A DNA stretch of 64,000 bases from an uncultured Gemmatimonadales bacterium (GTDB taxonomy: Bacteria; Gemmatimonadota; Gemmatimonadetes; Gemmatimonadales; Gemmatimonadaceae), in NCBI GenBank assembly GCA_963851265.1, contig CAWKNZ010000002.1, positions 384,001 to 448,000 of the forward strand, in the 5' to 3' direction. Shown here piece after piece: positions 1 to 64,000 of this stretch. The position numbers and the translations under genes were made by a program. The notes beneath the pieces were generated by a model, which was not told where the DNA came from, searched no databases, and saw only the letters and a list, made by a program, of their open reading frames with translations. Every line of letters starts with the position of its first letter. Position 1 is the stretch's first letter.

Positions 1-472
1 CGACGCGGCTCGCGTAGCGCAGCAGCCCGGGGGCGATGTGCGCTTCGTCGGGGTGGCCGCCGTCGAGCGCCACCGTGCTCAGCAGCGCCTCGTACGGCGA
101 CGGCCAGCCGGCCGCGTCGGCGGTGCCGCCGGCCGCGCGCTGCAGCGTGGCCGTCGCGGCGTCCCACCCGCGGCGGAGGACGTCCGCCGCCCGGTCGGCC
201 GCCACGCGCTCGGCGCGCAGAAACTCCGTGTCGATGGCGCCGAGGCGGGTGGCGATGACGGCGCTCCCGAGTTCGGCCTGCACGACCTCGTCCGGCGTCT
301 CGCCGGCGGCGAGGGCGCCCCAGGCACGCGCGAAGGCGCGCGCGGCCCACGAGCCCGCGCGCCCGGCCGCGTGCACGCGCTTGAGCGTGTTGCACTCGCG
401 CGCGAGCGGGACGAGCGCGGTCAGGTGCGGGCCGACCGCGGCCTCGTGGGGCGGATCGTGGGTGGAGTGCAC
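1..472 (-). CDS. Hypothetical protein downstream of inositol-3-phosphate synthase (runs off the window edge)
   Basis: Not in the ORF track. Manual translation from GTG at 472 gives MHSTHDPPHEAAVGPHLTALVPLARECNTLKRVHAAGRAGSWAARAFARAWGALAAGE..., open to position 1 with GC-rich third positions. Starts 6 nt after the ino1 stop. Confidence 0.7.
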   Translation of the reverse strand, partial: MHSTHDPPHEAAVGPHLTALVPLARECNTLKRVHAAGRAGSWAARAFARAWGALAAGETPDEVVQAELGSAVIATRLGAIDTEFLRAERVAADRAADVLRRGWDAATATLQRAAGGTADAAGWPSPYEALLSTVALDGGHPDEAHIAPGLLRYASRV

Positions 473-478
473 GCCGGC

Positions 479-1936
479 TCAGCGCGCCGAGGCCGCCGGC
501 GCCGTCGCGACGGGCCCGCGATCGTCGAGGGGGATCATGCCGTGCCCGTTCGCCTGCCCGTTCGCGTGCCCGTCGCCTCTCTCATGCGCGTGCGCAGTCG
601 CGGGGGCGTCCGCGCGCGCGTCGCCCTGCGCGGGCTCGCCGGCGAGCCACGCGACGAGGCGGCGCTGCTGCTCGGGGAAGGCGTGCTCCGGCGTCGCGCC
701 TAACACCTTCGTCCCGGGCTGCTTGAAGAAGACGCCGAGCTGCTCCTGAACGCCGCCCTGGCCGCGGCGCCGCGCAAGGTCGAGCGTGCGCGCGATCTCG
801 ATGACGAGTGGGGCGGCGAGGATCGAGTCCTTGCAGAGGAAGTTCAGCTTGAGCTGCATCTTCTGCCCGAGGAAGCCCTCGACGTCGATGGTGTCCCAGG
901 CCTCCTTGTTGTCGCCGCGCGGGCGGTAGTACTCGATGGTGACGACGTGGTCCTCGACGGGGTAGCCGAGGATGCCGTCGAGCACCGAGCCTTTGGTGCC
1001 GAGCTTGGACGAGAGCGAGTCCTTGTCGCGGAGGGCGAGCCCGTCGCGGTTGCCGAGGATGTTGTGCGAGTACCAGCCCTCGACGTGCAGCGCGCGGTCG
1101 CGCAGCGCGGGGGCGATCACGGTCTTCACGAACGTCTGACCGGTCTTGCCGTCCTTGCCGATGACGGGCACGCCGCGCTGCTCGGCCAGCTCCACGAGCG
1201 CGGGGACGTCGACGGCCACGCTCGGCGTGAAGTTGCCGTAGGGCACGCCCTCGCGGATGGCGGCGTACGCGTAGAGCACCGCGGGGTTGAGTGCGTCATC
1301 GTCGCGGTCGAGCGCGGCCTCGAAGCCGGCGGCCGTGGCGAAGGCGGGCGCGGTGACGTCGGGGCGGGCCTCGGTGGAGGCGAGGTTGATCATCACGACA
1401 TCGTCGAGCTGCTGCTCGGCGCGGAAGCGGCACAGGTCGGCGCGGATCGCGTCGACCGCCGCGCGGGCGGTGCCGGCGTCGACGCGGTGGCCGAAGCGGT
1501 CGCCGTCGATGTTGCGGCAGTACTTGGTGGAGCCGACGGCGGGCCACGGGCGGAGCGCGGCCAGGGCGTCGCGCGCGGCGTCGAGTTGGTCGCGGTCGAG
1601 GACGCGGTGCGTGGCCGCGGCGGTGGCGAGGTCGGACCCGTCGAGGTCCCAGCCGCCGAACGCGAGGTCTGCGTACGGCGCGAGCTGCGCCGTGAGGGCG
1701 TCGGGGAGGGCGGCCAGGGGCAGTCCGGTGGTGCCCGCGGCGCCGGCCCCGAGTAGCGCGATGCCGGCCACGGCGGTGGTCGCGACCGCGCCGCCGAGCC
1801 CTACGATCGCGATGCCGAGGCGCCCGGGCCGGCGTGCGCCCACCGGCGCGCCGTGATTGCTGCTGTCAGTTGCCGTACCACGCGCCGTGCTACGGTGTGC
1901 CGTACTACGGTCCTGCGGGTGCGTTCCGTTCTGCAT
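479..1936 (-). CDS. ino1: Inositol-3-phosphate synthase (myo-inositol-1-phosphate synthase)
   Basis: Motifs GLGGAVATT (Rossmann), FGGWD, NLASTE, YGNFTP, GKDGKTGQT, NILGNRDG, GDNKEAWD, DSILAAPL. ATG at 1936 follows a GAGGAGGAGG RBS. Confidence 0.93.
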   Translation of the reverse strand: MQNGTHPQDRSTAHRSTARGTATDSSNHGAPVGARRPGRLGIAIVGLGGAVATTAVAGIALLGAGAAGTTGLPLAALPDALTAQLAPYADLAFGGWDLDGSDLATAAATHRVLDRDQLDAARDALAALRPWPAVGSTKYCRNIDGDRFGHRVDAGTARAAVDAIRADLCRFRAEQQLDDVVMINLASTEARPDVTAPAFATAAGFEAALDRDDDALNPAVLYAYAAIREGVPYGNFTPSVAVDVPALVELAEQRGVPVIGKDGKTGQTFVKTVIAPALRDRALHVEGWYSHNILGNRDGLALRDKDSLSSKLGTKGSVLDGILGYPVEDHVVTIEYYRPRGDNKEAWDTIDVEGFLGQKMQLKLNFLCKDSILAAPLVIEIARTLDLARRRGQGGVQEQLGVFFKQPGTKVLGATPEHAFPEQQRRLVAWLAGEPAQGDARADAPATAHAHERGDGHANGQANGHGMIPLDDRGPVATAPAASAR

Positions 1937-2187
1937 GTCCTCCTCCTCCTCCGCGTCCCCACCCGGCCGCGCGCGCCGCCCGTTCGACGGCGCGGGGCGG
2001 GTCGAATGGACGGTACGCGGGCAGCGGTCGGCCACTCCGATCGCCGTGGCGGGGGGGTAGCAAGGCACGTTCCGCCATCGCCCCGCGCCGTGTAGCGTAC
2101 GGCGTTCTTCCCGTGGTTTTTATTGCGTGCCGCCCCGCGGGAACCGTTGGCGGCGTCGACGACATTCTCCCTTCTGCCCGCGTTCTC

Positions 2188-3549
2188 GTGACCGATCTCA
2201 CGGCGTATTTCGACGCGCACGCCGAGCGTGCGCGCGCCGAGCTGTTCGATTTCCTGCGCATCCCGAGCGTGAGCGCGCGCTCCGAGCACGATGCCGACAC
2301 TCGGCGCGCGGCCGAGTGGGTGCGCGCGTCGCTCGAGTCCGCCGGGCTGCAGGCTTCGGTGCACGAGACGGCGGGCCACCCGATCGTGCTCGGCGAGTGG
2401 CGCGGCGCGGCGGGCGCGCCGACGCTGCTCGTCTACGGCCACTACGACGTGCAGCCGGCCGAGCCGCTCGAGCTGTGGGACTCGCCCGCGTTCGAACCCG
2501 CGGTGCGCGACGGGCGCATCTATGCGCGCGGATCGGTGGACGACAAGGGGCAGCTGTTTCTCCACGTGAAGGCGCTCGAGGCGCATCTGGCCGCGACCGG
2601 CGCGCTGCCGGTGAACGTGATCGTGCTGGCCGAGGGCGAGGAGGAGGTGGGGAGCGAGCACCTCGCCGAGTTCATCCGCGCGCACGCCGATCGGCTCGCG
2701 TGCGACGCGGTGGTGATCTCCGACTCGACGATGTTCGCGCCGGGCATTCCCAGCATCCTCAGCTCGTTGCGCGGGCTGGCGTACTTCCAACTCGACGTCC
2801 AGGGGCCGAGCGGCGACCTGCATTCGGGGATGTACGGCGGGGCCGTGGTGAACCCGGCGATGGCGCTCGCGCGCATCCTCGCCACGTTCCACGACGCCGA
2901 CGGGCGGATCGCGATCCCGGGCTTCTACGATGCGGTGCGCGCCTGGCCGGCGTCGGTGCGCGAGCAGATGCGCGGGCTGCCGTTCGACGAAGGCGAGTTC
3001 CGCGCCGGCGTGGGCGCTCCGGCGTTAGGCGGCGAGCCGGGCTACTCGGTGCTCGAGCGGCTCTGGACGCGGCCGACGTGCGAGGTGAACGGGCTGCTGT
3101 CGGGGTACACGGGCGAGGGCGCCAAGACGGTGCTGCCGGCCACGGCGATGGCGAAGGTCAGCTGCCGCCTGGTGCCCGACCAGGACCCGGAGGAGATCGC
3201 GCGGTTGGTGCAGGCGCACGTGGAGCGGGTCGCGCCGGCGGGGGTGACGGTCGCCGTGCGGCACCTGCACGGCGGTCGGCCGTGGCGGGCGGATCTGGAG
3301 GGGCCCCTGTTCGACGCGGCGAAGCGTGCGCTCGCGGCGGAGTTCGGGCGCGAGCCGGTGGTGACCGGCGAGGGCGGGTCGATCCCGGTGGTCGGCGACT
3401 TCGCGGAGATCCTCGGCGCGCCGGTGTTACTCGTGGGGTTCGGGCTGCCGGGCGAGAACGCGCACGCGCCTAACGAGTGGATCTCGGTGGAGAACTTCGA
3501 GAAGGGGATGCGGGCGATGGCGCGGCTGTATACCGAATACGGGCGGTGA
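2188..3549 (+). CDS. M20 family dipeptidase / metallo-hydrolase
   Basis: Motifs YGHYDVQP, ARGSVDDKGQ, EGEEEVGS, DLHSG, GGSIP, HAPNE. GTG start inferred. Confidence 0.92.
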   Translation: MTDLTAYFDAHAERARAELFDFLRIPSVSARSEHDADTRRAAEWVRASLESAGLQASVHETAGHPIVLGEWRGAAGAPTLLVYGHYDVQPAEPLELWDSPAFEPAVRDGRIYARGSVDDKGQLFLHVKALEAHLAATGALPVNVIVLAEGEEEVGSEHLAEFIRAHADRLACDAVVISDSTMFAPGIPSILSSLRGLAYFQLDVQGPSGDLHSGMYGGAVVNPAMALARILATFHDADGRIAIPGFYDAVRAWPASVREQMRGLPFDEGEFRAGVGAPALGGEPGYSVLERLWTRPTCEVNGLLSGYTGEGAKTVLPATAMAKVSCRLVPDQDPEEIARLVQAHVERVAPAGVTVAVRHLHGGRPWRADLEGPLFDAAKRALAAEFGREPVVTGEGGSIPVVGDFAEILGAPVLLVGFGLPGENAHAPNEWISVENFEKGMRAMARLYTEYGR

Positions 3550-3563
3550 CGCTTCCCGAAAAC

Positions 3564-3593
3564 GGCACGGGGTCGCGCGCGCGGCCCCGTGCC
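3564..3593. terminator. GC-rich hairpin between convergent genes
   Basis: GGCACGGGGTCGCGC / GCGCGGCCCCGTGCC inverted repeat just after the peptidase stop. Confidence 0.6.
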
Positions 3594-3634
3594 CGTCGGT
3601 CAGCTCCGCCGGTCGATCCGGCGCGCCGGTCGAT

Positions 3635-4321
3635 TCAACGCGCCGCCTTGCGGCTGAACGTCCCGAACACCAGATCCCACAACGGCGAACTCACGCCGTA
3701 GTCCTCGTCGGCGTCGACGTAGTGGTGCCGCGCGTGACGCTTCTTGAGGTAGCGCCCCCAGCGCGTCGGCAGCCCCTGGTGGTGCACGGCGTAGTGGATC
3801 GTGTCGTAGAACAGGTAGCCCGTCACGAACCCCGCGAACGCCCCGAGCTCGGCCGCGCCGAAGATGAGGCGGAACAGCGCGAAGAAGAGGATCGCGAGCG
3901 GGATGCTCGCGCCCGGCGGCATCACGAGACGCGTCGGCTCGCTCGGCGCGACGTGATGCACGCCGTGACCGACGAAGTAGGCGAGGTGCTTCCACGACGG
4001 CATGCGCGGGATCGCCGCGTCGCCGGGGGCGAGCGACTCGACCACCGCGTGCGTCTCGTTCATGATGTCGTCCGGCCAGTGAAAGACGAACCGGTGCATC
4101 AGGTACTCGGTCAGCGTCCAGAGCAGCAGGCCGATGACGAAGAGCAGCGCCGTCCGCGCAGGGGCGGTCGGGGCGAGCCAGAGACACCCCGCGACGACCG
4201 GCACATAGAGCAGGTGCGGCACCCACGGCTGCACGTGGGTGAGGCGCTCCATGAAATCGCTTCGGAACATCCGGACCGTGGCAACCCCGGTCGTGGTCCC
4301 GGCAGAACGGGCGTCGCGCAT
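3635..4321 (-). CDS. Sterol desaturase / fatty acid hydroxylase family protein (FA2H-like)
   Basis: Di-iron His boxes EYLMHRFVFH, HGVHH, HYAVHH, HARHH; RLVMPP; YGVSSPLWDLVFGT. GGAG RBS. Confidence 0.9.
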   Translation of the reverse strand: MRDARSAGTTTGVATVRMFRSDFMERLTHVQPWVPHLLYVPVVAGCLWLAPTAPARTALLFVIGLLLWTLTEYLMHRFVFHWPDDIMNETHAVVESLAPGDAAIPRMPSWKHLAYFVGHGVHHVAPSEPTRLVMPPGASIPLAILFFALFRLIFGAAELGAFAGFVTGYLFYDTIHYAVHHQGLPTRWGRYLKKRHARHHYVDADEDYGVSSPLWDLVFGTFSRKAAR

Positions 4322-4465
4322 GGCAACTCTCCGACGATGGGGGAGGCCGCGCGTCGTGCAACGGCCCCTGGTGGCTGCCCGCAAGTTACGGACGACCAGC
4401 CCGGGGCCGCCACTGCACCCGTCCTCTGGACCCGATCTCTGGACCCGTCGTCGGGCCCGCCCGCG

Positions 4466-7400
4466 TCAGAACCGCCAGACGCGGACGAGGTAGATACCGA
4501 GCGCGCTGTTGGGGTCGATGGTCTGCGGCGCGAGCGTGGGCTGCATGAGGAAGTACCGCGGCGCCGACACGGCCTCGAGTGAGACGTTGGGCGACCTGGG
4601 GAAACGGTACTGTACGCGGAAGCCGGGCACCGGCGGCTTGGCGGCCCAGAACTCGGGCACCGTCTGCAATCCGACGTACAGGTTGCGGCTGAGGTACTTG
4701 CCGAACTCGATCTGCGTGCCGGTGAGGAACGTCTGCAGCCCCGACTGACTCGACCCGTTGGACTGTTCGGGGGCGAGCTCGCCGCCCGGGGTGATGTTGA
4801 TGACGTCGGCGCCGAGCGACCGGCCGAGCTCGGCCTGGGCCTGCTTCACGCCGATACCGACGGCCGCGCCGACCAGGCGCTGCTGGATGACGGCCGCAGC
4901 CGCGCCCACGGGCGACGCGCCGGTCGAACTCGTCGTGAGGCTCGACCCCCCGATCACCGGGAGTGAACCCGTAGGGTTGCCGAACGCGAGATAGCTCAGC
5001 AGGTCGGTCTGCGGGATCGGCGGCTGCGCGTCGCTCTCGAGCGCGATCTTGGGCGCGAGCAGCGTGCCGCCGATGATGATGCGGATCGCGAGCGGCGAGC
5101 GGCCGACCTGCGCGACCTCGTACTCGGCCGTGATCTGGACGTTGGGGTCGAGCTCCTGCGTGCCGACGAACGTGGCCGCGCCGCGGCGGATCTGGAAGCG
5201 TTTGGAGGAGAATTCGTACTCGCCGCGCTCGACGTCCACGACGCCGTCGACGACGAGCGCCTGGCGCGCGTTGTCGGCGCGCACGCGCAGGGCCCCGTCG
5301 CTGAAGATCTCGACGTTGGCCGTGGTGCCCTGGCGCACCCACGTATCGCGGTCGATGGCGACCGAGACGTCGGCCTGCAGGCTGTCGAGCACCGTCGGCG
5401 CGGTCGACACGAGTACCCCGGCCGCGCCGGGCGGGGCGACGCGCGTCGCCCCGCGGCGCGTCGTGTCGATCACGGCGAACACCGCCGGGTCGTTGGCCGA
5501 GAGCGTCTGCGTGGTGGTGGTGGCCGGGACGTAGATGGTGCCGCCGAGTACGCGCGCGCTGCCGGTGACGAGGAGGTGACTGAGCCGGCCCGCGATCGCG
5601 AGTCGGCCGTCCGCGTCGATGCGGCCCTGCTGATCGTCGAGCAGGCGGGCGCGGTTGGCGACGAACGTGAGGTCGAGTGTCGGGTCGGCGGGGGTGGTGA
5701 TCCCGACGCCGCCGGCGAGGCGCAGGGTGCCGCCGCCCGCCCGCGCCGCGACGGAGTCGACGACGAGCGTGTCGCCGCGCAGGTGGACCGCACCGGCGAG
5801 ATTCTGCAGCAGGGCGCCGGTCGAGACGAGGCGGAGCTGCGCGCCGCGCACGGTGACGTCGCCGGTGACGTCGGGCTTCTTCACCGTGCCGCGGATGGCG
5901 ACCGTCCCGTTGGCGGCGCCGCGGACTTCGGTGACCGACTCGGTGAAGCGCTCCGCGAGATCGAGTGGGAGCGAGTCGAGGCGGACGTCGGCCGTGACCG
6001 GGGCCGTGTCGGCGAGACGCGGCGTGGTGACCGCGCCGCCGCCCGGCGCCTGCAGTGCGAGGTTGATGGGCACCGTGGCCGTCGCGTCGAGGATCGGGCG
6101 CCGCCCGGTCGCGACCTGCGTGGTGTCGACGCGCACGCGGCGCGGGCCCAGGATCCCGAGGAACTTGCGCCGCCCGTACGTCGTGTCGACGACGAGGCCG
6201 TACGCGACGTTGGCGACCGCGTGTGCGCCGAGGCGCTGGTCGGCGTAGTCCGCCGAGGCGCTGAGGTCGGGGACGCTCGTGCCGCGGTAGGTGGCCCTGG
6301 TGAGGGCCGCCTCGGCCTTGAGGAGCGGGGCGGTTTGCGTACCCGTGAGGTGCGCGTCGAGCGAGACGAGGCCGCGGAACGGCACGTCGCTCTCGACGAT
6401 GCCCAGCGCATCGGCGACCTCGAAGTTGGTCACGCCGACGCGGAGGTCGACCGGGCCGGTGCTCGGCAGCCTGCCGTCGACGGCGATGCGACCGCCGAGG
6501 CCGTTGGCCAGATCCAGACCGAGGATCTCGAGCCCGCGCGGGCCGTAGCGCACCGCGCCTGGCTGCGTGGCCGCGTAGACGACCGTGTCGAAACGCAGGC
6601 GCAGGTCGGCGAAGCGCAGCTCCTTGCGGTCGCCGAGGATCGCGTAGTCGGCGCGCGCGTTGTACGAACGGCCGGTCTCCTGGAAGATCGCCACCTGCGC
6701 GGTCCCGCCCTGGCCGCGGTAGGTGCCGCGCACGTCGGCGCTGTCGAGCGCGAAGCCGCTCGCGAGGATCGAGTCGGCGGAGAGGCCGAAGGCGAGCGCG
6801 CCGTCGGCGGTGCTGGGGCCGCCGAGCCAGGTGTAGGCGACCCGCGCGCGGCGCACCGAGCTGCCGAGCGCGGTGAGGCCTTCGGCGCCGGCGCGCCCGC
6901 GGAGGTCGAAGCGTTTGATGTTGCCGGCGACGGTGCCCGCCGCGTAGACGGCGCCCGCGAGCGAGTCGCGGCGCACCGTCTTGAGGGTGTCGGGCGCGCG
7001 CAGGCGGACGACTTCCGAATCGCCGGCCGCGACGGCGACGGCGGTGCGGCGGAAGTGGGCCGCGCTGTCGGCGCGGGCCTGCGCGGTCAGGCGGGCGTTG
7101 AGCCCGGGCCGCGGCGCGACGGCCCCGGTGTCGCGCGGCAGGTAGCGGGCGAACGCGCCCAACGAATCGACGTTGGCGCGGTAGGAGAGCGTGCCGGTGC
7201 GGCCGGCCACGAGTCCGAAGCTCCCGGCCGCGTCGAGGGCGGCGCGCGGGGCGCGCACGGCGAGCGTGTTGACCGTGAGCACCCCCGCGCCGACGCCGAG
7301 TCGCGCGCGGAGCGAATCGACCGCGGCCGTATCGACCCGGAGGTCGTGCAGGTCGGCGGCGAGGGTGGCCTGCGCGGTGGCCGGGTCGGTGCCGCGCCCG

Positions 7401-9562
7401 CGCGCGGCGACGGTCCCCGACAGCGACGTGCGCACGCCCTTGGTCGAGATCGCGGCCGCGTCGAGCGCGTTGGGCCGCGCGACGACGTCGTACGTGGTGA
7501 CCTTGCCCACGCCGGCCGTGCCGCGGAGGGCGAGCGTACCGCCGTTCTGCCCGCGCGGGCCGGCGAAGCGCAGGGCCGCGTCGAACTGTACGTCTGACAG
7601 GGTGCCGCGCGCGCGCACCGGCCCGCTCACCGTCCCGATCAGCCCGGCCGACGGCGCGAAGCGGCCGGCCGTGGCGAGCGAGAGCGGTCGGAGGGTGACG
7701 TTCGCATCGAGGCGCGTGAGGCGCGAGCTGCCTGCGGACGCGGCGGTGGAGCGGCGCGCGCCGGCCGACCGGGTCGGCCGGGTGCCGACCGCCGCGACCA
7801 TCGTCTGCTGGGCGGCGGCGGCCCGCGACGCCTTGCCGCGCGCATCGTTCGGCGCCGCCGTGCTCTTCGCGGCGCGCGAGGCGACCTTGTCGGCGATCTT
7901 CGACGGCGCCGACGGCGCCGGCGCGAGCGCGACGGCGACCTCGCCCGTCACGCGCGACGTACCCGTGCGGTCGACGTGCGTGAGGTCGACGTCGTGCGCG
8001 CGGAGCGCCGTCAAGGTCGAGCCGTCGAGCGTCGCCGTACCGCGCAGCGTGCCGCCCACGGGCAGCGTCGGCGACACGCTGCGCGCGAGCGCGACGTCGA
8101 GCGGCCGCAGGGCCACGTGCAGCGCCTGCGCGCGGAACGCGCCGTCGTCGCCGAAGCCGAGCCCGCCGGCGGCGAGCAAGCGGCTTCGCCCGCCCGCGGC
8201 GGGGCCGCGCCCGCGTGCGTCGAAGGTGAGATCGGTGTTGAGCTGCAGCGCCTCGGCCGACCCCGTGGCGGCGAGGTGTCCGCCGACGGCGCCCTCGACC
8301 GGCGCCTTGAGCGTCGGCGAGAACACGCGGGCGAGCCCGGTCGTGAAGTTGGCGAAGGTGAGGTCGGTCGAGTCGACGCGTAGCGCGGGGGCGTGTGCGC
8401 TGTCCAGCAGTGCGAGCCCGACGCGGCCGCGCGCCGTGGCCTCGCCGCCCTCGGGGTCGGCGAGGCGGAGCGCGAGGTTGGTGGCCGCGTACTGCTGCGC
8501 GTGCGCGTAGAGCGCGGCGCGGAAGTCCGCGCTCGCCTGCCCGGCGGGGAGGGTCGGGTACGCCACGCGCACGTCGGCGAGCGACACCTGCGGCGCGCTG
8601 CCGCTGACGCGCAGGTCCCCGGTGTTCAGGTTGTAGTTGCCGGTCAGCGTGGCGCGCGACGCGGGCAGCTCGGCCGTCACGTTGCGGAACCAGAGCGAGT
8701 CGGTCGTGAGGTCGACCGCGCCGCGCGCCTGGCGCACCTGCACCGCGGGCGGGCGGAAGGGCAGACCCGTCAGCTGCAGCGATCCGACCTCGATGTGGCG
8801 GAACCCCTTACGGGACGGGTCGGCGATGCTGAGCAGGGGGAAGCTGCCGGTGAGGTCGCGGTACTCCTGCACGCGCTGATAGCCGTTGGGCATGCCCGGC
8901 ACGGCGACGACGAGCGCGCGCGACGCGGAGTCGAGCGCGACCCGGAGCGCGGAATCCTTCTGCGGCGGCGTGAGCGGCACGCCGCGCACCGAGTCGGGCG
9001 TCGCGTACGGCGTGCGCACGAGCACCCGGCCGCCGAACATCCGCGCGTTGTGGAGCACGACGTAGTCGCCGAACGCCGGTCCCTTGCTCGGCGGCTGCGT
9101 CGAGTCGGTCGGGAAGATCTGCTGCCAGTTCCACGGGCGCCCCGGCTTGCGGTCGAGCGTGACGTCGGGGCGGTAGAGCGTGAGGCTGTCGAGGATGATC
9201 TTCTTCGAGAGGAACGGCGAGAGTGCGTAGCGCACGTGCGCCGAATCGGTCGAGAAGAACGGCGCGCCCGACGAGTCGGTGATCGCGAGGTCGTGCACCG
9301 TGGCGCCGTTCAGCAGGTTGCCGCTGAGCCGCCCGATGCGGATCCGCCCGTGCACCGTGCCCGCGAGCGCGGCGACCACGCGGCGGCGGAGCTGCTCGCG
9401 TCCCCAGTCGGTGTTGGTCAGCACCAGCACGAGGCCGACGACGACGGCCGCGAGCGCGACCACCGCGCCGACGATCCACGCGAGCGCGCGGCGCAGCGGG
9501 TGATGCGCGCGGGGGGCGGGGGCGTCCGCGCCGCGCGCGCGGGGCGTGTCGGGGGCGGTCAT
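4466..9562 (-). CDS. tamB: Translocation and assembly module TamB (about 1698 aa)
   Basis: N-terminal TM anchor, long beta-rich body, C-terminal DUF490-like region (GEYEFSSKRFQIRRG, DLLSYLAFG, IEFGKYL). Start ATG overlaps the tamA stop (TGATG). Confidence 0.88.
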   Translation of the reverse strand: MTAPDTPRARGADAPAPRAHHPLRRALAWIVGAVVALAAVVVGLVLVLTNTDWGREQLRRRVVAALAGTVHGRIRIGRLSGNLLNGATVHDLAITDSSGAPFFSTDSAHVRYALSPFLSKKIILDSLTLYRPDVTLDRKPGRPWNWQQIFPTDSTQPPSKGPAFGDYVVLHNARMFGGRVLVRTPYATPDSVRGVPLTPPQKDSALRVALDSASRALVVAVPGMPNGYQRVQEYRDLTGSFPLLSIADPSRKGFRHIEVGSLQLTGLPFRPPAVQVRQARGAVDLTTDSLWFRNVTAELPASRATLTGNYNLNTGDLRVSGSAPQVSLADVRVAYPTLPAGQASADFRAALYAHAQQYAATNLALRLADPEGGEATARGRVGLALLDSAHAPALRVDSTDLTFANFTTGLARVFSPTLKAPVEGAVGGHLAATGSAEALQLNTDLTFDARGRGPAAGGRSRLLAAGGLGFGDDGAFRAQALHVALRPLDVALARSVSPTLPVGGTLRGTATLDGSTLTALRAHDVDLTHVDRTGTSRVTGEVAVALAPAPSAPSKIADKVASRAAKSTAAPNDARGKASRAAAAQQTMVAAVGTRPTRSAGARRSTAASAGSSRLTRLDANVTLRPLSLATAGRFAPSAGLIGTVSGPVRARGTLSDVQFDAALRFAGPRGQNGGTLALRGTAGVGKVTTYDVVARPNALDAAAISTKGVRTSLSGTVAARGRGTDPATAQATLAADLHDLRVDTAAVDSLRARLGVGAGVLTVNTLAVRAPRAALDAAGSFGLVAGRTGTLSYRANVDSLGAFARYLPRDTGAVAPRPGLNARLTAQARADSAAHFRRTAVAVAAGDSEVVRLRAPDTLKTVRRDSLAGAVYAAGTVAGNIKRFDLRGRAGAEGLTALGSSVRRARVAYTWLGGPSTADGALAFGLSADSILASGFALDSADVRGTYRGQGGTAQVAIFQETGRSYNARADYAILGDRKELRFADLRLRFDTVVYAATQPGAVRYGPRGLEILGLDLANGLGGRIAVDGRLPSTGPVDLRVGVTNFEVADALGIVESDVPFRGLVSLDAHLTGTQTAPLLKAEAALTRATYRGTSVPDLSASADYADQRLGAHAVANVAYGLVVDTTYGRRKFLGILGPRRVRVDTTQVATGRRPILDATATVPINLALQAPGGGAVTTPRLADTAPVTADVRLDSLPLDLAERFTESVTEVRGAANGTVAIRGTVKKPDVTGDVTVRGAQLRLVSTGALLQNLAGAVHLRGDTLVVDSVAARAGGGTLRLAGGVGITTPADPTLDLTFVANRARLLDDQQGRIDADGRLAIAGRLSHLLVTGSARVLGGTIYVPATTTTQTLSANDPAVFAVIDTTRRGATRVAPPGAAGVLVSTAPTVLDSLQADVSVAIDRDTWVRQGTTANVEIFSDGALRVRADNARQALVVDGVVDVERGEYEFSSKRFQIRRGAATFVGTQELDPNVQITAEYEVAQVGRSPLAIRIIIGGTLLAPKIALESDAQPPIPQTDLLSYLAFGNPTGSLPVIGGSSLTTSSTGASPVGAAAAVIQQRLVGAAVGIGVKQAQAELGRSLGADVINITPGGELAPEQSNGSSQSGLQTFLTGTQIEFGKYLSRNLYVGLQTVPEFWAAKPPVPGFRVQYRFPRSPNVSLEAVSAPRYFLMQPTLAPQTIDPNSALGIYLVRVWRF

Positions 9563-12063
9563 CAGAAGGCCTCGCCGATCGAAAGGTGGAGCACGAGACG
9601 TCCCGTGATCTTCTTGAAGCCCGAGAGACTGTCGGCCGGGTAGTTGCGGCACCCGACACTCGCCGCGGCGTTGCCGCAGCTGCCCCCGCTCGTGAGCGGG
9701 AGCAGGCGGTAGACGCCGGCGGTGTCCGTGAACTGCGTGATCACCGGGAGGGTCTCGACGAGCTTGGGGCGGATGCCGAGGTCGACGCGGATGGGGCCGA
9801 CCGGAGAGCGGTAGCGCACACCGAAGCCGGGCGTGACGGCGAGCGTGCCCGACGCGAGGTCGCGGAGCGAGCGGTTGCCTAACGCGCCCGCGTCGACGAA
9901 CACCGCGCCGAGGAGCGGCCCGTAGATCGGCACGCGCGCCTCGACGCTCCCCTCGAGCAGCGCGGAGCCGCCGAGCGCGCGCGGCGTGAAGTAGCTGTCG
10001 CCGAGCACGGTGCGCCGTTCGGCGAAGCACTCGCGCAGCACGGGCTCGCTGTTCGGGTTGGTCGACGCGGCGGCGGCCTGGCACGCGTACGTGGTCACCG
10101 ACTGGCCGTTGACCGTCGCCGTCGACACGCCGAGCACGTCGGCGGGCGAGACGGTGAGGGTGCGCGGGCCGAGCTGGTTCTCGCCGTAGCCCCGCACGCT
10201 CTGCGCGCCGCCGGCGTAGAAGCGCACCTGCGGCGGCAGCACGCCGTTGGCGGCGGTGGCGCCGATGGCCGCCACGTAGCCGGCGCGCAGCCGCGCGGCG
10301 AGCGTGACCCGCGGGAACGCCGGCGCGGGGTGGTACGCCGCGACCTCGGCGAACACGCGATTGTACTTGAAGTCCGAGAGGGTGAACGCCGACGCGTGCT
10401 CGAGCGTCAGCTGCCCCTGCGTGCCGCGCGTGGGCTCGAGCGGGTCGTCCGTGCGCGAGAACGACGCGACGCCCGAGAGCGGCGACAGCTTCTTCTGGCT
10501 CTGCAGCACGCCGATGGTGGGCGCGTCGCAGACGCCGAAGTTGACGCAGAAGTACACGTCGCCGGCCTGCACGCGCGAGAGCGCGAAGCGGTAGTTGAGC
10601 GAGACGGGCACGTTGTCGAGCACGCGCCGGGTGAAGCTGACGTTGGCCCCCTGCGACTGGTCGACGTACACGCCCGGCGACGAGCGGCGGCTCGCGAACA
10701 CGCCGAGTCCGAGCGTGTTGCGCGGCGAGCCGAAGTACTGCTGCTGCACGTTCACGCCCACGTTGTACGTGGGCAGGAAGAACGTCGCGTCGCGGTTGCC
10801 CGGGATCTTGCTGGACTGAAACGGGTTCTGGAACGCGCCCGGCAGCGCGCGGTAGAGCCCCTTCGAGCCGAGGTTGCCGATCACGGCCTGCACGTCGAGC
10901 CGGCGCGAGGTGCCCGTGAAGTAGTTGTGCGTGAAGCGCCCTTCGGCCTGGAAGAAGTCGGCCGTGTTGAACCCGAAGCTCGTGCGCGCCTCGCGCAGCG
11001 GCGCCTCGGTCACGCAGATCGCGAGCGCCTTGGTGCTGTCGCTCGTGGCGGCCGCCGGGGCCGCGGGACGGGCCAGCCCGGCGGCCTGCGACGCGCACAC
11101 CGTGCGGCCCGTCGCGCTGTCGATCGCGACCGCCGTGTCGATCACCGCGCTGCGGAAGAGCCCCGACTCGTAGAGCGCCCGCTGGCTACGTGCGACCTCG
11201 CTGCGGTGAAACAGGTCGCCGGGCTTGAGCGTGATCGCGTCGCGGATGGTCCGGTCCTTGACCTCACGCTGCGCGCCGTTGCGGACGATGTCGATGCGCG
11301 AGATCGGCGTGAGCGGGCCCGGCGTCACCGGCACGAGCACGTCGGCGAGGTGCGTGGCGGTGTCGATCCGGATGCGCGCGCGCGTCACGACGGCGTTGCC
11401 GTACCCGTCCTCGAAGTACGCGTCCCGCACCGCGGCGACGGTCGAGTCGAGGCGGATCGTGTTGAGCGGCAGTCCGGGCTTGGGGGCGAGCAGGCCCGCG
11501 AGCTCCTTGGGGGTGACGGTCGTGCGCGGCGCGGCAACGCCCGGGCCGCCGGGGACGGCCGCCGTGTCGCCGACGGCGATCGTCCGCACCCGCGTCGGCG
11601 TGCCCTCGCGCACGGTGAACGTGACGGCGACCTCGCGGCGGTTCAGCCGCGTGACCGCCGTGTCGACCTGTGCGTCCCGCCAGCCGCGCTTGTAGTAGAA
11701 GACGAGCACGCGCACGACGTCGCGCGCGAGTTCGGTCCGGTCGAGGTACTGCCGCTGATAGATGTAAGGCGACTTCGAGAACAGGCAGAACGGCCGGAAG
11801 ATCAGCTGCAGGCACTGCGAGGCCTGCGTCGCGACCGCCGCCGAGAGCGCGGACGCGGGCACCGCGTGCACGCCGACGAAGCGCACGTCGCGCACCTCGG
11901 CGCGATCGGTCCGCGAGCGCAGGTCGCGCGCCGGTTGCGCCGACGCGGAGCGCACCGTCGCGGTGACAGCGCCGAGCGCGAGCACGGAGGACGCGAGTCC
12001 GGCGTGCGCGAGCGCGAAGACCGTCCGGGAGCGAGACGCCCGGGCGGGGAAGTGCATGACCAT
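9562..12063 (-). CDS. tamA: BamA/TamA (Omp85) family outer-membrane protein
   Basis: Signal peptide, POTRA-like repeats (YYKRGWRDAQV, LYESGLFRSA), RFYAGGAQSVRGY, GFGVRYRSPVGPIRVDLG, C-terminal LSIGEAF. Start approximate. Confidence 0.9.
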   Translation of the reverse strand: MVMHFPARASRSRTVFALAHAGLASSVLALGAVTATVRSASAQPARDLRSRTDRAEVRDVRFVGVHAVPASALSAAVATQASQCLQLIFRPFCLFSKSPYIYQRQYLDRTELARDVVRVLVFYYKRGWRDAQVDTAVTRLNRREVAVTFTVREGTPTRVRTIAVGDTAAVPGGPGVAAPRTTVTPKELAGLLAPKPGLPLNTIRLDSTVAAVRDAYFEDGYGNAVVTRARIRIDTATHLADVLVPVTPGPLTPISRIDIVRNGAQREVKDRTIRDAITLKPGDLFHRSEVARSQRALYESGLFRSAVIDTAVAIDSATGRTVCASQAAGLARPAAPAAATSDSTKALAICVTEAPLREARTSFGFNTADFFQAEGRFTHNYFTGTSRRLDVQAVIGNLGSKGLYRALPGAFQNPFQSSKIPGNRDATFFLPTYNVGVNVQQQYFGSPRNTLGLGVFASRRSSPGVYVDQSQGANVSFTRRVLDNVPVSLNYRFALSRVQAGDVYFCVNFGVCDAPTIGVLQSQKKLSPLSGVASFSRTDDPLEPTRGTQGQLTLEHASAFTLSDFKYNRVFAEVAAYHPAPAFPRVTLAARLRAGYVAAIGATAANGVLPPQVRFYAGGAQSVRGYGENQLGPRTLTVSPADVLGVSTATVNGQSVTTYACQAAAASTNPNSEPVLRECFAERRTVLGDSYFTPRALGGSALLEGSVEARVPIYGPLLGAVFVDAGALGNRSLRDLASGTLAVTPGFGVRYRSPVGPIRVDLGIRPKLVETLPVITQFTDTAGVYRLLPLTSGGSCGNAAASVGCRNYPADSLSGFKKITGRLVLHLSIGEAF

Positions 12064-12309
12064 GAGGAATTCGGCTGAGCGGACGGCGCGCCGGACGGGC
12101 GGGTCGGGAACGGCTCGGCTCGGCTCGACTGACGGCAGCGGCCGGCCGGACCACGCCCAAGCTACACCCGGCGCCCCGCGTCCCCGTACGCCTGGCACGC
12201 GGTCGCTGGCGCCGTGCGGCCTCTTGCGAGCCCGCGGTCCGCGTCGCACGCTACGTGCCCCCGACGCAGTCCTGCTCAGCAGCCTCACCAGCGACCCGAC
12301 CAGGAGCGC

Positions 12310-14436
12310 ATGATGCGAGCGTACGGCAGTGCGGAGATTCGGAACGTGGCGGTCGTCGGCCACGGCGCGAGTGGGAAGACGAGTCTCGTGGACGCCCTCT
12401 GCTTCGCGAGCGGCACGAGCAAACGCCGCGGTTCGGTGACCGCGGGTACGGCCCTCACGGATTTCACCCCCGAGGAGGCGGAGCGCGGCTTCTCGATCAC
12501 CCTCGGCTGCGCGGCGGCCGAGTGGGCCGGGTGCAAGGTCAACCTGCTCGACACGCCCGGCTACCACGACTTCGCCGGCGATGCGATGGCGGGCGTGGCG
12601 GCCGCGGACGGGGTGCTGCTGGTGGTGAGCGCGGCCGGCGGCGGCGCGGACGGCGCCGGGCTGCCGGTGGGCGCGGAGCGGATGTTCCGCGAGGCCGTCC
12701 GGCGGGACGACCCGGTGCTCGTCGCCGTGACGATGCTCGACAAGGAGCAGGCCGACTTCGACGCGACCTACCGCGGGCTGCGCGAGCGCCTGTCGCCGAA
12801 AGTGGTGCCGGTCGAGGTGCCGTTAGGCGAGGGCGCGGGGCTGCGCGGGGTGATGAACCTGTTCACGGGCCGGGCGTACGTCTACCACGAGGGCGGCCGC
12901 GCGGGCGAGTACGACGAGGTGGACGTGCCCGCGGCGGCGCGCCCGGCGTTCGACCGCTACCGCGCGGCGCTCATCGAGGCGGTGGCGGCCACCGACGACG
13001 CGCTGCTCGAGCGCTACCTCGACGGCGCCGAGCTGGGCCGCGACGAGGCGATCGGCGGGCTCAAGGAGGCCATGAAGCGCGGCGACCTGTACCCGCTGTT
13101 CGCCGTGAGCGCCGAGCGGATGATCGGCGTGCGCGCGCTGCTCGCCGAACTGGTCCAGTTGATGCCGAGTGCGTACGAAATGGAGGAGCTGCACGCGTTC
13201 ACCGGCGCGGAGGGGGGCGCGACGGTCGAGATCCACGCGGGCGACGACCGCCCGTTCGCCGCGCTCGTCTTCAAGACGCACCACGAGCCGCACCTGGGCG
13301 ACGTGAGCTACTTCCGCGTGCTGCAGGGGAGCGTCGAGGCGGGGCAGGAGGTGTTCAACGCGACGCGCGGCGTGGTCGAGAAGCTCGCGCATCTCGCGGT
13401 GCCGTGCGGGCGCGACCGGCTCGAGGTGCCGCGGCTGCACGCGGGCGACGTGGGCTGCGTGGCGAAGCTGCGCAACACGCACACCAACGACACGCTCTCC
13501 ACGCGCGAGCACCCCGTGCGCCTGCCGGCGATCGCGTTCCCCGAGCCGGCGGTGCACTTCGCCGTGCACGCCGAGCAGCGCGACGCGGAGGAGAAGCTGC
13601 AGCACGGGCTGCACCGCCTGCACGACGAGGACCCGACGTTCACCGTCTCGTACCAGCCCGAGACGCACGAGACCGTCGTCGGCGGCATGGGGGAGCGGCA
13701 CCTGGAGGTGCAGCTCGCGCGGCTCAGGCGCAAGCACGGCGTGTCGGCGGCGCTCGCGCGCCCGACGATCGCCTACCGCGAGACGATCACGGCGAGCGAG
13801 CGGGCGCAGGGGCGGCACAAGAAGCAGACCGGGGGCAAGGGGCAGTTCGGCGACGCGTGGGTGCGCCTCGCGCCGCTGCCGCGCGGGGAGGGCTACCTGT
13901 TCGAGGACCGGATCGTGGGCGGCGCGATCCCCTCGAAGTACATCCCCGCGGTCGACAAGGGGGTGCAGGAGGCCGCGGCGCGCGGCGTGCTCGCGGGCTT
14001 CCCGCTCGTCGACTTCCGCGTCGAGCTGGTCGACGGCTCGTACCACTCGGTCGACTCGAGCGAGCAGGCGTTCCGCATGGCGGGGATCCTCGCCTTTCGC
14101 GCGGGGGCGGCGAAGTGCCGCCCGGTGCTGCTCGAACCGCTCGACGTGCTGGAGGTCACCACGCCCGACCACTTCCTCGGCGACGTGTTAGGCGAGCTGT
14201 CGGGGCGACGCGGGCAGATCCTCGGCACCGAGCGGGGCGAGCACGGCACGCGCGTGCGCGCCCTGGTGCCGCAGGCGGAGCTGCACCTGTTCGCCACGCA
14301 GCTGCACTCGCTGACGCACGGGCGCGGCGAGTTCGTGCGGCGCGCGGGCGGGTACGAGCGGGCGCCGGCCGAGGTGGAACGCAAGATCGTCGCGGAGCAC
14401 GCGAAGCGGCGCGACGAGCTGATGCAGGGAGTTTGA
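12310..14436 (+). CDS. fusA2: Elongation factor G paralogue (EF-G2-like)
   Basis: IRNVAVVGHGASGKTS, NLLDTPGY, GMGERHLE, HKKQTGGKGQFG, DGSYHSVDSS, LLEP. AGGAG RBS. Confidence 0.92.
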   Translation: MMRAYGSAEIRNVAVVGHGASGKTSLVDALCFASGTSKRRGSVTAGTALTDFTPEEAERGFSITLGCAAAEWAGCKVNLLDTPGYHDFAGDAMAGVAAADGVLLVVSAAGGGADGAGLPVGAERMFREAVRRDDPVLVAVTMLDKEQADFDATYRGLRERLSPKVVPVEVPLGEGAGLRGVMNLFTGRAYVYHEGGRAGEYDEVDVPAAARPAFDRYRAALIEAVAATDDALLERYLDGAELGRDEAIGGLKEAMKRGDLYPLFAVSAERMIGVRALLAELVQLMPSAYEMEELHAFTGAEGGATVEIHAGDDRPFAALVFKTHHEPHLGDVSYFRVLQGSVEAGQEVFNATRGVVEKLAHLAVPCGRDRLEVPRLHAGDVGCVAKLRNTHTNDTLSTREHPVRLPAIAFPEPAVHFAVHAEQRDAEEKLQHGLHRLHDEDPTFTVSYQPETHETVVGGMGERHLEVQLARLRRKHGVSAALARPTIAYRETITASERAQGRHKKQTGGKGQFGDAWVRLAPLPRGEGYLFEDRIVGGAIPSKYIPAVDKGVQEAAARGVLAGFPLVDFRVELVDGSYHSVDSSEQAFRMAGILAFRAGAAKCRPVLLEPLDVLEVTTPDHFLGDVLGELSGRRGQILGTERGEHGTRVRALVPQAELHLFATQLHSLTHGRGEFVRRAGGYERAPAEVERKIVAEHAKRRDELMQGV

Positions 14437-14437
14437 C

Positions 14438-14470
14438 GGCCGGGGGCGCGCGGCGCGCGCGCCCCCGGCC
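14438..14470. terminator. 15-bp-stem hairpin between convergent fusA2 and thyX
   Basis: GGCCGGGGGCGCGCG-GCG-CGCGCGCCCCCGGCC. Confidence 0.65.
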
Positions 14471-14476
14471 CGCCGC

Positions 14477-15226
14477 TCACACCTTCGAGTGGGCGACCCG
14501 CAGCGCCTCGCGACGGTCGGCGGCCTCGTACACGGTGAAGTCGCCGAAGAACGCGGGCGCGGCGTCCTGCAGCACGCGGAGCGCCGCGACCGCCAGGCGG
14601 CGGATCTCCAGCTCCGCGGCCTCGCCGCCGCGCATCTCGAGGATCGCCCGCCACGCGCGCGCGTTGGCGGTGAAGAGGATCTTGGTCTCGGTCGAGTTGG
14701 GCAGCACGCCGCGCGCGGCCTCGCGCGCCATCTTGCGGCGGTGGACCTTGTCGTCCACCCACCGGTAGCGCTCCATCAACCGCTCGACGAGCGCGACGTA
14801 GCTCGCCTGCGCGGCGTCGACCTGCGCCCGCCACGCGCCTTCGAGTTCGGCGTCGCCGATGATCGCGGGGGGGACGACGAAGTTGGCCTCGCTCTCGTCG
14901 ACGTAGCGCTGCGACAGCTGGCTCATCGCGGTGCCGGCGCGGTGCCGCACGAGCTCGTGCGTCAGCGAACGGCTCACGCCTTCGAACAGCAGGCCGTACG
15001 TCGCGTGCTCGAGCACCGAGCCGTGGCGCTGGCGTTTGATGTTCTCCAGGTACTCGCCCGTGGTGCGCCCGGCCGGGTTGTGCTGCGACATGTAGCAGAG
15101 CCGCCCCGCGAACTCGGCGAGGCGCTCCCCGTCGGTGCCGTCGCCCTGCCAGGCGACCGGAAGGTGGGCGGGCTCGACGAACTGCGGGCGGGCGACGAGG
15201 GTGACGACTGGTGCGGTGTAGAGCAC
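14477..15226 (-). CDS. thyX: FAD-dependent thymidylate synthase
   Basis: AGRLCYMS, HGSVLEH, SRSLTHELVRHR..SQLSQRYV (ThyX motif), AREAARGVLP, EIR. GTG start inferred. Confidence 0.95.
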   Translation of the reverse strand: MLYTAPVVTLVARPQFVEPAHLPVAWQGDGTDGERLAEFAGRLCYMSQHNPAGRTTGEYLENIKRQRHGSVLEHATYGLLFEGVSRSLTHELVRHRAGTAMSQLSQRYVDESEANFVVPPAIIGDAELEGAWRAQVDAAQASYVALVERLMERYRWVDDKVHRRKMAREAARGVLPNSTETKILFTANARAWRAILEMRGGEAAELEIRRLAVAALRVLQDAAPAFFGDFTVYEAADRREALRVAHSKV

Positions 15227-15343
15227 GGCGGAAACGCGGGTCGGGGCCGGAACGCTGCGGGACGGCAAGCTAACCGCGGCGCGCGACGGGACGGCGGCCG
15301 CGGCGCGCGGCCGCGGCTCGCGGCCACCGCCGGCGGCCACCGC

Positions 15344-15799
15344 CTACCGCCCGACCGCGATGAGCAGGCGCACGCCCCAACTTCCGACGGCCAACACTAC
15401 GGGCAGCAGCGTCAGTCCGACCGCGAACACGTACCCGTAGCGAAAGATCGTCGGCCCCACGACGGCCCACCGCTCGCCGCCCATGCGGCGCGCCCACAGG
15501 TCGGCCGGCGCGCCGGCCGAGTACGCGATGTTGGCGAGCACGGCATACACCAGCACGACCTGCCAGGGCATGCGGACGACGGCCGGGTGGGGCGGCAGGG
15601 CCGCGAAGCCGTAGACGGCCGCGAGCGCGATCAGGCCGGCGGCACCCACGCTGAGGTTGTAGATCGCGCGGCGCGACTCCCACCAGCCGACGACGGCCCA
15701 CGCCGTCGCCGGCCCCCGCACCGGCGCGAAGAACAGGCGCCGGACGGCGCCGTCGTAGTGCCCACTGGCCCGTGCTGCCCACTCTGCGTGCGCGCTCAT
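15344..15799 (-). CDS. Hypothetical membrane protein (about 3 TM)
   Basis: Hydrophobic segments, WWESRRAIYN, ANIAYS. GAGG RBS; co-oriented with neighbours. Confidence 0.7.
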   Translation of the reverse strand: MSAHAEWAARASGHYDGAVRRLFFAPVRGPATAWAVVGWWESRRAIYNLSVGAAGLIALAAVYGFAALPPHPAVVRMPWQVVLVYAVLANIAYSAGAPADLWARRMGGERWAVVGPTIFRYGYVFAVGLTLLPVVLAVGSWGVRLLIAVGR

Positions 15800-15876
15800 G
15801 CGACGACCTCGGCGAAGGTGGAGAACGACGCCGGTATGGTACACGAATTACTTCGTGTCGTAAAGTCGCATCCCGG

Positions 15877-17565
15877 CTATCCGTCGCCGCCGACCCCCCC
15901 GTCGAGCGCCCCCGCGTCGAGCAGATCGAGCCGCGGCGTCGCGTACGCGCGACGCGCAGCCACGTGGGCCAGCGCGCGCCGCGCGCCGGGCGGCAATGCC
16001 GGGAGCGCCGGGTCGTACTTGATCGCGCCGAGCGCGGTCTGACCGGCGACCGGCACCTTGACGCCCGGGTTGAGCACGCCGGCCGGGTCGCACGCGCGCT
16101 TCACCTCGGCGAACAGCGCGCGCGCCTCGGGCGACCACGTGCGGTCGAGCACCGGCGTGCGGAGCCGCCCGTCGCCGTGCTCCCCCGCGAGCGTGCCGCC
16201 CAACGACGCGGTGAGCGCGCCGACCTCGTCGAAGAGCGCGGCGACGCGGTCGCGCCACCCCGGCGCGCGCGTGTCGACCAGCGGGTTCACGTGCGCGTGT
16301 GCGTCGCCCGCGTGGCCGAAGATCACCCCGCGCACCCCCTGGCGCGCGAGCGCTGCGCGCACGCCGCGCACGTACTCGGGGAGCCGCCCCGGCGGCACGC
16401 ACCCGTCCTCGATGAACTGCATCGACGCGAGCGCCGGGTCGAGCCGGGCGAGGATCGGGCTCGCCGCGTGGCGCAGCTCCCAGAGCACGTGCTCGGCGGC
16501 GGGGTCGACGGCGAGCGACACCGAGGCCGCCCCGGCTGCCCGGAACGCCGCGCCCAATGCCTCCGCGCCCGCGCGCGCCGCCGCCGCGTCCTCCCCCTCG
16601 ACCTCGGCGAGCAGCACCGCTTCGGGCACGGTGCCGTCGACGGCGCGCGCCACGTCGGGCAGCGCGCCGCCCTCCGCCGCGACGTCGAGGAACGTCCGGT
16701 CGAGCAGCTCGCACGCGGCCGCGCCCGCGTCGCGCGCCCGTTCGGCCCCGTCGACCGCGGCCTCGAGCGACGGGAACGCGCCTAACGCACTCGCCGTCGC
16801 GCCGGGCAGGGCCCCGAGCGCGAGCTCGACACCGACGAACAGGGCGAGCGTGCCCTCGCTCCCGACCAGGAGGTCGACCAGCTCGCCGGTGCGCGCCCAT
16901 TCGGCCAGCGCGTACCCCGACGACTCCTTGCGCGTCGCGTGCGCGAGCGGGGCTCCCGCGGCGAGCGCGGCCCGGACGCGCGGGAGCACGACGTCCAGCA
17001 GACGGGTCAGGGCGGGAACGTGCGTCGGCGCCTCCGCGCCGCGGCGGACCACCGCGCGCGACCCGTCGGCGAACACGCAGTCGAGCGCGGTCACCCACGA
17101 GCGCATCGCGCCGTGGCGCAGCGTGTGTGCGCCCGCGGCGTTGGTCGACGCCATGCCGCCCACCGTGGCCCACGCCCAGCTCGACGGGTCGACGGGGAAG
17201 CGGAGGCCCGCGGCGCGCGCCGCCGCGTCGACCGCCGCGCCGCTCACGCCGGGCCCGCACCACACGCGCCGCGCCGCGGCGTCGACTCCGCCTAACGTCG
17301 CGAGGCGGCCGAGGTCGACCACCAGGCCGTCGCCGACGGCGCCGCCCGCCATGCTGCTCCCCGCGCCGCGCGGGATGAGCGGCGTGCCCGTGACCGACGC
17401 CCAGCGCGCGAGCGTGCGCACGTCGTCGGCGTCGGCCGGCACCGCGGCGGCGCGCGGCAGCGCGCGCGCGATGCCGGCCGCCTCGCTGTACACGGCCCGC
17501 GCCTCGTCGTCGGCGCGCCAGACGCCGCGGAAACCCGGCGGGGGGGTGGGCGCGATCTCGGCCAT
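15877..17565 (-). CDS. FAD-binding oxidoreductase (GlcD / FAD-linked oxidase family)
   Basis: PRGAGSSMAGG, FPVDPSS, GSEGTL, GHAGDAHAH, GEHGDG, LNPG. Confidence 0.9.
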   Translation of the reverse strand: MAEIAPTPPPGFRGVWRADDEARAVYSEAAGIARALPRAAAVPADADDVRTLARWASVTGTPLIPRGAGSSMAGGAVGDGLVVDLGRLATLGGVDAAARRVWCGPGVSGAAVDAAARAAGLRFPVDPSSWAWATVGGMASTNAAGAHTLRHGAMRSWVTALDCVFADGSRAVVRRGAEAPTHVPALTRLLDVVLPRVRAALAAGAPLAHATRKESSGYALAEWARTGELVDLLVGSEGTLALFVGVELALGALPGATASALGAFPSLEAAVDGAERARDAGAAACELLDRTFLDVAAEGGALPDVARAVDGTVPEAVLLAEVEGEDAAAARAGAEALGAAFRAAGAASVSLAVDPAAEHVLWELRHAASPILARLDPALASMQFIEDGCVPPGRLPEYVRGVRAALARQGVRGVIFGHAGDAHAHVNPLVDTRAPGWRDRVAALFDEVGALTASLGGTLAGEHGDGRLRTPVLDRTWSPEARALFAEVKRACDPAGVLNPGVKVPVAGQTALGAIKYDPALPALPPGARRALAHVAARRAYATPRLDLLDAGALDGGVGGDG

Positions 17566-17580
17566 GCGTGTCGTCACCCC

Positions 17581-18303
17581 TTATCCGGGGTGTGCAGCGT
17601 CGGCGGCGCGCGCGCGCCGCAGCGTGCGGACGTCCCACGCCGCCTCGAGCGCCGCGGTCACGAGCCGCGTGAAGCGCGCGAACGCCGCCTCGTCGTCGGC
17701 CGAGTAGTCGGCCCCGTCGGCTCGATCCGACAGTTGCAACAACCCCCAGACCACGCCGTCGCGCCCGACGACGGGCGCGGCCATCCAGCCGCGCATCGGC
17801 GGATGTCTGTCGCGCTCGGTGCCGAAGCCGGTCCACGCGGGGTGCGCGTCGAGTTCGGCGTTCGTGTAGCGCGCGACGCCCGGCAGCCGGTCGACGGCCA
17901 GGGGGAGGCCGGCGGCGCGCGCCCGCTCGGCCGCGTCCCGCAGCAGCCACGCGTGCGTGCCCACGCCCACGGCCGGCGAGCCGTAGTCGGCCCACGCCGC
18001 GTATTTCTCGCTCATCGAGAAATACTTGCGCCCCGTCGACCAGTCACCCGCGACGATGATCGTCGCCGCGGCCTGATGCGAGGGCACCACGCGGCGCGCG
18101 AGGTCGGCCGCGTCGGCCATGATCACGTTCGCGACGGCCACGAACGCGGCGTCGTCGGCGTCGGGGTTCGGCATCGCCGGATTCGGCACGGCGCCGACCG
18201 GATGGTTGTGGTACGTGTTCTGGCCGTAGGGCACGACGCCAGCGGGCACAGCGCCGGCGGCCACAGCGCCGGCGGGCGGGGCGGAAACGTCAGGGGTCGG
18301 CAT
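17581..18303 (-). CDS. Stand-alone GAF-domain protein
   Basis: GAF signature HPPMRGWMAAPVVGRDGVVWGLLQLSDR...YSADDEAAF; no output domain. Confidence 0.8.
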   Translation of the reverse strand: MPTPDVSAPPAGAVAAGAVPAGVVPYGQNTYHNHPVGAVPNPAMPNPDADDAAFVAVANVIMADAADLARRVVPSHQAAATIIVAGDWSTGRKYFSMSEKYAAWADYGSPAVGVGTHAWLLRDAAERARAAGLPLAVDRLPGVARYTNAELDAHPAWTGFGTERDRHPPMRGWMAAPVVGRDGVVWGLLQLSDRADGADYSADDEAAFARFTRLVTAALEAAWDVRTLRRARAADAAHPG

Positions 18304-18374
18304 GCGCTCGCGGGTTGGGCGGTGAGGCGATGCGGAAGCGCGTCCAAGATGTGACGCGTGCCCGCCGTGCGCCC

Positions 18375-19073
18375 TCAGGCGTTCGGGCGACCCGCCTCGA
18401 ACTGCTGGAGCGAGGCGACGAGCATGCGCACCAACTCCTGCCGCAGCGGCGGTCGCTCCGCCGGCGGCAGCGCCTGGACCTGGAAGAGCACCGCGTGCAC
18501 GGTCTCGACCTGCACCCGTGCCGTCACGTGGCGCTGCGCCGCACCGACCCACGGCATGCGCCGCGCGATGAGTGCCTCGACCCGCTCGACCACGGTCGCG
18601 TGCAGCGCGGCGTCGGCCGCGGCCACGGCGCTGCCGGGCGTGTTGGTCGCACCGTACACGTGCCGGTAGGCCGGGTGCGCGTCGCAGAACGCCGCGATCG
18701 GCTCGACGATCCCGCGCATCATCGCGTCGAGCGGCAGGTCGGCCACCTCGGCCGCGAGCACGGTGTCCTTCAGCTGCCCGAACATCGCCACGTAGCGCAT
18801 CGCCAGCGCCTGCACGATCGCGTCGCGGTTGGGGAAGAACTGGTAGAGCGACCCGACGGACGTCTTCGCGCGCGCCGCGATCGCGTTGGTCGACGCGGCC
18901 TCGACGCCGACCTCCCCGATGACCTCGGCGGCGGCGTCGAGGATGCGCTCGATCCGGCGCTGCCCGCGGTCCTGCTGGGGCACGCGGCGAAGCACGCCCG
19001 CGCCGGCCGCCGCGGCGGGCTCGGTCGCGGCGTCGACAGACGCGGTCGGTAACAGGTCGGCCTCCGGACTCAT
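18375..19073 (-). CDS. TetR/AcrR family transcriptional regulator
   Basis: RIERILDAAAEVIGEVGVEAASTNAIAARAKTSVGSLYQFFPNR helix-turn-helix. Confidence 0.93.
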   Translation of the reverse strand: MSPEADLLPTASVDAATEPAAAAGAGVLRRVPQQDRGQRRIERILDAAAEVIGEVGVEAASTNAIAARAKTSVGSLYQFFPNRDAIVQALAMRYVAMFGQLKDTVLAAEVADLPLDAMMRGIVEPIAAFCDAHPAYRHVYGATNTPGSAVAAADAALHATVVERVEALIARRMPWVGAAQRHVTARVQVETVHAVLFQVQALPPAERPPLRQELVRMLVASLQQFEAGRPNA

Positions 19074-19083
19074 CCCATCAATG

Positions 19084-19167
19084 TGAGCGAACACTCGCCT
19101 ATTGACAAGGTGAGCGATAGCTCATATCTAGACGCGAGCAACTGCTCACATGAGCGAACGCTCATGT
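19084..19167. promoter_or_regulatory. Divergent promoter with four TGAGC-N4-GCTCA operator palindromes and a TTGACA -35 box
   Basis: TGAGCGAACACTCG 19084-19097, TGAGCGATAGCTCA 19111-19124, CGAGCAACTGCTCA 19135-19148, TGAGCGAACGCTCA 19151-19164; TTGACA at 19102-19107. Confidence 0.8.
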
Positions 19168-19206
19168 TCGGAATGATGCCGGTCGCCACCCTTCGCCGTT
19201 CCTTCG

Positions 19207-20298
19207 ATGCCCCGCCCGCGTCCAGACCGCCGCCCGCGCGCCTACCCCGTCGCGCACACGCTCTCCCTGCTCGCGATGGCGGCGATCGTCGCCGCGACCG
19301 ACGCCTGCTCGCGAGACGCGCGGGCCGCGGCGCCGCCACCCGCTGCGCCGGCGACGCCGGTCCGCCTCGCGCCCGCCGCCCGAGACACGAGCCGCGCCGC
19401 GATCCGCGCCGGCGGCGTGACCGAGCCACGGGCGACGTCCGACCTCGCCTTCCAGGTCCCCGGGCGCGTCGTCACGCTCGCCGTCGACGAGGGCACCCGC
19501 GTCGCCTCGGGCCAGCTGCTCGCCGCCGTCGACCCGACCGACTACCGCCTGGCCTACCAGCAGGCCGATCTCGCGCGCGCCCGCCAGGCCGACGAACTGG
19601 CCCGCGCGCGCCTGCTCCAACCCTCGGGCTCGATCGCGGCCAACGATTTCGACAAGCTCGACAACGGCGCCCGGCAGGCCGTGGTCGTCCGCGACCTCGC
19701 CGCCAAGCGGCTCGCCGACACGCGCCTCACCGCCCCGTTTGCGGGCACCATCGCGAAAAAGTCGGTCGAGGTTGGCGCGAGTGCCAGCACTGGCACGGCC
19801 GTGCTCACCCTCGTCGACCTCGCGGAGGTGGAGGTGCGCGTGGGCGTGAGCGAGGCCGATGTCGGCCAGGTGCACGTCGGCCAGCCCGCGGCAGTCGAGG
19901 TGCCCGCGTTGGGTCGCACCGTCACGGGCCGCGTCGCGCACGTCGGCGTCGTCGCCGACCCGGCGAGTCGCACGTACGCGGTGAAGGTCGCGCTCCCCAA
20001 CCCGACCGGCGCGCTCCGCGGCGGGATGGTCGCGACGGTCGTGCTACCGACGGGGCGTGCGCGCGACGCGGTCGTCGTTCCGGCCGCCGCGGTCATGCGC
20101 GACGCCGACGGCGTCACGCTGGTCTACGTCTACGCGCCGTCCGAACGGCGCGTCCGCGCTCGGCGCGTCGAGGTCGGCGACGCGCGCGGCGGGAACGTTG
20201 AGGTCGCCCGCGGCCTCGCGGCGGGCGAACCGGTCGTCGTCGGCGGCCAGCAGCGGCTGCGCGACGGGTCCGCGGTGACCGTGCCGGGGGGACGCTGA
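19207..20298 (+). CDS. RND efflux periplasmic adaptor (membrane fusion protein), lipoprotein
   Basis: Lipobox-like ATDAC, LAFQVPGRV, LTAPFAGTI, ADPASRTY, LRGGM, GLAAGEPVVVGG. Confidence 0.93.
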   Translation: MPRPRPDRRPRAYPVAHTLSLLAMAAIVAATDACSRDARAAAPPPAAPATPVRLAPAARDTSRAAIRAGGVTEPRATSDLAFQVPGRVVTLAVDEGTRVASGQLLAAVDPTDYRLAYQQADLARARQADELARARLLQPSGSIAANDFDKLDNGARQAVVVRDLAAKRLADTRLTAPFAGTIAKKSVEVGASASTGTAVLTLVDLAEVEVRVGVSEADVGQVHVGQPAAVEVPALGRTVTGRVAHVGVVADPASRTYAVKVALPNPTGALRGGMVATVVLPTGRARDAVVVPAAAVMRDADGVTLVYVYAPSERRVRARRVEVGDARGGNVEVARGLAAGEPVVVGGQQRLRDGSAVTVPGGR

Positions 20299-20300
20299 CG

Positions 20301-23300
20301 ATGACGTCCCCGACACTCGCGCGCGAGCCGGACGCTCGCCCCCTCCAACGCTGGAACCTGATCCGCGCCGCGCTCGCGAACCGGCAGCTCGTCTACGTGC
20401 TCACGGCGCTCGTCGTCATCTTCGGCCTCACCTCGCTCGTTCGCATGCCGCGGCGGGAGGACCCGAAGATCACGATCCGCCAGGGCCTCGTCCTCGCCCT
20501 CTATCCCGGAGCCACGGCCGAGCAGGTCGAGCGGCAGGTGGCCGAGCCGGTCGAGCGGCGGCTGTTCGCGCACGGCGAGGTGAAGAAGGCCAAGACGTAC
20601 ACCACGAGCCGCCCCGGCGCGCTCGTCGCCAACGTCGAGCTCAACGACGACGTGCGCGACCCCGAGCGCTTCTGGTCCACGCTGCGCCTCGACCTCAACG
20701 AGACGCGCGCGCAGGAGCTCCCGGCCGGCGTCGTCGGCCCGATCGTCAACGCCGATTTCGGTGACGTGGTCGCGGTGCTACTCACCGTGCACGGCCCACC
20801 GGGCCGCTACGGCTCGCGCGAGCTGGCGACCTTCCTCGACCGCATCGAGGACGCGGTGCGCACGCTTCCCGACGTCTCCAAGATCAAGCGCTACGGCGAG
20901 CAGCCCGAGGAGATCGCCGTCACCGCGCGCCCGGAGCGCCTCGCCCAGTACGGCGTCACGACGTCGCAGCTGTTAGGCGCCCTCCGCGCGCGCAACGCGG
21001 TCGTCGACGGCGGCTCGGTCGACGCCGGCGCGAGCGACGTGCGCATCCGCCCCGCTGGGCCGTTCAACACCGTGCAGGAGGTGGGCGCGGTGCAGGTGGC
21101 CGCGGGGCCGCGCGCCGAGCCGGTCAGGCTCGGCGACCTGGCCGCGGTCGAGCGCCGCTACGCCGACCCGACGTTCCTCGCGCGCGTCGACGACCAGCCG
21201 GTCGCGCTCATGTCGATCGAGGCGCAGGAAGGGCGCAACCTCGTCGACGTCGGCCGGCAGATCGACGCCAGGCTCGCCGCGGTGCGCGCGCAGCTACCGC
21301 CCGACCTCGCGATCGACCTCGTCGCCGACCAGCCCGCGGGCGTGCAGCACCGCGTGCTGGGCTTCGGTCGCGAGTTCACGATCGCCGTCGTCTCGGTGGT
21401 GCTCGTGACGGTGCTGCTCCTCCCGCTCCGCGTCGCCGCCATCGCGGCCACCGCAATCCCGATCACCGTCGCCGTGACCGTCGCCGCGCTCAACGCGCTC
21501 GGCATCGAGCTGCACCAGATGAGCTTCGCCGGACTCGTCGTCGCGTTGGGCATGGTGGTCGACGACGCGATCGTGATCGCCGACAACTACGTCGAGCTGC
21601 TCGACCACGGCGTCGCGCGCGACGAGGCGGCGTGGCGATCGGCCAGCGACCTCGCGCTCCCGGTGCTCGGCGCGACGCTCACGATCGTCGCGAGCTTCCT
21701 CCCGCTCGCGATCCTGCTCCCCGGCACGGTGGGCGAGTTCATCCGCGCGCTGCCGCTCACGGTGAGCGTCGCGCTGCTCTGCTCGTACGTCGTCGCGATG
21801 CTGCTCACGCCGCTGCTCTGCCTGGCGTTCATCACGACCGGACTGCGGCCGCACGTGGGGGCCGCCGCGACGCCCCGCCGCTTCGACCCGCTCGGCCTGA
21901 TGCAGCGCCTGTACGAGCGCACGATGCGCCTGGCGCTCCCGCGCAAGCGGACCACGCTCGCACTGAGCGTGCTCGCGTTCGTCGCCGGCGTGGTGATGCT
22001 GAAGCTCATCCCAATGCGCTTCTTCCCCGCCGCGGAGCGCGCGCAGTTCGTCGTCGACGTGTGGACGCCCGAGGGCACGCGCTTCGAAGCGACCGATTCG
22101 GTGGTGCAGCGCCTCGTGGCGAGCGTGCGACGCGTCGACGGCGTGCGCGCGGTGGGCTCGTTCACCGGCGGCGGCTCGCCGCGCTTCTACTACAACATCA
22201 ACCCCGAGCCGCCCGCGACCAACTACGGCCAGCTCGTCGTCAACACCGCCGGCACCGACGAGACCCCGATCGTCGCGGCGTCGCTCCACGCGCGCCTCGC
22301 CGCACTCGCCCCGGAAGCGACGGTGATGGTGAAGGAGCTGCAGCAGGGCCCCGCGCTCAAGGCGCCGATCGAGATTCGCTTCGCTGGTGCCGACCTCGCC
22401 ACGCTGCGCCGCCTCGGCGACTCGGCGCGCGCGGTGCTCGCATCCACGCCCGGCAGCGAGTACACCACCACCGACTGGGGCGAGGACCGCTACGGCGTGC
22501 GCGTCGACCTGCGCCGCGAGACGGCGGCGCGGTTGGGCGTCACCGACGCCGACGTCGCCCAGCAGCTCGCCGGCGGCTTCGACGGCGCCGTCGCGTCGAC
22601 CTATTACGAGGGCGACCGGCGGATCGAGGTGCGCCTGCGCCTCGACTCCGCCAGCCGACGCGGCGTCGGCGACGTCCGCGACGCCTACGTCACCGCGCCC
22701 GCGACGGGCGCGCGCCTGCCGCTCCGCGAGGTGGCGGAGGTGCGCCCCGAGTGGCAGCCGAGCCGCATCGTCCGGCGCAACGGCGTGCGGACCATCACCG
22801 TGTCGACCTTCGCGCGCCCCGGCGTGCTCGCCTCGACCGTGCTCACGGCCGCGCTCCCGCGACTCCGCGCCATCGCGCTGCCCGCAGGCGCCACGATGGC
22901 GTTGGGCGGCGAGATCGAGAACCAGGGCGAGGTGCAGGGGCCGATGAGCGTCGCGCTGTCGACGAGTCTGCTCGGGATCTTCCTCATCCTCTTCCTCCAG
23001 TTCCGCAACGCGCGCTACCCGCTCATCGTCATGGTCTCCATCCCGCTCGCCGTCTTCGGCTCGGCGTTGGGCCTCGTGCTCACGCGCAACCCGTTCGGCT
23101 TCACCGCGCAGCTCGGGCTCACCGCGCTCACGGGCGTCGTCGTGCGCAACGCGATCATCCTCGTCGACTACATCATCGCGCGCCGCGAAGAGGGCGAGTC
23201 GCTCGAGGACGCCGCGCTCGACGCCGGGCGGCGGCGGCTGCGGCCCATCTTCCTCACGACCGTGGCCGCGGCGGTCGGCGTGGTGCCGCTCATCGTGAGC

Positions 23301-25046
23301 GGGTCGAGCCTGTGGTCGCCGCTCGCCAGCGTGCTCGCGGTGGGGCTCGTCTGTTCGATGGTCTTCACGCTCGTCGTGGTGCCGGTGCTGTACGTGCTGG
23401 TCGAGTCGCGGCGCGAGCGGCGGCAGGCGCGCCGCGCGCACGGCACGGCCGCGGCGCCCGCCGCGCCGGGCGTCGCGCCCGAGCCGCTGCGGCGCGCGGC
23501 GTCGACGATCGCGCCGGGGCTGGGCTCGGGCGTGGGCTCGGCGCTCACCGCGATGGCGCTCGCGTGCCTCGCGCTCGGCGCGGCGCGCGTGCCGGCGTTA
23601 GGCGCGCAGGAGGTCGCCACGGAAACGCGCGCGGCACGCTCCCTCACGCTCGACGAGGCCGTGCGCCTCGCGACGTCCAACGGCCGCGCCGTGCGCATCG
23701 CGGCCGCGCAGGTGGACGAGCAGGCCGCGCGCGTGCGCGGCGCGCGTGCGGAGTTCCGGCCGTCGCTCGCGGTCACGGGCAACTATTCGGGGCGGAGCGG
23801 CGTGCAGAGCGTGCTCATCCCGCAGGGCGCGCTCGGGAACGACGTGAACGGCCGCCCGCTCCCCGGCGCGGACCGCAGCCTCACGTCGCCGAGCAAGAGC
23901 ACGTTCTACTCGATCGTGACCGCGACGCAGCCGCTGACCCAGGGCGTGCGCATCCGCGCCGGCGAGCGCGCGGCGGAGGCGGCGTACCGCCGGAGCGCCG
24001 CGTCGCGCGACGCGACGACCCAGGACGTCGCGCTCGCGGTCACGCGCCTCTACCTCGGCGCGCTCGCCGCCGAGCGGCAGCACGAGGCCGCGCGGCTGGT
24101 GCTCGCGGCGCGCCGGGCCGGCGCGGGCGACGCCACGCGCGCCGTGGCGGCCGGGCTCGCGCTCGGCACGCGGGCCACCGAGGCGCGCGCGGGGGTGCTC
24201 GACGCCGAGCAGCAGCTCGTCGCGGCCGGCAACCAGGTCGCGGACTACACGGCCGACCTCGCCGAGCTGGTCGGGTGGCCCGCCGACGTGCCGATGACGC
24301 TGGTCGCGCCCGCGCCGCCCGAACGGCGCACCGCGCCCGCCGGCCCCGCGCGGGCCGCCGCGCGCGCGACGGCGACCGGGCGCGAGGCGTTAGGCGCGTC
24401 GACGGCCGACGCGCCCGCGTCCGACGCGTTCGGCGACGCACTCGCGGCGGGGGACAGCGTGCGGCTCGCCGCGCTCGTCCGCACCGCGCTCGACGCGAAC
24501 CCCGAGCTGCGTGCAGCCCGCGCGACGCGCGACGAGGCCGCGAGCGGCGCCCGCGCCGCGCGTGCGGCCTACGTGCCCGAGGTCGCGCTCTACGCGCAGT
24601 ACTACCACCAGACGCTCACCACCGTGCTGCCGCACGACAACGTCACCGGCGGGCTGTCGTTGTCGTGGACGATCGCCGACTTCGGGCGGCGGCGGAGCCA
24701 GGTCGACGCGGCGGCCGCGCGGCAGGTCGCCGCGGGGGAGGAAGCGCGTCGCGCCGAGGAGCGCACGGCGACCGCGGTGGCCAAGGCGTACCGCGCCGTG
24801 CTGCGGGCCGAGCGGCTGTGGGACGCGGCGCAGGCGTCCGCGGCGGCGCGGCGCGACCTCGCCCGCGTGGCAACGGACGAGGGGGCTGCGGGGCTCCGGC
24901 TCGCGTCGTCCCGGGCGGAGCAGGATGCCGCGGCGGCGGTCGCGGACGCGGCGGCGTTCGCGGCAGAGGCGGGGACGCGGGTGGCGCGGGCGGAGTTGGC
25001 GCGGGCCGTGGGGGCCCAGCGTGGGGCGCCCCCTGAAGCTCCGTGA
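20301..25046 (+). CDS. AcrB-family RND permease fused to a C-terminal TolC-family outer-membrane factor (1581 aa)
   Basis: aa 1 to about 1035: RND motifs YPGATAEQVE, GMVVDDAIV, GVVVRNAIILVD, RLRPIFLTT. From aa about 1103: OMF pattern (LTLDEAVRLA, ALDANPELRAAR, AYVPEVAL, GLSLSWTIADFG). No stop between the two parts. Confidence 0.9.
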   Translation: MTSPTLAREPDARPLQRWNLIRAALANRQLVYVLTALVVIFGLTSLVRMPRREDPKITIRQGLVLALYPGATAEQVERQVAEPVERRLFAHGEVKKAKTYTTSRPGALVANVELNDDVRDPERFWSTLRLDLNETRAQELPAGVVGPIVNADFGDVVAVLLTVHGPPGRYGSRELATFLDRIEDAVRTLPDVSKIKRYGEQPEEIAVTARPERLAQYGVTTSQLLGALRARNAVVDGGSVDAGASDVRIRPAGPFNTVQEVGAVQVAAGPRAEPVRLGDLAAVERRYADPTFLARVDDQPVALMSIEAQEGRNLVDVGRQIDARLAAVRAQLPPDLAIDLVADQPAGVQHRVLGFGREFTIAVVSVVLVTVLLLPLRVAAIAATAIPITVAVTVAALNALGIELHQMSFAGLVVALGMVVDDAIVIADNYVELLDHGVARDEAAWRSASDLALPVLGATLTIVASFLPLAILLPGTVGEFIRALPLTVSVALLCSYVVAMLLTPLLCLAFITTGLRPHVGAAATPRRFDPLGLMQRLYERTMRLALPRKRTTLALSVLAFVAGVVMLKLIPMRFFPAAERAQFVVDVWTPEGTRFEATDSVVQRLVASVRRVDGVRAVGSFTGGGSPRFYYNINPEPPATNYGQLVVNTAGTDETPIVAASLHARLAALAPEATVMVKELQQGPALKAPIEIRFAGADLATLRRLGDSARAVLASTPGSEYTTTDWGEDRYGVRVDLRRETAARLGVTDADVAQQLAGGFDGAVASTYYEGDRRIEVRLRLDSASRRGVGDVRDAYVTAPATGARLPLREVAEVRPEWQPSRIVRRNGVRTITVSTFARPGVLASTVLTAALPRLRAIALPAGATMALGGEIENQGEVQGPMSVALSTSLLGIFLILFLQFRNARYPLIVMVSIPLAVFGSALGLVLTRNPFGFTAQLGLTALTGVVVRNAIILVDYIIARREEGESLEDAALDAGRRRLRPIFLTTVAAAVGVVPLIVSGSSLWSPLASVLAVGLVCSMVFTLVVVPVLYVLVESRRERRQARRAHGTAAAPAAPGVAPEPLRRAASTIAPGLGSGVGSALTAMALACLALGAARVPALGAQEVATETRAARSLTLDEAVRLATSNGRAVRIAAAQVDEQAARVRGARAEFRPSLAVTGNYSGRSGVQSVLIPQGALGNDVNGRPLPGADRSLTSPSKSTFYSIVTATQPLTQGVRIRAGERAAEAAYRRSAASRDATTQDVALAVTRLYLGALAAERQHEAARLVLAARRAGAGDATRAVAAGLALGTRATEARAGVLDAEQQLVAAGNQVADYTADLAELVGWPADVPMTLVAPAPPERRTAPAGPARAAARATATGREALGASTADAPASDAFGDALAAGDSVRLAALVRTALDANPELRAARATRDEAASGARAARAAYVPEVALYAQYYHQTLTTVLPHDNVTGGLSLSWTIADFGRRRSQVDAAAARQVAAGEEARRAEERTATAVAKAYRAVLRAERLWDAAQASAAARRDLARVATDEGAAGLRLASSRAEQDAAAAVADAAAFAAEAGTRVARAELARAVGAQRGAPPEAP

Positions 25047-25420
25047 ACGCCGCAGGGCACACGCCCCGCGACCTGGCGCATTCGGCACACGGCAGTTGCG
25101 CTCGTCGCATCCACCAGCTGGCCTTCCTCGTGGCGCCGCACGGTATCGCGCGGGTCGTCCGGGATCGGCCGACGGCGCTCCGCCGGGGCTGAACGGGCCC
25201 GCGCCCTGCCCGGCGGCGTGGCCGGGGGGATTACGTCGCGCGGAACGCATCGTCGGCCGGAGTGCCCGCGGCTGCTGCCGACCCGATGATTCACGTCGCA
25301 CTCGCGCTACAAGGGCTCAGCAGACGCGCCCTGCCCCCAAAGCTGCTCGCATCGGGTGACCGACGCCGGCACCGTGGGGTACACTTCGCCGTCACCCGCC
25401 GCCCCCGCTCCGCCCCCCCT

Positions 25421-26495
25421 ATGCCGGCCCTCCCCGAACGCGCCCTCGCCGACGCCGTTGCCCACCGCGACGCGCGCCGCTTCTGCGACGTGGTCCTCCC
25501 GGCCGTCTCGCGGACCTTCGCGATCGGCATCCGCGCGCTCCCGGGGGACCTCGGCAAGGCCGTCCTCACGGCCTACCTCATCTGCCGGCTCGCCGACACC
25601 GTCGAGGACGCGCCCGGCATGACGCCCGCCGCCAAGGCGCCGCTCTTCGAAGCGCTGCTCGACTGCTTCGACGGGCAGGCGGCCGCGGACCGCTTCCCGC
25701 CGATGGCGCATGCCGTCACCGGCGACCCGGCGCACCTCGCGCTCGTCCGCCACGCGGACCTCGTCTTCGGCTACTTCCTCACGCTGCCCGCGGGGACGCG
25801 CCGCGTCGTGCGCCACTGGGTGACCGAGATGGTCACCGGCATGCGCAAGTTCGTCGAGCTCTACCCCGACGGCATCCGCATCCAGACGGTCGAGGAGTTT
25901 CGCGAGTACTGCTACTACGTGGCGGGCACGGTGGGCTACCTGCTCACCGACCTCTGGCACGAGCACTCGCCCGCGGTGGGCCAGGTCACGTACGAGCGGC
26001 TGCGCGAACGGTGCCGCGCGTTCGGCGAGGCGCTGCAGACGGTGAACATCCTCAAGGACGTGGGGCACGACGCCCGCGTCGAGAACTCGATCTACGTGCC
26101 CGAGCAACTCCTCCGCGCCCACGGCAGCACGCACGCGGCCGTGCTCGCGGCCGAGTGCATCCCCGAGACGCGGGCGGCCGTCGGGTCGGCTCATCGAGCT
26201 CGCCTGGGCCGACCTCGACGAGGCGCGCCGCTACCTGCTGCTCATCCCGCGGCGCGCGGTGCCGATCCGCCTCTTCTGCGCGCTGCCCTTGTTCTACGCC
26301 TACGCCACGCTGCGCGACCTCGCCCGCACCTCGGCGATGCTCCTGCCCGGCGGCGGGGTGAAGATCTCGCGGCGCGAGGTCAAGGCGCTGCTCGTGACGG
26401 GGATGCTCGTCGTCGGCAGCAACGGCCTCGTGCGCCGGCTCGTCGAGCGCGTGCGGCAACGGCCGTTCACGCTCGCGTTAGGCGGGAGCCGGTAG
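25421..26495 (+). pseudogene. Squalene synthase (phytoene/squalene synthase family) with a 1-nt frameshift (pseudogene or sequencing error)
   Basis: VSRTFA, YLICRLADTVED, YCYYVAGTVG, LQTVNILKD in the first frame. The continuation RLIELAWADLDEARRYL..RLFCALPLFYAYATL..VKISR lies in the next frame after GGG at 26183-26185. Confidence 0.85.
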
Positions 26496-26509
26496 GCGAG
26501 GCACCGCGC

Positions 26510-27385
26510 TCAGCGCAGCGCCCGCCGCACCCCGTCGATCGCGTCGAGCAGTCCGGCCGCACGCTCTCCCGGGCGTGAGGATGCGGCCGGCCCGGCGAGC
26601 CCCCCCTCGACGCGGTCGAGCAGCGCTTCCAGCGCCGCGCCGCCGCGCGCCACCGCGTCGCGGTGCCCGCGCGCGATCACCCACGCCGCGGCGCCGCCCG
26701 CGAGCACCGGAACCGCCGCGACCGGCGCGACCACCGCGAGCAGTGCGTGCGCGACGACCCCCGCGCCGAGCATCCCCGTCCCCGCGAGCACGCCGCCACC
26801 CGCCGCCACCCCGCCCGCGGTGAGCCGCTGCCGGCGTGCGCCGCCGAGGTCGAGCTCCAGCCGCAGCAGCGTCCGCCCGGTGTCGGCGGGCAGCGCCACC
26901 GCGCGCACGCCGCGCGCGCGCCGCAGCCCCGGCGTGCCGCCGCCCAGTCGCAGCCCGCGTGTCAGATTCCCGACGAAGTCCGTGCGCGCGTCCCACGCCG
27001 CGTAGACCGCCCCCGCGTCGGCCGTCCGCCGCACGAGCTGCATGCACTCCTCGCGCTCGAGCCAGCGGCCCAACGCCTCGATCACCGCGCCCGGCGTCCC
27101 CGCCACCGCGCGCGCCGCCGCCGCGTGCGCCGGCCCCGCGATCCGCGTCGCGAGGTCGCCCTCGCCCGCGTCGCGCCCCGTCGGCACCACGGCGCGCGTC
27201 GCCGACCGCAACCGCTCCTCGGCGAGCGCCGCGCGCACGTGGTCGGTCGACAGCCCGGCCTCGCGCGCCGCGTCGAGCAGTTCGGCGTCGCTCAGCCCCG
27301 CGTCGTCGGGCGCGCGCCCCGCGGCGGTCTGCAGCTCCGCCGCCCGCGCGAGCACGCGCTCCATCGCCGTCCGGTCGAGGGCCAT
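26510..27385 (-). CDS. Hypothetical membrane-associated protein
   Basis: MALDRTAMERVLARAAELQ..., LDAAREAGLSTDHVRAALAEE, C-terminal hydrophobic hairpin. Starts 2 nt after the upstream stop. Confidence 0.75.
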   Translation of the reverse strand: MALDRTAMERVLARAAELQTAAGRAPDDAGLSDAELLDAAREAGLSTDHVRAALAEERLRSATRAVVPTGRDAGEGDLATRIAGPAHAAAARAVAGTPGAVIEALGRWLEREECMQLVRRTADAGAVYAAWDARTDFVGNLTRGLRLGGGTPGLRRARGVRAVALPADTGRTLLRLELDLGGARRQRLTAGGVAAGGGVLAGTGMLGAGVVAHALLAVVAPVAAVPVLAGGAAAWVIARGHRDAVARGGAALEALLDRVEGGLAGPAASSRPGERAAGLLDAIDGVRRALR

Positions 27386-27387
27386 CG

Positions 27388-28482
27388 TCAGATCCCCCCG
27401 AGCACGACGTCGATCTGCCGCGTCACCGCCTCGAGCATCGCGCTCGGCAACGGGAAGGCCGCCTCCAGCGCGGCCCCGGCGTCCCCGGGCGGCACGGGCG
27501 CGCCGGCCTCGCGCAGATAGAATCGCGCGTATCCGTCGGCGAGGTCTGGCGCCGCGCGGCGCAACAGGATGAGCCCGGCGCGCACCTGTCCCACCGTCAC
27601 GTAGCGGTCCGCGAGTCCCGCGCGCTGGTCGGCAGGCGACGTGTTGTCGGCCACCACCTGGCCCACGAGCGCCCCCACGAACTCGTGCACCGCCGTGTAG
27701 CTCGCCTCGGCGGCGTCCGCCGGGCGTGCGGGAAGGGGCACCGCGACCACGCCGTCGCCGCCGGGGTCGGCCTGCGCACGCCCCTCGCCGCCCAGCACGG
27801 GGGAGAGAAGCAGCGTGCCGTCGCGCTGCTGCGAGCCAGACAGGTAGCGCTGGAGGCGCGGGCGTACCGCGCGCTGCCACGCCGAGTCGGCCGCGTCGAG
27901 CGACGCGGCCCGCGACTGCTGCAGCGCCGTCCAGTAGCGGTGGTAAAACCGGTCGCGCTCGTCGGCGAGTGCGGTCGTGTACAGGCGCAACCAGTCCCGG
28001 TCGGCTGCCGCGGGGAACGTGCGGGCCAGCAGCGCGATCGCGCCGGCCTGGCCGGCGTCGCTCGCGCGGCGCGGATCGCCCCCTGCCTGCACGAACGCCG
28101 TCACCGCCTGTTGCAGGCCGTCGAACGACTGGAAGGCGAGCGGAACGAACTGCGCGGACAGCGCGAGCGCCGGATTCGCGGCGAGACGTGCCCGCAGGCG
28201 CTCGCGGTTGGCGTCGAGGTCCGTGTACGCGTTCGCGCGCGTCCGCTCGGCCTGCACCGCGGCCCGGTAGCCGCGGCGGAAGATCGGCACCCGCGCGGTG
28301 TCGTCCTCGATCAACGCGAGCCCGTGCAGCCACAGGTCGACGTGCTCCGCGGTGCGCACCCGCCAGGTGCGGGTCGTCGCGGTGGGCGCAGTCGGTCCCG
28401 CCCCGGCCTGCGCCCAGGCGGGCGCGGCGCAGGCGAGGAGCATGGCGAGCGGAACGGTTGAGCGGACGGGCGGTCGAGGCAT
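27388..28482 (-). CDS. Hypothetical secreted protein
   Basis: Signal peptide (LAMLLACAAPAWA-Q) and normal codon bias; an HE dipeptide (AVHEFVG) without a complete HExxH. Confidence 0.75.
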   Translation of the reverse strand: MPRPPVRSTVPLAMLLACAAPAWAQAGAGPTAPTATTRTWRVRTAEHVDLWLHGLALIEDDTARVPIFRRGYRAAVQAERTRANAYTDLDANRERLRARLAANPALALSAQFVPLAFQSFDGLQQAVTAFVQAGGDPRRASDAGQAGAIALLARTFPAAADRDWLRLYTTALADERDRFYHRYWTALQQSRAASLDAADSAWQRAVRPRLQRYLSGSQQRDGTLLLSPVLGGEGRAQADPGGDGVVAVPLPARPADAAEASYTAVHEFVGALVGQVVADNTSPADQRAGLADRYVTVGQVRAGLILLRRAAPDLADGYARFYLREAGAPVPPGDAGAALEAAFPLPSAMLEAVTRQIDVVLGGI

Positions 28483-28597
28483 GCGGGCGGCGAGCACGGG
28501 CAGAGCGACGGGGCGGAGACGACCGCTCCGGGTCAGTACGCCGCCGGCCCCTCGCGCGATCCATTCCCGGCGCGGCCGACGCGTCCCGTGCCTCGTG

Positions 28598-28804
28598 TTA
28601 CCCCTCGTCCGCGGGACGGCCGCACGTGATGCAGAACCGCCACCCGATCTCGAGCTCCGTGCTGCACGCCGGGCACCGGTGCACCGTGACGTTCTCCCCG
28701 CAGTAGGGGCAGAAGGTCACCGCGCGATCCGCGGGCAACGGCCGCGCGCACGCGCGACACGCGCCTCCCAATACGGGCGTCGGCGGACGGACGGGGAAGG
28801 GCAC
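28598..28804 (-). CDS. Small double zinc-ribbon protein
   Basis: Four CxxC pairs: CRAC, CPYC, CPAC, CITC. Confidence 0.75.
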   Translation of the reverse strand: MPFPVRPPTPVLGGACRACARPLPADRAVTFCPYCGENVTVHRCPACSTELEIGWRFCITCGRPADEG

Positions 28805-28827
28805 GAAGGAAGGCGGAAGCGGCGCGA

Positions 28828-29040
28828 TCAGCGCCGCGCCGTGCTGTCCGTGCCATCGCTCGGCGCGGCCCGACCGTCGAGGTCGGAGTCGTACTTGCCG
28901 CGCGCGCTGCCGCCGGCGCGCGAGACCATCTGCTCGATCACGCGGCGCACCACGGTCTGCTCGTGGAGCTGGGCGTCGCGGAAGCCGACGGCGTAGCCGA
29001 CGGCGCCGCCGAGGGCGAGAAGGAGCAGGGGGCGCGACAT
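28828..29040 (-). CDS. Small hypothetical protein with an N-terminal TM segment
   Basis: MSRPLLLLALGGAVGYAVGFRDAQ... Confidence 0.65.
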   Translation of the reverse strand: MSRPLLLLALGGAVGYAVGFRDAQLHEQTVVRRVIEQMVSRAGGSARGKYDSDLDGRAAPSDGTDSTARR

Positions 29041-29068
29041 GAGCGGAGGGGAAAGAATGAGGGAGACG

Positions 29069-29788
29069 TCATCCAGCAGACGCGCCCGCGCGGGCTCCCG
29101 CAACCGATCCGCCCGCGGCGGACGCACGCCCCTCACGCGGATACGCCGGCGCCGGCACGAACGCCTCGGCCGACGGAAACGGGTCGAGCGCGCCGCGCAG
29201 CTTCCCCTTCGCTCGCTCCGCCGCGACCCACGCGTCGAACCCCGACGGCACCAGACCCCCCGACTGCGTCTGGTCGGCGGCGGCGCGCGTCGCGAGGTGG
29301 TTGGCGTACTCGTTCTGCGGATGCCCGTTGTGCCCACGCACCCAGCGCCACATCCGCTCGTGCGCGGCCGCCGCTGCCACCGCCGTCTTCCACAGCTCGA
29401 GGTTCTCGATCGGGCCGGTCTTGCGCGTCCACCCGCGCGCCATCCACCCGGGCACCCACGAGGTCATCCCGTCCACGATGTACTTCGAATCGGTCGTGAA
29501 GACCACCGAAAACGTGCGCTCTTTGGCCGACAGGCCGGCGAACGTCTCGATCACGGAGCGGAGCGCCATCCGGTTGTTCGTGGTGTCGCGCTCGCTGATC
29601 CACCAGTCCCACCGCAGGAGCTCGCCGCTGCGCGGGTGGCGCCACTCGACGAGGCCCCCCGCACCACCGGGCGTGTCGCCCGCCCTGCCGTTGCCCAGGC
29701 ACGACTCGTCGGCGTAGACCGCGACGAGCGGGTGCGCCGCCCCGTGCGGCCCGGCGCCCTTCCGGCCGGCATGCGTCCCGCCCGTCAT
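29069..29788 (-). CDS. rnhA: Ribonuclease HI (atypical active site)
   Basis: YADESCLGN, PGGAG, TTNNRM, TDSKYI, GWMARGW, NLELW, WVRGHNGHPQNE. Confidence 0.9.
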   Translation of the reverse strand: MTGGTHAGRKGAGPHGAAHPLVAVYADESCLGNGRAGDTPGGAGGLVEWRHPRSGELLRWDWWISERDTTNNRMALRSVIETFAGLSAKERTFSVVFTTDSKYIVDGMTSWVPGWMARGWTRKTGPIENLELWKTAVAAAAAHERMWRWVRGHNGHPQNEYANHLATRAAADQTQSGGLVPSGFDAWVAAERAKGKLRGALDPFPSAEAFVPAPAYPREGRASAAGGSVAGARAGASAG

Positions 29789-30003
29789 ACGACGTCGAAC
29801 CCGGTCATCTCGTCGATCCAGAGGTCGAGGCGGTCGCCGGTGGTGGGATGCACGGCGTCGATGCGCTCGCGGCCGCCGACGAGTCGCAGCGCCCGCGGCA
29901 CCACGACGAGGTCGTAGGCGCCGTTCCGGCGCACCTCGATGCGGCGCCGGTCGGCGATCGCGCGCTCGAGCGCGTCGTACTGCGCGGGAGAGAAGCTGGC
30001 CAT
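29785..30003 (-). CDS. Small hypothetical protein
   Basis: 72 aa; stop overlaps the rnhA start (ATGA), consistent with an operon. Confidence 0.7.
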   Translation of the reverse strand: MASFSPAQYDALERAIADRRRIEVRRNGAYDLVVVPRALRLVGGRERIDAVHPTTGDRLDLWIDEMTGFDVV

Positions 30004-30016
30004 CCGGGAACGATAC

Positions 30017-31201
30017 TCACCCGCACCAGTCGCGCACCAAGCGCGCGAGCACGTCGGTCGCGCGCTCCACCTCGTCGAGCCCGACCCACTCCTCCGCGCT
30101 GTGTGCGAGGCCGATGTCGCCCGGCCCGAAACACACCGTCGGCACCCCGGCCGCGTTGAGCAGCGCGGCGTCCGTCCAGGCCGGCATCCCCTCCACGCGC
30201 ACCGCCTCCCCCGCCCCGGCGAGCGCCGTGCCTAACGCACGCACGATCGGCGCCCCGGGCGCGACGTCGCTCGGCGGCTGCGCGAAGTCGAGCGCGACGT
30301 CGGCGCGGAACGCCTCGCGCCCGGCGGCCCGCAGCCGCGCGGCGACGCGCGCCGCCGCCGCCTCGATCTCCGCGAGCGCCGACTCCGCGCTCTCCGACGG
30401 GATCGTCCGCCGCTCGAGCCGGAGCACGCACCGCTCGGGGTAGGTCGTCAGGCCGACTCCCCCCTCTATGAGCGACGCGTGCAGCGACCCGCGGCCCAAC
30501 AGCGCGTGCGGTGCCCGCCCGGGCAGCTCGACGGCGTCGAGCGCGTCCAGCTCGGCGAGCACGAGCCCCGCGTGACGGATGGCGTCCACCCCGAGGTCAT
30601 AGCGGCTGCCGTGCGCGGCGCGACCGTGGAGGGTCACGGTGTACCACGCGAACCCGCGGTGCGCGGGCATGATCGCGAGGCGGGTGGGCTCGGTGATCAC
30701 GCACGCGTCGGCCCGCAGCGCGCCCGACTTCAGCCGCTCGACGAGGGCGAGGGTGCCGGCACTCTCGAACTCCTCGTCGGCGACCGCGGCGATCACGACC
30801 TCGCCGCGGACGGCCCCGTCGGCGTGCGCCCTCGCCGCGGCCGCGCACATCGCCGCGATACCGGCCTTCATGTCGGCCGCCCCGCGCCCGTACAGCCGTC
30901 CGTCGCGCACCTCCGCCGCGAACGGCTCGTGCACCATCCCGTCGGTTCCCACCACGTCGAGGTGCCCGTTCAGCATGAGCACCGGAGCGCCCGGCTCGCC
31001 CCGCCCGATGCGGGCGACCACGTTGGGCCGCCCGGGCACGGCGTCGTACAGGTCGACCGCGAAGCCCCACGCGCGCAGGACGGCGGCCAGGCGTGCGGCG
31101 CACGCGCCCTCCCCCGGCGCCCCCGGCACGAGGTCGGGGTTCCGCGAGTCGATGCGGACGAGTTCGCGGGAAAGCGCGGAAGGGTCGGCGAAGGCGGGCA
31201 T
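30017..31201 (-). CDS. ArgE/DapE family deacylase (M20)
   Basis: LNGHLDVV, GRGAADMKAG, DEE, EPT, GRAAHGS, WTDAA, AHSAEE. Confidence 0.92.
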   Translation of the reverse strand: MPAFADPSALSRELVRIDSRNPDLVPGAPGEGACAARLAAVLRAWGFAVDLYDAVPGRPNVVARIGRGEPGAPVLMLNGHLDVVGTDGMVHEPFAAEVRDGRLYGRGAADMKAGIAAMCAAAARAHADGAVRGEVVIAAVADEEFESAGTLALVERLKSGALRADACVITEPTRLAIMPAHRGFAWYTVTLHGRAAHGSRYDLGVDAIRHAGLVLAELDALDAVELPGRAPHALLGRGSLHASLIEGGVGLTTYPERCVLRLERRTIPSESAESALAEIEAAAARVAARLRAAGREAFRADVALDFAQPPSDVAPGAPIVRALGTALAGAGEAVRVEGMPAWTDAALLNAAGVPTVCFGPGDIGLAHSAEEWVGLDEVERATDVLARLVRDWCG

Positions 31202-31257
31202 CCCGGGAAGGTAGGCGGCACCGCCGTCTCCGTCCCCGTCAGACGTCGCCTACGCCG

Positions 31258-32283
31258 TCACCCGACCCCCTCGCCCTCCACGCCCCACTCCAGCACTCGC
31301 CCCAACGGTTCCACGGCCGCCCGCACGTCCTCCTCCCGCCCCTCCGCAGCGACGAGCAGCACGCACCCCCCGCCCGACGCCCCCAACGCCTTCGCGCCTA
31401 ACGCCCCGGCCTTGTCGCCCGCGGCCACGATCGCGTCGATCCGCGCCGTCGGGATCGCCGGGTGCAGTCCGCGCTGCCACCCCCAGTGTTCGCCCACCAG
31501 AGTGCCTAACGTGTCGACGTCGCCGCGGGCCAGCGCCGCGGCCATCGCCGCGGCCAGCCCGCGCATCCGGGCGAGCGCGTCGACCACCCGGCGCTCTCCC
31601 GCCGCGTACCCGTCGAGCACCGCCGTGATCGTTTCCCCCGACACGCGCGACTCGCCCGTGTAGACCACCACGCACCGACCTTCGAGCGCGCGCCGCGTGT
31701 GGGCGCGCAGCGGAAGCCGCGTCACCTGCGCCGGTCGACCGTCCGCCGCCGCGCCGAAGTCCAGCCGCAGCGCCCCGCCGAACGCCGCCGCGTAGTGGTC
31801 CTGCCGCCCGCCCGCGATCCCCGCGTCCTCGACCTCCGCCGCGCGGCTCGCCTCGGCGAGCGCGGCCCGCGTCGCGTCGTCCAGCGGCGTGCGGCTCGCT
31901 CGGCGTTCTCCGCCTGCGGTCAGATCCCGCCACGCCGCGCACGCCGCCGCGAGCGCGACGCCGAGCGCGCTCGACCCTCCGAGCCCGGCGCCGACGGGCA
32001 GGTCGGACCGCGTGCCCACGCGGAGCCGCGCCTCGCCCAGTCCCGCGCGCCGAAGGGCCGCGCGCACCAGCCCGCCGGCCGGCCCGTCCGGGCGCCAGTC
32101 AAACCCGTCGTCGGCATCCGCCGGCGGCTCGGCGGCCACCGCCACCGCCGTACGCCGGGTGATCGCGAGGTTGCACACCGTGCCGCCCTCGCGGTCCGCG
32201 TACGGCGGCACGTCCGTCCACCCGCCGCCGAAGTCCAGCCGGGCCGGCGCGTGCGCCACTACCCGGCGCGTCGCGTCGCGCAC
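31258..32283 (-). CDS. GHMP-family sugar kinase (HddA / fucokinase-like)
   Basis: APARLDFGGGWTDVPPY, PVGAGLGGSSA, GGRQDHY, GAKALGASGGGC. GTG start inferred. Confidence 0.88.
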   Translation of the reverse strand: MRDATRRVVAHAPARLDFGGGWTDVPPYADREGGTVCNLAITRRTAVAVAAEPPADADDGFDWRPDGPAGGLVRAALRRAGLGEARLRVGTRSDLPVGAGLGGSSALGVALAAACAAWRDLTAGGERRASRTPLDDATRAALAEASRAAEVEDAGIAGGRQDHYAAAFGGALRLDFGAAADGRPAQVTRLPLRAHTRRALEGRCVVVYTGESRVSGETITAVLDGYAAGERRVVDALARMRGLAAAMAAALARGDVDTLGTLVGEHWGWQRGLHPAIPTARIDAIVAAGDKAGALGAKALGASGGGCVLLVAAEGREEDVRAAVEPLGRVLEWGVEGEGVG

Positions 32284-32290
32284 CGGCCGG

Positions 32291-32845
32291 TCAGGAACTG
32301 TGGTCGTGGACGATCTTCCACGCCCCGCCCAGACGCCGCATGACGAGCGACGTCGGCCCGCGCGCGATCGTCGAGTCACGGCCCGCGGCCGTGCGCACCG
32401 AGAGCACGTAGTACGCGATCGCGTTCGCCACGTCGGGCGCGAGCAGATCGACCTCGAGCTGTTCGAAGTGCAGCCTTCCGCGCGCCGGCGCGCCCGGCGC
32501 GAACCGCGGGGCGTAGGTCGCCCGGATCTCGACCGGCCCGCGGATGAGCCCCCGTCGCCCGACGAACGTCGTCCCCTCGCCGGGCGCGTACGAGCTCATG
32601 AAGCCGTCGAGATCGCCCCGGTTCCACGCGTCCGCCGACGCGTCGAGCGTCGCGCGGATCTGCGTCAGCGAAGTCGAGTCGGCCGCGGCCGGCCGGCGCA
32701 CGAGCCCGTGCCGGACTGGAGGCTGACCTGCCTGCGCCGCGGCCGTGCGCGCCGCGACCGCGTGCACCGCGCCCGTCACGACCAGCGCGGCGAGCAGGGC
32801 CGTGCGCGGCTGCCCGCCGCAGACTTGCTGCACCACGGATACCAT
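32291..32845 (-). CDS. Secreted NTF2-like / DUF4440 (SnoaL-like) protein
   Basis: Signal peptide, AWNRGDLDGFMSSY, WKIVHDHSS. Confidence 0.85.
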   Translation of the reverse strand: MVSVVQQVCGGQPRTALLAALVVTGAVHAVAARTAAAQAGQPPVRHGLVRRPAAADSTSLTQIRATLDASADAWNRGDLDGFMSSYAPGEGTTFVGRRGLIRGPVEIRATYAPRFAPGAPARGRLHFEQLEVDLLAPDVANAIAYYVLSVRTAAGRDSTIARGPTSLVMRRLGGAWKIVHDHSS

Positions 32846-32974
32846 TGAGAGACACGGTTGAAGGGATGTCGGCGATCGCGCGCGCCGGGAAACGACCCGT
32901 CCGGGGCGCCGCGAATCTACGTCGCGGGCATCCCGTAGCGGGCGGGTTGCAGGGCACATCGTTTGCCCCCGGAG

Positions 32975-34591
32975 ATGCCGATGCCGGACTTCGAGCAGTA
33001 CCTGCGCGGACGTACGCTGATCCTGCTGTCCAATCGGGAGCCGTACGAGCACGTCACGTCCGAAGGGGACGCGACCGACGCACCCACGGTGCGCCGCCCC
33101 CCGGGCGGTCTGGTCTCCGCCCTCGACCCGACCATGCAGCGCACCCAGGGCACCTGGGTCGCGTGGGGCTCCGGGTCTGCCGACCGCGACAGCGTCGACG
33201 CCGATGACCGCGTGCAGGTGCCGCCGGAGGCGCCCCGCTACGCGCTCCGCCGCGTCTGGCTCGACGCGGCCGACGTCGAGGGCTACTACCACGGCTTCGC
33301 GAACAGCGCGCTCTGGCCGCTCTGCCACATGCTCCTCCAGCACTACACGTTTCGCGAGGAGTACTGGGAACGCTACGAGGCGGTGAACGCGCGCTTCGCC
33401 GAAGCGGTCGCGGAGGAGTGCCGGCGCGCGGCGCACCCGCCCGTGGTGTGGACGCAGGACTACCACTTCGCGCTCGCGCCGGCCATGCTCCGCGAGCGGC
33501 TGACGGCCGACGGCACGGTCAGGCGCGCCTTCCTGCACCACTTCTGGCACATCCCCTTCCCGGCGCCCGACCTTTTCAACCTGCTGCCGTCACCGGCCCA
33601 GAGTGCCGTCCTCGAGGGGATGCTCGGCAACGACCTGATCGAGTTCCACACCGAACGCCACGCGATGAACTTCATGGACTGCGTCGCGACGTTCGTCGAA
33701 GGGGCCCAGGTCCGCCGCGAGCACCATTTCGTCCGCTACCAGGGGCGCACCGTGCGCGTCGGCGCATTCCCGATTTCGGTCGACGCCGCGCAGTACGAGC
33801 GACTCGCGCGCGAGGGCGCCGGGCAGGCCGCGGAGCTCCGGGCGCGGTACGCGAGTGGCGGCCGCACGCTCGCCGTCTCGGTCGACCGCATCGACTACAC
33901 GAAGGGGATCCCCGAACGGCTCCGTGCGCTCGATACGCTGTGGGCGGGCGCGCCCGACCTGCGCGAGAAACTCACCATCCTGCTCGTCGGCACCCCGTCG
34001 CGCAGCGAGATCGCCTCGTACCAGGCCATCGAGGCCGAGGTCGAGGAGCTCGTCACCGGGATCAACGAGCGCTGGGGAACGCCAGGCTGGACGCCGATCG
34101 TCTACCTGCACAAGAATGTCCCCGCCGCAGAGCTGGCCGCCATGTACCGCGCCGCCGACCTCTGCCTCGTGTCGTCGCTGCAGGACGGCATGAACCTCGT
34201 CGCGAAGGAGTTCGTCGCCTGCAACGTCGACGAGCACGGCGTCCTCGTCCTCAGCCGCCTCACCGGCGCGGCCGAGGAGATCTACGGCGCGGTGCTCATC
34301 AACCCGTTCAACGTCGACGGGTTCGTGCAGGGGCTCCGCGACGCGATCACGATGCCCGCCGCGGAGCGCCGCCGCCGTATGCGCGGCATGCGCGACCAGC
34401 TCAAGCGCGCCACGATCTTCGACTGGCTCGAGAGCATCCTCGCGCGCGTCGCGGAACTCGCGCCGCCGGCCGATGCGGTCGAGTCGACGCCGTCCCGGTC
34501 GACGGGCGCGCGTACGTCCGGCGCACTCGACGCCGCCGTCGGCGCGAACTCCGTCGGCGCAACGTCCCTCGGCGCGGGGTCGACGGTCTGA
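32975..34591 (+). CDS. otsA: Trehalose-6-phosphate synthase
   Basis: SNREP, GGLVSAL, YYHGFANSALWPLCH, QDYH, HIPFP, DRIDYTKG, DGMNLVAKE. Confidence 0.95.
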   Translation: MPMPDFEQYLRGRTLILLSNREPYEHVTSEGDATDAPTVRRPPGGLVSALDPTMQRTQGTWVAWGSGSADRDSVDADDRVQVPPEAPRYALRRVWLDAADVEGYYHGFANSALWPLCHMLLQHYTFREEYWERYEAVNARFAEAVAEECRRAAHPPVVWTQDYHFALAPAMLRERLTADGTVRRAFLHHFWHIPFPAPDLFNLLPSPAQSAVLEGMLGNDLIEFHTERHAMNFMDCVATFVEGAQVRREHHFVRYQGRTVRVGAFPISVDAAQYERLAREGAGQAAELRARYASGGRTLAVSVDRIDYTKGIPERLRALDTLWAGAPDLREKLTILLVGTPSRSEIASYQAIEAEVEELVTGINERWGTPGWTPIVYLHKNVPAAELAAMYRAADLCLVSSLQDGMNLVAKEFVACNVDEHGVLVLSRLTGAAEEIYGAVLINPFNVDGFVQGLRDAITMPAAERRRRMRGMRDQLKRATIFDWLESILARVAELAPPADAVESTPSRSTGARTSGALDAAVGANSVGATSLGAGSTV

Positions 34592-35451
34592 CACGTCCCG
34601 ACCTGCTCGACCCGCCCGCGCGGGTCGGGCCATCGCGCCACATCCGCACGTCGGCCGCCCTGCTCGACGGCCCCGCGCGCGCGCACGCCCTGGCCGAGCT
34701 CGCCGCCACGCGGCCGCTCGCGCTCTGCCTCGACATCGACGGCACGCTCGCGCCCATCGCGCCGCGCCCCGAGGATGCCCGCACGCCGGAGGACACGCTC
34801 CAAACGCTCGAACGGCTCGCCGCACATGCGGGCGTGTGCGTCGCCCTCGTCACCGGCCGCACGCCGGTTACCGCTCGCGCGATCGTTCCCGTCCCGGGGC
34901 TCTGGATCGTCGGCAATCACGGCGCCGAGATGCTCGCCCCCGACGCGACCACGTCCGCCGTCGACCCCGACGTCGCGGCGCACGCGCCCGCGCTCGAACG
35001 ACTCGCCGCCGCACTCGCGCCGCTCGCCGCCACGCCGGGCGTGCTCGTCGAGAACAAGCGCTGGAGCCTCTCGCTCCACACGCGCCTCGCTCCGCCCGAT
35101 GCGCGCGCCGAGGTCGTCGCCCGCGCGCGTGCGCTCGGCGAGGACGCAGGGTTGCGCGTCGACGCCGGAAAGTCCGTGCTCGAGTTCAAGGCCCCGGTCG
35201 AGGTCGACAAGGGGACCGCGACGCTCGCGCTCCTCAGGCAGCTCGGCGCGCTCGACGGCGCCGCGCGCGCCTTCGCCGCCGGCGACGATGCCACCGACGA
35301 ACACCTCTTCCGCCGCCTCCGCGACGCCGCCCCGACCGCCCTCACGGTGCGCGTCGGCGACGACGTCCCGACCTGGGCCGAGTACCGCGTCGAGACCCCG
35401 AACGCGCTCGGCACCTTCTTGCGCGACCTCGCCGACGCATTAGGCGCGTGA
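34588..35451 (+). CDS. otsB: Trehalose-6-phosphate phosphatase (start uncertain)
   Basis: HAD motifs LDIDGTLAPI, VTGR, GNHGAE, VENK, DKG, GDDATDE. No in-frame ATG/GTG/TTG near the 5' end; CTG at 34588 assumed. Confidence 0.88.
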   Translation: MTRPDLLDPPARVGPSRHIRTSAALLDGPARAHALAELAATRPLALCLDIDGTLAPIAPRPEDARTPEDTLQTLERLAAHAGVCVALVTGRTPVTARAIVPVPGLWIVGNHGAEMLAPDATTSAVDPDVAAHAPALERLAAALAPLAATPGVLVENKRWSLSLHTRLAPPDARAEVVARARALGEDAGLRVDAGKSVLEFKAPVEVDKGTATLALLRQLGALDGAARAFAAGDDATDEHLFRRLRDAAPTALTVRVGDDVPTWAEYRVETPNALGTFLRDLADALGA

Positions 35452-35517
35452 GCGGGGCGTAGACCACCGGCGCCCGAGGTCGGGGCCGCCTGACGCCCGA
35501 TGTCCCGCGTCTGGCTG

Positions 35518-35802
35518 TCAGGCGTCCGGGGGTGAAGCGGCCCGCCCCGCCCGGCGTACCACCGCGTCGCCCTCCTCTCGCGTCATCCGGCCCACCCGCA
35601 CGAGGTAGTCGACCGCGTCGCGCGCGCTCGCCGGGTGGAGCGCGGCCAACTCCCCGGGGTCCGCGAGCACCGCGGCCAGCGCGTCGGCCAGCACTGTGGT
35701 GACCTCATCTTCGATCGCCCGGCCCCGCGCGGCCAACCGCGCCCCCTCGGCGGCGAATGCCTCCGCATCGAACGACTCGGACGATGGTTGGCGCGATGAC
35801 AT
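35518..35802 (-). CDS. Hypothetical small protein
   Basis: 94-aa ORF filling the gap, with protein-like composition; no motif recognised. Confidence 0.45.
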   Translation of the reverse strand: MSSRQPSSESFDAEAFAAEGARLAARGRAIEDEVTTVLADALAAVLADPGELAALHPASARDAVDYLVRVGRMTREEGDAVVRRAGRAASPPDA

Positions 35803-35836
35803 CGTCGGAAATAAGCGGCCCCGGCTACCCTACCGC

Positions 35837-36988
35837 ATGCTCCTCGCCGGCCTCCGCGTCCTCGACCTCTCGCGCGTCCTCGCCGGCCCGCTCTGCACGA
35901 TGATGCTCGGCGACCTCGGCGCCGACGTGCTCAAGGTCGAACGGCCCGGGGCAGGGGACGACACCCGCGGCTGGGGCCCGCCCTTCGACGCGCGAGGCGA
36001 GAGCGCCTACTTCCTCAGCGTCAATCGCAACAAGCTGAGCCTCGCGGCGGACCTGGCGCGCCCGGACGACGTCGCGCTCGTCCGCACCCTGATCGCCGAC
36101 GCCGACGTGGTCGTCGACAACTTCCGCCCGGGCCTGCTCGAACGCTCGGGGCTCGCGCCACAGGCGCTGCTCGCCGCGCATCCGGCCCTCGTCTGGTGCA
36201 CGATCTCGGGCTTCGGGGCGACCTCGCCGCGTCCGGGCTACGACTTCGTCGTGCAGGCCGAACGCGGGTGGATGGCGATCAACGGCGAGCCCGACGGCGC
36301 CCCGCTCCGCGCCGGCGTCGCGCTCGTCGACGTGGTCACGGGCAAGGACGCGGCGATCGCGATCCTCGCCGCGCTGCTCGCCCGCAGCCGCGGTCCCATG
36401 CCGGCCCACGCCCGCCACCTCCAGCCATCGCTGGCCGCGAGCGCGGCCGCTGCGCTCGTGAACGTCGCGCAGAACGCCCTCGTCACCGGACAGGAGGCGC
36501 GGCGCTGGGGCAACGCGCACCCCAACCTCGTCCCGTACCAACTCTTTGATGCGGCCGACCGCCCGATCGTGCTCGCCGTCGGCAACGACGCCCAGTGGCA
36601 GGCCTGCGCGCGCGTCCTCGACCTGGCCGCGCTCGGCGACGACCCGCGCCTCGCGACGAACGCCGGCCGGATCGCCTTCCGTCCCGAGGTCGTGTCGGCC
36701 CTGGCCGTGCGCCTCGCCGCGCGGCCTGCGCGCGATTGGCTCGAGCGGTTGGACGCCGTCGGCGTCCCGGCGGGCCTCGTCAACACCGTCCTCGAAACGC
36801 TGGCCACCGTCGACGCGTCACCGCTCACCGGCGTGGCGCCGAGCGTGCCGGGCACGGTGCGCCGCCCCCCACCCACGCTCGACGCGGATGGCGCCCGCGT
36901 GCGCGCGTACGGCTGGGCCGCCTTCAGTACGCATGAGGCTGGTGCGCCAGATCACAATCCCGCAGCAGACGGGGCGAAAACGCGCTAG
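35837..36988 (+). CDS. CaiB/BaiF family (class III) CoA transferase
   Basis: LAGLRVLDLSRVLAGP, DLGADVLKVE, NRNKLS, ADVVVDNFRPG, GYDFVVQA. Confidence 0.93.
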   Translation: MLLAGLRVLDLSRVLAGPLCTMMLGDLGADVLKVERPGAGDDTRGWGPPFDARGESAYFLSVNRNKLSLAADLARPDDVALVRTLIADADVVVDNFRPGLLERSGLAPQALLAAHPALVWCTISGFGATSPRPGYDFVVQAERGWMAINGEPDGAPLRAGVALVDVVTGKDAAIAILAALLARSRGPMPAHARHLQPSLAASAAAALVNVAQNALVTGQEARRWGNAHPNLVPYQLFDAADRPIVLAVGNDAQWQACARVLDLAALGDDPRLATNAGRIAFRPEVVSALAVRLAARPARDWLERLDAVGVPAGLVNTVLETLATVDASPLTGVAPSVPGTVRRPPPTLDADGARVRAYGWAAFSTHEAGAPDHNPAADGAKTR

Positions 36989-37116
36989 CTGCGGCGTTAC
37001 CTCCCCCCGAACGCCTCGTCCATCCTCCGAACGTCGCACCGCGATTCCGTTCGACCGGCCATTCTGGCGTTATGCTGGCCTGTCGGGCGCCGCGCCGGAG
37101 GATTAGTCTCTTGGCC

Positions 37117-37686
37117 GTGTCCACCACCACGGTACCCGGGGCGAATCTCGACCCCTCTGACGCGGACCAGCAGGTCATCACGAGCGTGCTCGCGGGCGAC
37201 CGCGACGCCTTCTCGGTTCTCATCCACCGGTACAGCGACCCGCTGTACCGGCATGCGCTGGGGATGACCGGAAGTCCGGACGTCGCGGAAGACATCCTGC
37301 AGCAGTCCTTCATCAAGGCGTACCACCACCTCGCCGAGGTGCGCGGTCGGTTCGATGCCTGGCTCTTCCGGATCGTGGCGAACGGGTGCAAGGATTGGCT
37401 CAAGAACATCCGACGCACCCACGTCAGCTACGAAGAGGACGACCAGCCGTCGAGCTACGCGACCCCGGACGAGGACCTCGACCGCAGTGAACTGCGGATG
37501 GACCTGGACCGCGCGCTGGCCACGCTCAACGCGAGCCTGCGCGAGGCCTTCGTCATGAAGCACGTCGAGGGGCGGTCGTACGAGGAGATGAGTGATCTGC
37601 TCGGCACCACCGTCGGTGCCCTCAAGATGCGCGTCCACCGCGCGCGCGAGGCGCTGCACGCCATCCTGGAGGAGAAGTACGCCTGA
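37117..37686 (+). CDS. ECF sigma-70 factor
   Basis: Region 2 (AEDILQQSFIKAY, FDAWLFRIVAN) and region 4 (EGRSYEEMSDLLGTTVGALKMRVHRAR). Confidence 0.93.
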   Translation: MSTTTVPGANLDPSDADQQVITSVLAGDRDAFSVLIHRYSDPLYRHALGMTGSPDVAEDILQQSFIKAYHHLAEVRGRFDAWLFRIVANGCKDWLKNIRRTHVSYEEDDQPSSYATPDEDLDRSELRMDLDRALATLNASLREAFVMKHVEGRSYEEMSDLLGTTVGALKMRVHRAREALHAILEEKYA

Positions 37687-38051
37687 TGACGGACATGACC
37701 CCCGATCCGATCCGCTCCGAGCAGGAGCGAGTCCGCCGCCCCGATGCCGGGGTGGCCCCCACGGTTGCCCCGCGCCCCGAGACGGCCACGGACACCGATG
37801 CCGGCCCGCTGAGCGGGCACCCGGCCCCCGCCGTGCAGCAGTGGCTGGACGGCGAGCGCAGCGAGGCCGAAGCGCGCCGCGCGGCGCCGCAGGACGTCGC
37901 GCTGTGGGCGAAGGTGCAGGGCGAAACCGAGCGCCGTGGCCGCATGGTCACGCCGGCGCCGGTGCTCGAGCGCCTCATGGCCGCGATCCCCGACTCCGAG
38001 CCGAAGGGCGACGGCGTGGTGGACAAGGTCAAGAAGCTGTTCGGAAAGTGA
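37686..38051 (+). CDS. Small soluble protein, candidate anti-sigma factor
   Basis: Coupled to the sigma stop (TGATG); WLDGE..E and P.PVLERLMAAI resemble anti-sigma domain helices. Confidence 0.7.
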   Translation: MTDMTPDPIRSEQERVRRPDAGVAPTVAPRPETATDTDAGPLSGHPAPAVQQWLDGERSEAEARRAAPQDVALWAKVQGETERRGRMVTPAPVLERLMAAIPDSEPKGDGVVDKVKKLFGK

Positions 38052-38063
38052 CCTGACGTGAAG

Positions 38064-38100
38064 CGGCGGGGGCGGCTCCTAGGAGCCGCCCCCGCCGTTT
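38064..38100. terminator. Probable bidirectional intrinsic terminator (perfect 34-bp palindrome)
   Basis: CGGCGGGGGCGGCTCCT-AGGAGCCGCCCCCGCCG followed by TTT, between convergent genes. Confidence 0.8.
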
Positions 38101-38114
38101 GCGTTTCACGCGGG

Positions 38115-39539
38115 TCAGATGTGAATCGCCCGTCCGAGCACCGCGAGCGCGGCCTCCTTCACCGTCTCGCTCAGCGTGGGGTGCGCGTGCACGGTGATCC
38201 CGATGTCCTCGCTCGCCCCGCGATACTCGAACGCCAGCACCACCTCGGCGATCAGGTCGCTCGCGTTCGCGCCCATCATGTGGCAGCCGAGGAGTTCGTC
38301 CGTCTCGGCGTCGGCGATGAACTTCACGAACCCGGTCGTCTCGCCCATCGTGCGCGCGCGACCGTTGGCGGAGAAGGGGAACTTGCCCGCCTTGTACTTC
38401 CGCCCTTCGGCCTTCACCTCGTGCTCCGCGTAGCCGACGGACGCGATCTCGGGCCAGGTGTAGACCACGCTCGGCATGGAGCGGTAGTGCATGTGCACCG
38501 GCTTGCCGGCGATCACCTCGGCCGCGACCGTGCCCTCCTCCTCGGCCTTGTGGGCGAGGAGCTTGCCGCCCACCACGTCGCCGATCGCGTAGACGGTGGG
38601 AATGTTGGTGCGCATCTGGCCGTCGGCGAGCACCTCGCCGCGCTTGCCTAACGCGAGGCCGAGCGCGGCCGCGTCGACGCCGCGGAGCGCCGGGCGGCGT
38701 CCCACCGAGACGAGCACGTAGTCGGCCTCGATCGTCTCGGGCGCGCCGCCGTCCTTCTCGATGGTGACCTGCACGACGTCGCCCCTGCGCTCGGCGCCGG
38801 TCACGCGCACGCCGGTCTTGAGTACGAGGCCCTGCTTCGTGAAGACGCGCGTCGCCTCCTTGACCACGTCCTCGTCCTGGCCGGGGAGGATCGTCGGCGC
38901 GAGCTCGACCACCGTGACCGTCGACCCGAGTCGCCGCCACACCGAGCCGAGCTCGAGCCCGATCACGCCCCCGCCGATCACGACGAGGCGCGCGGGCACC
39001 TCGGGGATCTTGAGCGCGCCGATGTTCGACAGCACGCGTTCCTCGTCGAAGCGCAGGAACGGCAGCTCGGACGAGACGGAGCCCGTGGCGACGACGACGT
39101 TGGCCGGCGCGTAGGTGGTGGTGGTCCCGTCGTGGCCGCGCACGTCGACGCGGTTCCTGCCCTCGCCCGCGGACACGAGCGTGCCGGTCCCCTTGGCCCA
39201 GGTGACCTTGTTCTTCTTGAAGAGGAACTCGACCCCCTTCGTGTTCGCGCCGACCACGTCGTCCTTGCGCTTCATCATCGCGCCGAGGTCGAACGTCACG
39301 CCGTCGTAGTGCACCCCGTGCTCGGCGGCGTGCAGCCGGGCGAATTCGTAGTGCTCGCTCGACTGGAGCAGCGCCTTGCTCGGGATGCAGCCGACGTTCA
39401 CGCAGGTGCCGCCTAACGTCTTGTCGCTCTCGACGCAGACCGTGGCGAGCCCGAGCTGCGCGGCGCGGATCGCGGCGACGTAGCCGCCAGGGCCGCCGCC
39501 GAGGATGAGGACGTCGCAGGGGGTGGGGGTGGTGCTCAT
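38115..39539 (-). CDS. lpdA: Dihydrolipoyl dehydrogenase (E3)
   Basis: GGGPGGYVAAIRAAQLG, GGTCVNVGCIPSK, HAHPTLSE. Confidence 0.97.
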   Translation of the reverse strand: MSTTPTPCDVLILGGGPGGYVAAIRAAQLGLATVCVESDKTLGGTCVNVGCIPSKALLQSSEHYEFARLHAAEHGVHYDGVTFDLGAMMKRKDDVVGANTKGVEFLFKKNKVTWAKGTGTLVSAGEGRNRVDVRGHDGTTTTYAPANVVVATGSVSSELPFLRFDEERVLSNIGALKIPEVPARLVVIGGGVIGLELGSVWRRLGSTVTVVELAPTILPGQDEDVVKEATRVFTKQGLVLKTGVRVTGAERRGDVVQVTIEKDGGAPETIEADYVLVSVGRRPALRGVDAAALGLALGKRGEVLADGQMRTNIPTVYAIGDVVGGKLLAHKAEEEGTVAAEVIAGKPVHMHYRSMPSVVYTWPEIASVGYAEHEVKAEGRKYKAGKFPFSANGRARTMGETTGFVKFIADAETDELLGCHMMGANASDLIAEVVLAFEYRGASEDIGITVHAHPTLSETVKEAALAVLGRAIHI

Positions 39540-39621
39540 ATGGTGCGGAAAGACCGTGTGATCGTGTCGAAATGATGGCGTCCCGAGCGGAGCGCGGAAC
39601 GCCGAACGCGGCCGGTCGCGC

Positions 39622-40488
39622 TCAGCCGCCCACCGCGCGTTCCGTCGCCGCCCACAGCGCGTCCTGCGCCGCCACGTCGTGGCTCGACCGCGACGACCTC
39701 GCCGCGCGCTCGTTCTTGTAGTACCCGCCCGTCGTCCCGCGGATCGCCGGATCGGATGCGAGATACACGCTCGTTCGCGCGCCCCGTTCGGGGCCGGGCA
39801 TGAACGGGCGCGCCGCGCGGAAGAGGAACGAGAACACCCCGGCGGTTCCCGCGCCGAATCCGCTCGCGATCGCCCCGGGGTGCAGCGCGTTGACCGAGAC
39901 GCCCGTGCCCACGAGGTCCCGCGCGAGGTGGTAGGCGAACCACAGGTTGGCCAGCTTGCTGCGCGCGTACGCGCCGAGCGCGGACCACCCGCGCTCGAGC
40001 TGGAGGTCGTCCGGGGCGTACCGGGTCGGCATCTCGTGCGCGCTCGACGACACCACGACCACGCGCGCGTCGCCGGTGGCCGCGCCCGCCGCGCGCAGCG
40101 GCGCGAGCAGTTCGCCGGTGAGCAGGTGGTAGGCGACGTGGTTGAGCGCCATCGTCGCCTCCACGCCGTCGACTTCGCGCCGTTCGCTGAACAGCGCGCC
40201 CGCGTTGTTCACGAGCACGTCCAGCTGCGGCACGCGCCCGCGCACGTCCGCCGCCAGCTGCCGCACGGCGGCCTGCCGCGACAGGTCGGCGAGGAACACC
40301 TCGGCCGACCCGCCGCGCCCCGCCGCCGCCGCGCGCGCCTCGACCTCGCGCCGCGCGTCGGCCGCGCGGGCCGCGTCGCGCCCGACGAGCAGGACGCGGA
40401 ACCCGCGCTCGGCGAGCGCGCCGGCGGTGGCACGCCCGATCCCGTTGGTCGCGCCGGTGACGAGCGCCGTGCGCGCGACGTCGGTCAC
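39622..40488 (-). CDS. SDR family oxidoreductase (retinol dehydrogenase-like)
   Basis: [27 protein letters not shown] start overlaps the sucB stop (GTGA). Confidence 0.92.
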
Positions 40489-41765
40489 GCGATCAACATC
40501 GCCGCGGGGTCTTCCATCAACTCCTTCACGCGCACGAGGAACAGCACCGCCTGCTGCCCGTCGATGAGGCGGTGGTCGTACGAGAGCGCGACGTACATCA
40601 TCGGCCGGATCTCGACCTTGCCGCCCACGGCCACCGGGCGGTCCTGCGTCTTGTGCAGGCCGAGGATGCCCACCTGCGGGTAGTTGATGATCGGCGTCGA
40701 GATGAGCGAGCCGAACACGCCGCCGTTGGTGATCGTGAACGTGCCCCCCGTGAGGTCGTCCATCGTGAGCTTGCCGTCGCGGGCGCGCTTGGCGATCGCG
40801 ACGATGTCGCGGCTCACGTCGAGCACGCCCTTGGCTTGCGCGTCCTTGATGTTGGGCACCACGAGGCCGGCGTCGCTCGCGACGGCGATCCCCATGTTCA
40901 CGTAGTGGTGATAGACGATGCTGTCGCCGTCGATGGAGCCGTTGACGGCCGGGTACTGCTGCAGCGCCATCACCGCCGCCTTCACGAAGAACGGCATGAA
41001 CGACAGGCGGACGCCCTGCTCCTTCTCGACGCGCTCGCGCACCCGCTCGCGCAGCGCGGTCACGCCCGTCATGTCGATCTCGTTGAAGGTCGTCAGGTGG
41101 GCGGTCTGCTGCTGCGAGGCGAGCAGGTTCTCGGCGATGCGGCGGCGGCGCGTCGTCATCTTCTCGCGCGTCTCGCGGGCGCCGCCCGCGCCGTTGCCGG
41201 CCGCGGCCGGCGGCGCGGCGAACGCCGGCGGGGGCGTCGGCGCGGGCGGGCGCGGGGCGGCAGGTGCGGCGGGGGCCGTCGGCGTTGCCGTCGCGGCGGG
41301 TGTGGGCGCGGCCGCGATCGCCTGCACCACGTCGGGCTTGCTCACGACGCCGCCGCGGCCGGTGCCGGGCACGGTGCCGATGTTCATGCCGGCTTCGGCG
41401 GCGAGCCGCTGGGCGGCGGGCGACGCGCGCACCTCGCCGGCTGGCGCCGCGGGCGCCGAGGCCGCGGCAGGTGCGGCGGCAGGTGCCGCGGCAGGTGTGG
41501 CGGCGGGCTGCGCGGCGGCCCCGGCCTGGGCCGTCTCGTCGATTTCGGCCAGCTGTTCGTCGACGTTCACGACGTCGCCTTCCTGCCTGAGTCGCTTCGT
41601 CAGCACGCCGGCCCCGAGCGCGGGCACCTCGACGGTGATCTTGTCCGTCTCCAATTCGACGAGCGTCTCGCCCGCCGAGACCGTGTCGCCCTCGCGCTTG
41701 AGCCAGCGGGAGATCGTCGCCTCGACGATCGATTCGCCGAGCGGCGGCACCTTGATCGCGATCAT
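40485..41765 (-). CDS. sucB: 2-oxoglutarate dehydrogenase E2, dihydrolipoamide succinyltransferase
   Basis: Lipoyl domain ELETDK, E3-binding [33 protein letters not shown]. Confidence 0.95.
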
Positions 41766-41885
41766 GACTGCCAGAGTGGAGTGAGCGTTGGCCGCCGGGA
41801 ACAATCGCCCGGCTGGCAGAGGTCAGCACGGGCCGGTAGCGTTCGCGGCGCAATATAGCCATCGCTTCCGGAGCTCCCTTCTCGC

Positions 41886-42920
41886 GTGCGCGCGCTCACC
41901 ATTTCCGCCCACGGCGGTCTCGACCAGCTGCAGTACCGCGACGACGTGCCCGAGCCGCAGCTCGCCGGCCCGCGCGACGTGCGCGTGCGCATCGAGGCCG
42001 CGGCGCTCAACCACCTCGACCTCTTCCTACTGGGCGGGCTGCCCGGGATCACGATCACCCCGCCGTGGGTGGTGGGCTCGGACGGCGCCGGCGTGGTCGA
42101 GTCGGTCGGCGCCGAGGTCTCGCACGTGCGCCCGGGCGACGCGGTGGTCATCAACCCGGGCACGAGCTGCGGCCAGTGCGAGTACTGCCTCGCCGGCGAG
42201 GAGCCGCTCTGCCCGCGGTACCGCATCTTCGGCGAGCACGCGCCCGGCTTCTGCGCCGAGTACGCGGTGGTGCCCGCGGCCTGCGTGCACGCCGTGCCCG
42301 CGGCGATCGCGCCGGAGGAGCGCGCGGCGTTCTCGCTCGCCACGCTCACCGCGTGGCGGATGGTCGTCACGCGGGCCGCGGTGCGCCCCGGCGACCACGT
42401 GCTCATCTGGGGGATCGGCGGCGGGGTCGCGCTCGCCGCGCTGCAGATCTGCCGACGCATCGGCGCGACGACGTGGGTGACGAGCGGCAGCGACGAGAAG
42501 CTCGCGCGCGCCCGCGCGCTCGGCGCCGACCACGCGCTCAACCACCGCGCCGAGGACGTGCCGCGCGCGATCCGCGCCGCGACCGGCAAGCGCGGCGTGG
42601 ACGTGGTGATCGACTCCGTCGGCGAGGCGACGTGGCAGCGCTCGCTCGGATCGTTAGGCCGGCGCGGGCGGCTCGTGACCTGCGGCGGCACGTCGGGCCC
42701 GATGGTCGAGACCGACGTGCGCAAGCTGTTCTGGAACCAGTGGTCGATCATGGGCTCGACGATGGGGACGAACGCCGAGTACGACGCGATCGTCGCGGAG
42801 CTGCGCGCGGGGCGGCTGCTGCCGCCCGTGGACTCGACGTGGCCGCTGGAGGAGGGGCGCGACGCGTACGCGCGGCTCGAGAGCGGTGGGCAGTTCGGCA
42901 AGGTCGTTGTCCGCGTCTGA
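41886..42920 (+). CDS. Zinc-binding alcohol dehydrogenase / MDR family oxidoreductase
   Basis: AAALNHLD, GSDGAG, CGQCEYC..C, GIGGGV, FGKVV. Confidence 0.92.
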   Translation: MRALTISAHGGLDQLQYRDDVPEPQLAGPRDVRVRIEAAALNHLDLFLLGGLPGITITPPWVVGSDGAGVVESVGAEVSHVRPGDAVVINPGTSCGQCEYCLAGEEPLCPRYRIFGEHAPGFCAEYAVVPAACVHAVPAAIAPEERAAFSLATLTAWRMVVTRAAVRPGDHVLIWGIGGGVALAALQICRRIGATTWVTSGSDEKLARARALGADHALNHRAEDVPRAIRAATGKRGVDVVIDSVGEATWQRSLGSLGRRGRLVTCGGTSGPMVETDVRKLFWNQWSIMGSTMGTNAEYDAIVAELRAGRLLPPVDSTWPLEEGRDAYARLESGGQFGKVVVRV

Positions 42921-43137
42921 CGCCGCGGCCTACACCGCCGACGAGCAGCGCGCGCTGCGCGAGACCGTGGCCGCGGGTGGGGCGCCGGCGTGCCCGCGCG
43001 ACGGCGCCGCGATGACGCGCCGTCCGGTGGGCGGCGGCTCGTTCGGGCTCGGGTACTCGCGGCAGCGCGAGTGGCTCATCTGCCCCACCTGCCGGCGGAG
43101 TGCCCTGTTCGACGTCAAGCGCGGCACGCGGAACTGA
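42907..43137 (+). CDS. Small zinc-ribbon-like hypothetical protein
   Basis: CPRD ... CPTC; TTG start overlapping the upstream gene inferred. Confidence 0.6.
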   Translation: MSASDAAAYTADEQRALRETVAAGGAPACPRDGAAMTRRPVGGGSFGLGYSRQREWLICPTCRRSALFDVKRGTRN

Positions 43138-43164
43138 GTTTCCGGCGCCCTTATCTTCCCGCGC

Positions 43165-44010
43165 ATGCACCGCCTCCTCGCCTGGCTCCAGCCCGCCGCC
43201 GCCCCGGCCGTCGCCTTCGGCTCGCGCCTGCAGGACAGCTTCGCCCAACTCGGCGACCTGATCCCGAACCTGCTCGCCGCGCTCGTCATCCTCTTCGCCG
43301 GCTACCTGCTGGCCAAGCTGATCCAGCGCGGCGTCGCGCGCGTGCTCGTCCGCCTGCGGCTCAACGAGGCGCTCGCGCGCGGCGGCGTCATCTCGGCGGT
43401 CGAGCGCTCGGGCGCGCACGTGAACCCGGCGCGCATCCTCGCGAACCTCGTCTTCTGGTGCGTGATGTTCGCCGTGCTGCTCGTCGCGGCGAACGCGCTC
43501 GGCCTCAAGTCGCTCGCCGACGTCTTCGCCGAACTCGTCGGCTACATCCCGAGCGTGATCGCGGCGGTCGTGATCGTGATCGCGGGCATCCTGCTCGGCG
43601 GCTTCGTCGAGGGGCTCATCCGCGCGTCGGCCGGCACGATCCACGGCGGGCCGACGCTCGCGCGCGTGGCGCGGGTGAGCGTGGTCGTGATCGCGGTGTT
43701 CATGGCGCTGCAGGAGCTCGGCGTCGCGACCGAGATCGTCACGACCGCGTTCGCGATCCTCTTCGGCGCGGTGGCGCTCGCGCTCGCGCTGTCGTTCGGG
43801 TTAGGCAATCGCGACCTCGCGGGGGAGGTCACGCGCGAGTGGTACGAGCGCTACCGGGCGGAGCGCGCCGCGATCGACCGCGAGCAGGCGATCGAGGACG
43901 CGGAGGACGAGGCGGAGCTGGCGCGGCCGGTGACCTTCCGGCGGACGCCGCGGGGCACGGCGGCCCTGCCTAACATCGCCCCGGCGCCGGCGGAGCCGCC
44001 GCGGGCGTAG
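43165..44010 (+). CDS. TM-helix repeat membrane protein (CmpX / MscS-associated type)
   Basis: IPNLLAALVIL.GY and YIPSVIAAVVIV repeats, ALALSFGLG. Confidence 0.85.
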   Translation: MHRLLAWLQPAAAPAVAFGSRLQDSFAQLGDLIPNLLAALVILFAGYLLAKLIQRGVARVLVRLRLNEALARGGVISAVERSGAHVNPARILANLVFWCVMFAVLLVAANALGLKSLADVFAELVGYIPSVIAAVVIVIAGILLGGFVEGLIRASAGTIHGGPTLARVARVSVVVIAVFMALQELGVATEIVTTAFAILFGAVALALALSFGLGNRDLAGEVTREWYERYRAERAAIDREQAIEDAEDEAELARPVTFRRTPRGTAALPNIAPAPAEPPRA

Positions 44011-44126
44011 CGCGCCGCCGCCGCGCGCGCCTGCCGCGCGCGCCCGCCGCGCGCTGGCCCGGACGCGCGCGAGCCCCTATGTTGGCCGGGCCCCCGCACG
44101 GCCCCCACGGTCCGGAGTCCCGCCGC

Positions 44127-44750
44127 ATGACCGAGATCCGCTCGTCCGACAACCGTCGCGATCTGTCCACGAACAGCGGTTTCCAGTTCGAGTTCTACTG
44201 CGAGCGCTGCGGCGAGACGTGGCGTTCCCCGTTCGATCGCTACATGGCGGGCACGCTCGAGGGCGTGATCGGCGCGGCCGACGGCCTGCTCGGCGGGCTG
44301 TTCGGCGGCGCGCGCAACCTCGTCAACGAGCTGTCCACCGCGGGCTACTCGAAGGCGAAGGACGAGGCGCTGGAGCGCGCCGTCGTGACCGCGCGCGGCC
44401 ACTTCCACCGCTGCCCGCGGTGCTCCAACAACTTCTGCGACGACTGCTGGAACGCCGACGAGGGCACGTGCATCGCGTGCGTGCCGCGCCTCGAGGCCGA
44501 GGTCGCGGCGATCAACCGCGAGGCGAAGCTCACGAAGGCGCGCGAGGTGGCGGGCGAGCGCGCGACGGTGAGCGACGCCGAGTTGCAGGCGCGCGTGGTG
44601 ACGTGCGGCTCGTGCCACGCCGTGGTCGGGCACGCGAAGTTCTGCCCCGAGTGCGGCGTCCCGGTGTCGCTCACGCGCGCGTGCGGGCACTGTGGGGCCG
44701 ACGTGCCGCGCACGGCCAAGTTCTGCCCGGAGTGCGGGGCGAAGCCGTAG
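44127..44750 (+). CDS. Multi-zinc-ribbon protein (8 CxxC pairs)
   Basis: CERC, CPRC, CDDC, CIAC, CGSC, CPEC, CGHC, CPEC; GGAG RBS. Confidence 0.85.
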   Translation: MTEIRSSDNRRDLSTNSGFQFEFYCERCGETWRSPFDRYMAGTLEGVIGAADGLLGGLFGGARNLVNELSTAGYSKAKDEALERAVVTARGHFHRCPRCSNNFCDDCWNADEGTCIACVPRLEAEVAAINREAKLTKAREVAGERATVSDAELQARVVTCGSCHAVVGHAKFCPECGVPVSLTRACGHCGADVPRTAKFCPECGAKP

Positions 44751-44996
44751 ACCGGTCGGGTGGCGGACCGCTGATGCGTTGCGGGTAGGGAGCGGCTGGA
44801 CGGCACGCGGGCGGGCGACGCGACACCCCTCCGCCGTTGCCCGCCGGGGGCACGAGAACACTCACCCCGAAGCGGGGTAAGTATTTGTGCCGCATCAGTT
44901 TGTCACTACCGACCCCGAGTTCGTGCCGAAGCCGGACTCGGCTAGATTGCAGGGTTGCGCGTGCCCGCGCGCTCCCTCGTTCCCGCCGTCCCCGCC

Positions 44997-47528
44997 ATGA
45001 CCGCACCCAACGCCCGCGAACGCATCCTCCCCCGCCTCATCGACGAGGAGATCAAAGAGTCGTTCATCAACTACTCGATGAGCGTGATCGTCTCGCGCGC
45101 CCTGCCGGACGTGCGCGACGGGTTGAAGCCGGTGCAACGGCGCGTGCTCTACGCGATGAACGAGGACGGGCTCGTCCCGGGGCGCCCCTACAAGAAGAGC
45201 GCGACCGTCGTCGGCTCGGTGCTCGGCAAGTACCACCCGCACGGCGACAGCTCCGTGTACGACGCGCTCGTGCGCATGGTGCAGGACTTCTCGCTGCGCT
45301 ACCCGCTCGTCGACGGGCAGGGGAACTTCGGCTCGGTCGACGGTGACCCCGCGGCGGCCTACCGGTACACCGAGGCCAAGCTCACGCGCGTGGCGGTCGA
45401 CCTCCTGGCCGACATCGACAAGAACACCGTCAACTTCGCGCCAAACTTCGACGACCGGCTCACCGAGCCGACGGTGCTGCCGTCGTCGGTGCCCAACCTG
45501 CTCGTCAACGGCTCGTCGGGGATCGCGGTGGGCATGGCGACCAACATCCCGCCGCACAACATGCGCGAGATCGTGGCCGCGCTGCACGCGATCATCGACG
45601 ACCCCGAGGTGTCGACCGACGCGCTTCGCAAGCACATCAAGGGGCCCGACTTCCCCACCGGCGCCTACATCTACGGGCGGCAGGGGATCAAGGACTACAT
45701 CGAGACCGGGCGCGGCAAGATCGTCATGCGCGCGCGCGCCGTGATCGAGGAGAAGGAGAGCAGCAACAAGTCGCAGATCGTCGTCACCGAGCTGCCCTAC
45801 CAGGTGAACAAGGCGCGCCTCGTCGAGCAGATCGCCGACCTGCACCGCGAGCAGAAGGTCGAGGGCATCTCGGCGCTGCGCGACGAGAGCGACCGCGACG
45901 GCATGCGCATCGTCATCGAGCTGAAGCGCGACGCCATCCCGCGCGTCGTGCTCAACCAGCTGTACAAGCACTCGACGATGCAGTCGACGTTCGGCGTGAT
46001 CATGCTCGCGCTCGTGCCCGACACGCAGACCGGGCGGCTCGTGCCGAAGGTCATGCCGGTCAAGACGGTGCTCGAACATTTCGTGTCGCACCGTCACGAA
46101 GTCATCGTGCGCCGCACGCAGTTCGACCTCGACAAGGCGCTCGACCGCGAGCACATCCTCGAGGGGCTCAAGATCGCCGTCGACAACATCGACGAGGTGA
46201 TCCGGATCATCCGCGCCGCGGCCGACACGCCGGTCGCGAGCCGCCAGCTACAGGCGCGCTTCAAGCTCACCGAGCGGCAGGCCGAGGCGATCCTCAACCT
46301 GCGCCTCGCCAAGCTCACCGGCCTCGCGATCGAGGAGCTGGAGGCCGAGCTCAAGGAGGTGCGCGCGACGATCGCCGACCTGCGCGACATCCTCGCCAGC
46401 CGGCCGCGCCGCATGCAGATCATGAAGGCCGAGCTGGCCGAGATCGCCGGCCGCTACGGCGACGACCGCCGCTCCGAGATCATCGCCGACGAGGGCGAGT
46501 TCTCGATCGAGGACCTGATCGCCGAGGAGGACATGGTCGTGACCATCTCCCACTCGGGGTACATCAAGCGCACGCCCGTCACCACGTACCGCAAGCAGCG
46601 CCGCGGCGGACGCGGCCTGAGCGGGCAGGACCTCAAGGACCTCGACTTCATCGAGCGGCTCTTCATCGCGAGCACGCACGACTACATCATGATCTTCACG
46701 GACGACGGGCGCTGCTACTGGCTCAAGGTCCACGAGATCCCGGCCGCCGGGCGCGCCACGCGCGGCAAGCCGATCGTCAACCTCATCAACGTCGGCCCGG
46801 AGACGAAGATCCGCTCGATGGTCGCCGTCCGCGAGTTCCGCGAGGACCAGTACCTGTTCTTCGCCACCCGCAACGGCACGGTCAAGAAGACCGCGCTCTC
46901 CGAGTACGGCAACGTGCGGTCGGCGGGCGTCAAGGCCGTCAAGATCGAGGAGGACGACGAGCTGATCGACGTGCAGATCACGAGCGGCACCAACGACGTC
47001 GTGCTCGCCACCAAGCACGGCCTCTCGATCCGCTTCCCCGAGAACGAGGTGCGCGATATGGGGCGCGACACCACCGGCGTGAAGGGGATCACGCTCCGCC
47101 CCGAGGACAAGGTCGTCTCGCTCGTGATCGTGCGACGCGGCGACGCCACCCTCCTCGTCACCACGACGAAGGGGATGGGCAAGGTCACCGACCTCACCGA
47201 GTACCGCGTGCAGGGCCGCGGCGGCAAGGGCATCCTCACGCTCAACCGCACCGAGCGCACGGGCAACGTCGTCGCGACGATGGAGGTCATGCAGGACGAG
47301 GGGATCATGCTCATCACGAAGAACGGCGTCGTGATCCGCTCGGGCGTCAACGAGGTGCGCAACACGGGGCGGAATGCGCAGGGCGTCAACCTCGTACGCC
47401 TCGACGCCAACGACGAGCTGTGCGCCGTCGCCCGCGTCGTCTCGGAGAAGGAAGAGGACGGCGAAACCCTCGGCGACGATCCGCTCATTCCGGACGGTCC
47501 CGAAGACGGCAGCGAAGACGCGATCTGA
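44997..47528 (+). CDS. gyrA: DNA gyrase subunit A
   Basis: [25 protein letters not shown] (catalytic Tyr), GyrA-box QRRGGRG, beta-pinwheel repeats, acidic tail. Confidence 0.98.
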
Positions 47529-47571
47529 CGTCGTCGCAGTCGCGCTGCGCCCCCGCCGCGCGCGGTGACGA

Positions 47572-47610
47572 CCGAGCCCGGGGCGAGCATTGCTCCCGCC
47601 CCGGGCTCGG
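47572..47610. terminator. Hairpin downstream of gyrA
   Basis: CCGAGCCCGGGGCG ... CGCCCCGGGCTCGG 14-bp stem; no clear U tract. Confidence 0.55.
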
Positions 47611-47716
47611 CTACATTCGGGATGCACCCCGGTCGCGTGACCTGCTTCACGCAGCGTACGCCCGATCTCGGCTGCGCGACGCCGGCGGCACGGCAGTCGC
47701 GCTTGTGCATCCCACC

Positions 47717-48739
47717 GTGTCCACCCTCTCCTCCCCTCCCGCCGCGCTGGTCTCGCTCGCGGCGCTCCGCGCGGCGCAGCAAGTCCTTCGTGGCGTGGCC
47801 GTGCGCACGCCACTCCTGCCGGCCGAAGATGCGCTGCCGGCCGCGCACGCGTCCGCGGGAGGGCAGCGCGCCGGTGGGCGGGTGTGGGTCAAGCCCGAGA
47901 TGCTGCAGCGCGGCGGCGCGTTCAAGCTGCGCGGCGCGTACAACTTCCTCGCCGCGCTCGATCCCGCCGACCGGGCGCGCGGCGTGGTCGCGCCCTCGTC
48001 GGGCAACCACGCCCAGGCCGTCGCCCTCGCCGCCCGGCTGTTCGGCGTCCCGGCCACGGTCGTGATGCCGTCCAACGCGCCCGTCGCCAAGCTCCGCGGC
48101 GCCGCGCGCCTGGGCGCGGAGGTCGTACTCGTCGGACCCAGCAGCGACGAGCGGGCTGCGCGTGCCGCGGAGATCGTCGCGAGCACCGGCGCGGTGCTCG
48201 TCCCGCCTTACGACCACCCGCACATCGTCGCCGGGCAGGGCACGATCGGCCTCGAGATCGCCGAGGACCTGCCCGACGTGCGCCTCGTCCTGGTGCCCGT
48301 CGGCGGCGGCGGGCTGCTGGCCGGGGTCGCCACCGCGGTCAAGGCGCTCGCGCCGCGGGCGCGCGTCGTCGGCGTCGAGCCGGCCGCCACGCCCAAGCTG
48401 TCGCAGGCACGCGCGGCGGGGCGCCCGGTCACGCTGCCCTACGCGGGCGGGCTCCCGGACGGACTGCTCACGACGAGCGTCGGCGCGCTCCCGTTCGCCC
48501 ACCACGCGGCGTACGTCGACGAGGTAGTCGCAGTCGCCGACGACGCGCTCCCCGAGACGATGCGCGTGCTGCTCGACCGCCTCAAGCTCGTCACGGAGCC
48601 GAGCGGGGCGGTGACGTTGGCCGCGCTGCGACTCGGTCTGGTCGAGCCCTCGGCCGAGGGCGACACGGTATGCGTGCTGAGCGGCGGCAACATCGAGTGG
48701 CCGGGTCTGGTCGACCTGTTGGGCCGCGACGGTGGATGA
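47717..48739 (+). CDS. PLP-dependent threonine/serine dehydratase family protein (no ACT domain)
   Basis: LQRGGAFKLRGA, SSGNHAQ, GQGTIGLE, VGGGGL, EPSGA, SGGN. Confidence 0.92.
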   Translation: MSTLSSPPAALVSLAALRAAQQVLRGVAVRTPLLPAEDALPAAHASAGGQRAGGRVWVKPEMLQRGGAFKLRGAYNFLAALDPADRARGVVAPSSGNHAQAVALAARLFGVPATVVMPSNAPVAKLRGAARLGAEVVLVGPSSDERAARAAEIVASTGAVLVPPYDHPHIVAGQGTIGLEIAEDLPDVRLVLVPVGGGGLLAGVATAVKALAPRARVVGVEPAATPKLSQARAAGRPVTLPYAGGLPDGLLTTSVGALPFAHHAAYVDEVVAVADDALPETMRVLLDRLKLVTEPSGAVTLAALRLGLVEPSAEGDTVCVLSGGNIEWPGLVDLLGRDGG

Positions 48740-50309
48740 TCCGGCGGTCGGTGGTGTGGTCGCCGCCCCTGTGGCGACCGGCGTCGAGGCGAGGCGGGCA
48801 GGAACGAACGAGCCGGTGATTCCGGCGTTCGCGGTGGCCGGCCGTGTACTGCTCGTCGACGACGACCCCTCGTTCGTCGAAGGGATCTCGTGGGCGCTGC
48901 GCGAGCACGGCTACGGCGTCGAAGGGCTGGACGGCGCGCGCGCGCTCCTCGCCCGCCTCGCGGACCACGCGGCCGCGCTCCCCGACGTGGTGCTCCTCGA
49001 CATCCTGCTCGGCGACGGCGACGGCGTCGATCTCTTGCGCCACCTCAAGGACGACGAGCGGTGGTGCGACGTGCCCGTCCTCATGCTGTCGTCCGCCGCG
49101 GCCGAGGAGTACACTGTGCGGTCGCTCGGGATCGGCGCGGCGGATTTCGTGCGCAAGCCCGTGCGCCCGCGCGAACTCGCCGCGCGCGTCGCGGCGCACC
49201 TGCGCGCGGGCGCGACGCTCCGCACCACGCGCGACGCGCTCCGGCGCACCGAAGAAGAGTTGGTGCGCGCGCGCGCGGACGCGGAGAACCGGCGCAAGCT
49301 CGTCGACATCCTGCACGAGGTCACCGGCGACCTCGCCGCCGACGAGATCTACCACCTGCTCGCGCGTCGCGTCGCGCGCGGGCTGTCGGTCGCGCACTGC
49401 GCGGTGATCCTCGACGGCGGGGCCGGCGTGGGGATCGTGGCGACCGCGTTCGAGTTGCCGAAGTTGCGTGCGGCGGAAGTGACGCTCGCGCACTTCCCCG
49501 AGGTCGGCGAGGCGTTGGCGACGAGCGCCCCGGTGCTCGTCGAAGACGTCGCGACGCATCCGCTCTACACCGGCCGCGCGCCCGCCGCGCTCGACGGCGG
49601 CGCCGCGCCGATTCGGTCGAGCATCGCGCTGCCGTTTGCCGTCGATCGCGCCACGCGCGGCGTGTTCCTGCTGCGCCGCACGCGCGAGCAACCCCCGCTC
49701 ACGGCCGAAGACGTGGCGTTCGCGGAGGCGGTGATCGGCGCGGCCGTGGCCGTGGTGCAGCGCGCGCAGATGATCGAGACGACGCGTGCCGACAACGTGC
49801 GCCTCGAACACCTCGCGACGACCGATCCGCTCACCGGGCTGCTCAACCGGCGCGCGCTCTCGGAGCGGCTGACGACCGAGATGGAGCGCGCACTGCGCTA
49901 CGACACGTCGGTCGCGCTACTCCTCGTCGACCTCGACCATTTCAAGCGCGTGAACGACACGCACGGCCACCTCGCCGGCGACGGCGTGCTGCGCGCGGTC
50001 GCGGAGCTGCTCGCCGAGGAAGCGCGGTCGAGCGACCTGGTCGCGCGCTACGGCGGCGAGGAGTTCCTCGTCGTGCTGCCCGAGACGGACGCCGCCGGCG
50101 CGACCGTGCTCGCCGAGCGCATGCGCGAGCGGGTGGCCGGGCACGCGTTTCGGGCCTGGGAGGACGGGCACACCCTGCACGTGACGGCGAGCATCGGCGT
50201 GGCGACGTTCCCCGTCGCCCGCATCGAGAGCGTGGAGGACCTGTTCGCGCGCGCCGATGCCGCGTTGTACCGGGCGAAGGCGGACGGGCGTGACCGGGTG
50301 CGGAGCTAA
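48732..50309 (+). CDS. Diguanylate cyclase, REC-GAF-GGDEF
   Basis: Receiver (LLVDDD, LLD, KP), GAF-like middle, TDPLTGLLNRR, DLDHFKRVND, RSSD I-site before YGGEEF. Start uncertain. Confidence 0.93.
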   Translation: MDDPAVGGVVAAPVATGVEARRAGTNEPVIPAFAVAGRVLLVDDDPSFVEGISWALREHGYGVEGLDGARALLARLADHAAALPDVVLLDILLGDGDGVDLLRHLKDDERWCDVPVLMLSSAAAEEYTVRSLGIGAADFVRKPVRPRELAARVAAHLRAGATLRTTRDALRRTEEELVRARADAENRRKLVDILHEVTGDLAADEIYHLLARRVARGLSVAHCAVILDGGAGVGIVATAFELPKLRAAEVTLAHFPEVGEALATSAPVLVEDVATHPLYTGRAPAALDGGAAPIRSSIALPFAVDRATRGVFLLRRTREQPPLTAEDVAFAEAVIGAAVAVVQRAQMIETTRADNVRLEHLATTDPLTGLLNRRALSERLTTEMERALRYDTSVALLLVDLDHFKRVNDTHGHLAGDGVLRAVAELLAEEARSSDLVARYGGEEFLVVLPETDAAGATVLAERMRERVAGHAFRAWEDGHTLHVTASIGVATFPVARIESVEDLFARADAALYRAKADGRDRVRS

Positions 50310-50788
50310 CGCCCCATCGCCTGCAGCTCGACGAGCAGACACCGATCCTGCACGACGTCGATCCCCTCGCGCGCGAGGCGTTCGGCCACGGCGTCGTGCC
50401 GAATGCCGAGCTGAAACCATACCGCCCGCGGCCGCACCGCGAGAATGTCGTCCACATGGGCCGGGATGTCGTTCGGCCTGCGGAACACGTTGACGAGATC
50501 GATCTGCCCCGGCACGTCGGCGAGCTTCCGGAACACGGGGACGCCGAGGATCGACGTCACGTCGGGGTAGTAGACCGGCACCGGAACCACGTCGTACCCG
50601 GCGCGCTGCGCGTAGGCGGGCACGTAGTAGGCGGGTGCGCCGGTCTCGGGGACCTTGATACCGAGCACCGCGATGCGCTGCACGGCGCCGAGCAGGGCGT
50701 GGATCTCGGCCGGGGCGTCGACGAGGTGCGCGCGCCAGGCGTCGGACGCGTCGGGGGAGATGGGCGAGAGGCTGGACGTAATCGGCAT
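50306..50788 (-). CDS. CoA-binding protein (YccU-like)
   Basis: IAVLG, IDLVNVFR, WFQLGI, VVQDRCL. Confidence 0.9.
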   Translation of the reverse strand: MPITSSLSPISPDASDAWRAHLVDAPAEIHALLGAVQRIAVLGIKVPETGAPAYYVPAYAQRAGYDVVPVPVYYPDVTSILGVPVFRKLADVPGQIDLVNVFRRPNDIPAHVDDILAVRPRAVWFQLGIRHDAVAERLAREGIDVVQDRCLLVELQAMGR

Positions 50789-50924
50789 ACCCGTCCGTGG
50801 TGCGAGGATCATGCGCGCGGCTACCTTGCCGGCGGCTGCCGGCGGCTCGCGACATGGTCCGGACCGCTGTCCGCGCCGTGCCGCGCGCGACCGGGCGCGA
50901 CCGCCCCTTTCTGGAGTGCTTCCG

Positions 50925-52166
50925 ATGCGCATGCTCGTCCTCGGGGCGGGGCTGCAGGGATCCGCCTGCGCCTACGACCTGTTGCAAAATCCCGACGTGA
51001 CCGACGTGCGACTCGCCGACGTGAGCGTCGCGCAGCTGCCGCGGTTCCTCGCGCCGTACACCGATCCGACCGCCCTCGGCGGCTCCCGCCCGCGACTGAT
51101 CCCGACCCCACTCGACGCCCGTGACGGCGAGGCCGTTCGCGCGCTGATGCGCGGCTGCGACGCGGCGATGAGCGCGCTTCCGTACTACTTCAACTTCGAG
51201 ATGGCGCGCGCGGCCGCGGAGGTCGGCGTGCACTTCTGCGACCTCGGCGGCAACACCGAAATCGTCGAGCAGCAGCGCACGCTCGCCCCGCAGATGCTCG
51301 CGCACGGACGGTCGATCGTGCCCGACTGCGGGCTCGCGCCGGGCATGGTGAACATCCTCGCCCAGCACGGCATCGACCTCGTGGAGCAGGACGGTGCGCG
51401 CGCCAGCTCGGTGCGCATCTTCGTCGGCGGCCTGCCCGAGCGCCCCGAGCCGCCGCTCAACTACCACATCGTCTACTCGCTCGAAGGCGTACTCGACTAC
51501 TACACGACGCGGTCGTGGGTGGTGCGCGACGGCCGCCGCGTGCAGGTCGACGCGCTGAGCGACGTCGAACGCGTCGACATCCCCGGCGTCGGCGAGCTCG
51601 AGGCGTTCCACACGGCCGGCGGGCTGTCGACGATGGGCGCGCGGTACGAGGGGCGGATCGCGACGATGGAGTACAAGACACTCCGCTACCCTGGGCACGC
51701 GCGACTCATGGAGGCCGTGCGCGCGCTCGGCTTTCTCGAGCTCGAGCCGGTCGAGGTGAAGGGCCAGCGCGTGATTCCGCGCGACCTCGCCGTCGCGGTG
51801 ATGGGCCCGCGGCTCCGCAAGCCGGGCGCGCACGACCTGGTTGCCGTGCGCGTCGTCGTCGAGGGAGAAGCGAACGACGGCGCGACGGTGTCGCGCGCGT
51901 GGGAGCTGGTCGACCGGTTCGACGCGGAACGCGGCATCTCGGCGATGATGCGGGCCACGGGCTACTCGCTGTCGATCACGGCGCAGCTGCAGGCCCGCGG
52001 GGAGATCCGCCCCGGAGTCTGGACGCCGGACGAGTGCATGCCCGCGGAGCGCTACATCGCGGAGTTGGAGCGGAGGGGGGTGGAGATCCGGGAGATCAGC
52101 CCCGACCGCAGGGGCGGAGGGGCGGAGCGGAGGGGCGGGGAAGAGCGGAGGGCGGTCACGGCGTAG
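50925..52166 (+). CDS. Saccharopine dehydrogenase / lysine 6-dehydrogenase family protein
   Basis: VLGAGLQG, SALPY, DLGG, CGLAPG, VGGLP, YKTLRYPGH. Confidence 0.9.
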   Translation: MRMLVLGAGLQGSACAYDLLQNPDVTDVRLADVSVAQLPRFLAPYTDPTALGGSRPRLIPTPLDARDGEAVRALMRGCDAAMSALPYYFNFEMARAAAEVGVHFCDLGGNTEIVEQQRTLAPQMLAHGRSIVPDCGLAPGMVNILAQHGIDLVEQDGARASSVRIFVGGLPERPEPPLNYHIVYSLEGVLDYYTTRSWVVRDGRRVQVDALSDVERVDIPGVGELEAFHTAGGLSTMGARYEGRIATMEYKTLRYPGHARLMEAVRALGFLELEPVEVKGQRVIPRDLAVAVMGPRLRKPGAHDLVAVRVVVEGEANDGATVSRAWELVDRFDAERGISAMMRATGYSLSITAQLQARGEIRPGVWTPDECMPAERYIAELERRGVEIREISPDRRGGGAERRGGEERRAVTA

Positions 52167-52177
52167 GGCGCGGTACC

Positions 52178-52211
52178 CGTCGCACCCGGCGCGTCGCACC
52201 CGGCGCGTCGC
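52178..52211. repeat. Short tandem repeat, 14-bp unit, about 2.4 copies
   Basis: CGTCGCACCCGGCG at 52178-52191 and 52192-52205, then CGTCGC. Confidence 0.75.
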
Positions 52212-52213
52212 GC

Positions 52214-53935
52214 CTACCGCGTGAACCCCGCCATCGTCGCGCCCATCGCGTCGATCGTCGCCCTCGCGTTCCACCGGTCGCGGCCGTTGAAGATGAACGA
52301 GAACGCGAGCACCTCGCCGTCCGCCGCCGTGACGTAGCCGCCTAACGCGATCACCTCGTCGGTCGTCCCCGTCTTGGCGTGCAGGTTCCCGACGGCCGGC
52401 GTGCCGACCATGCGGTGCAGCATCAGCGCGCTCTCCCCGGCCACCGGGAGCGACGCGTGGAAGGCCGCCCCCCACGGCGCGCGGTGCGCGTAGCCGAGCA
52501 GCTGCACCATGGCGCGCGCGGTGACGCGGTCGAGCACCGAGAGCCCGCTGCCGTCCGTCACCGACACCGCGCCCGCCCTCGCCCCCACGCGCCCGGTGAG
52601 GAAGCGGTTGAGCAGGGCGTTGCCCGCCGCCGCCGACCCCACCGAGTCGCGCCGCGGCCCGCGCACCGCGTCGCGGAAGATGAGTTCCGCGAAGTGGTTG
52701 ATGCTCTCGCGGTTCATCACCGCCACGAGTTCGCCTAACGGCGGCGATTCGAGCGCCGCGACCGAGTCCGCGCCCGCCGGGGCCGGCCCGGCCCGCAGCC
52801 CGCCGTCCACCCGCACCCCCTCGGCGGCGAGCGCGGCCGCGACGGCGCCGGCGGTGAACGTCGCGGGGTCGGCGACCGTCAGCTGCAGGAGGCGCGCGCC
52901 GGCCGCGCGCCCCACCGTGCCGCGCGCGACCACGTGCCCGTCGGTGGCGCGGTACACGTGCACGTTCACGCCGCTGCCGCCGGTGACGCGCACGGCGTTC
53001 TCGACGCGGATGCCCGTCGTCGCCGGCTCCAGCCACACGTGCCCGTCGCCCGCGACGCCGACGACCACGATGTTTTCGTCGATCGACAGCGCGCCGAACG
53101 GCGCCGCGTAGCCCGAGCCCGCGTAGCGCGTGAGCCAGCCGTCGGGGATCGTGCGCGCCTCGAAGGCCGACGCGTCGGCCACCACGTCGCCGGTCACGTG
53201 CTTCACGCCCGCCGCCGCCACGCGTCGCGCGAGGGCGCGCGCCGGGGCGTCGTAACCCGTCCCGAATTCGGTCCCGCCCCAGAACCGCCGCGAGAACGAC
53301 GGGTCGCCGTCGCCGCGCACGACGAGGTCGCCGCGCACCGTGCCGTCGGCGTCGAGCGGTCCGGTGCGGAGCACTTCGGTCCTGAACCGCCAGTCCGGCC
53401 CCAGGCGGTCGAACGCGAGCACCGACGTGAACATCTTCATCGTCGACGCGGGCATTACCGGCGCGTCGGGCTCGCGGGTGAACAGCGTGTCGCCGCGGCT
53501 CAGCGACACCACGATCGCGCCCCAGTGCCCGTCCTCGCGCCGCGACAGGATCGTGCCGAGCGCCGCGTCGAGCTCGGCCGCGCCGCGCGGGGCGGTGTAG
53601 GCCGGGCGCGCGACGGTCACGGGGTGGGCGGACGGCCGCCGGGCACCGCGGCGCGGCTTCGCGCTCGCGTTGCCGCGGGCCGTCCCGGCCCCTCTCGCGG
53701 CTCCCCTCGTGGCGCCCTTGCCAGCTCCCTTGCCAGCTCCCTTGCCAGCTCCCTTGCCGGCGCGCGGCTTCGCGCCGCGTTTGCGGGCGGGTGGACGCGT
53801 CGGCGCGGCTTGCGTGAGGGGCGCGGCATCGACGGCCGCCGCTGCGGTGTCGGACGGGAGAGACGTGAAAGCGGCGGCCGCGAGGAGCACGGCCGCCGCT
53901 CGGCGCGGCAGGCGGATGAGGACGGACGACAGCAT
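52214..53935 (-). CDS. dacB: D-Ala-D-Ala carboxypeptidase/endopeptidase (PBP4, peptidase S13)
   Basis: PASTMK (SxxK), GDGDPSF, SIN (SxN), DGSGLS, KTGT; signal peptide. Confidence 0.95.
   Translation of the reverse strand: MLSSVLIRLPRRAAAVLLAAAAFTSLPSDTAAAAVDAAPLTQAAPTRPPARKRGAKPRAGKGAGKGAGKGAGKGATRGAARGAGTARGNASAKPRRGARRPSAHPVTVARPAYTAPRGAAELDAALGTILSRREDGHWGAIVVSLSRGDTLFTREPDAPVMPASTMKMFTSVLAFDRLGPDWRFRTEVLRTGPLDADGTVRGDLVVRGDGDPSFSRRFWGGTEFGTGYDAPARALARRVAAAGVKHVTGDVVADASAFEARTIPDGWLTRYAGSGYAAPFGALSIDENIVVVGVAGDGHVWLEPATTGIRVENAVRVTGGSGVNVHVYRATDGHVVARGTVGRAAGARLLQLTVADPATFTAGAVAAALAAEGVRVDGGLRAGPAPAGADSVAALESPPLGELVAVMNRESINHFAELIFRDAVRGPRRDSVGSAAAGNALLNRFLTGRVGARAGAVSVTDGSGLSVLDRVTARAMVQLLGYAHRAPWGAAFHASLPVAGESALMLHRMVGTPAVGNLHAKTGTTDEVIALGGYVTAADGEVLAFSFIFNGRDRWNARATIDAMGATMAGFTR
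53715..53758. repeat. In-frame 12-bp tandem repeat in dacB (AGKG repeats)
   Basis: CCCTTGCCAGCT three times plus CCCTTGCC. Confidence 0.85.
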
Positions 53936-53937
53936 GG

Positions 53938-53985
53938 GCGGTGCGACGTGCGGTGCGACGTGCGGTGCGACGGGCGGTGCGACGG
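53938..53985. repeat. 12-bp tandem repeat, 4 copies, abutting the dacB start
   Basis: GCGGTGCGACG(T/G) at 53938, 53950, 53962 and 53974. Confidence 0.85.
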
Positions 53986-54052
53986 CGGCGAAACGCGCGG
54001 CGGACCGGGGCCGCCGCGTGGCGAGCAGTCTACACGGTCCGCGGCCGGCCCG

Positions 54053-55333
54053 TCACACCCGGAAGATGATCTTGCGCTTCCAACACCACGCGAGCACGAC
54101 GTACCAGAACCCGACGAACAGGAGCGCGAACGCGAGCGATGCGTCGCGCGGCGAGAGCCACGTCGCGAGCGCCTTGTCGTAGAACGCGTCGACCAGGCTC
54201 GTCCGCTCGCCGTCGACCTGCACGTGCACGATCGAGTAGATGCACCGCGCGAGCACGCCCGACCCGACGAAGGCGATCATGGGATTCGTGCCGTAGATCG
54301 CGAACGGCCGCGTCCACCCGGTGACCTGCCGCGCGTCGATGAGCCACATGCACGTCGCGAGCGCCACGCACGCCATCCCCGCCGTGAACAGTGCGAACGA
54401 ACTCGTCCAGAGCGACTTGTTGATCGGGAATACCCAGTGCCACATCAGCCCGCCCATGATGCCGAGCGTGCCCGCGGCGTAGAGGCCGTTGATGCGCTCC
54501 GCGAGCGGCCGCGCGCGCTCGCCGATCCAGCGGCCCGCGAAGTTGCCGAACATCGCCGTCCCGATGGCCGGAATCGTCGAGAACAGCCCTTCAGGGTCGC
54601 GCACGCGGTTGCCGCCGACCCACAGATGGTCGGGCCGCAGGAGCGTCCGGTCGACCCACGCGTCGAGCGTGAGCCCCGGCCGCCCGAGCACGAACAGCCC
54701 CTGCACGCCGCCCGACCCGGGCACGGGCAGGAGCGTCATCGCCCACCAGTACCCGTACAGCAGCACCGCGAGGACGATCACCTGCTGCTTGAGCGTCGTG
54801 CGCATCGTGATCAGCCCGGCGGCCGTGTAGGCGATCCCGATGCGCTGCAGCACGCCCATGATCCGCAGGTGCTCCAGGCGGTACAGCACGCGCTGCAGTA
54901 CCGTGGGGTCGGCGATGCCCTTGATCTCGCCCCACTGCAGGAACGGGAACCAGTTGAGCAGCAGGCCGAACAGGAAGATCAGTGCGCCACGCCGGACGAT
55001 CTGGCGCGTGATGGCCCCGTCGTCGGCCCCGGCCGCCCGGCGCGCACCGAGTGAGAGCTGCGTGGTGATGCCGACGATGAACAGGAAGAACGGGAAGATC
55101 AGATCGGTCGGCGTCCACCCGTGCCAGGGCGCGTGCTCCAGCGGCGGGTAGATGTGCTCCCACGACCCCGGGTCGTTGACGAGCAGCATGGCCGCAACGG
55201 TGATCCCGCGGAACACGTCCAGAGAGAGAAGGCGTTCACGCGCCGGCGGAGTGCTCACGCCCGCGGGGTGCGCGGCCAGCGGCGTGGCCGGGATCGACGC
55301 GGCGGGAGGCGGAGGAACGAGGGTCGCAGACAT
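54053..55333 (-). CDS. Membrane acyltransferase, heparan-alpha-glucosaminide N-acetyltransferase-like (NagX/DUF5009)
   Basis: [50 protein letters not shown]. Confidence 0.92.
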
Positions 55334-55478
55334 CGGCACGGAGGTTGAAGCCGAACGTTACTCGGCAGCTGGACGGCCGGCACTGGGCTTTCCCCGGTCC
55401 CGGCCACAAGTTGGCGTAGATGTGGGCCGGCGGTGATTGCCGGCGGCTCGCGGACGATCACCCGGGGGGAGTCGGCGT

Positions 55479-56039
55479 ATGGCGATCGAAAACCGGACGT
55501 TGCGTGAAGGGATCACGGGCGGACTGCTGGCGGCGGCATCGGTCGCCATCTGGTTCCTCATCCTCGACACGGTTGGTGGCCACCCGTTCTACACGCCGCT
55601 CCGACTCGGCGAGAGCGTGGCGTCGTTCTTCGGCGGCACGGGGGGCGGCGCGGCGGTCACGTACGTGCTCGGGTACACGCTTTTCCACGTCATCGCGTTC
55701 ACGCTGTCCGGAATCGTCGTCTCGGCGGTCGTGAACCGGGCGGAAGCGGAGCCGTCGCTGCTCTTCGGCCTGCTCATCATCTTCGTCGCCTTCGAGCTCG
55801 GTTGGTACGGCCTGTCGGCCATCCTCTCCAGCGAGCAGGCGTACGGGTCGATCGCGTGGTACCAGGTGATGGTCGCCAACCTGATCGCGGCGGCCACGCT
55901 GGGCATCTACATGTACCGCCGCCACCCGGCGCTCCTCGAACGCGCGTCGGCCGCCGTGTCCGGAGGCACCGACGGCGACCGCCGCGTGGCTCAGGTGGCC
56001 CGCACGGACGAGGATCGTCGCCGCGCGGCGCGCGCGTAG
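55479..56039 (+). CDS. Hypothetical membrane protein (4-5 TM)
   Basis: Several hydrophobic helices, GGAG RBS; 3' end overlaps the convergent permease. Confidence 0.8.
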   Translation: MAIENRTLREGITGGLLAAASVAIWFLILDTVGGHPFYTPLRLGESVASFFGGTGGGAAVTYVLGYTLFHVIAFTLSGIVVSAVVNRAEAEPSLLFGLLIIFVAFELGWYGLSAILSSEQAYGSIAWYQVMVANLIAAATLGIYMYRRHPALLERASAAVSGGTDGDRRVAQVARTDEDRRRAARA

Positions 56040-57364
56040 ACCAACGGCCCGAGCGCGACCGCGGCGAGCGACCCGCCGATCGCGCTCGCGCCGTACTTGC
56101 CGCCCGCGACCGAGTACGCGGTCGCGGTGACGAACACGAGCGCGGGGAGGGCCGCGAGCGCGGCCACCCCGCGCGTGCCTAACGGAAGGCGGAACGGCCC
56201 GCGCAGCCCGGGCTCGGCGCGCCGCAGCTGGACCAGCGCCCCGAACTCCAGGAACATCGCGAGCGCGTACAGCAGCGCGTCGGCGACGACGAGCTCCCGG
56301 AACGGCAGCACCGTGAACGCCGAGTAGAACAGCGCCGCCACGACGACCGCCGTGCGCGGCGTGCCGCGCGCGTCCACGCGCGCCAGCCGTCCGGGGAGCA
56401 ACCCGTCTTCGGCCAGGACCAGCGGCACGCGGCTGAAGCTGAGCAGCAGCGCGTTGTAGAGCGCGAGCGCGCTCACCATCCCCGCGACGGCCACCGCGGC
56501 CGCGAGCACCGGGCCCGCCGCGCCGCCCGTGGCCCGCGCGATCGCCGGCCACGCGCCGTCCGTCCACGTCGTCCAGTCCGACGCGGCCAGCGTGGGCAGC
56601 AGCGGCACGAAGTAACTCGCCGCGACGAGCGGTACGGCGATCGCGAGCGCGCGCGGGTACGCGCGCCCCGCGTCCTCGATCTCGCCGAGTGCGGTGCTCG
56701 CGTTGTCCCAGCCGAAGTAGTTCCACATCGCGATCGAGAGCCCGACCCCGAGCCCGGCGAACGGCGAGGCGCCCGGCCCCGATCCGACCCGCGTGAACGG
56801 CGCCCACGGCGCGTGCCACGGCGTGCCCGTCACGCCCGCGCGCCCGCTCGCGATCGCCGCGACGCCGATCGCGCCGAAGGTCGCGAGCACGAAATAGCCC
56901 GCCCACGTGCCGACGCGCCCCACGCGGAGCGCGCCGCGCAGGTTGATCGCGGTCGCGCCCCAGATCACGGCGAGGCGCACCGCCCACACGCCCCAGCCGG
57001 GCAGCCCGGGCGCGAACCACGCCAGATACTGCGTGAACAGCACCGGGTAAATGGCCATGTCGACGAGCGAGTACAGCCACGTGTACCAGCCGTTCTGGAA
57101 GGCCCAGAACGGGCCGAACGCGCGCCGCACCCAGCGGTAGTAGCCGCCCTCCTCGGGCAGCATGCTGGCGAGCTCGCCGATGAGCAGCGCCTCGGGCACG
57201 CTCCACAGCACCGGGACGACGGCGAGCAGCAGCAAGGCGAGCCCTGGCCCGACCTCGGCGACGAGCGTCTCGGTGGTGAACGCGCCGCCCGAGACGGTGA
57301 AGAAGAGCAGGAAAACGACGGCGCGCGTCGTGAGCGTGCGGCGGAGCCGGACCGGAGTGGTCAA
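55991..57364 (-). CDS. APC family amino acid/polyamine permease
   Basis: VSGGAF, ELASMLPEEGGYYRWV, WNYFGWDNAS, GEIE, SRVPLVLAEDG. TTG start inferred. Confidence 0.9.
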   Translation of the reverse strand: MTTPVRLRRTLTTRAVVFLLFFTVSGGAFTTETLVAEVGPGLALLLLAVVPVLWSVPEALLIGELASMLPEEGGYYRWVRRAFGPFWAFQNGWYTWLYSLVDMAIYPVLFTQYLAWFAPGLPGWGVWAVRLAVIWGATAINLRGALRVGRVGTWAGYFVLATFGAIGVAAIASGRAGVTGTPWHAPWAPFTRVGSGPGASPFAGLGVGLSIAMWNYFGWDNASTALGEIEDAGRAYPRALAIAVPLVAASYFVPLLPTLAASDWTTWTDGAWPAIARATGGAAGPVLAAAVAVAGMVSALALYNALLLSFSRVPLVLAEDGLLPGRLARVDARGTPRTAVVVAALFYSAFTVLPFRELVVADALLYALAMFLEFGALVQLRRAEPGLRGPFRLPLGTRGVAALAALPALVFVTATAYSVAGGKYGASAIGGSLAAVALGPLVYARAARRRSSSVRAT

Positions 57365-57490
57365 TAGCGGGCGGGAGCGGGCGAGCCGGTGGGGGTGAGT
57401 CGGCAGGGGTTGAGTCGGAACTTGCAGGGACCTGCCCCGCGACACGCGCGTCACACCCGACCTGTTACGCCGCCAACCCCCAGATCCGTC

Positions 57491-58180
57491 ATGCTCAGCC
57501 GCCCCACCGCGATCGTCTTCGATTCGAACGAGACACTGCTCGACCTCGCCGCGCTCGACCCCGCCTTCCGCGAGGCGTTCGGCGATCCGTCGGCGCGGCG
57601 CACCTGGTTCAAGCAGGTGCAGGAGCTGTTCATGACGTCGATCGCGACCGGCGTCTACCGGCCGTTCGACGAACTCGTGGACGTCGCGCTCGACATGACG
57701 GCGCAGCAGCTGGGACTCGCGGCAGTGCCCGAGGCGGGGCGGGCGCGCATCCTGGCCGAGCTGCCGGCGCTGCCGCTGCACGCGGACGTCCGCCCCGCGC
57801 TCGACCGGCTGCGCGAAGGGGGGGTGCGCGTGGCCGTCCTCACCAACTCGACGCCGAAGGCCGTCCGCGCGCAGATGACCGCGAACGACGTCGCGGACGC
57901 GTTCGAGCGCCTGCTCTCGGTCGACGCCGTCGAGCGCTACAAGCCCGCGCGGGAGGCGTACGCGTACGCCTCCCGCGAGCTCGACGTCGCACCCGGCGAG
58001 ATCCTCCTCGTCGCCGCGCACGGCTGGGACTGCGCCGGCGCGATGGCCGCGGGGTGCCGGGCCGCGTTCGTGCGGCGGCCCGGCCAGGCGTTGGACCCGA
58101 AGGGCCCGCGGCCGGAGCTGGACGTGAAGACCCTCTTCGCGCTGGTCGACGCGGTGTTAGGCGGACGAGAGCCGCGTTAG
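57491..58180 (+). CDS. Haloacid dehalogenase type II (HAD hydrolase)
   Basis: FDSNETLLD, LTNS, YKP, VAAHGWD. Confidence 0.9.
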   Translation: MLSRPTAIVFDSNETLLDLAALDPAFREAFGDPSARRTWFKQVQELFMTSIATGVYRPFDELVDVALDMTAQQLGLAAVPEAGRARILAELPALPLHADVRPALDRLREGGVRVAVLTNSTPKAVRAQMTANDVADAFERLLSVDAVERYKPAREAYAYASRELDVAPGEILLVAAHGWDCAGAMAAGCRAAFVRRPGQALDPKGPRPELDVKTLFALVDAVLGGREPR

Positions 58181-60618
58181 ACGACGAGGTTCAACAACCG
58201 CCCCGCCACGAAGATCACCTTGCGCGGCTCGCCCGTCACGAACTTCGCGATCCCCGGCTCGGCCATCGCGGCCGCGATCGCCTGCTCCTGGCCGGCGTCC
58301 TTGGGCAGCTGCACCGTGCCGCGCGTCTTCCCGTTCACCTGGACCGCGATCGTCGCCGACTCCTCCGCCGCGAGCGACGGGTCGTACGGCGGCCACCCCG
58401 AGTCGAACACGCTCGGCGCGTCGGCCCCGTGCGCGCGCGCCCACAGCTCCTCGGCCAGGTGCGGCGCGAACGGGGCCGCGAGCTGCACCAGCGGCAGGAC
58501 CTCGCCCCGGTGCGGCGTGCGCTCGCCCTGCCGCAGCACGTTCACGTAGCTCATCATCTCGGCGATCGCCGTGTTGTACGACAGCCGTGCGACGTCGTCG
58601 CCGACCTTCTTGATGGCCTGGTGCAGCCGGCGTAGCACCGCGCGGTCCGGCGCCCCGTCCGCCGTCATGTCGCGGGCGCTGTTGTACAGCCGGTCGAGGA
58701 AGCGCCGCACGCCCGAGATCCCCGCGTCGCGGAAGTCGCCGCCCTCCTCGTAGGGCCCGAGGAACATGAGGTAGGTGCGGAACGTGTCCGCGCCCCACCG
58801 CTCGATCGTGTCGTCGGGGTTGATCACGTTCCCCTTGGACTTCGACATCTTCGCGCCCTCGCGCACGATCAGCCCGTGCGCGCGGAACTTGGTGAACGGC
58901 TCGTCGAAGTCGACGTGCCCCGCGTCCTTCAACGCCATCGTCACGAACCGCGAGTAGAGCAGGTGCAGCACCGCGTGCTCGTTGCCGCCGATGTAGCTGT
59001 TTACCGGGAGCCACGTTTTCGTGCGCGCGCGGTCGAACGGCACGTCGGCGCGGTCGGCGCTCGGGTAGCGCAGGAAGTACCACGAGCTATCGAGAAACGT
59101 GTCGCTCACGTCCGTCTCGCGCCGTGCGTCGCCGCCGCACGACGGGCAGGCGACGTGGTACCACTCCGCGTCGCGCGCGAGCGGGCTCACCCCCGAGTCG
59201 TCGGGCTTGAAATCTTCGAGGTACGGCAGCACCACGGGCAGCTGCGACTCGGGCACCGGCACCGTGCCGCAGTGCTCGCAGTACACGATCGGGATCGGCG
59301 GCCCCCAGTAGCGCTGCCGCGAGATGCACCAGTCGTGCAGGCGGTAGTTGGTGGTCGCGCGCGCCGCCCCGCGCTCGGCGAGCCACGCCACCACGGCCTG
59401 CTTGCCCTCGTCGACCGTGAGGCCGTCGAACTGCGCGGACCCGACGAGCCGCGCCTCGGCGCCCTCGCCGTCGACCACCTGGACGACCGGGAGCGCGAAC
59501 CGCTCCGCGAACTCCAGGTCGCGCGCGTCGTGCGCGGGCACGGCCATGATCGCCCCCGTGCCGTATTCCATCAGCACGTAGTCGGCGATCCACACCGGCA
59601 CGGGCGCGCCCGTGGCCGGGTTGGTCGCGTACGCGCCGGTGAAGACGCCCGTCTTCTCCTTGTCGATCTTGCGGCTGACCACGTCCTGCCGGGCCGTCGC
59701 CTCGCGGTAGGCGTCGACCGCCGCGCGCTGCTCGGGTGTGGTCACCGCGTCGACCAGCGGGTGCTCGGGGGCGAGCACGAGGTACGTCGCGCCGAAGATC
59801 GTGTCGACGCGCGTGGTGAAGACGGTCGCGATCCTCTCCCCGTCGGGCGTCGGGATCGCGAAGTCGACCTGCGCGCCCGTCGAGCGCCCGATCCAGTTCC
59901 GCTGCGCGGTCTTGGTGGTGTCGCTCCAGTCCAGCCACTCGAGGTCGTCGAGCAGCCGCCCCGCGTAGTCCGAGATGCGGAAGAACCACTGCTCGAGGAA
60001 GCGCTGCTCGACCGCCGTGCCGCAGCGCTCGCAGTGGCCGTCGATCACCTGCTCGTTGGCGAGCACGGTCTTGTCGAACGGACACCAGTTGACGGCCGCC
60101 TTCTTCTTGTACGCGAGCCCCTGCTTGTGCAGTTGCAGGAACACCCACTGCGTCCACCGATAGTAGTCCGGCTGCGACGTGTCGACCGAGTAGCGCCAGT
60201 CGACCATCAGCCCCGCGCGGTCGAGCTGCCGCCGGAAGTTGGCGACGTTGCGCGGGGTCATCGCCATCGGGTGCGCGCCGACCTTGAGCGCGTAGTTCTC
60301 GGAGTGGATGCCGAACGCGTCGAAGCCTAACGGCTGGAAGACCGTGCGCCCCTGCTGGCGCATGAAGCGCCCCTGGATGTCGGTGCCCGTGAACGCGAAC
60401 AGGTTCCCCACGTGCAGCCCCTCGGCCGACGGGTAGGGGAACATCATGAGCTGGTAGTACGGTGGGCGCGCGGGGTCGCTCGCGTCGAGGTCGGCGTGGT
60501 TCGTGCCCCGCTCCTGCCACCGGCGCTGCCACGCGGCCTCGACGGCGGCGGGGTCGTAGCGGTCGGGTTCGGGTGCGGGCGCGGACGGCGCGGGGGGAGA
60601 CGAGGTCGGGACGGTCAT
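58177..60618 (-). CDS. leuS: Leucine--tRNA ligase
   Basis: MFPYPS..LHVGN (HIGH-like), editing domain VFTTRVDT / GTGAIMAVPAHD, DWCISRQRYWG, KMSKS, VQVNGK. Confidence 0.98.
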   Translation of the reverse strand: MTVPTSSPPAPSAPAPEPDRYDPAAVEAAWQRRWQERGTNHADLDASDPARPPYYQLMMFPYPSAEGLHVGNLFAFTGTDIQGRFMRQQGRTVFQPLGFDAFGIHSENYALKVGAHPMAMTPRNVANFRRQLDRAGLMVDWRYSVDTSQPDYYRWTQWVFLQLHKQGLAYKKKAAVNWCPFDKTVLANEQVIDGHCERCGTAVEQRFLEQWFFRISDYAGRLLDDLEWLDWSDTTKTAQRNWIGRSTGAQVDFAIPTPDGERIATVFTTRVDTIFGATYLVLAPEHPLVDAVTTPEQRAAVDAYREATARQDVVSRKIDKEKTGVFTGAYATNPATGAPVPVWIADYVLMEYGTGAIMAVPAHDARDLEFAERFALPVVQVVDGEGAEARLVGSAQFDGLTVDEGKQAVVAWLAERGAARATTNYRLHDWCISRQRYWGPPIPIVYCEHCGTVPVPESQLPVVLPYLEDFKPDDSGVSPLARDAEWYHVACPSCGGDARRETDVSDTFLDSSWYFLRYPSADRADVPFDRARTKTWLPVNSYIGGNEHAVLHLLYSRFVTMALKDAGHVDFDEPFTKFRAHGLIVREGAKMSKSKGNVINPDDTIERWGADTFRTYLMFLGPYEEGGDFRDAGISGVRRFLDRLYNSARDMTADGAPDRAVLRRLHQAIKKVGDDVARLSYNTAIAEMMSYVNVLRQGERTPHRGEVLPLVQLAAPFAPHLAEELWARAHGADAPSVFDSGWPPYDPSLAAEESATIAVQVNGKTRGTVQLPKDAGQEQAIAAAMAEPGIAKFVTGEPRKVIFVAGRLLNLVV

Positions 60619-60921
60619 GCGAGCGAGCGAGAAGGGGAAACTCGCAATCTAGCCGCCACTGACACCGCTCACGGCGCGGGCGGATCCGACGCCGTGCGCT
60701 CGGCGCACCGGCCGTTCACCTGCGCGCTGTTCGGGCGCGGAGCGATCGTGCCGCGTGCAATCCGGGCCGTGAAGGCCAGCGGTCACGAAGGGAGCGGGAA
60801 CGGCGGCGTCGGGCGATCTCGCAAGTCCTTCCACTCGCACGATCGCGGCTCGGTGCACAGGAAATGCGTTAATGACGGGACCGTTACTCTGTGCTCCCGT
60901 CTGCCACGATCAAGAGCGACC

Positions 60922-61926
60922 ATGCGCGAACGCCGACCGTATTTCACGACTGCCGCCGCAGCTGCCGTTCTGACCGTTGCGGCGCTCGCGGGAACCAGCG
61001 GATGCGGCACCGATCGGGTCACCGCCGACGCACGCCGGACACTCGGCACGCAACTCGGCGCCATCCCCGGCGCGGGCACGACCGGGACCGATCGGCGCCA
61101 GTCGGCATCGGCCGACGACCTCGCGGCGGCGCGCCGCTACCTCGAAGCGACGCTCCGCCTCGACCCGACGAACGAGGGCGCGCGCGCCGCGCTCGCGGGA
61201 CTGGGCGGCCCGTCCGACGTCGATCCCGCTCTCGTCAACCTGACGCCCACGTCAGGACCGGTGGCGAGCCGTGCCGCCGGTGCCCGCACGTCGGCGTCGT
61301 TCGGCGAGGTCGCGGTCGGGGCCGTCGGGGCGATCACCTCGGACCTGGCCCAGGCCGTCGGGCCGGTCGCCCGTACGCCGGCGCTCGTCGGCGGACGGTC
61401 GGCGGCCGATTCCACGCACGAGATCATGGCCATCGTGAGTCCGTCCGCGGACAGCGCCGGTCGGGCCGCCGCGCGCCCGCCGCGCTCCCACTCGACCGGT
61501 GTGCGGCGGCGCGACGAAGTCGAACCGGCAACGGCGATCGCCGCCCGCGACGACAGCACGCGAGCCCCGGACGCGAAGCCCGCCGACGCCGACCGCTCGG
61601 CCGCAACACAGCCTGCGAAGCACAAGCGCACGTGGCCGTGGACGCGCGCCCAGCGCTGGTTGGTGGCCAAGGGCATCGGCGCCGGCGGCGGCGCGGGCGT
61701 GGTCGTGGGTGCCCTCGTCGGCAACGTCCCGGGCGCGCTCCTCGCGGGCTCGCTCACCGGCGGCGCGCTCGGATTCCACAAGGCCACCAAGATCGGGCCG
61801 GCGGCACCCTACCCGTCAAAGAGCGACAGCGTCGCGTTCGACGCGAACCATCGTCGACGCGACACCGAGAAGTCCAAGAAAGCGCCCGCCGATACCGGGG
61901 CCCGGGTCGCCGTCGCGCATCGCTGA
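60922..61926 (+). CDS. Hypothetical lipoprotein (TPR-like element plus C-terminal glycine zipper)
   Basis: Signal with lipobox-like GTSGC, ARRYLEATLRLDPTNEGA, GIGAGGGAGVVVGALVG..GALLAGSLTGGALG. Confidence 0.7.
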   Translation: MRERRPYFTTAAAAAVLTVAALAGTSGCGTDRVTADARRTLGTQLGAIPGAGTTGTDRRQSASADDLAAARRYLEATLRLDPTNEGARAALAGLGGPSDVDPALVNLTPTSGPVASRAAGARTSASFGEVAVGAVGAITSDLAQAVGPVARTPALVGGRSAADSTHEIMAIVSPSADSAGRAAARPPRSHSTGVRRRDEVEPATAIAARDDSTRAPDAKPADADRSAATQPAKHKRTWPWTRAQRWLVAKGIGAGGGAGVVVGALVGNVPGALLAGSLTGGALGFHKATKIGPAAPYPSKSDSVAFDANHRRRDTEKSKKAPADTGARVAVAHR

Positions 61927-61950
61927 CCGCTGGCGCGGAGCGCCGGGGCC

Positions 61951-63243
61951 CTACCGCCCGGTGCCTCCGCCGCGCACCGGCGTCCGCGCCCCATCGGCGG
62001 CCGTCGCCCGGACCCGCTCGACCGCGTCCGCCGCGACGTAGCCTTCCAGCGTCGCGACGCCCGGCGATGCGGGGCGCACGTGCAGCCAACCGCCGCCCGC
62101 CGCCCCGTCCACCGTGAGCAGCGAGCCGGGTGCGAGCGCCGCGAGCGTCGGCGCGCCGGTGATCGGCCCCGCGCGCAGCGCGACGGACGACCGCGAGCCG
62201 ATGCGAACGGTCGATCCGACGAAGGCCGTGTCCCGCCCGGGCGCGCTCGCCACCTGGTGCCGGGCGCTCAGGAACGGCAGCGGGTCGACCGCGCCAGTGC
62301 GCTCGTAGATCCCGAAGTGCAGGTGCGTCGGCCCGCCGCGCGCGTTCCCGGTGTTCCCCACGTAGCCGACGGTGTCGCCCACGCGCACCAGCTGGCCGTC
62401 GTGGACCGCCTGGGTGTCGAGGTGCGCGTAGTAGAGCGAGTGCCCGCGCGACGGCACCTCGACCGAGACGACGTGTCCGCCGAGGCGGTCGTCGCCCACG
62501 TACGCGACGATCCCGTCTTCCGCGGCGAGTGCCGGCGTCCCGCGCCGCGCCATGATGTCGACGCCCTCGTGCGACCGCGCGCCGCCGTCGCGCTCGGCAC
62601 CGAACCCGCTCGCGATCGCGCGGGCGTCGAGGCCCAGCACGGGGAAGGCGAGCGACGGCCCGGCGCCCAACGCCATCGCCCAACGGACGCGGCGGCGCAA
62701 CTCGGGCTGGACGCGAAGCACGTAGACCGCGTCCGCATCGTCGACCGGCGCGTCATACGTCGCGTGCGTCCCGTCTCCGCTGGCCACGAGGCGCCGCGCG
62801 GTCGGGTCGGTCGGGTCCTCGCGCCAGAGGTCGGTGAACACGCGCGCGCCCGAGTCGGCGTCTGCGTCGACGCGCGCCGTCACGCGCTCGCCGCGGCGCG
62901 CCCGCACGCGCCACGCCAGCGCGACCGCATCGCCGCCCTGAAACACGCCCTGCTCGCGCAGCGGAACCGGCGCCGCGGCGGGCGTGTCGAGCGCGCGGTC
63001 GCCCGCGACCACCCACTCGCGCGCGAGGCGAGCGCCGTCCTCGCCCTCACCGCGCAGGTCGTCGGCGTAGCGCTCGCGCTCCGTCGCGCCGCGCAGGCGA
63101 TCGCCGATCGTGCGTACCTGATTGCCGATCGCGTCGCGTATGCGGCCGGCGTTGCATGCGCTCCCAACGGTGAGGGCGGCACCGAGTGCCAGCCGTGCGA
63201 CGAGCGCGAAGGGACGTGAGACAAGATGCATCGTCTTGTGCAT
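61951..63243 (-). CDS. M23 family metallopeptidase with a C-terminal SH3b-like domain (probable lipoprotein)
   Basis: HEGVD (HxxxD), YYAHL, VGNTGNA, HLHF; lipobox-like GSAC; LRAGP..GW SH3b-like tail. Confidence 0.9.
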
Positions 63244-63353
63244 ACCCCGGACGCCGCGTCTGGTGCACGCCCGTCACACTCGTGACGATGCCGAATCCCG
63301 TTCGCCGGCATGCCCGCTCCCCCGCCTCTGGTACCGCAGGTACGTTGGTCGCC

Positions 63354-64000
63354 ATGACCGCTTCTACCCTCACGCCCTCACCCCCCCCGATCGCCCCCGC
63401 GGCGCTGGCAGACCGCCTGCGCGCGACGACGTTCCTCGCCGGCCTGCCGGACGCGTACTTCTGGCGTCTCGCGCGCGCGTTCACGCTGCGGCCCTTCGAC
63501 GAGGAAGCGACGCTGTTCGAGGAGGGTGCGCCGCGACAGTTCCTCGCCGTGCTGCTCTCCGGGAGCGTGTCGGTCGAGAAGGTCGCTGAGGGGCGCGCCG
63601 TGCGGCTCTCGACCTTCGGCGTCGGCGAGGCGGTGGGCGAAGGCCTGCTGCTCGGCGACACGAACGCGCACGGCACCACGGCGCGCGCCCTCACGCCGGT
63701 CACGGCCGCCGTGATGACGCGCGCGCAGATGGACGACCTCCTCAAGGAGAACCCGCCCATCTTCGCGGCCCTCGTCGCGCGTGCCGCACGCGCGATCTCG
63801 CAGCGCCTGCGCGCGGCCGACGCGACGCTCCTCGGCCACGGCCGCGCGACCGGCTTCACCGGCGCCGGCACGCGCCGCGAGCACGACCTGTTAGGCACCC
63901 GCGAGGTGCCGGCCGACGCACTCTACGGCGTCCAGACGCTGCGCGCGCTCGAGAACTTCCCGATCACGAAGGTGCCGCTGCGCGAGTTTCCCGCGCTCGT
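63354..64000 (+). CDS. aspA: Aspartate ammonia-lyase with an N-terminal cyclic-nucleotide-binding domain (runs off the window)
   Basis: Not in the ORF track. Manual translation: ...[21 protein letters not shown]...[10 protein letters not shown]...HGTTARAL... (cNMP fold), then [33 protein letters not shown] (aspartase/fumarase N-terminus). Confidence 0.88.

Follow-up and report, generated by a model that had tools for sequence, protein, structure and literature searches.

GTTAGGC, a hyper-iterated word of some Gemmatimonadaceae genomes, is a duplex-DNA signal with a tentative likeness to DNA uptake tags

The closest described counterparts of the word reported here are the DUS of the Neisseriaceae, read by the minor pilin ComP, and the USS of the Pasteurellaceae. 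In the account of PMC1939737, both are evenly spaced, lack orientation bias, lie in large share within ORFs and have variants with gradual over-representation. HIP1 (GCGATCGC) of cyanobacteria is likewise hyper-abundant, intragenic, quasi-periodic and evolutionarily conserved; its function was long obscure, and it is now proposed as an uptake or transformation signal, according to PMC13756078. The NTS/SRM repeats of Neisseria, also abundant, are cut by Ssn GIY-YIG ssDNA nucleases and modulate transformation (PMC11893778). Other short, asymmetric and over-represented words, mostly on the leading strand, are Chi (RecBCD/AddAB) and KOPS/SRS (FtsK). Finally, the integron core site (attC R' box, right half of attI) has the consensus GTTRRRY.

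The window analysed here is a stretch of 64,000 nucleotides from the genome of an uncultured Gemmatimonadales bacterium from soil (G000). A first-pass annotation, made from the letters alone, had listed 26 copies of GTTAGGC (GCCTAAC on the opposite strand), and all 26 coordinates and strands are exact matches. Across 100 dinucleotide-preserving shuffles, 2.0 copies were expected (sd 1.5, max 6), and 26 was reached in 0/100. The window GC of 0.70-0.78 per 4 kb is near the 75% that had been assumed, and 26 of the 62 TTA trinucleotides on both strands lie inside the word. The copies are given below with their reading frame (Leu-Gly meaning nnG-TTA-GGC) and their state in the relatives G001, G002 and G004; all are GTTAGGC except 35439.

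698..704, minus: Leu-Gly, myo-inositol-1-phosphate synthase ORF; retained in G002
3024..3030, plus: Leu-Gly, M20 peptidase ORF 1834-3549; retained in G002
3468..3474, minus: antisense to the M20 peptidase gene, G-CCT-AAC (Pro-Asn); G002 has GTTCGGC (CCG-AAC, also Pro-Asn)
9877..9883, minus: Leu-Gly, Omp85/TamA-like ORF 9562-12567; GCTCGGA in G002
12822..12828, plus: Leu-Gly, ORF without a Pfam match
14187..14193, plus: Leu-Gly, same ORF as the 12822 copy
16780..16786, minus: Leu-Gly; retained in G002 and G001
17290..17296, minus: Leu-Gly; retained in G001; GCTCGGC in G002
20972..20978, plus: Leu-Gly, AcrB-family ORF 20301-25046; retained in G004; GTTGGGC in G001
23597..23603, plus: Leu-Gly, AcrB-family ORF 20301-25046; retained in G004 and G001
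24389..24395, plus: Leu-Gly, AcrB-family ORF 20301-25046 (OEP part); retained in G004
26477..26483, plus: ambiguous, GTT-AGG-C (1383-nt ORF) or TTA-GGC (447-nt ORF); retained in G004 and G002
30230..30236, minus: Leu-Gly, M20 peptidase ORF 30017-31201; retained in G004, G002 and G001
31396..31402, minus: Leu-Gly, GHMP kinase ORF; retained in G002 and G001; GTTGGGC in G004
31504..31510, minus: Leu-Gly, GHMP kinase ORF; retained in G004 only
35439..35445, plus: one-mismatch variant ATTAGGC
38646..38652, minus: Leu-Gly, lpdA column 308; TTA-GGC in 4/5 genus genomes, CTG/CTC-GGC in most outgroups
39411..39417, minus: Leu-Gly, lpdA column 41 (conserved K-T-L-G-G); TTA-GGC in 5/5 genus genomes and G018
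42653..42659, plus: Leu-Gly, zinc alcohol dehydrogenase ORF; retained in G004, G002 and G001
43800..43806, plus: Leu-Gly, G000-private; GCTGGGG, GCTCGGC and GTTGGGC in relatives
43968..43974, minus: antisense to ORF 43138-44007, G-CCT-AAC; GTTCGGC (CCG-AAC) in G004; retained in G001
52340..52346, minus: Leu-Gly, S13 D-Ala-D-Ala carboxypeptidase ORF; retained in G004 and G002
52733..52739, minus: Leu-Gly, S13 D-Ala-D-Ala carboxypeptidase ORF; retained in G002 only
56177..56183, minus: Leu-Gly; retained in G004 and G001
58156..58162, plus: Leu-Gly, G000-private
60325..60331, minus: Leu-Gly, leuS; retained in G004; GTTGGGC in G001
63890..63896, plus: Leu-Gly, G000-private; GCTCGGC in all three relatives

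An ORF-level classifier assigned 22 of the 26 copies to nnG-TTA-GGC, two (3468, 43968) to antisense G-CCT-AAC and two elsewhere, among them 9877, which reads nnG-TTA-GGC within its Pfam-supported Omp85 ORF. The Leu-Gly frame had been claimed for 24 copies and holds for 23 to 24, 26477 being ambiguous. The ATTAGGC variant is present as reported, with just 14 copies genome-wide.

The whole genome holds 1762 copies in 4.60 Mb (~1 per 2.6 kb), split evenly between strands (885 forward, 877 reverse). A count of TTA contexts places 1762 of 6001 TTA trinucleotides inside the word, the runner-up context having 213; one-mismatch neighbours that keep TTA or TAG number 8-213 copies each. Under a codon-shuffled null, as the annotation had proposed (20 synonymous-codon shuffles over 1364 long, confidently framed ORFs), sense copies number 635 against 25.1±4.8 and antisense copies 169 against 20.6±5.3. 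In the same ORFs, which come from GC3-based calling with no trained gene finder, 610 of 794 TTA codons are G-TTA-GGC, a fraction that the annotation had also proposed to compute. The hyper-iteration of GTTAGGC is therefore confirmed. Another 151 copies are noncoding, at 0.32/kb versus 0.39/kb elsewhere; these copies, of similar density, and the identity with the integron core site had both been overlooked.

GTTAGGC is a real signal at the level of duplex DNA. In an lpdA alignment of word-rich and other genomes, conserved Leu-Gly is recoded from CTC/CTG-GGC to TTA-GGC; the gains belong to particular lineages, and other genera have made some of them convergently. At column 41, for example, the remaining 13 of 19 aligned genomes have CTC, CTT or CTG. 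On the opposite strand, ortholog comparison shows synonymous recoding of Pro-Asn from CCG-AAC to CCT-AAC. Saturation reaches 19.3% (471/2446) at [S/P/T/A]-Leu-Gly in sense and 25.4% (109/429) at Pro-Asn followed by G in antisense, and both orientations obey the same rule at -1 on the word strand, C>T>>A,G (C, T, A, G: sense 19.3, 7.4, 2.6, 1.2%; antisense 25.4, 9.4, 2.7, 2.4%). The antisense recodings, which obey the flank rule of the sense sites, bear out the earlier view that the constraint is not translational. The extended consensus is YGTTAGGC (C>T at -1), with a weak W at -3 and T at +9, placed symmetrically around the centre of the word. Saturation climbs with GC3 from 0.11 to 0.30, which would fit a recombination-linked process. 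That copies are kept against codon habits implies a candidate protein that reads the DNA itself.

The word is also maintained between species. In the ortholog comparison that had been suggested, it is identical at 110/208 sites (52.9%) between species pairs, against 22539/72043 (31.3%) for all 7-mers and 289/875 (33.0%) for the codon-optimal synonym GCTCGGC; between G236 and G293, at 77.9% nucleotide identity, 25 of 31 sites are retained. Copies avoid each other within ~300 bp, whichever their orientation. In G000, a single pair lies 0-100 bp apart where permutation gives 25.5; the corresponding figures are 3 and 24.5 for 100-200 bp and 7 and 25.0 for 200-300 bp, and the ratio is ~1:1 past 400 bp. 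Sense-antisense pairs <200 bp apart number 0 vs 12.2±3.2. Five relatives together have 24 gaps of <200 bp where 44.4 would be expected, and in G012 short and long gaps are both depleted (gap CV 0.74). Retention above the codon-optimal synonym, together with this mutual avoidance, excludes purely mutational and purely translational origins.

Enrichment is confined to some Gemmatimonadaceae genera and one sister-family genus (16/401 phylum genomes), and density varies continuously among lineages. In G300, each of the four contigs bears the word, at densities of 0.66-0.95/kb, and 42 copies were counted in 50 kb of plasmid 1 of G. kalamazoonensis. Near the origin, copies are sparse in the three genomes of the genus that were examined, and G000 alone has a complete desert there; G004, G001, G300 and G236 have copies <=5 kb from gidA.

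By analogy, the word may serve, as DUS and USS do, to tag DNA for uptake or exchange, a reading that we favour tentatively, at a little short of an even chance, and rank above a nucleoid or repair binding site, both having been among the mechanisms first listed. Like DUS and USS, it is short and non-palindromic, recurs at ~1 per 0.7-2.6 kb in both orientations without replication polarity, lies mostly within genes in the least costly frames, is spaced more evenly than chance, is common to related genera and missing in others, and is maintained against decay. A putative sequence-specific protein would read YGTTAGGC on duplex DNA in either orientation, and the word would spread where protein sequence permits, mainly by synonymous routes (TTA-GGC for Leu-Gly, CCT-AAC for Pro-Asn). 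An established copy would be held in place despite codon bias and would cover ~300 bp around it, so that a second copy nearby, bringing only codon cost, would be lost. The likeliest reader would be a component of a DNA-exchange route, probably natural transformation through the encoded ComEC/ComEA/secretin machinery. Fragments bearing the word (CGTTAGGC) would be preferred for uptake or integration, and copies would accumulate by molecular drive, as for DUS and USS.

Supporting the uptake reading, the genome encodes ComEC, secretins and a ComEA-like protein; these competence genes do not discriminate, because word-poor G009 and G289 have them to the same extent. Unlike DUS/USS, the word occurs in another phylum, where an uptake bias is inferred by analogy, and its core of 7-8 nt is shorter than their 9-12 nt. 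Length counts against the reading, as do the rarity of one-mismatch variants, at 8-118 copies, the lack of noncoding or terminator excess (inverted terminator-type pairs are few) and the lack of dialects in G006 and G015, for each of which 200 kb was covered. Transformation tracts known elsewhere also make a ~300-bp range look short. No ComP_DUS-type pilin was found in the genomes searched (G000, G002-G004, G012), and ComP as the reader is not supported. Nor is a T4SS link, VirB4 being present in only 2/31 relatives. A literature search joining Gemmatimonadota with 'uptake sequence' found nothing, also counted against, and in the literature searched there was no published description of the word and no match among uptake, Chi or HIP1 motifs. 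HIP1 differs in being a palindrome that the DmtA and DmtC methylases target, whereas the asymmetric GTTAGGC is missing from the m6A motifs listed in the single methylome published for a word-rich species; SRMs, as described in PMC11893778, are 20-50 nt hairpin-forming intergenic repeats around the ssn gene rather than an intragenic 7-mer. The first interpretation thus stands in part: a DNA-level signal without strand polarity or known-motif match is upheld, and a methyltransferase ratchet and replication polarity are not.

Several of these patterns could also reflect an intracellular nucleoid-associated, repair or 'self-DNA' marking factor that binds or nucleates at the word with a range of a few hundred bp, one copy per neighbourhood being retained by selection for coverage instead of drive. 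The exclusion zone in G000, quasi-regular spacing in G012 with long gaps depleted too, strong between-species conservation, equal density on the four G300 contigs and origin-proximal poverty are all consistent with such a factor, and the symmetry of the two flanking preferences, at -3 and +9, suggests a ~13 bp footprint. However, no candidate intracellular reader was found, the total origin desert is specific to G000, and the factor would need gain or loss across a patchy set of genera. Known nucleoid and segregation sites, moreover, are mostly longer palindromes in tens to hundreds of copies. We consider this possibility rather unlikely.

The uptake reading leaves unexplained the identity of the word with the integron core, GTTRRRY, which we take GTTAGGC to fit in all seven letters. 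The word might be read by a tyrosine recombinase of the integron type, or by one related to it, its spread being tied to integron biology, for instance through secondary (attG-like) sites or an uptake/capture system tuned to the attC core. In G000, six GCCTAAC...GTTAGGC pairs, 90-114 bp apart, fold as attC-like hairpins carrying CGTTAGGCG / CGCCTAACG; their right-hand boxes have C at -1 in 6/6 and CGTTAGGCG in 5/6, which are the genome-wide consensus flanks, and periodic pairs resembling cassette arrays occur in G021 and G023. Integron cores, however, are paired boxes in folded attC or attI beside intI, whereas ~99% of word copies stand alone, scattered through genes, and attC-like pairs account for only a dozen or so of the 1762. 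Recombination sites inside genes would probably be harmful. Integrase presence does not follow enrichment either. An integron integrase scores above its cut-off in 18/31 relatives, many of them word-poor (G005, G006, G007, G009, G010, G014, G019, G020, G025, G026, G028, G029), while in word-rich genomes the gene is split (G000), interrupted by a stop (G001), frameshifted (G012) or not found (G002, G008, G018). As a driver of the word, the integrase is not supported, its gene being broken or not found in these word-rich genomes and scoring above the cut-off in word-poor ones, and the integron reading as a whole is improbable.

It is more doubtful still that the word is the footprint, without any reader, of context-dependent mutation or biased repair, whether VSP-like or a methylation-linked ratchet. 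Its one-mismatch neighbours are sharply depleted, as VSP-type biases likewise produce, and continuous density variation among lineages would fit. Repulsion of copies within 300 bp in any orientation, however, is not predicted by independent per-site mutation, and each site needs two to three substitutions of differing types. The G. kalamazoonensis SMRT methylome lists only RGATCY, ATGCAC and CCAGN7TCA (PMC3974934), although plasmid 1 is word-rich. In G000, Vsr and C5 methylase are absent and the N6_Mtase genes are all broken, and no methylase common to G000, G236 and G012 was found. SMRT detects m5C poorly. Neither Vsr nor methylase drive, including the methyltransferase ratchet first proposed, is supported.

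That the word acts as a polar signal for recombination or segregation, like Chi or KOPS/SRS, is scarcely credible. Over 0.8-1.6 Mb of C2, the presumed leading strand holds 167 copies and the other strand 63 (~73% leading), a skew comparable to that of Chi in E. coli. This skew, however, tracks gene orientation in confidently called genes (leading 89 sense to 12 antisense, lagging 16 to 5, Fisher p = 0.17; genome-wide variant, 75:8 vs 9:2, p = 0.33), although both tests have low power, and saturation per opportunity is equal in both orientations. Within that power, the earlier statement of no strand skew holds as no polarity past gene orientation. RecC occurs in 0/5 genomes, and AddAB-type nuclease domains occur in G000 and word-poor G009 and G289, not in word-rich G236 and G012, so neither co-occurs with the word. 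Known Chi words are composed of common codons, in contrast to the rarest codons used here. Chi/KOPS polarity and AddAB/RecC dependence were each tested and are not supported.

There is a negligible chance that the word arises from faulty assembly or base calling, or from a translational TTA-codon effect: G000, with 12 contigs, may be a long-read assembly and one reading frame holds most copies, but these ideas are refuted by enrichment in five genomes of the genus (the 960-contig assembly G003 among them) and in the PacBio-finished record of a cultured species, by orthologous sites shared across assemblies, and by antisense and noncoding copies that obey the same rules as sense copies.

All 26 copies of GTTAGGC or its reverse complement GCCTAAC that the first-pass annotation reported in the window are exact matches, against a mean of 2.0 in dinucleotide-preserving shuffles (maximum 6; at least 26 in 0 of 100). 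The annotation further proposed counting the word genome-wide, setting it against a codon-shuffled null and examining the context of TTA codons, and the enrichment holds in each case. The source genome (G000; 4.60 Mb, 12 contigs, 73% GC), in which the window is C2:384001-448000, carries 1762 copies, 885 forward and 877 reverse, to which 29% of its 6001 TTA trinucleotides belong; the second commonest TTA context accounts for 213. All seven positions are specific, since single-base neighbours that keep TTA or TAG occur only 8-213 times. In a neighbour-normalised k-mer scan, the word and its sub- and super-strings were the sole outliers, and the top 8-mer was CGTTAGGC (1396 copies).

Within 1364 long open reading frames (ORFs) of unambiguous frame, which were called here from GC3, 635 sense and 169 antisense copies were observed, compared with 25.1±4.8 and 20.6±5.3 under synonymous-codon shuffling. 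Of the 794 TTA codons in these ORFs, 610 stand in the G-TTA-GGC context. A local frame classifier and the ORF-level classifier gave conflicting frames at some sites; the counts relied on come from long ORFs only, with GC1>GC2 and GC3>0.85. In noncoding DNA, which a conservative mask puts at 10.3% of the genome, there are 151 copies, or 0.32/kb versus 0.39/kb elsewhere.

A long-read or methylation base-calling artefact is ruled out, as no neighbouring word is depleted to nothing, enrichment recurs in fragmented assemblies (the congener G003, in 960 contigs, and the relative G012, in 300), and a PacBio-finished named record carries the word. The word occurs 42 times in 50 kb of plasmid 1 of Gemmatirosa kalamazoonensis (NZ_CP007129.1, 100001-150000), where a control word occurs once and none of seven neighbours tested is present. 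G012 is the most word-dense genome sampled, with 335 copies of the word in 237 kb and 169 of the codon-optimal GCTCGGC. Last-position variants are noticeably common there (GTTAGGT 74, GTTAGGG 40), which hints at slightly looser specificity in this genome.

The word is written synonymously on both strands. When lpdA was aligned across 19 genomes of the family, conserved Leu-Gly positions read TTA-GGC in word-rich genomes and CTC, CTT or CTG followed by GGC, GGT or GGG in the others. One column (K-T-L-G-G) carries the word in all five genomes of the genus and in the relative G018; in other columns, gains are private to one or two genomes, with convergent gains in G012 and G017. The two window sites that were described as antisense, 3468 and 43968, do read CCT-AAC, and relatives have CCG-AAC, encoding the same Pro-Asn.

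Saturation, the word-carrying fraction of possible sites, is 19.3% for sense sites ([S/P/T/A]-Leu-Gly; 471 of 2446) and 25.4% for antisense sites (Pro-Asn then G; 109 of 429). The surplus of sense copies therefore reflects the differing numbers of Leu-Gly and Pro-Asn dipeptides and no strand preference. The flanking base, read on the word's own strand, has the same ranking in both frames: C 19.3, T 7.4, A 2.6 and G 1.2% for sense sites, and C 25.4, T 9.4, A 2.7 and G 2.4% for antisense sites. Weak additional preferences for W at -3 and T at +9 are likewise seen in both.

The word is also maintained. The comparison of orthologous sites that the annotation had suggested found it identical at 110 of 208 aligned sites, over nine species-pair comparisons that are not independent. 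In the same pairs, identity was 22539 of 72043 for all 7-mers, 289 of 875 for codon-optimal GCTCGGC and 25 of 143 for GCTGGGC. For example, the relatives G236 and G293 share 25 of 31 word sites at 77.9% nucleotide identity. Where a site is not shared, the partner genome mostly has GCTCGGC, GCTGGGC or GTTGGGC, so sites alternate between the word and favoured codons, with intermediates rare. Saturation climbs with gene GC3 from 0.11 to 0.30, a trend possibly exaggerated by miscalled low-GC3 ORFs.

Copies of the word repel one another, which is a new constraint on mechanism. Word status was permuted 300 times among sites of equal opportunity, stratified by class and GC3 tercile, and close pairs were strongly depleted.

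Pairs of copies by separation, observed and expected from permutation
0-100 bp apart: 1 observed, permutation mean 25.5
100-200 bp apart: 3 observed, permutation mean 24.5
200-300 bp apart: 7 observed, permutation mean 25.0
300-400 bp apart: 15 observed, permutation mean 22.2
Beyond 400 bp: observed about equal to the permutation mean

Sense-antisense pairs are depleted too (below 200 bp, 0 versus 12.2±3.2; below 300 bp, 2 versus 18.3±4.1), so the repulsion is not a matter of TTA codons in mRNA. Over the whole source genome, gaps below 200 bp number 46 versus 130 expected. Sampled DNA of five relatives gives 24 versus 44.4 expected, with fewer in all five. In G012 (237 kb, 1.41/kb, GC 0.63), short and long gaps are both depleted, with a gap coefficient of variation (CV) of 0.74. 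Such a pattern is predicted by a costly signal acting over a few hundred base pairs, whereas site-by-site mutational bias predicts independence.

Enrichment was defined as CGTTAGGC at least twice as frequent as its reversed control, and was found in 16 of 401 genomes drawn across the phylum. Of these, 13 are among the 94 sampled from the window's family (genera g1, g32, g35, g39, g41, g42, g44, g45 and g47) and three among the 166 from the sister family, all of genus g75; none of the other families sampled in this set showed it. Beyond the enriched lineages the word is under-represented. The four other genomes of the genus are all enriched, with 977-3304 copies versus 187-365 for the reversed control. 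The additional genus g9 has 7758 copies in 5.1 Mb, and G008, G017, G018 and G030 are intermediate. In the relative G300, the word is present on all four contigs at 0.66-0.95/kb. Four unpublished genomes (G011, G079, G118, G199) count as ordinary word-poor rows, and no claim depends on them.

G289, labelled g42, is word-poor, unlike G236, G293 and G397 of that genus; in g75, three genomes are word-rich and three are not. Recent loss is excluded for G289, as this genome is more distant (identity 70.8%, versus 77.9% between G236 and G293) and shows unrelated states at all 8 sites that were aligned. A search for dialects, that is, alternative hyper-abundant words, found none in G006 and G015 (200 kb of each). 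The top word of G020, from the word-poor sister family, is not a dialect, being an intergenic tandem and inverted repeat. In G020:C1:500001-600000 (loci L072-L076), such repeats consist of tandem AGTTGCGAG units at about one per 6 kb, with frequent inverted pairs about 110 bp apart, and form a REP-like element.

Taken together, a duplex-level, orientation-free and maintained word, present on all replicons at one copy per neighbourhood and limited to certain lineages, matches the uptake words of Neisseriaceae (DUS) and Pasteurellaceae (USS). For this reason, a tag for DNA uptake or exchange is ranked first among the readings considered, tentatively and at somewhat less than even odds. To our knowledge, sequence-tagged DNA uptake is found in two proteobacterial families only, and we know of no identified USS receptor. 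GTTAGGC resembles DUS and USS as a short, non-palindromic word far above expectation, with its two orientations equivalent (885 versus 877) and without replication polarity, the latter by a low-power test. One study describes DUS and USS as having no orientation bias, even spacing, many copies within ORFs and a history of molecular drive (PMC1939737). The features of GTTAGGC also come near those of HIP1, the cyanobacterial word, which is now proposed as a transformation signal (PMC13756078). However, HIP1-type words are palindromic, whereas GTTAGGC differs from its reverse complement.

Several observations count against an uptake tag. None of the candidate genes examined discriminates word-rich from word-poor genomes, one-mismatch variants are not enriched and noncoding DNA shows no excess. 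Unlike DUS and USS, the word lacks both graded variants and a noncoding excess, and its inverted pairs are few. It also lacks the ComP_DUS receptor in the genomes searched: the ComP_DUS pilin (PF16732) had no match in the source genome, G002-G004 or G012, and only one of 31 genomes, the word-poor G014, was above cut-off. The source genome, G012, G236 and G300 encode ComEC, a ComEA-like protein and secretins, but word-poor G009 and G289 do so equally, so the competence machinery does not discriminate. VirB4 (type IV secretion system, T4SS) was found in 2 of 31 genomes, without association with the word.

Literature searches found no paper pairing Gemmatimonad* with "uptake sequence" (subscription journals outside coverage) and, in a broader DUS search, no Gemmatimonadota case among the matches listed. 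A search on the bare word returned, among the matches listed, primer or other unrelated sequence text only. The word appears not to be described in any paper found, subscription journals being outside coverage. An uptake tag, if true, would be a third independent case, showing genome "self-tagging" to be a general strategy, and would offer a handle on gene flow in soil, where the phylum is abundant and barely cultivated. A direct test is feasible, since the word occurs in a species that is in culture and has a PacBio-finished genome.

The main rival, which we consider unlikely though worth serious weight, is a site bound inside the cell that acts over about 300 bp. Should the word have no role in uptake, a protein would read 7-8 bp every 0.7-2.6 kb over that range, strongly enough to prevail over codon bias in core genes, and this would add a new element to chromosome biology.

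A third reading draws on identity with the integron. The integron core consensus is GTTRRRY, and GTTAGGC, which fits it by inspection, is its canonical form. The source genome has six GCCTAAC...GTTAGGC pairs, spaced 90-114 bp, that form attC-like hairpins; all six have C at -1 and five carry CGTTAGGCG, flanks that also match the genome-wide consensus. Hairpins with an inner stem lie at G000:C10:188936-214564, C6:1592-1708 and C9:56165-56285. The C10 pairs look like an integron cassette array near a contig end, and G021 and G023 have periodic pairs resembling cassette arrays. However, integron cores are paired in a folding attC or lie in attI beside intI, whereas the word is mostly single: the remaining 1750 or so copies are not paired R''/R' boxes.

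The integron integrase itself is rejected as the cause on co-occurrence. It is above cut-off in 18 of 31 relatives, 12 of them word-poor. In G000, G001, G012, G002, G008 and G018, the gene is either degraded (split, interrupted by a stop or frameshifted) or was not found. Since it does not track enrichment, a direct IntI role is unlikely. In the source genome (C6:3005-6044, L081), the integrase gene is in two pieces, one at 5244-6044 that matches model positions 2-265 and one at 3005-3166 that matches 260-313; the roughly 2 kb between them include a 529-aa ORF. A far less probable proposal, which we regard as a long shot, is that Gemmatimonadaceae import or exchange DNA through a sequence-specific system that would be the first beyond Proteobacteria; its tag would deliberately be the integron core, and its receptor would read CGTTAGGC(G), the box that flanks every attC. 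Gene cassettes from the environment and kin DNA would then be imported preferentially, and the thousands of intragenic copies would be a by-product of molecular drive. If true, this would link natural transformation and cassette capture mechanistically. The exact match to the core in any case raises a concrete question of how cassette capture and DNA import relate.

Among the mechanisms that the annotation had suggested, the uptake tag and the binding site are retained here, while the methyltransferase-driven ratchet was rejected. The source genome (94% complete) has no match to Vsr (PF03852) or C5 methylase (PF00145), and intact PF00145, PF01555 or PF02384 genes were not found in it. Its two PF02384 N6-adenine methylase genes are split over several frames (C7:771474-772495 and C9:923-1858) and look like decayed restriction-modification systems. 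No N6 methylase is common to word-rich genomes, and the word is not among the SMRT m6A motifs of word-carrying G. kalamazoonensis (RGATCY, ATGCAC and CCAGN7TCA only). A VSP-type or methylase ratchet is therefore rejected for Vsr and the families searched, the published methylome covering m6A motifs, m5C aside.

Chi and KOPS are rejected for the lack of replication polarity and of co-occurrence with RecC or AddAB. None of 5 genomes searched yielded RecC. An AddAB-type nuclease (PDDEXK_1) was detected in the source genome and in the word-poor G009 and G289, whereas neither of the word-rich G236 and G012 gave a match. In C2 at 0.8-1.6 Mb, where replichores are presumed from gene strand bias to converge, the strand presumed to be leading has 167 copies and the lagging one 63. 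The proposed check of strand bias gave, for genes called with confidence, sense:antisense ratios of 89:12 in leading and 16:5 in lagging genes (p = 0.17), and a genome-wide variant 75:8 versus 9:2 (p = 0.33; power limited). With the equal saturations, these ratios indicate, within limited power, that orientation follows genes and not replication. A translational cause is excluded by the antisense and noncoding copies and by sense-antisense repulsion; tRNA-Leu(UAA) is present. An Ssn/NTS system is dismissed as a repeat of another kind.

The longest word-free stretch of the source genome, C1:182876-227962 (L082-L084), spans 45,086 bp, the second longest being 22 kb. Its GC is normal (0.738), and it has 0 copies at 49 Leu-Gly opportunities, versus about 8 expected. 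Its genes include gidA/mnmG, parA, parB and mnmE, which make up the classical neighbourhood of the origin. For a foreign island, considered at first, no donor emerged, as the best DNA matches among 151 family genomes are congeners at 78-79%. A general origin-proximal desert is excluded, because G004, G001, G300 and G236 have copies at most 5 kb from gidA; around the origin, copies are few rather than absent in G004 and G001, and word density is normal in G300 and G236.

Inverted word pairs forming perfect palindromes are rare, and two lie at G000:C2:11211-11230 and C1:176716-176729. One of them consists of GCCTAACGTTAGGC back to back; in the other, which recalls the DUS-pair terminators known from Neisseria, the word forms part of a hairpin stem of about 17 bp. 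In the window, a 1581-aa ORF at 20301-25046 (+) places a full AcrB/RND pump (residues 21-1034) and a pair of outer-membrane efflux protein domains (1389-1571) in one frame, and would be either a fusion or two genes with no stop between them.
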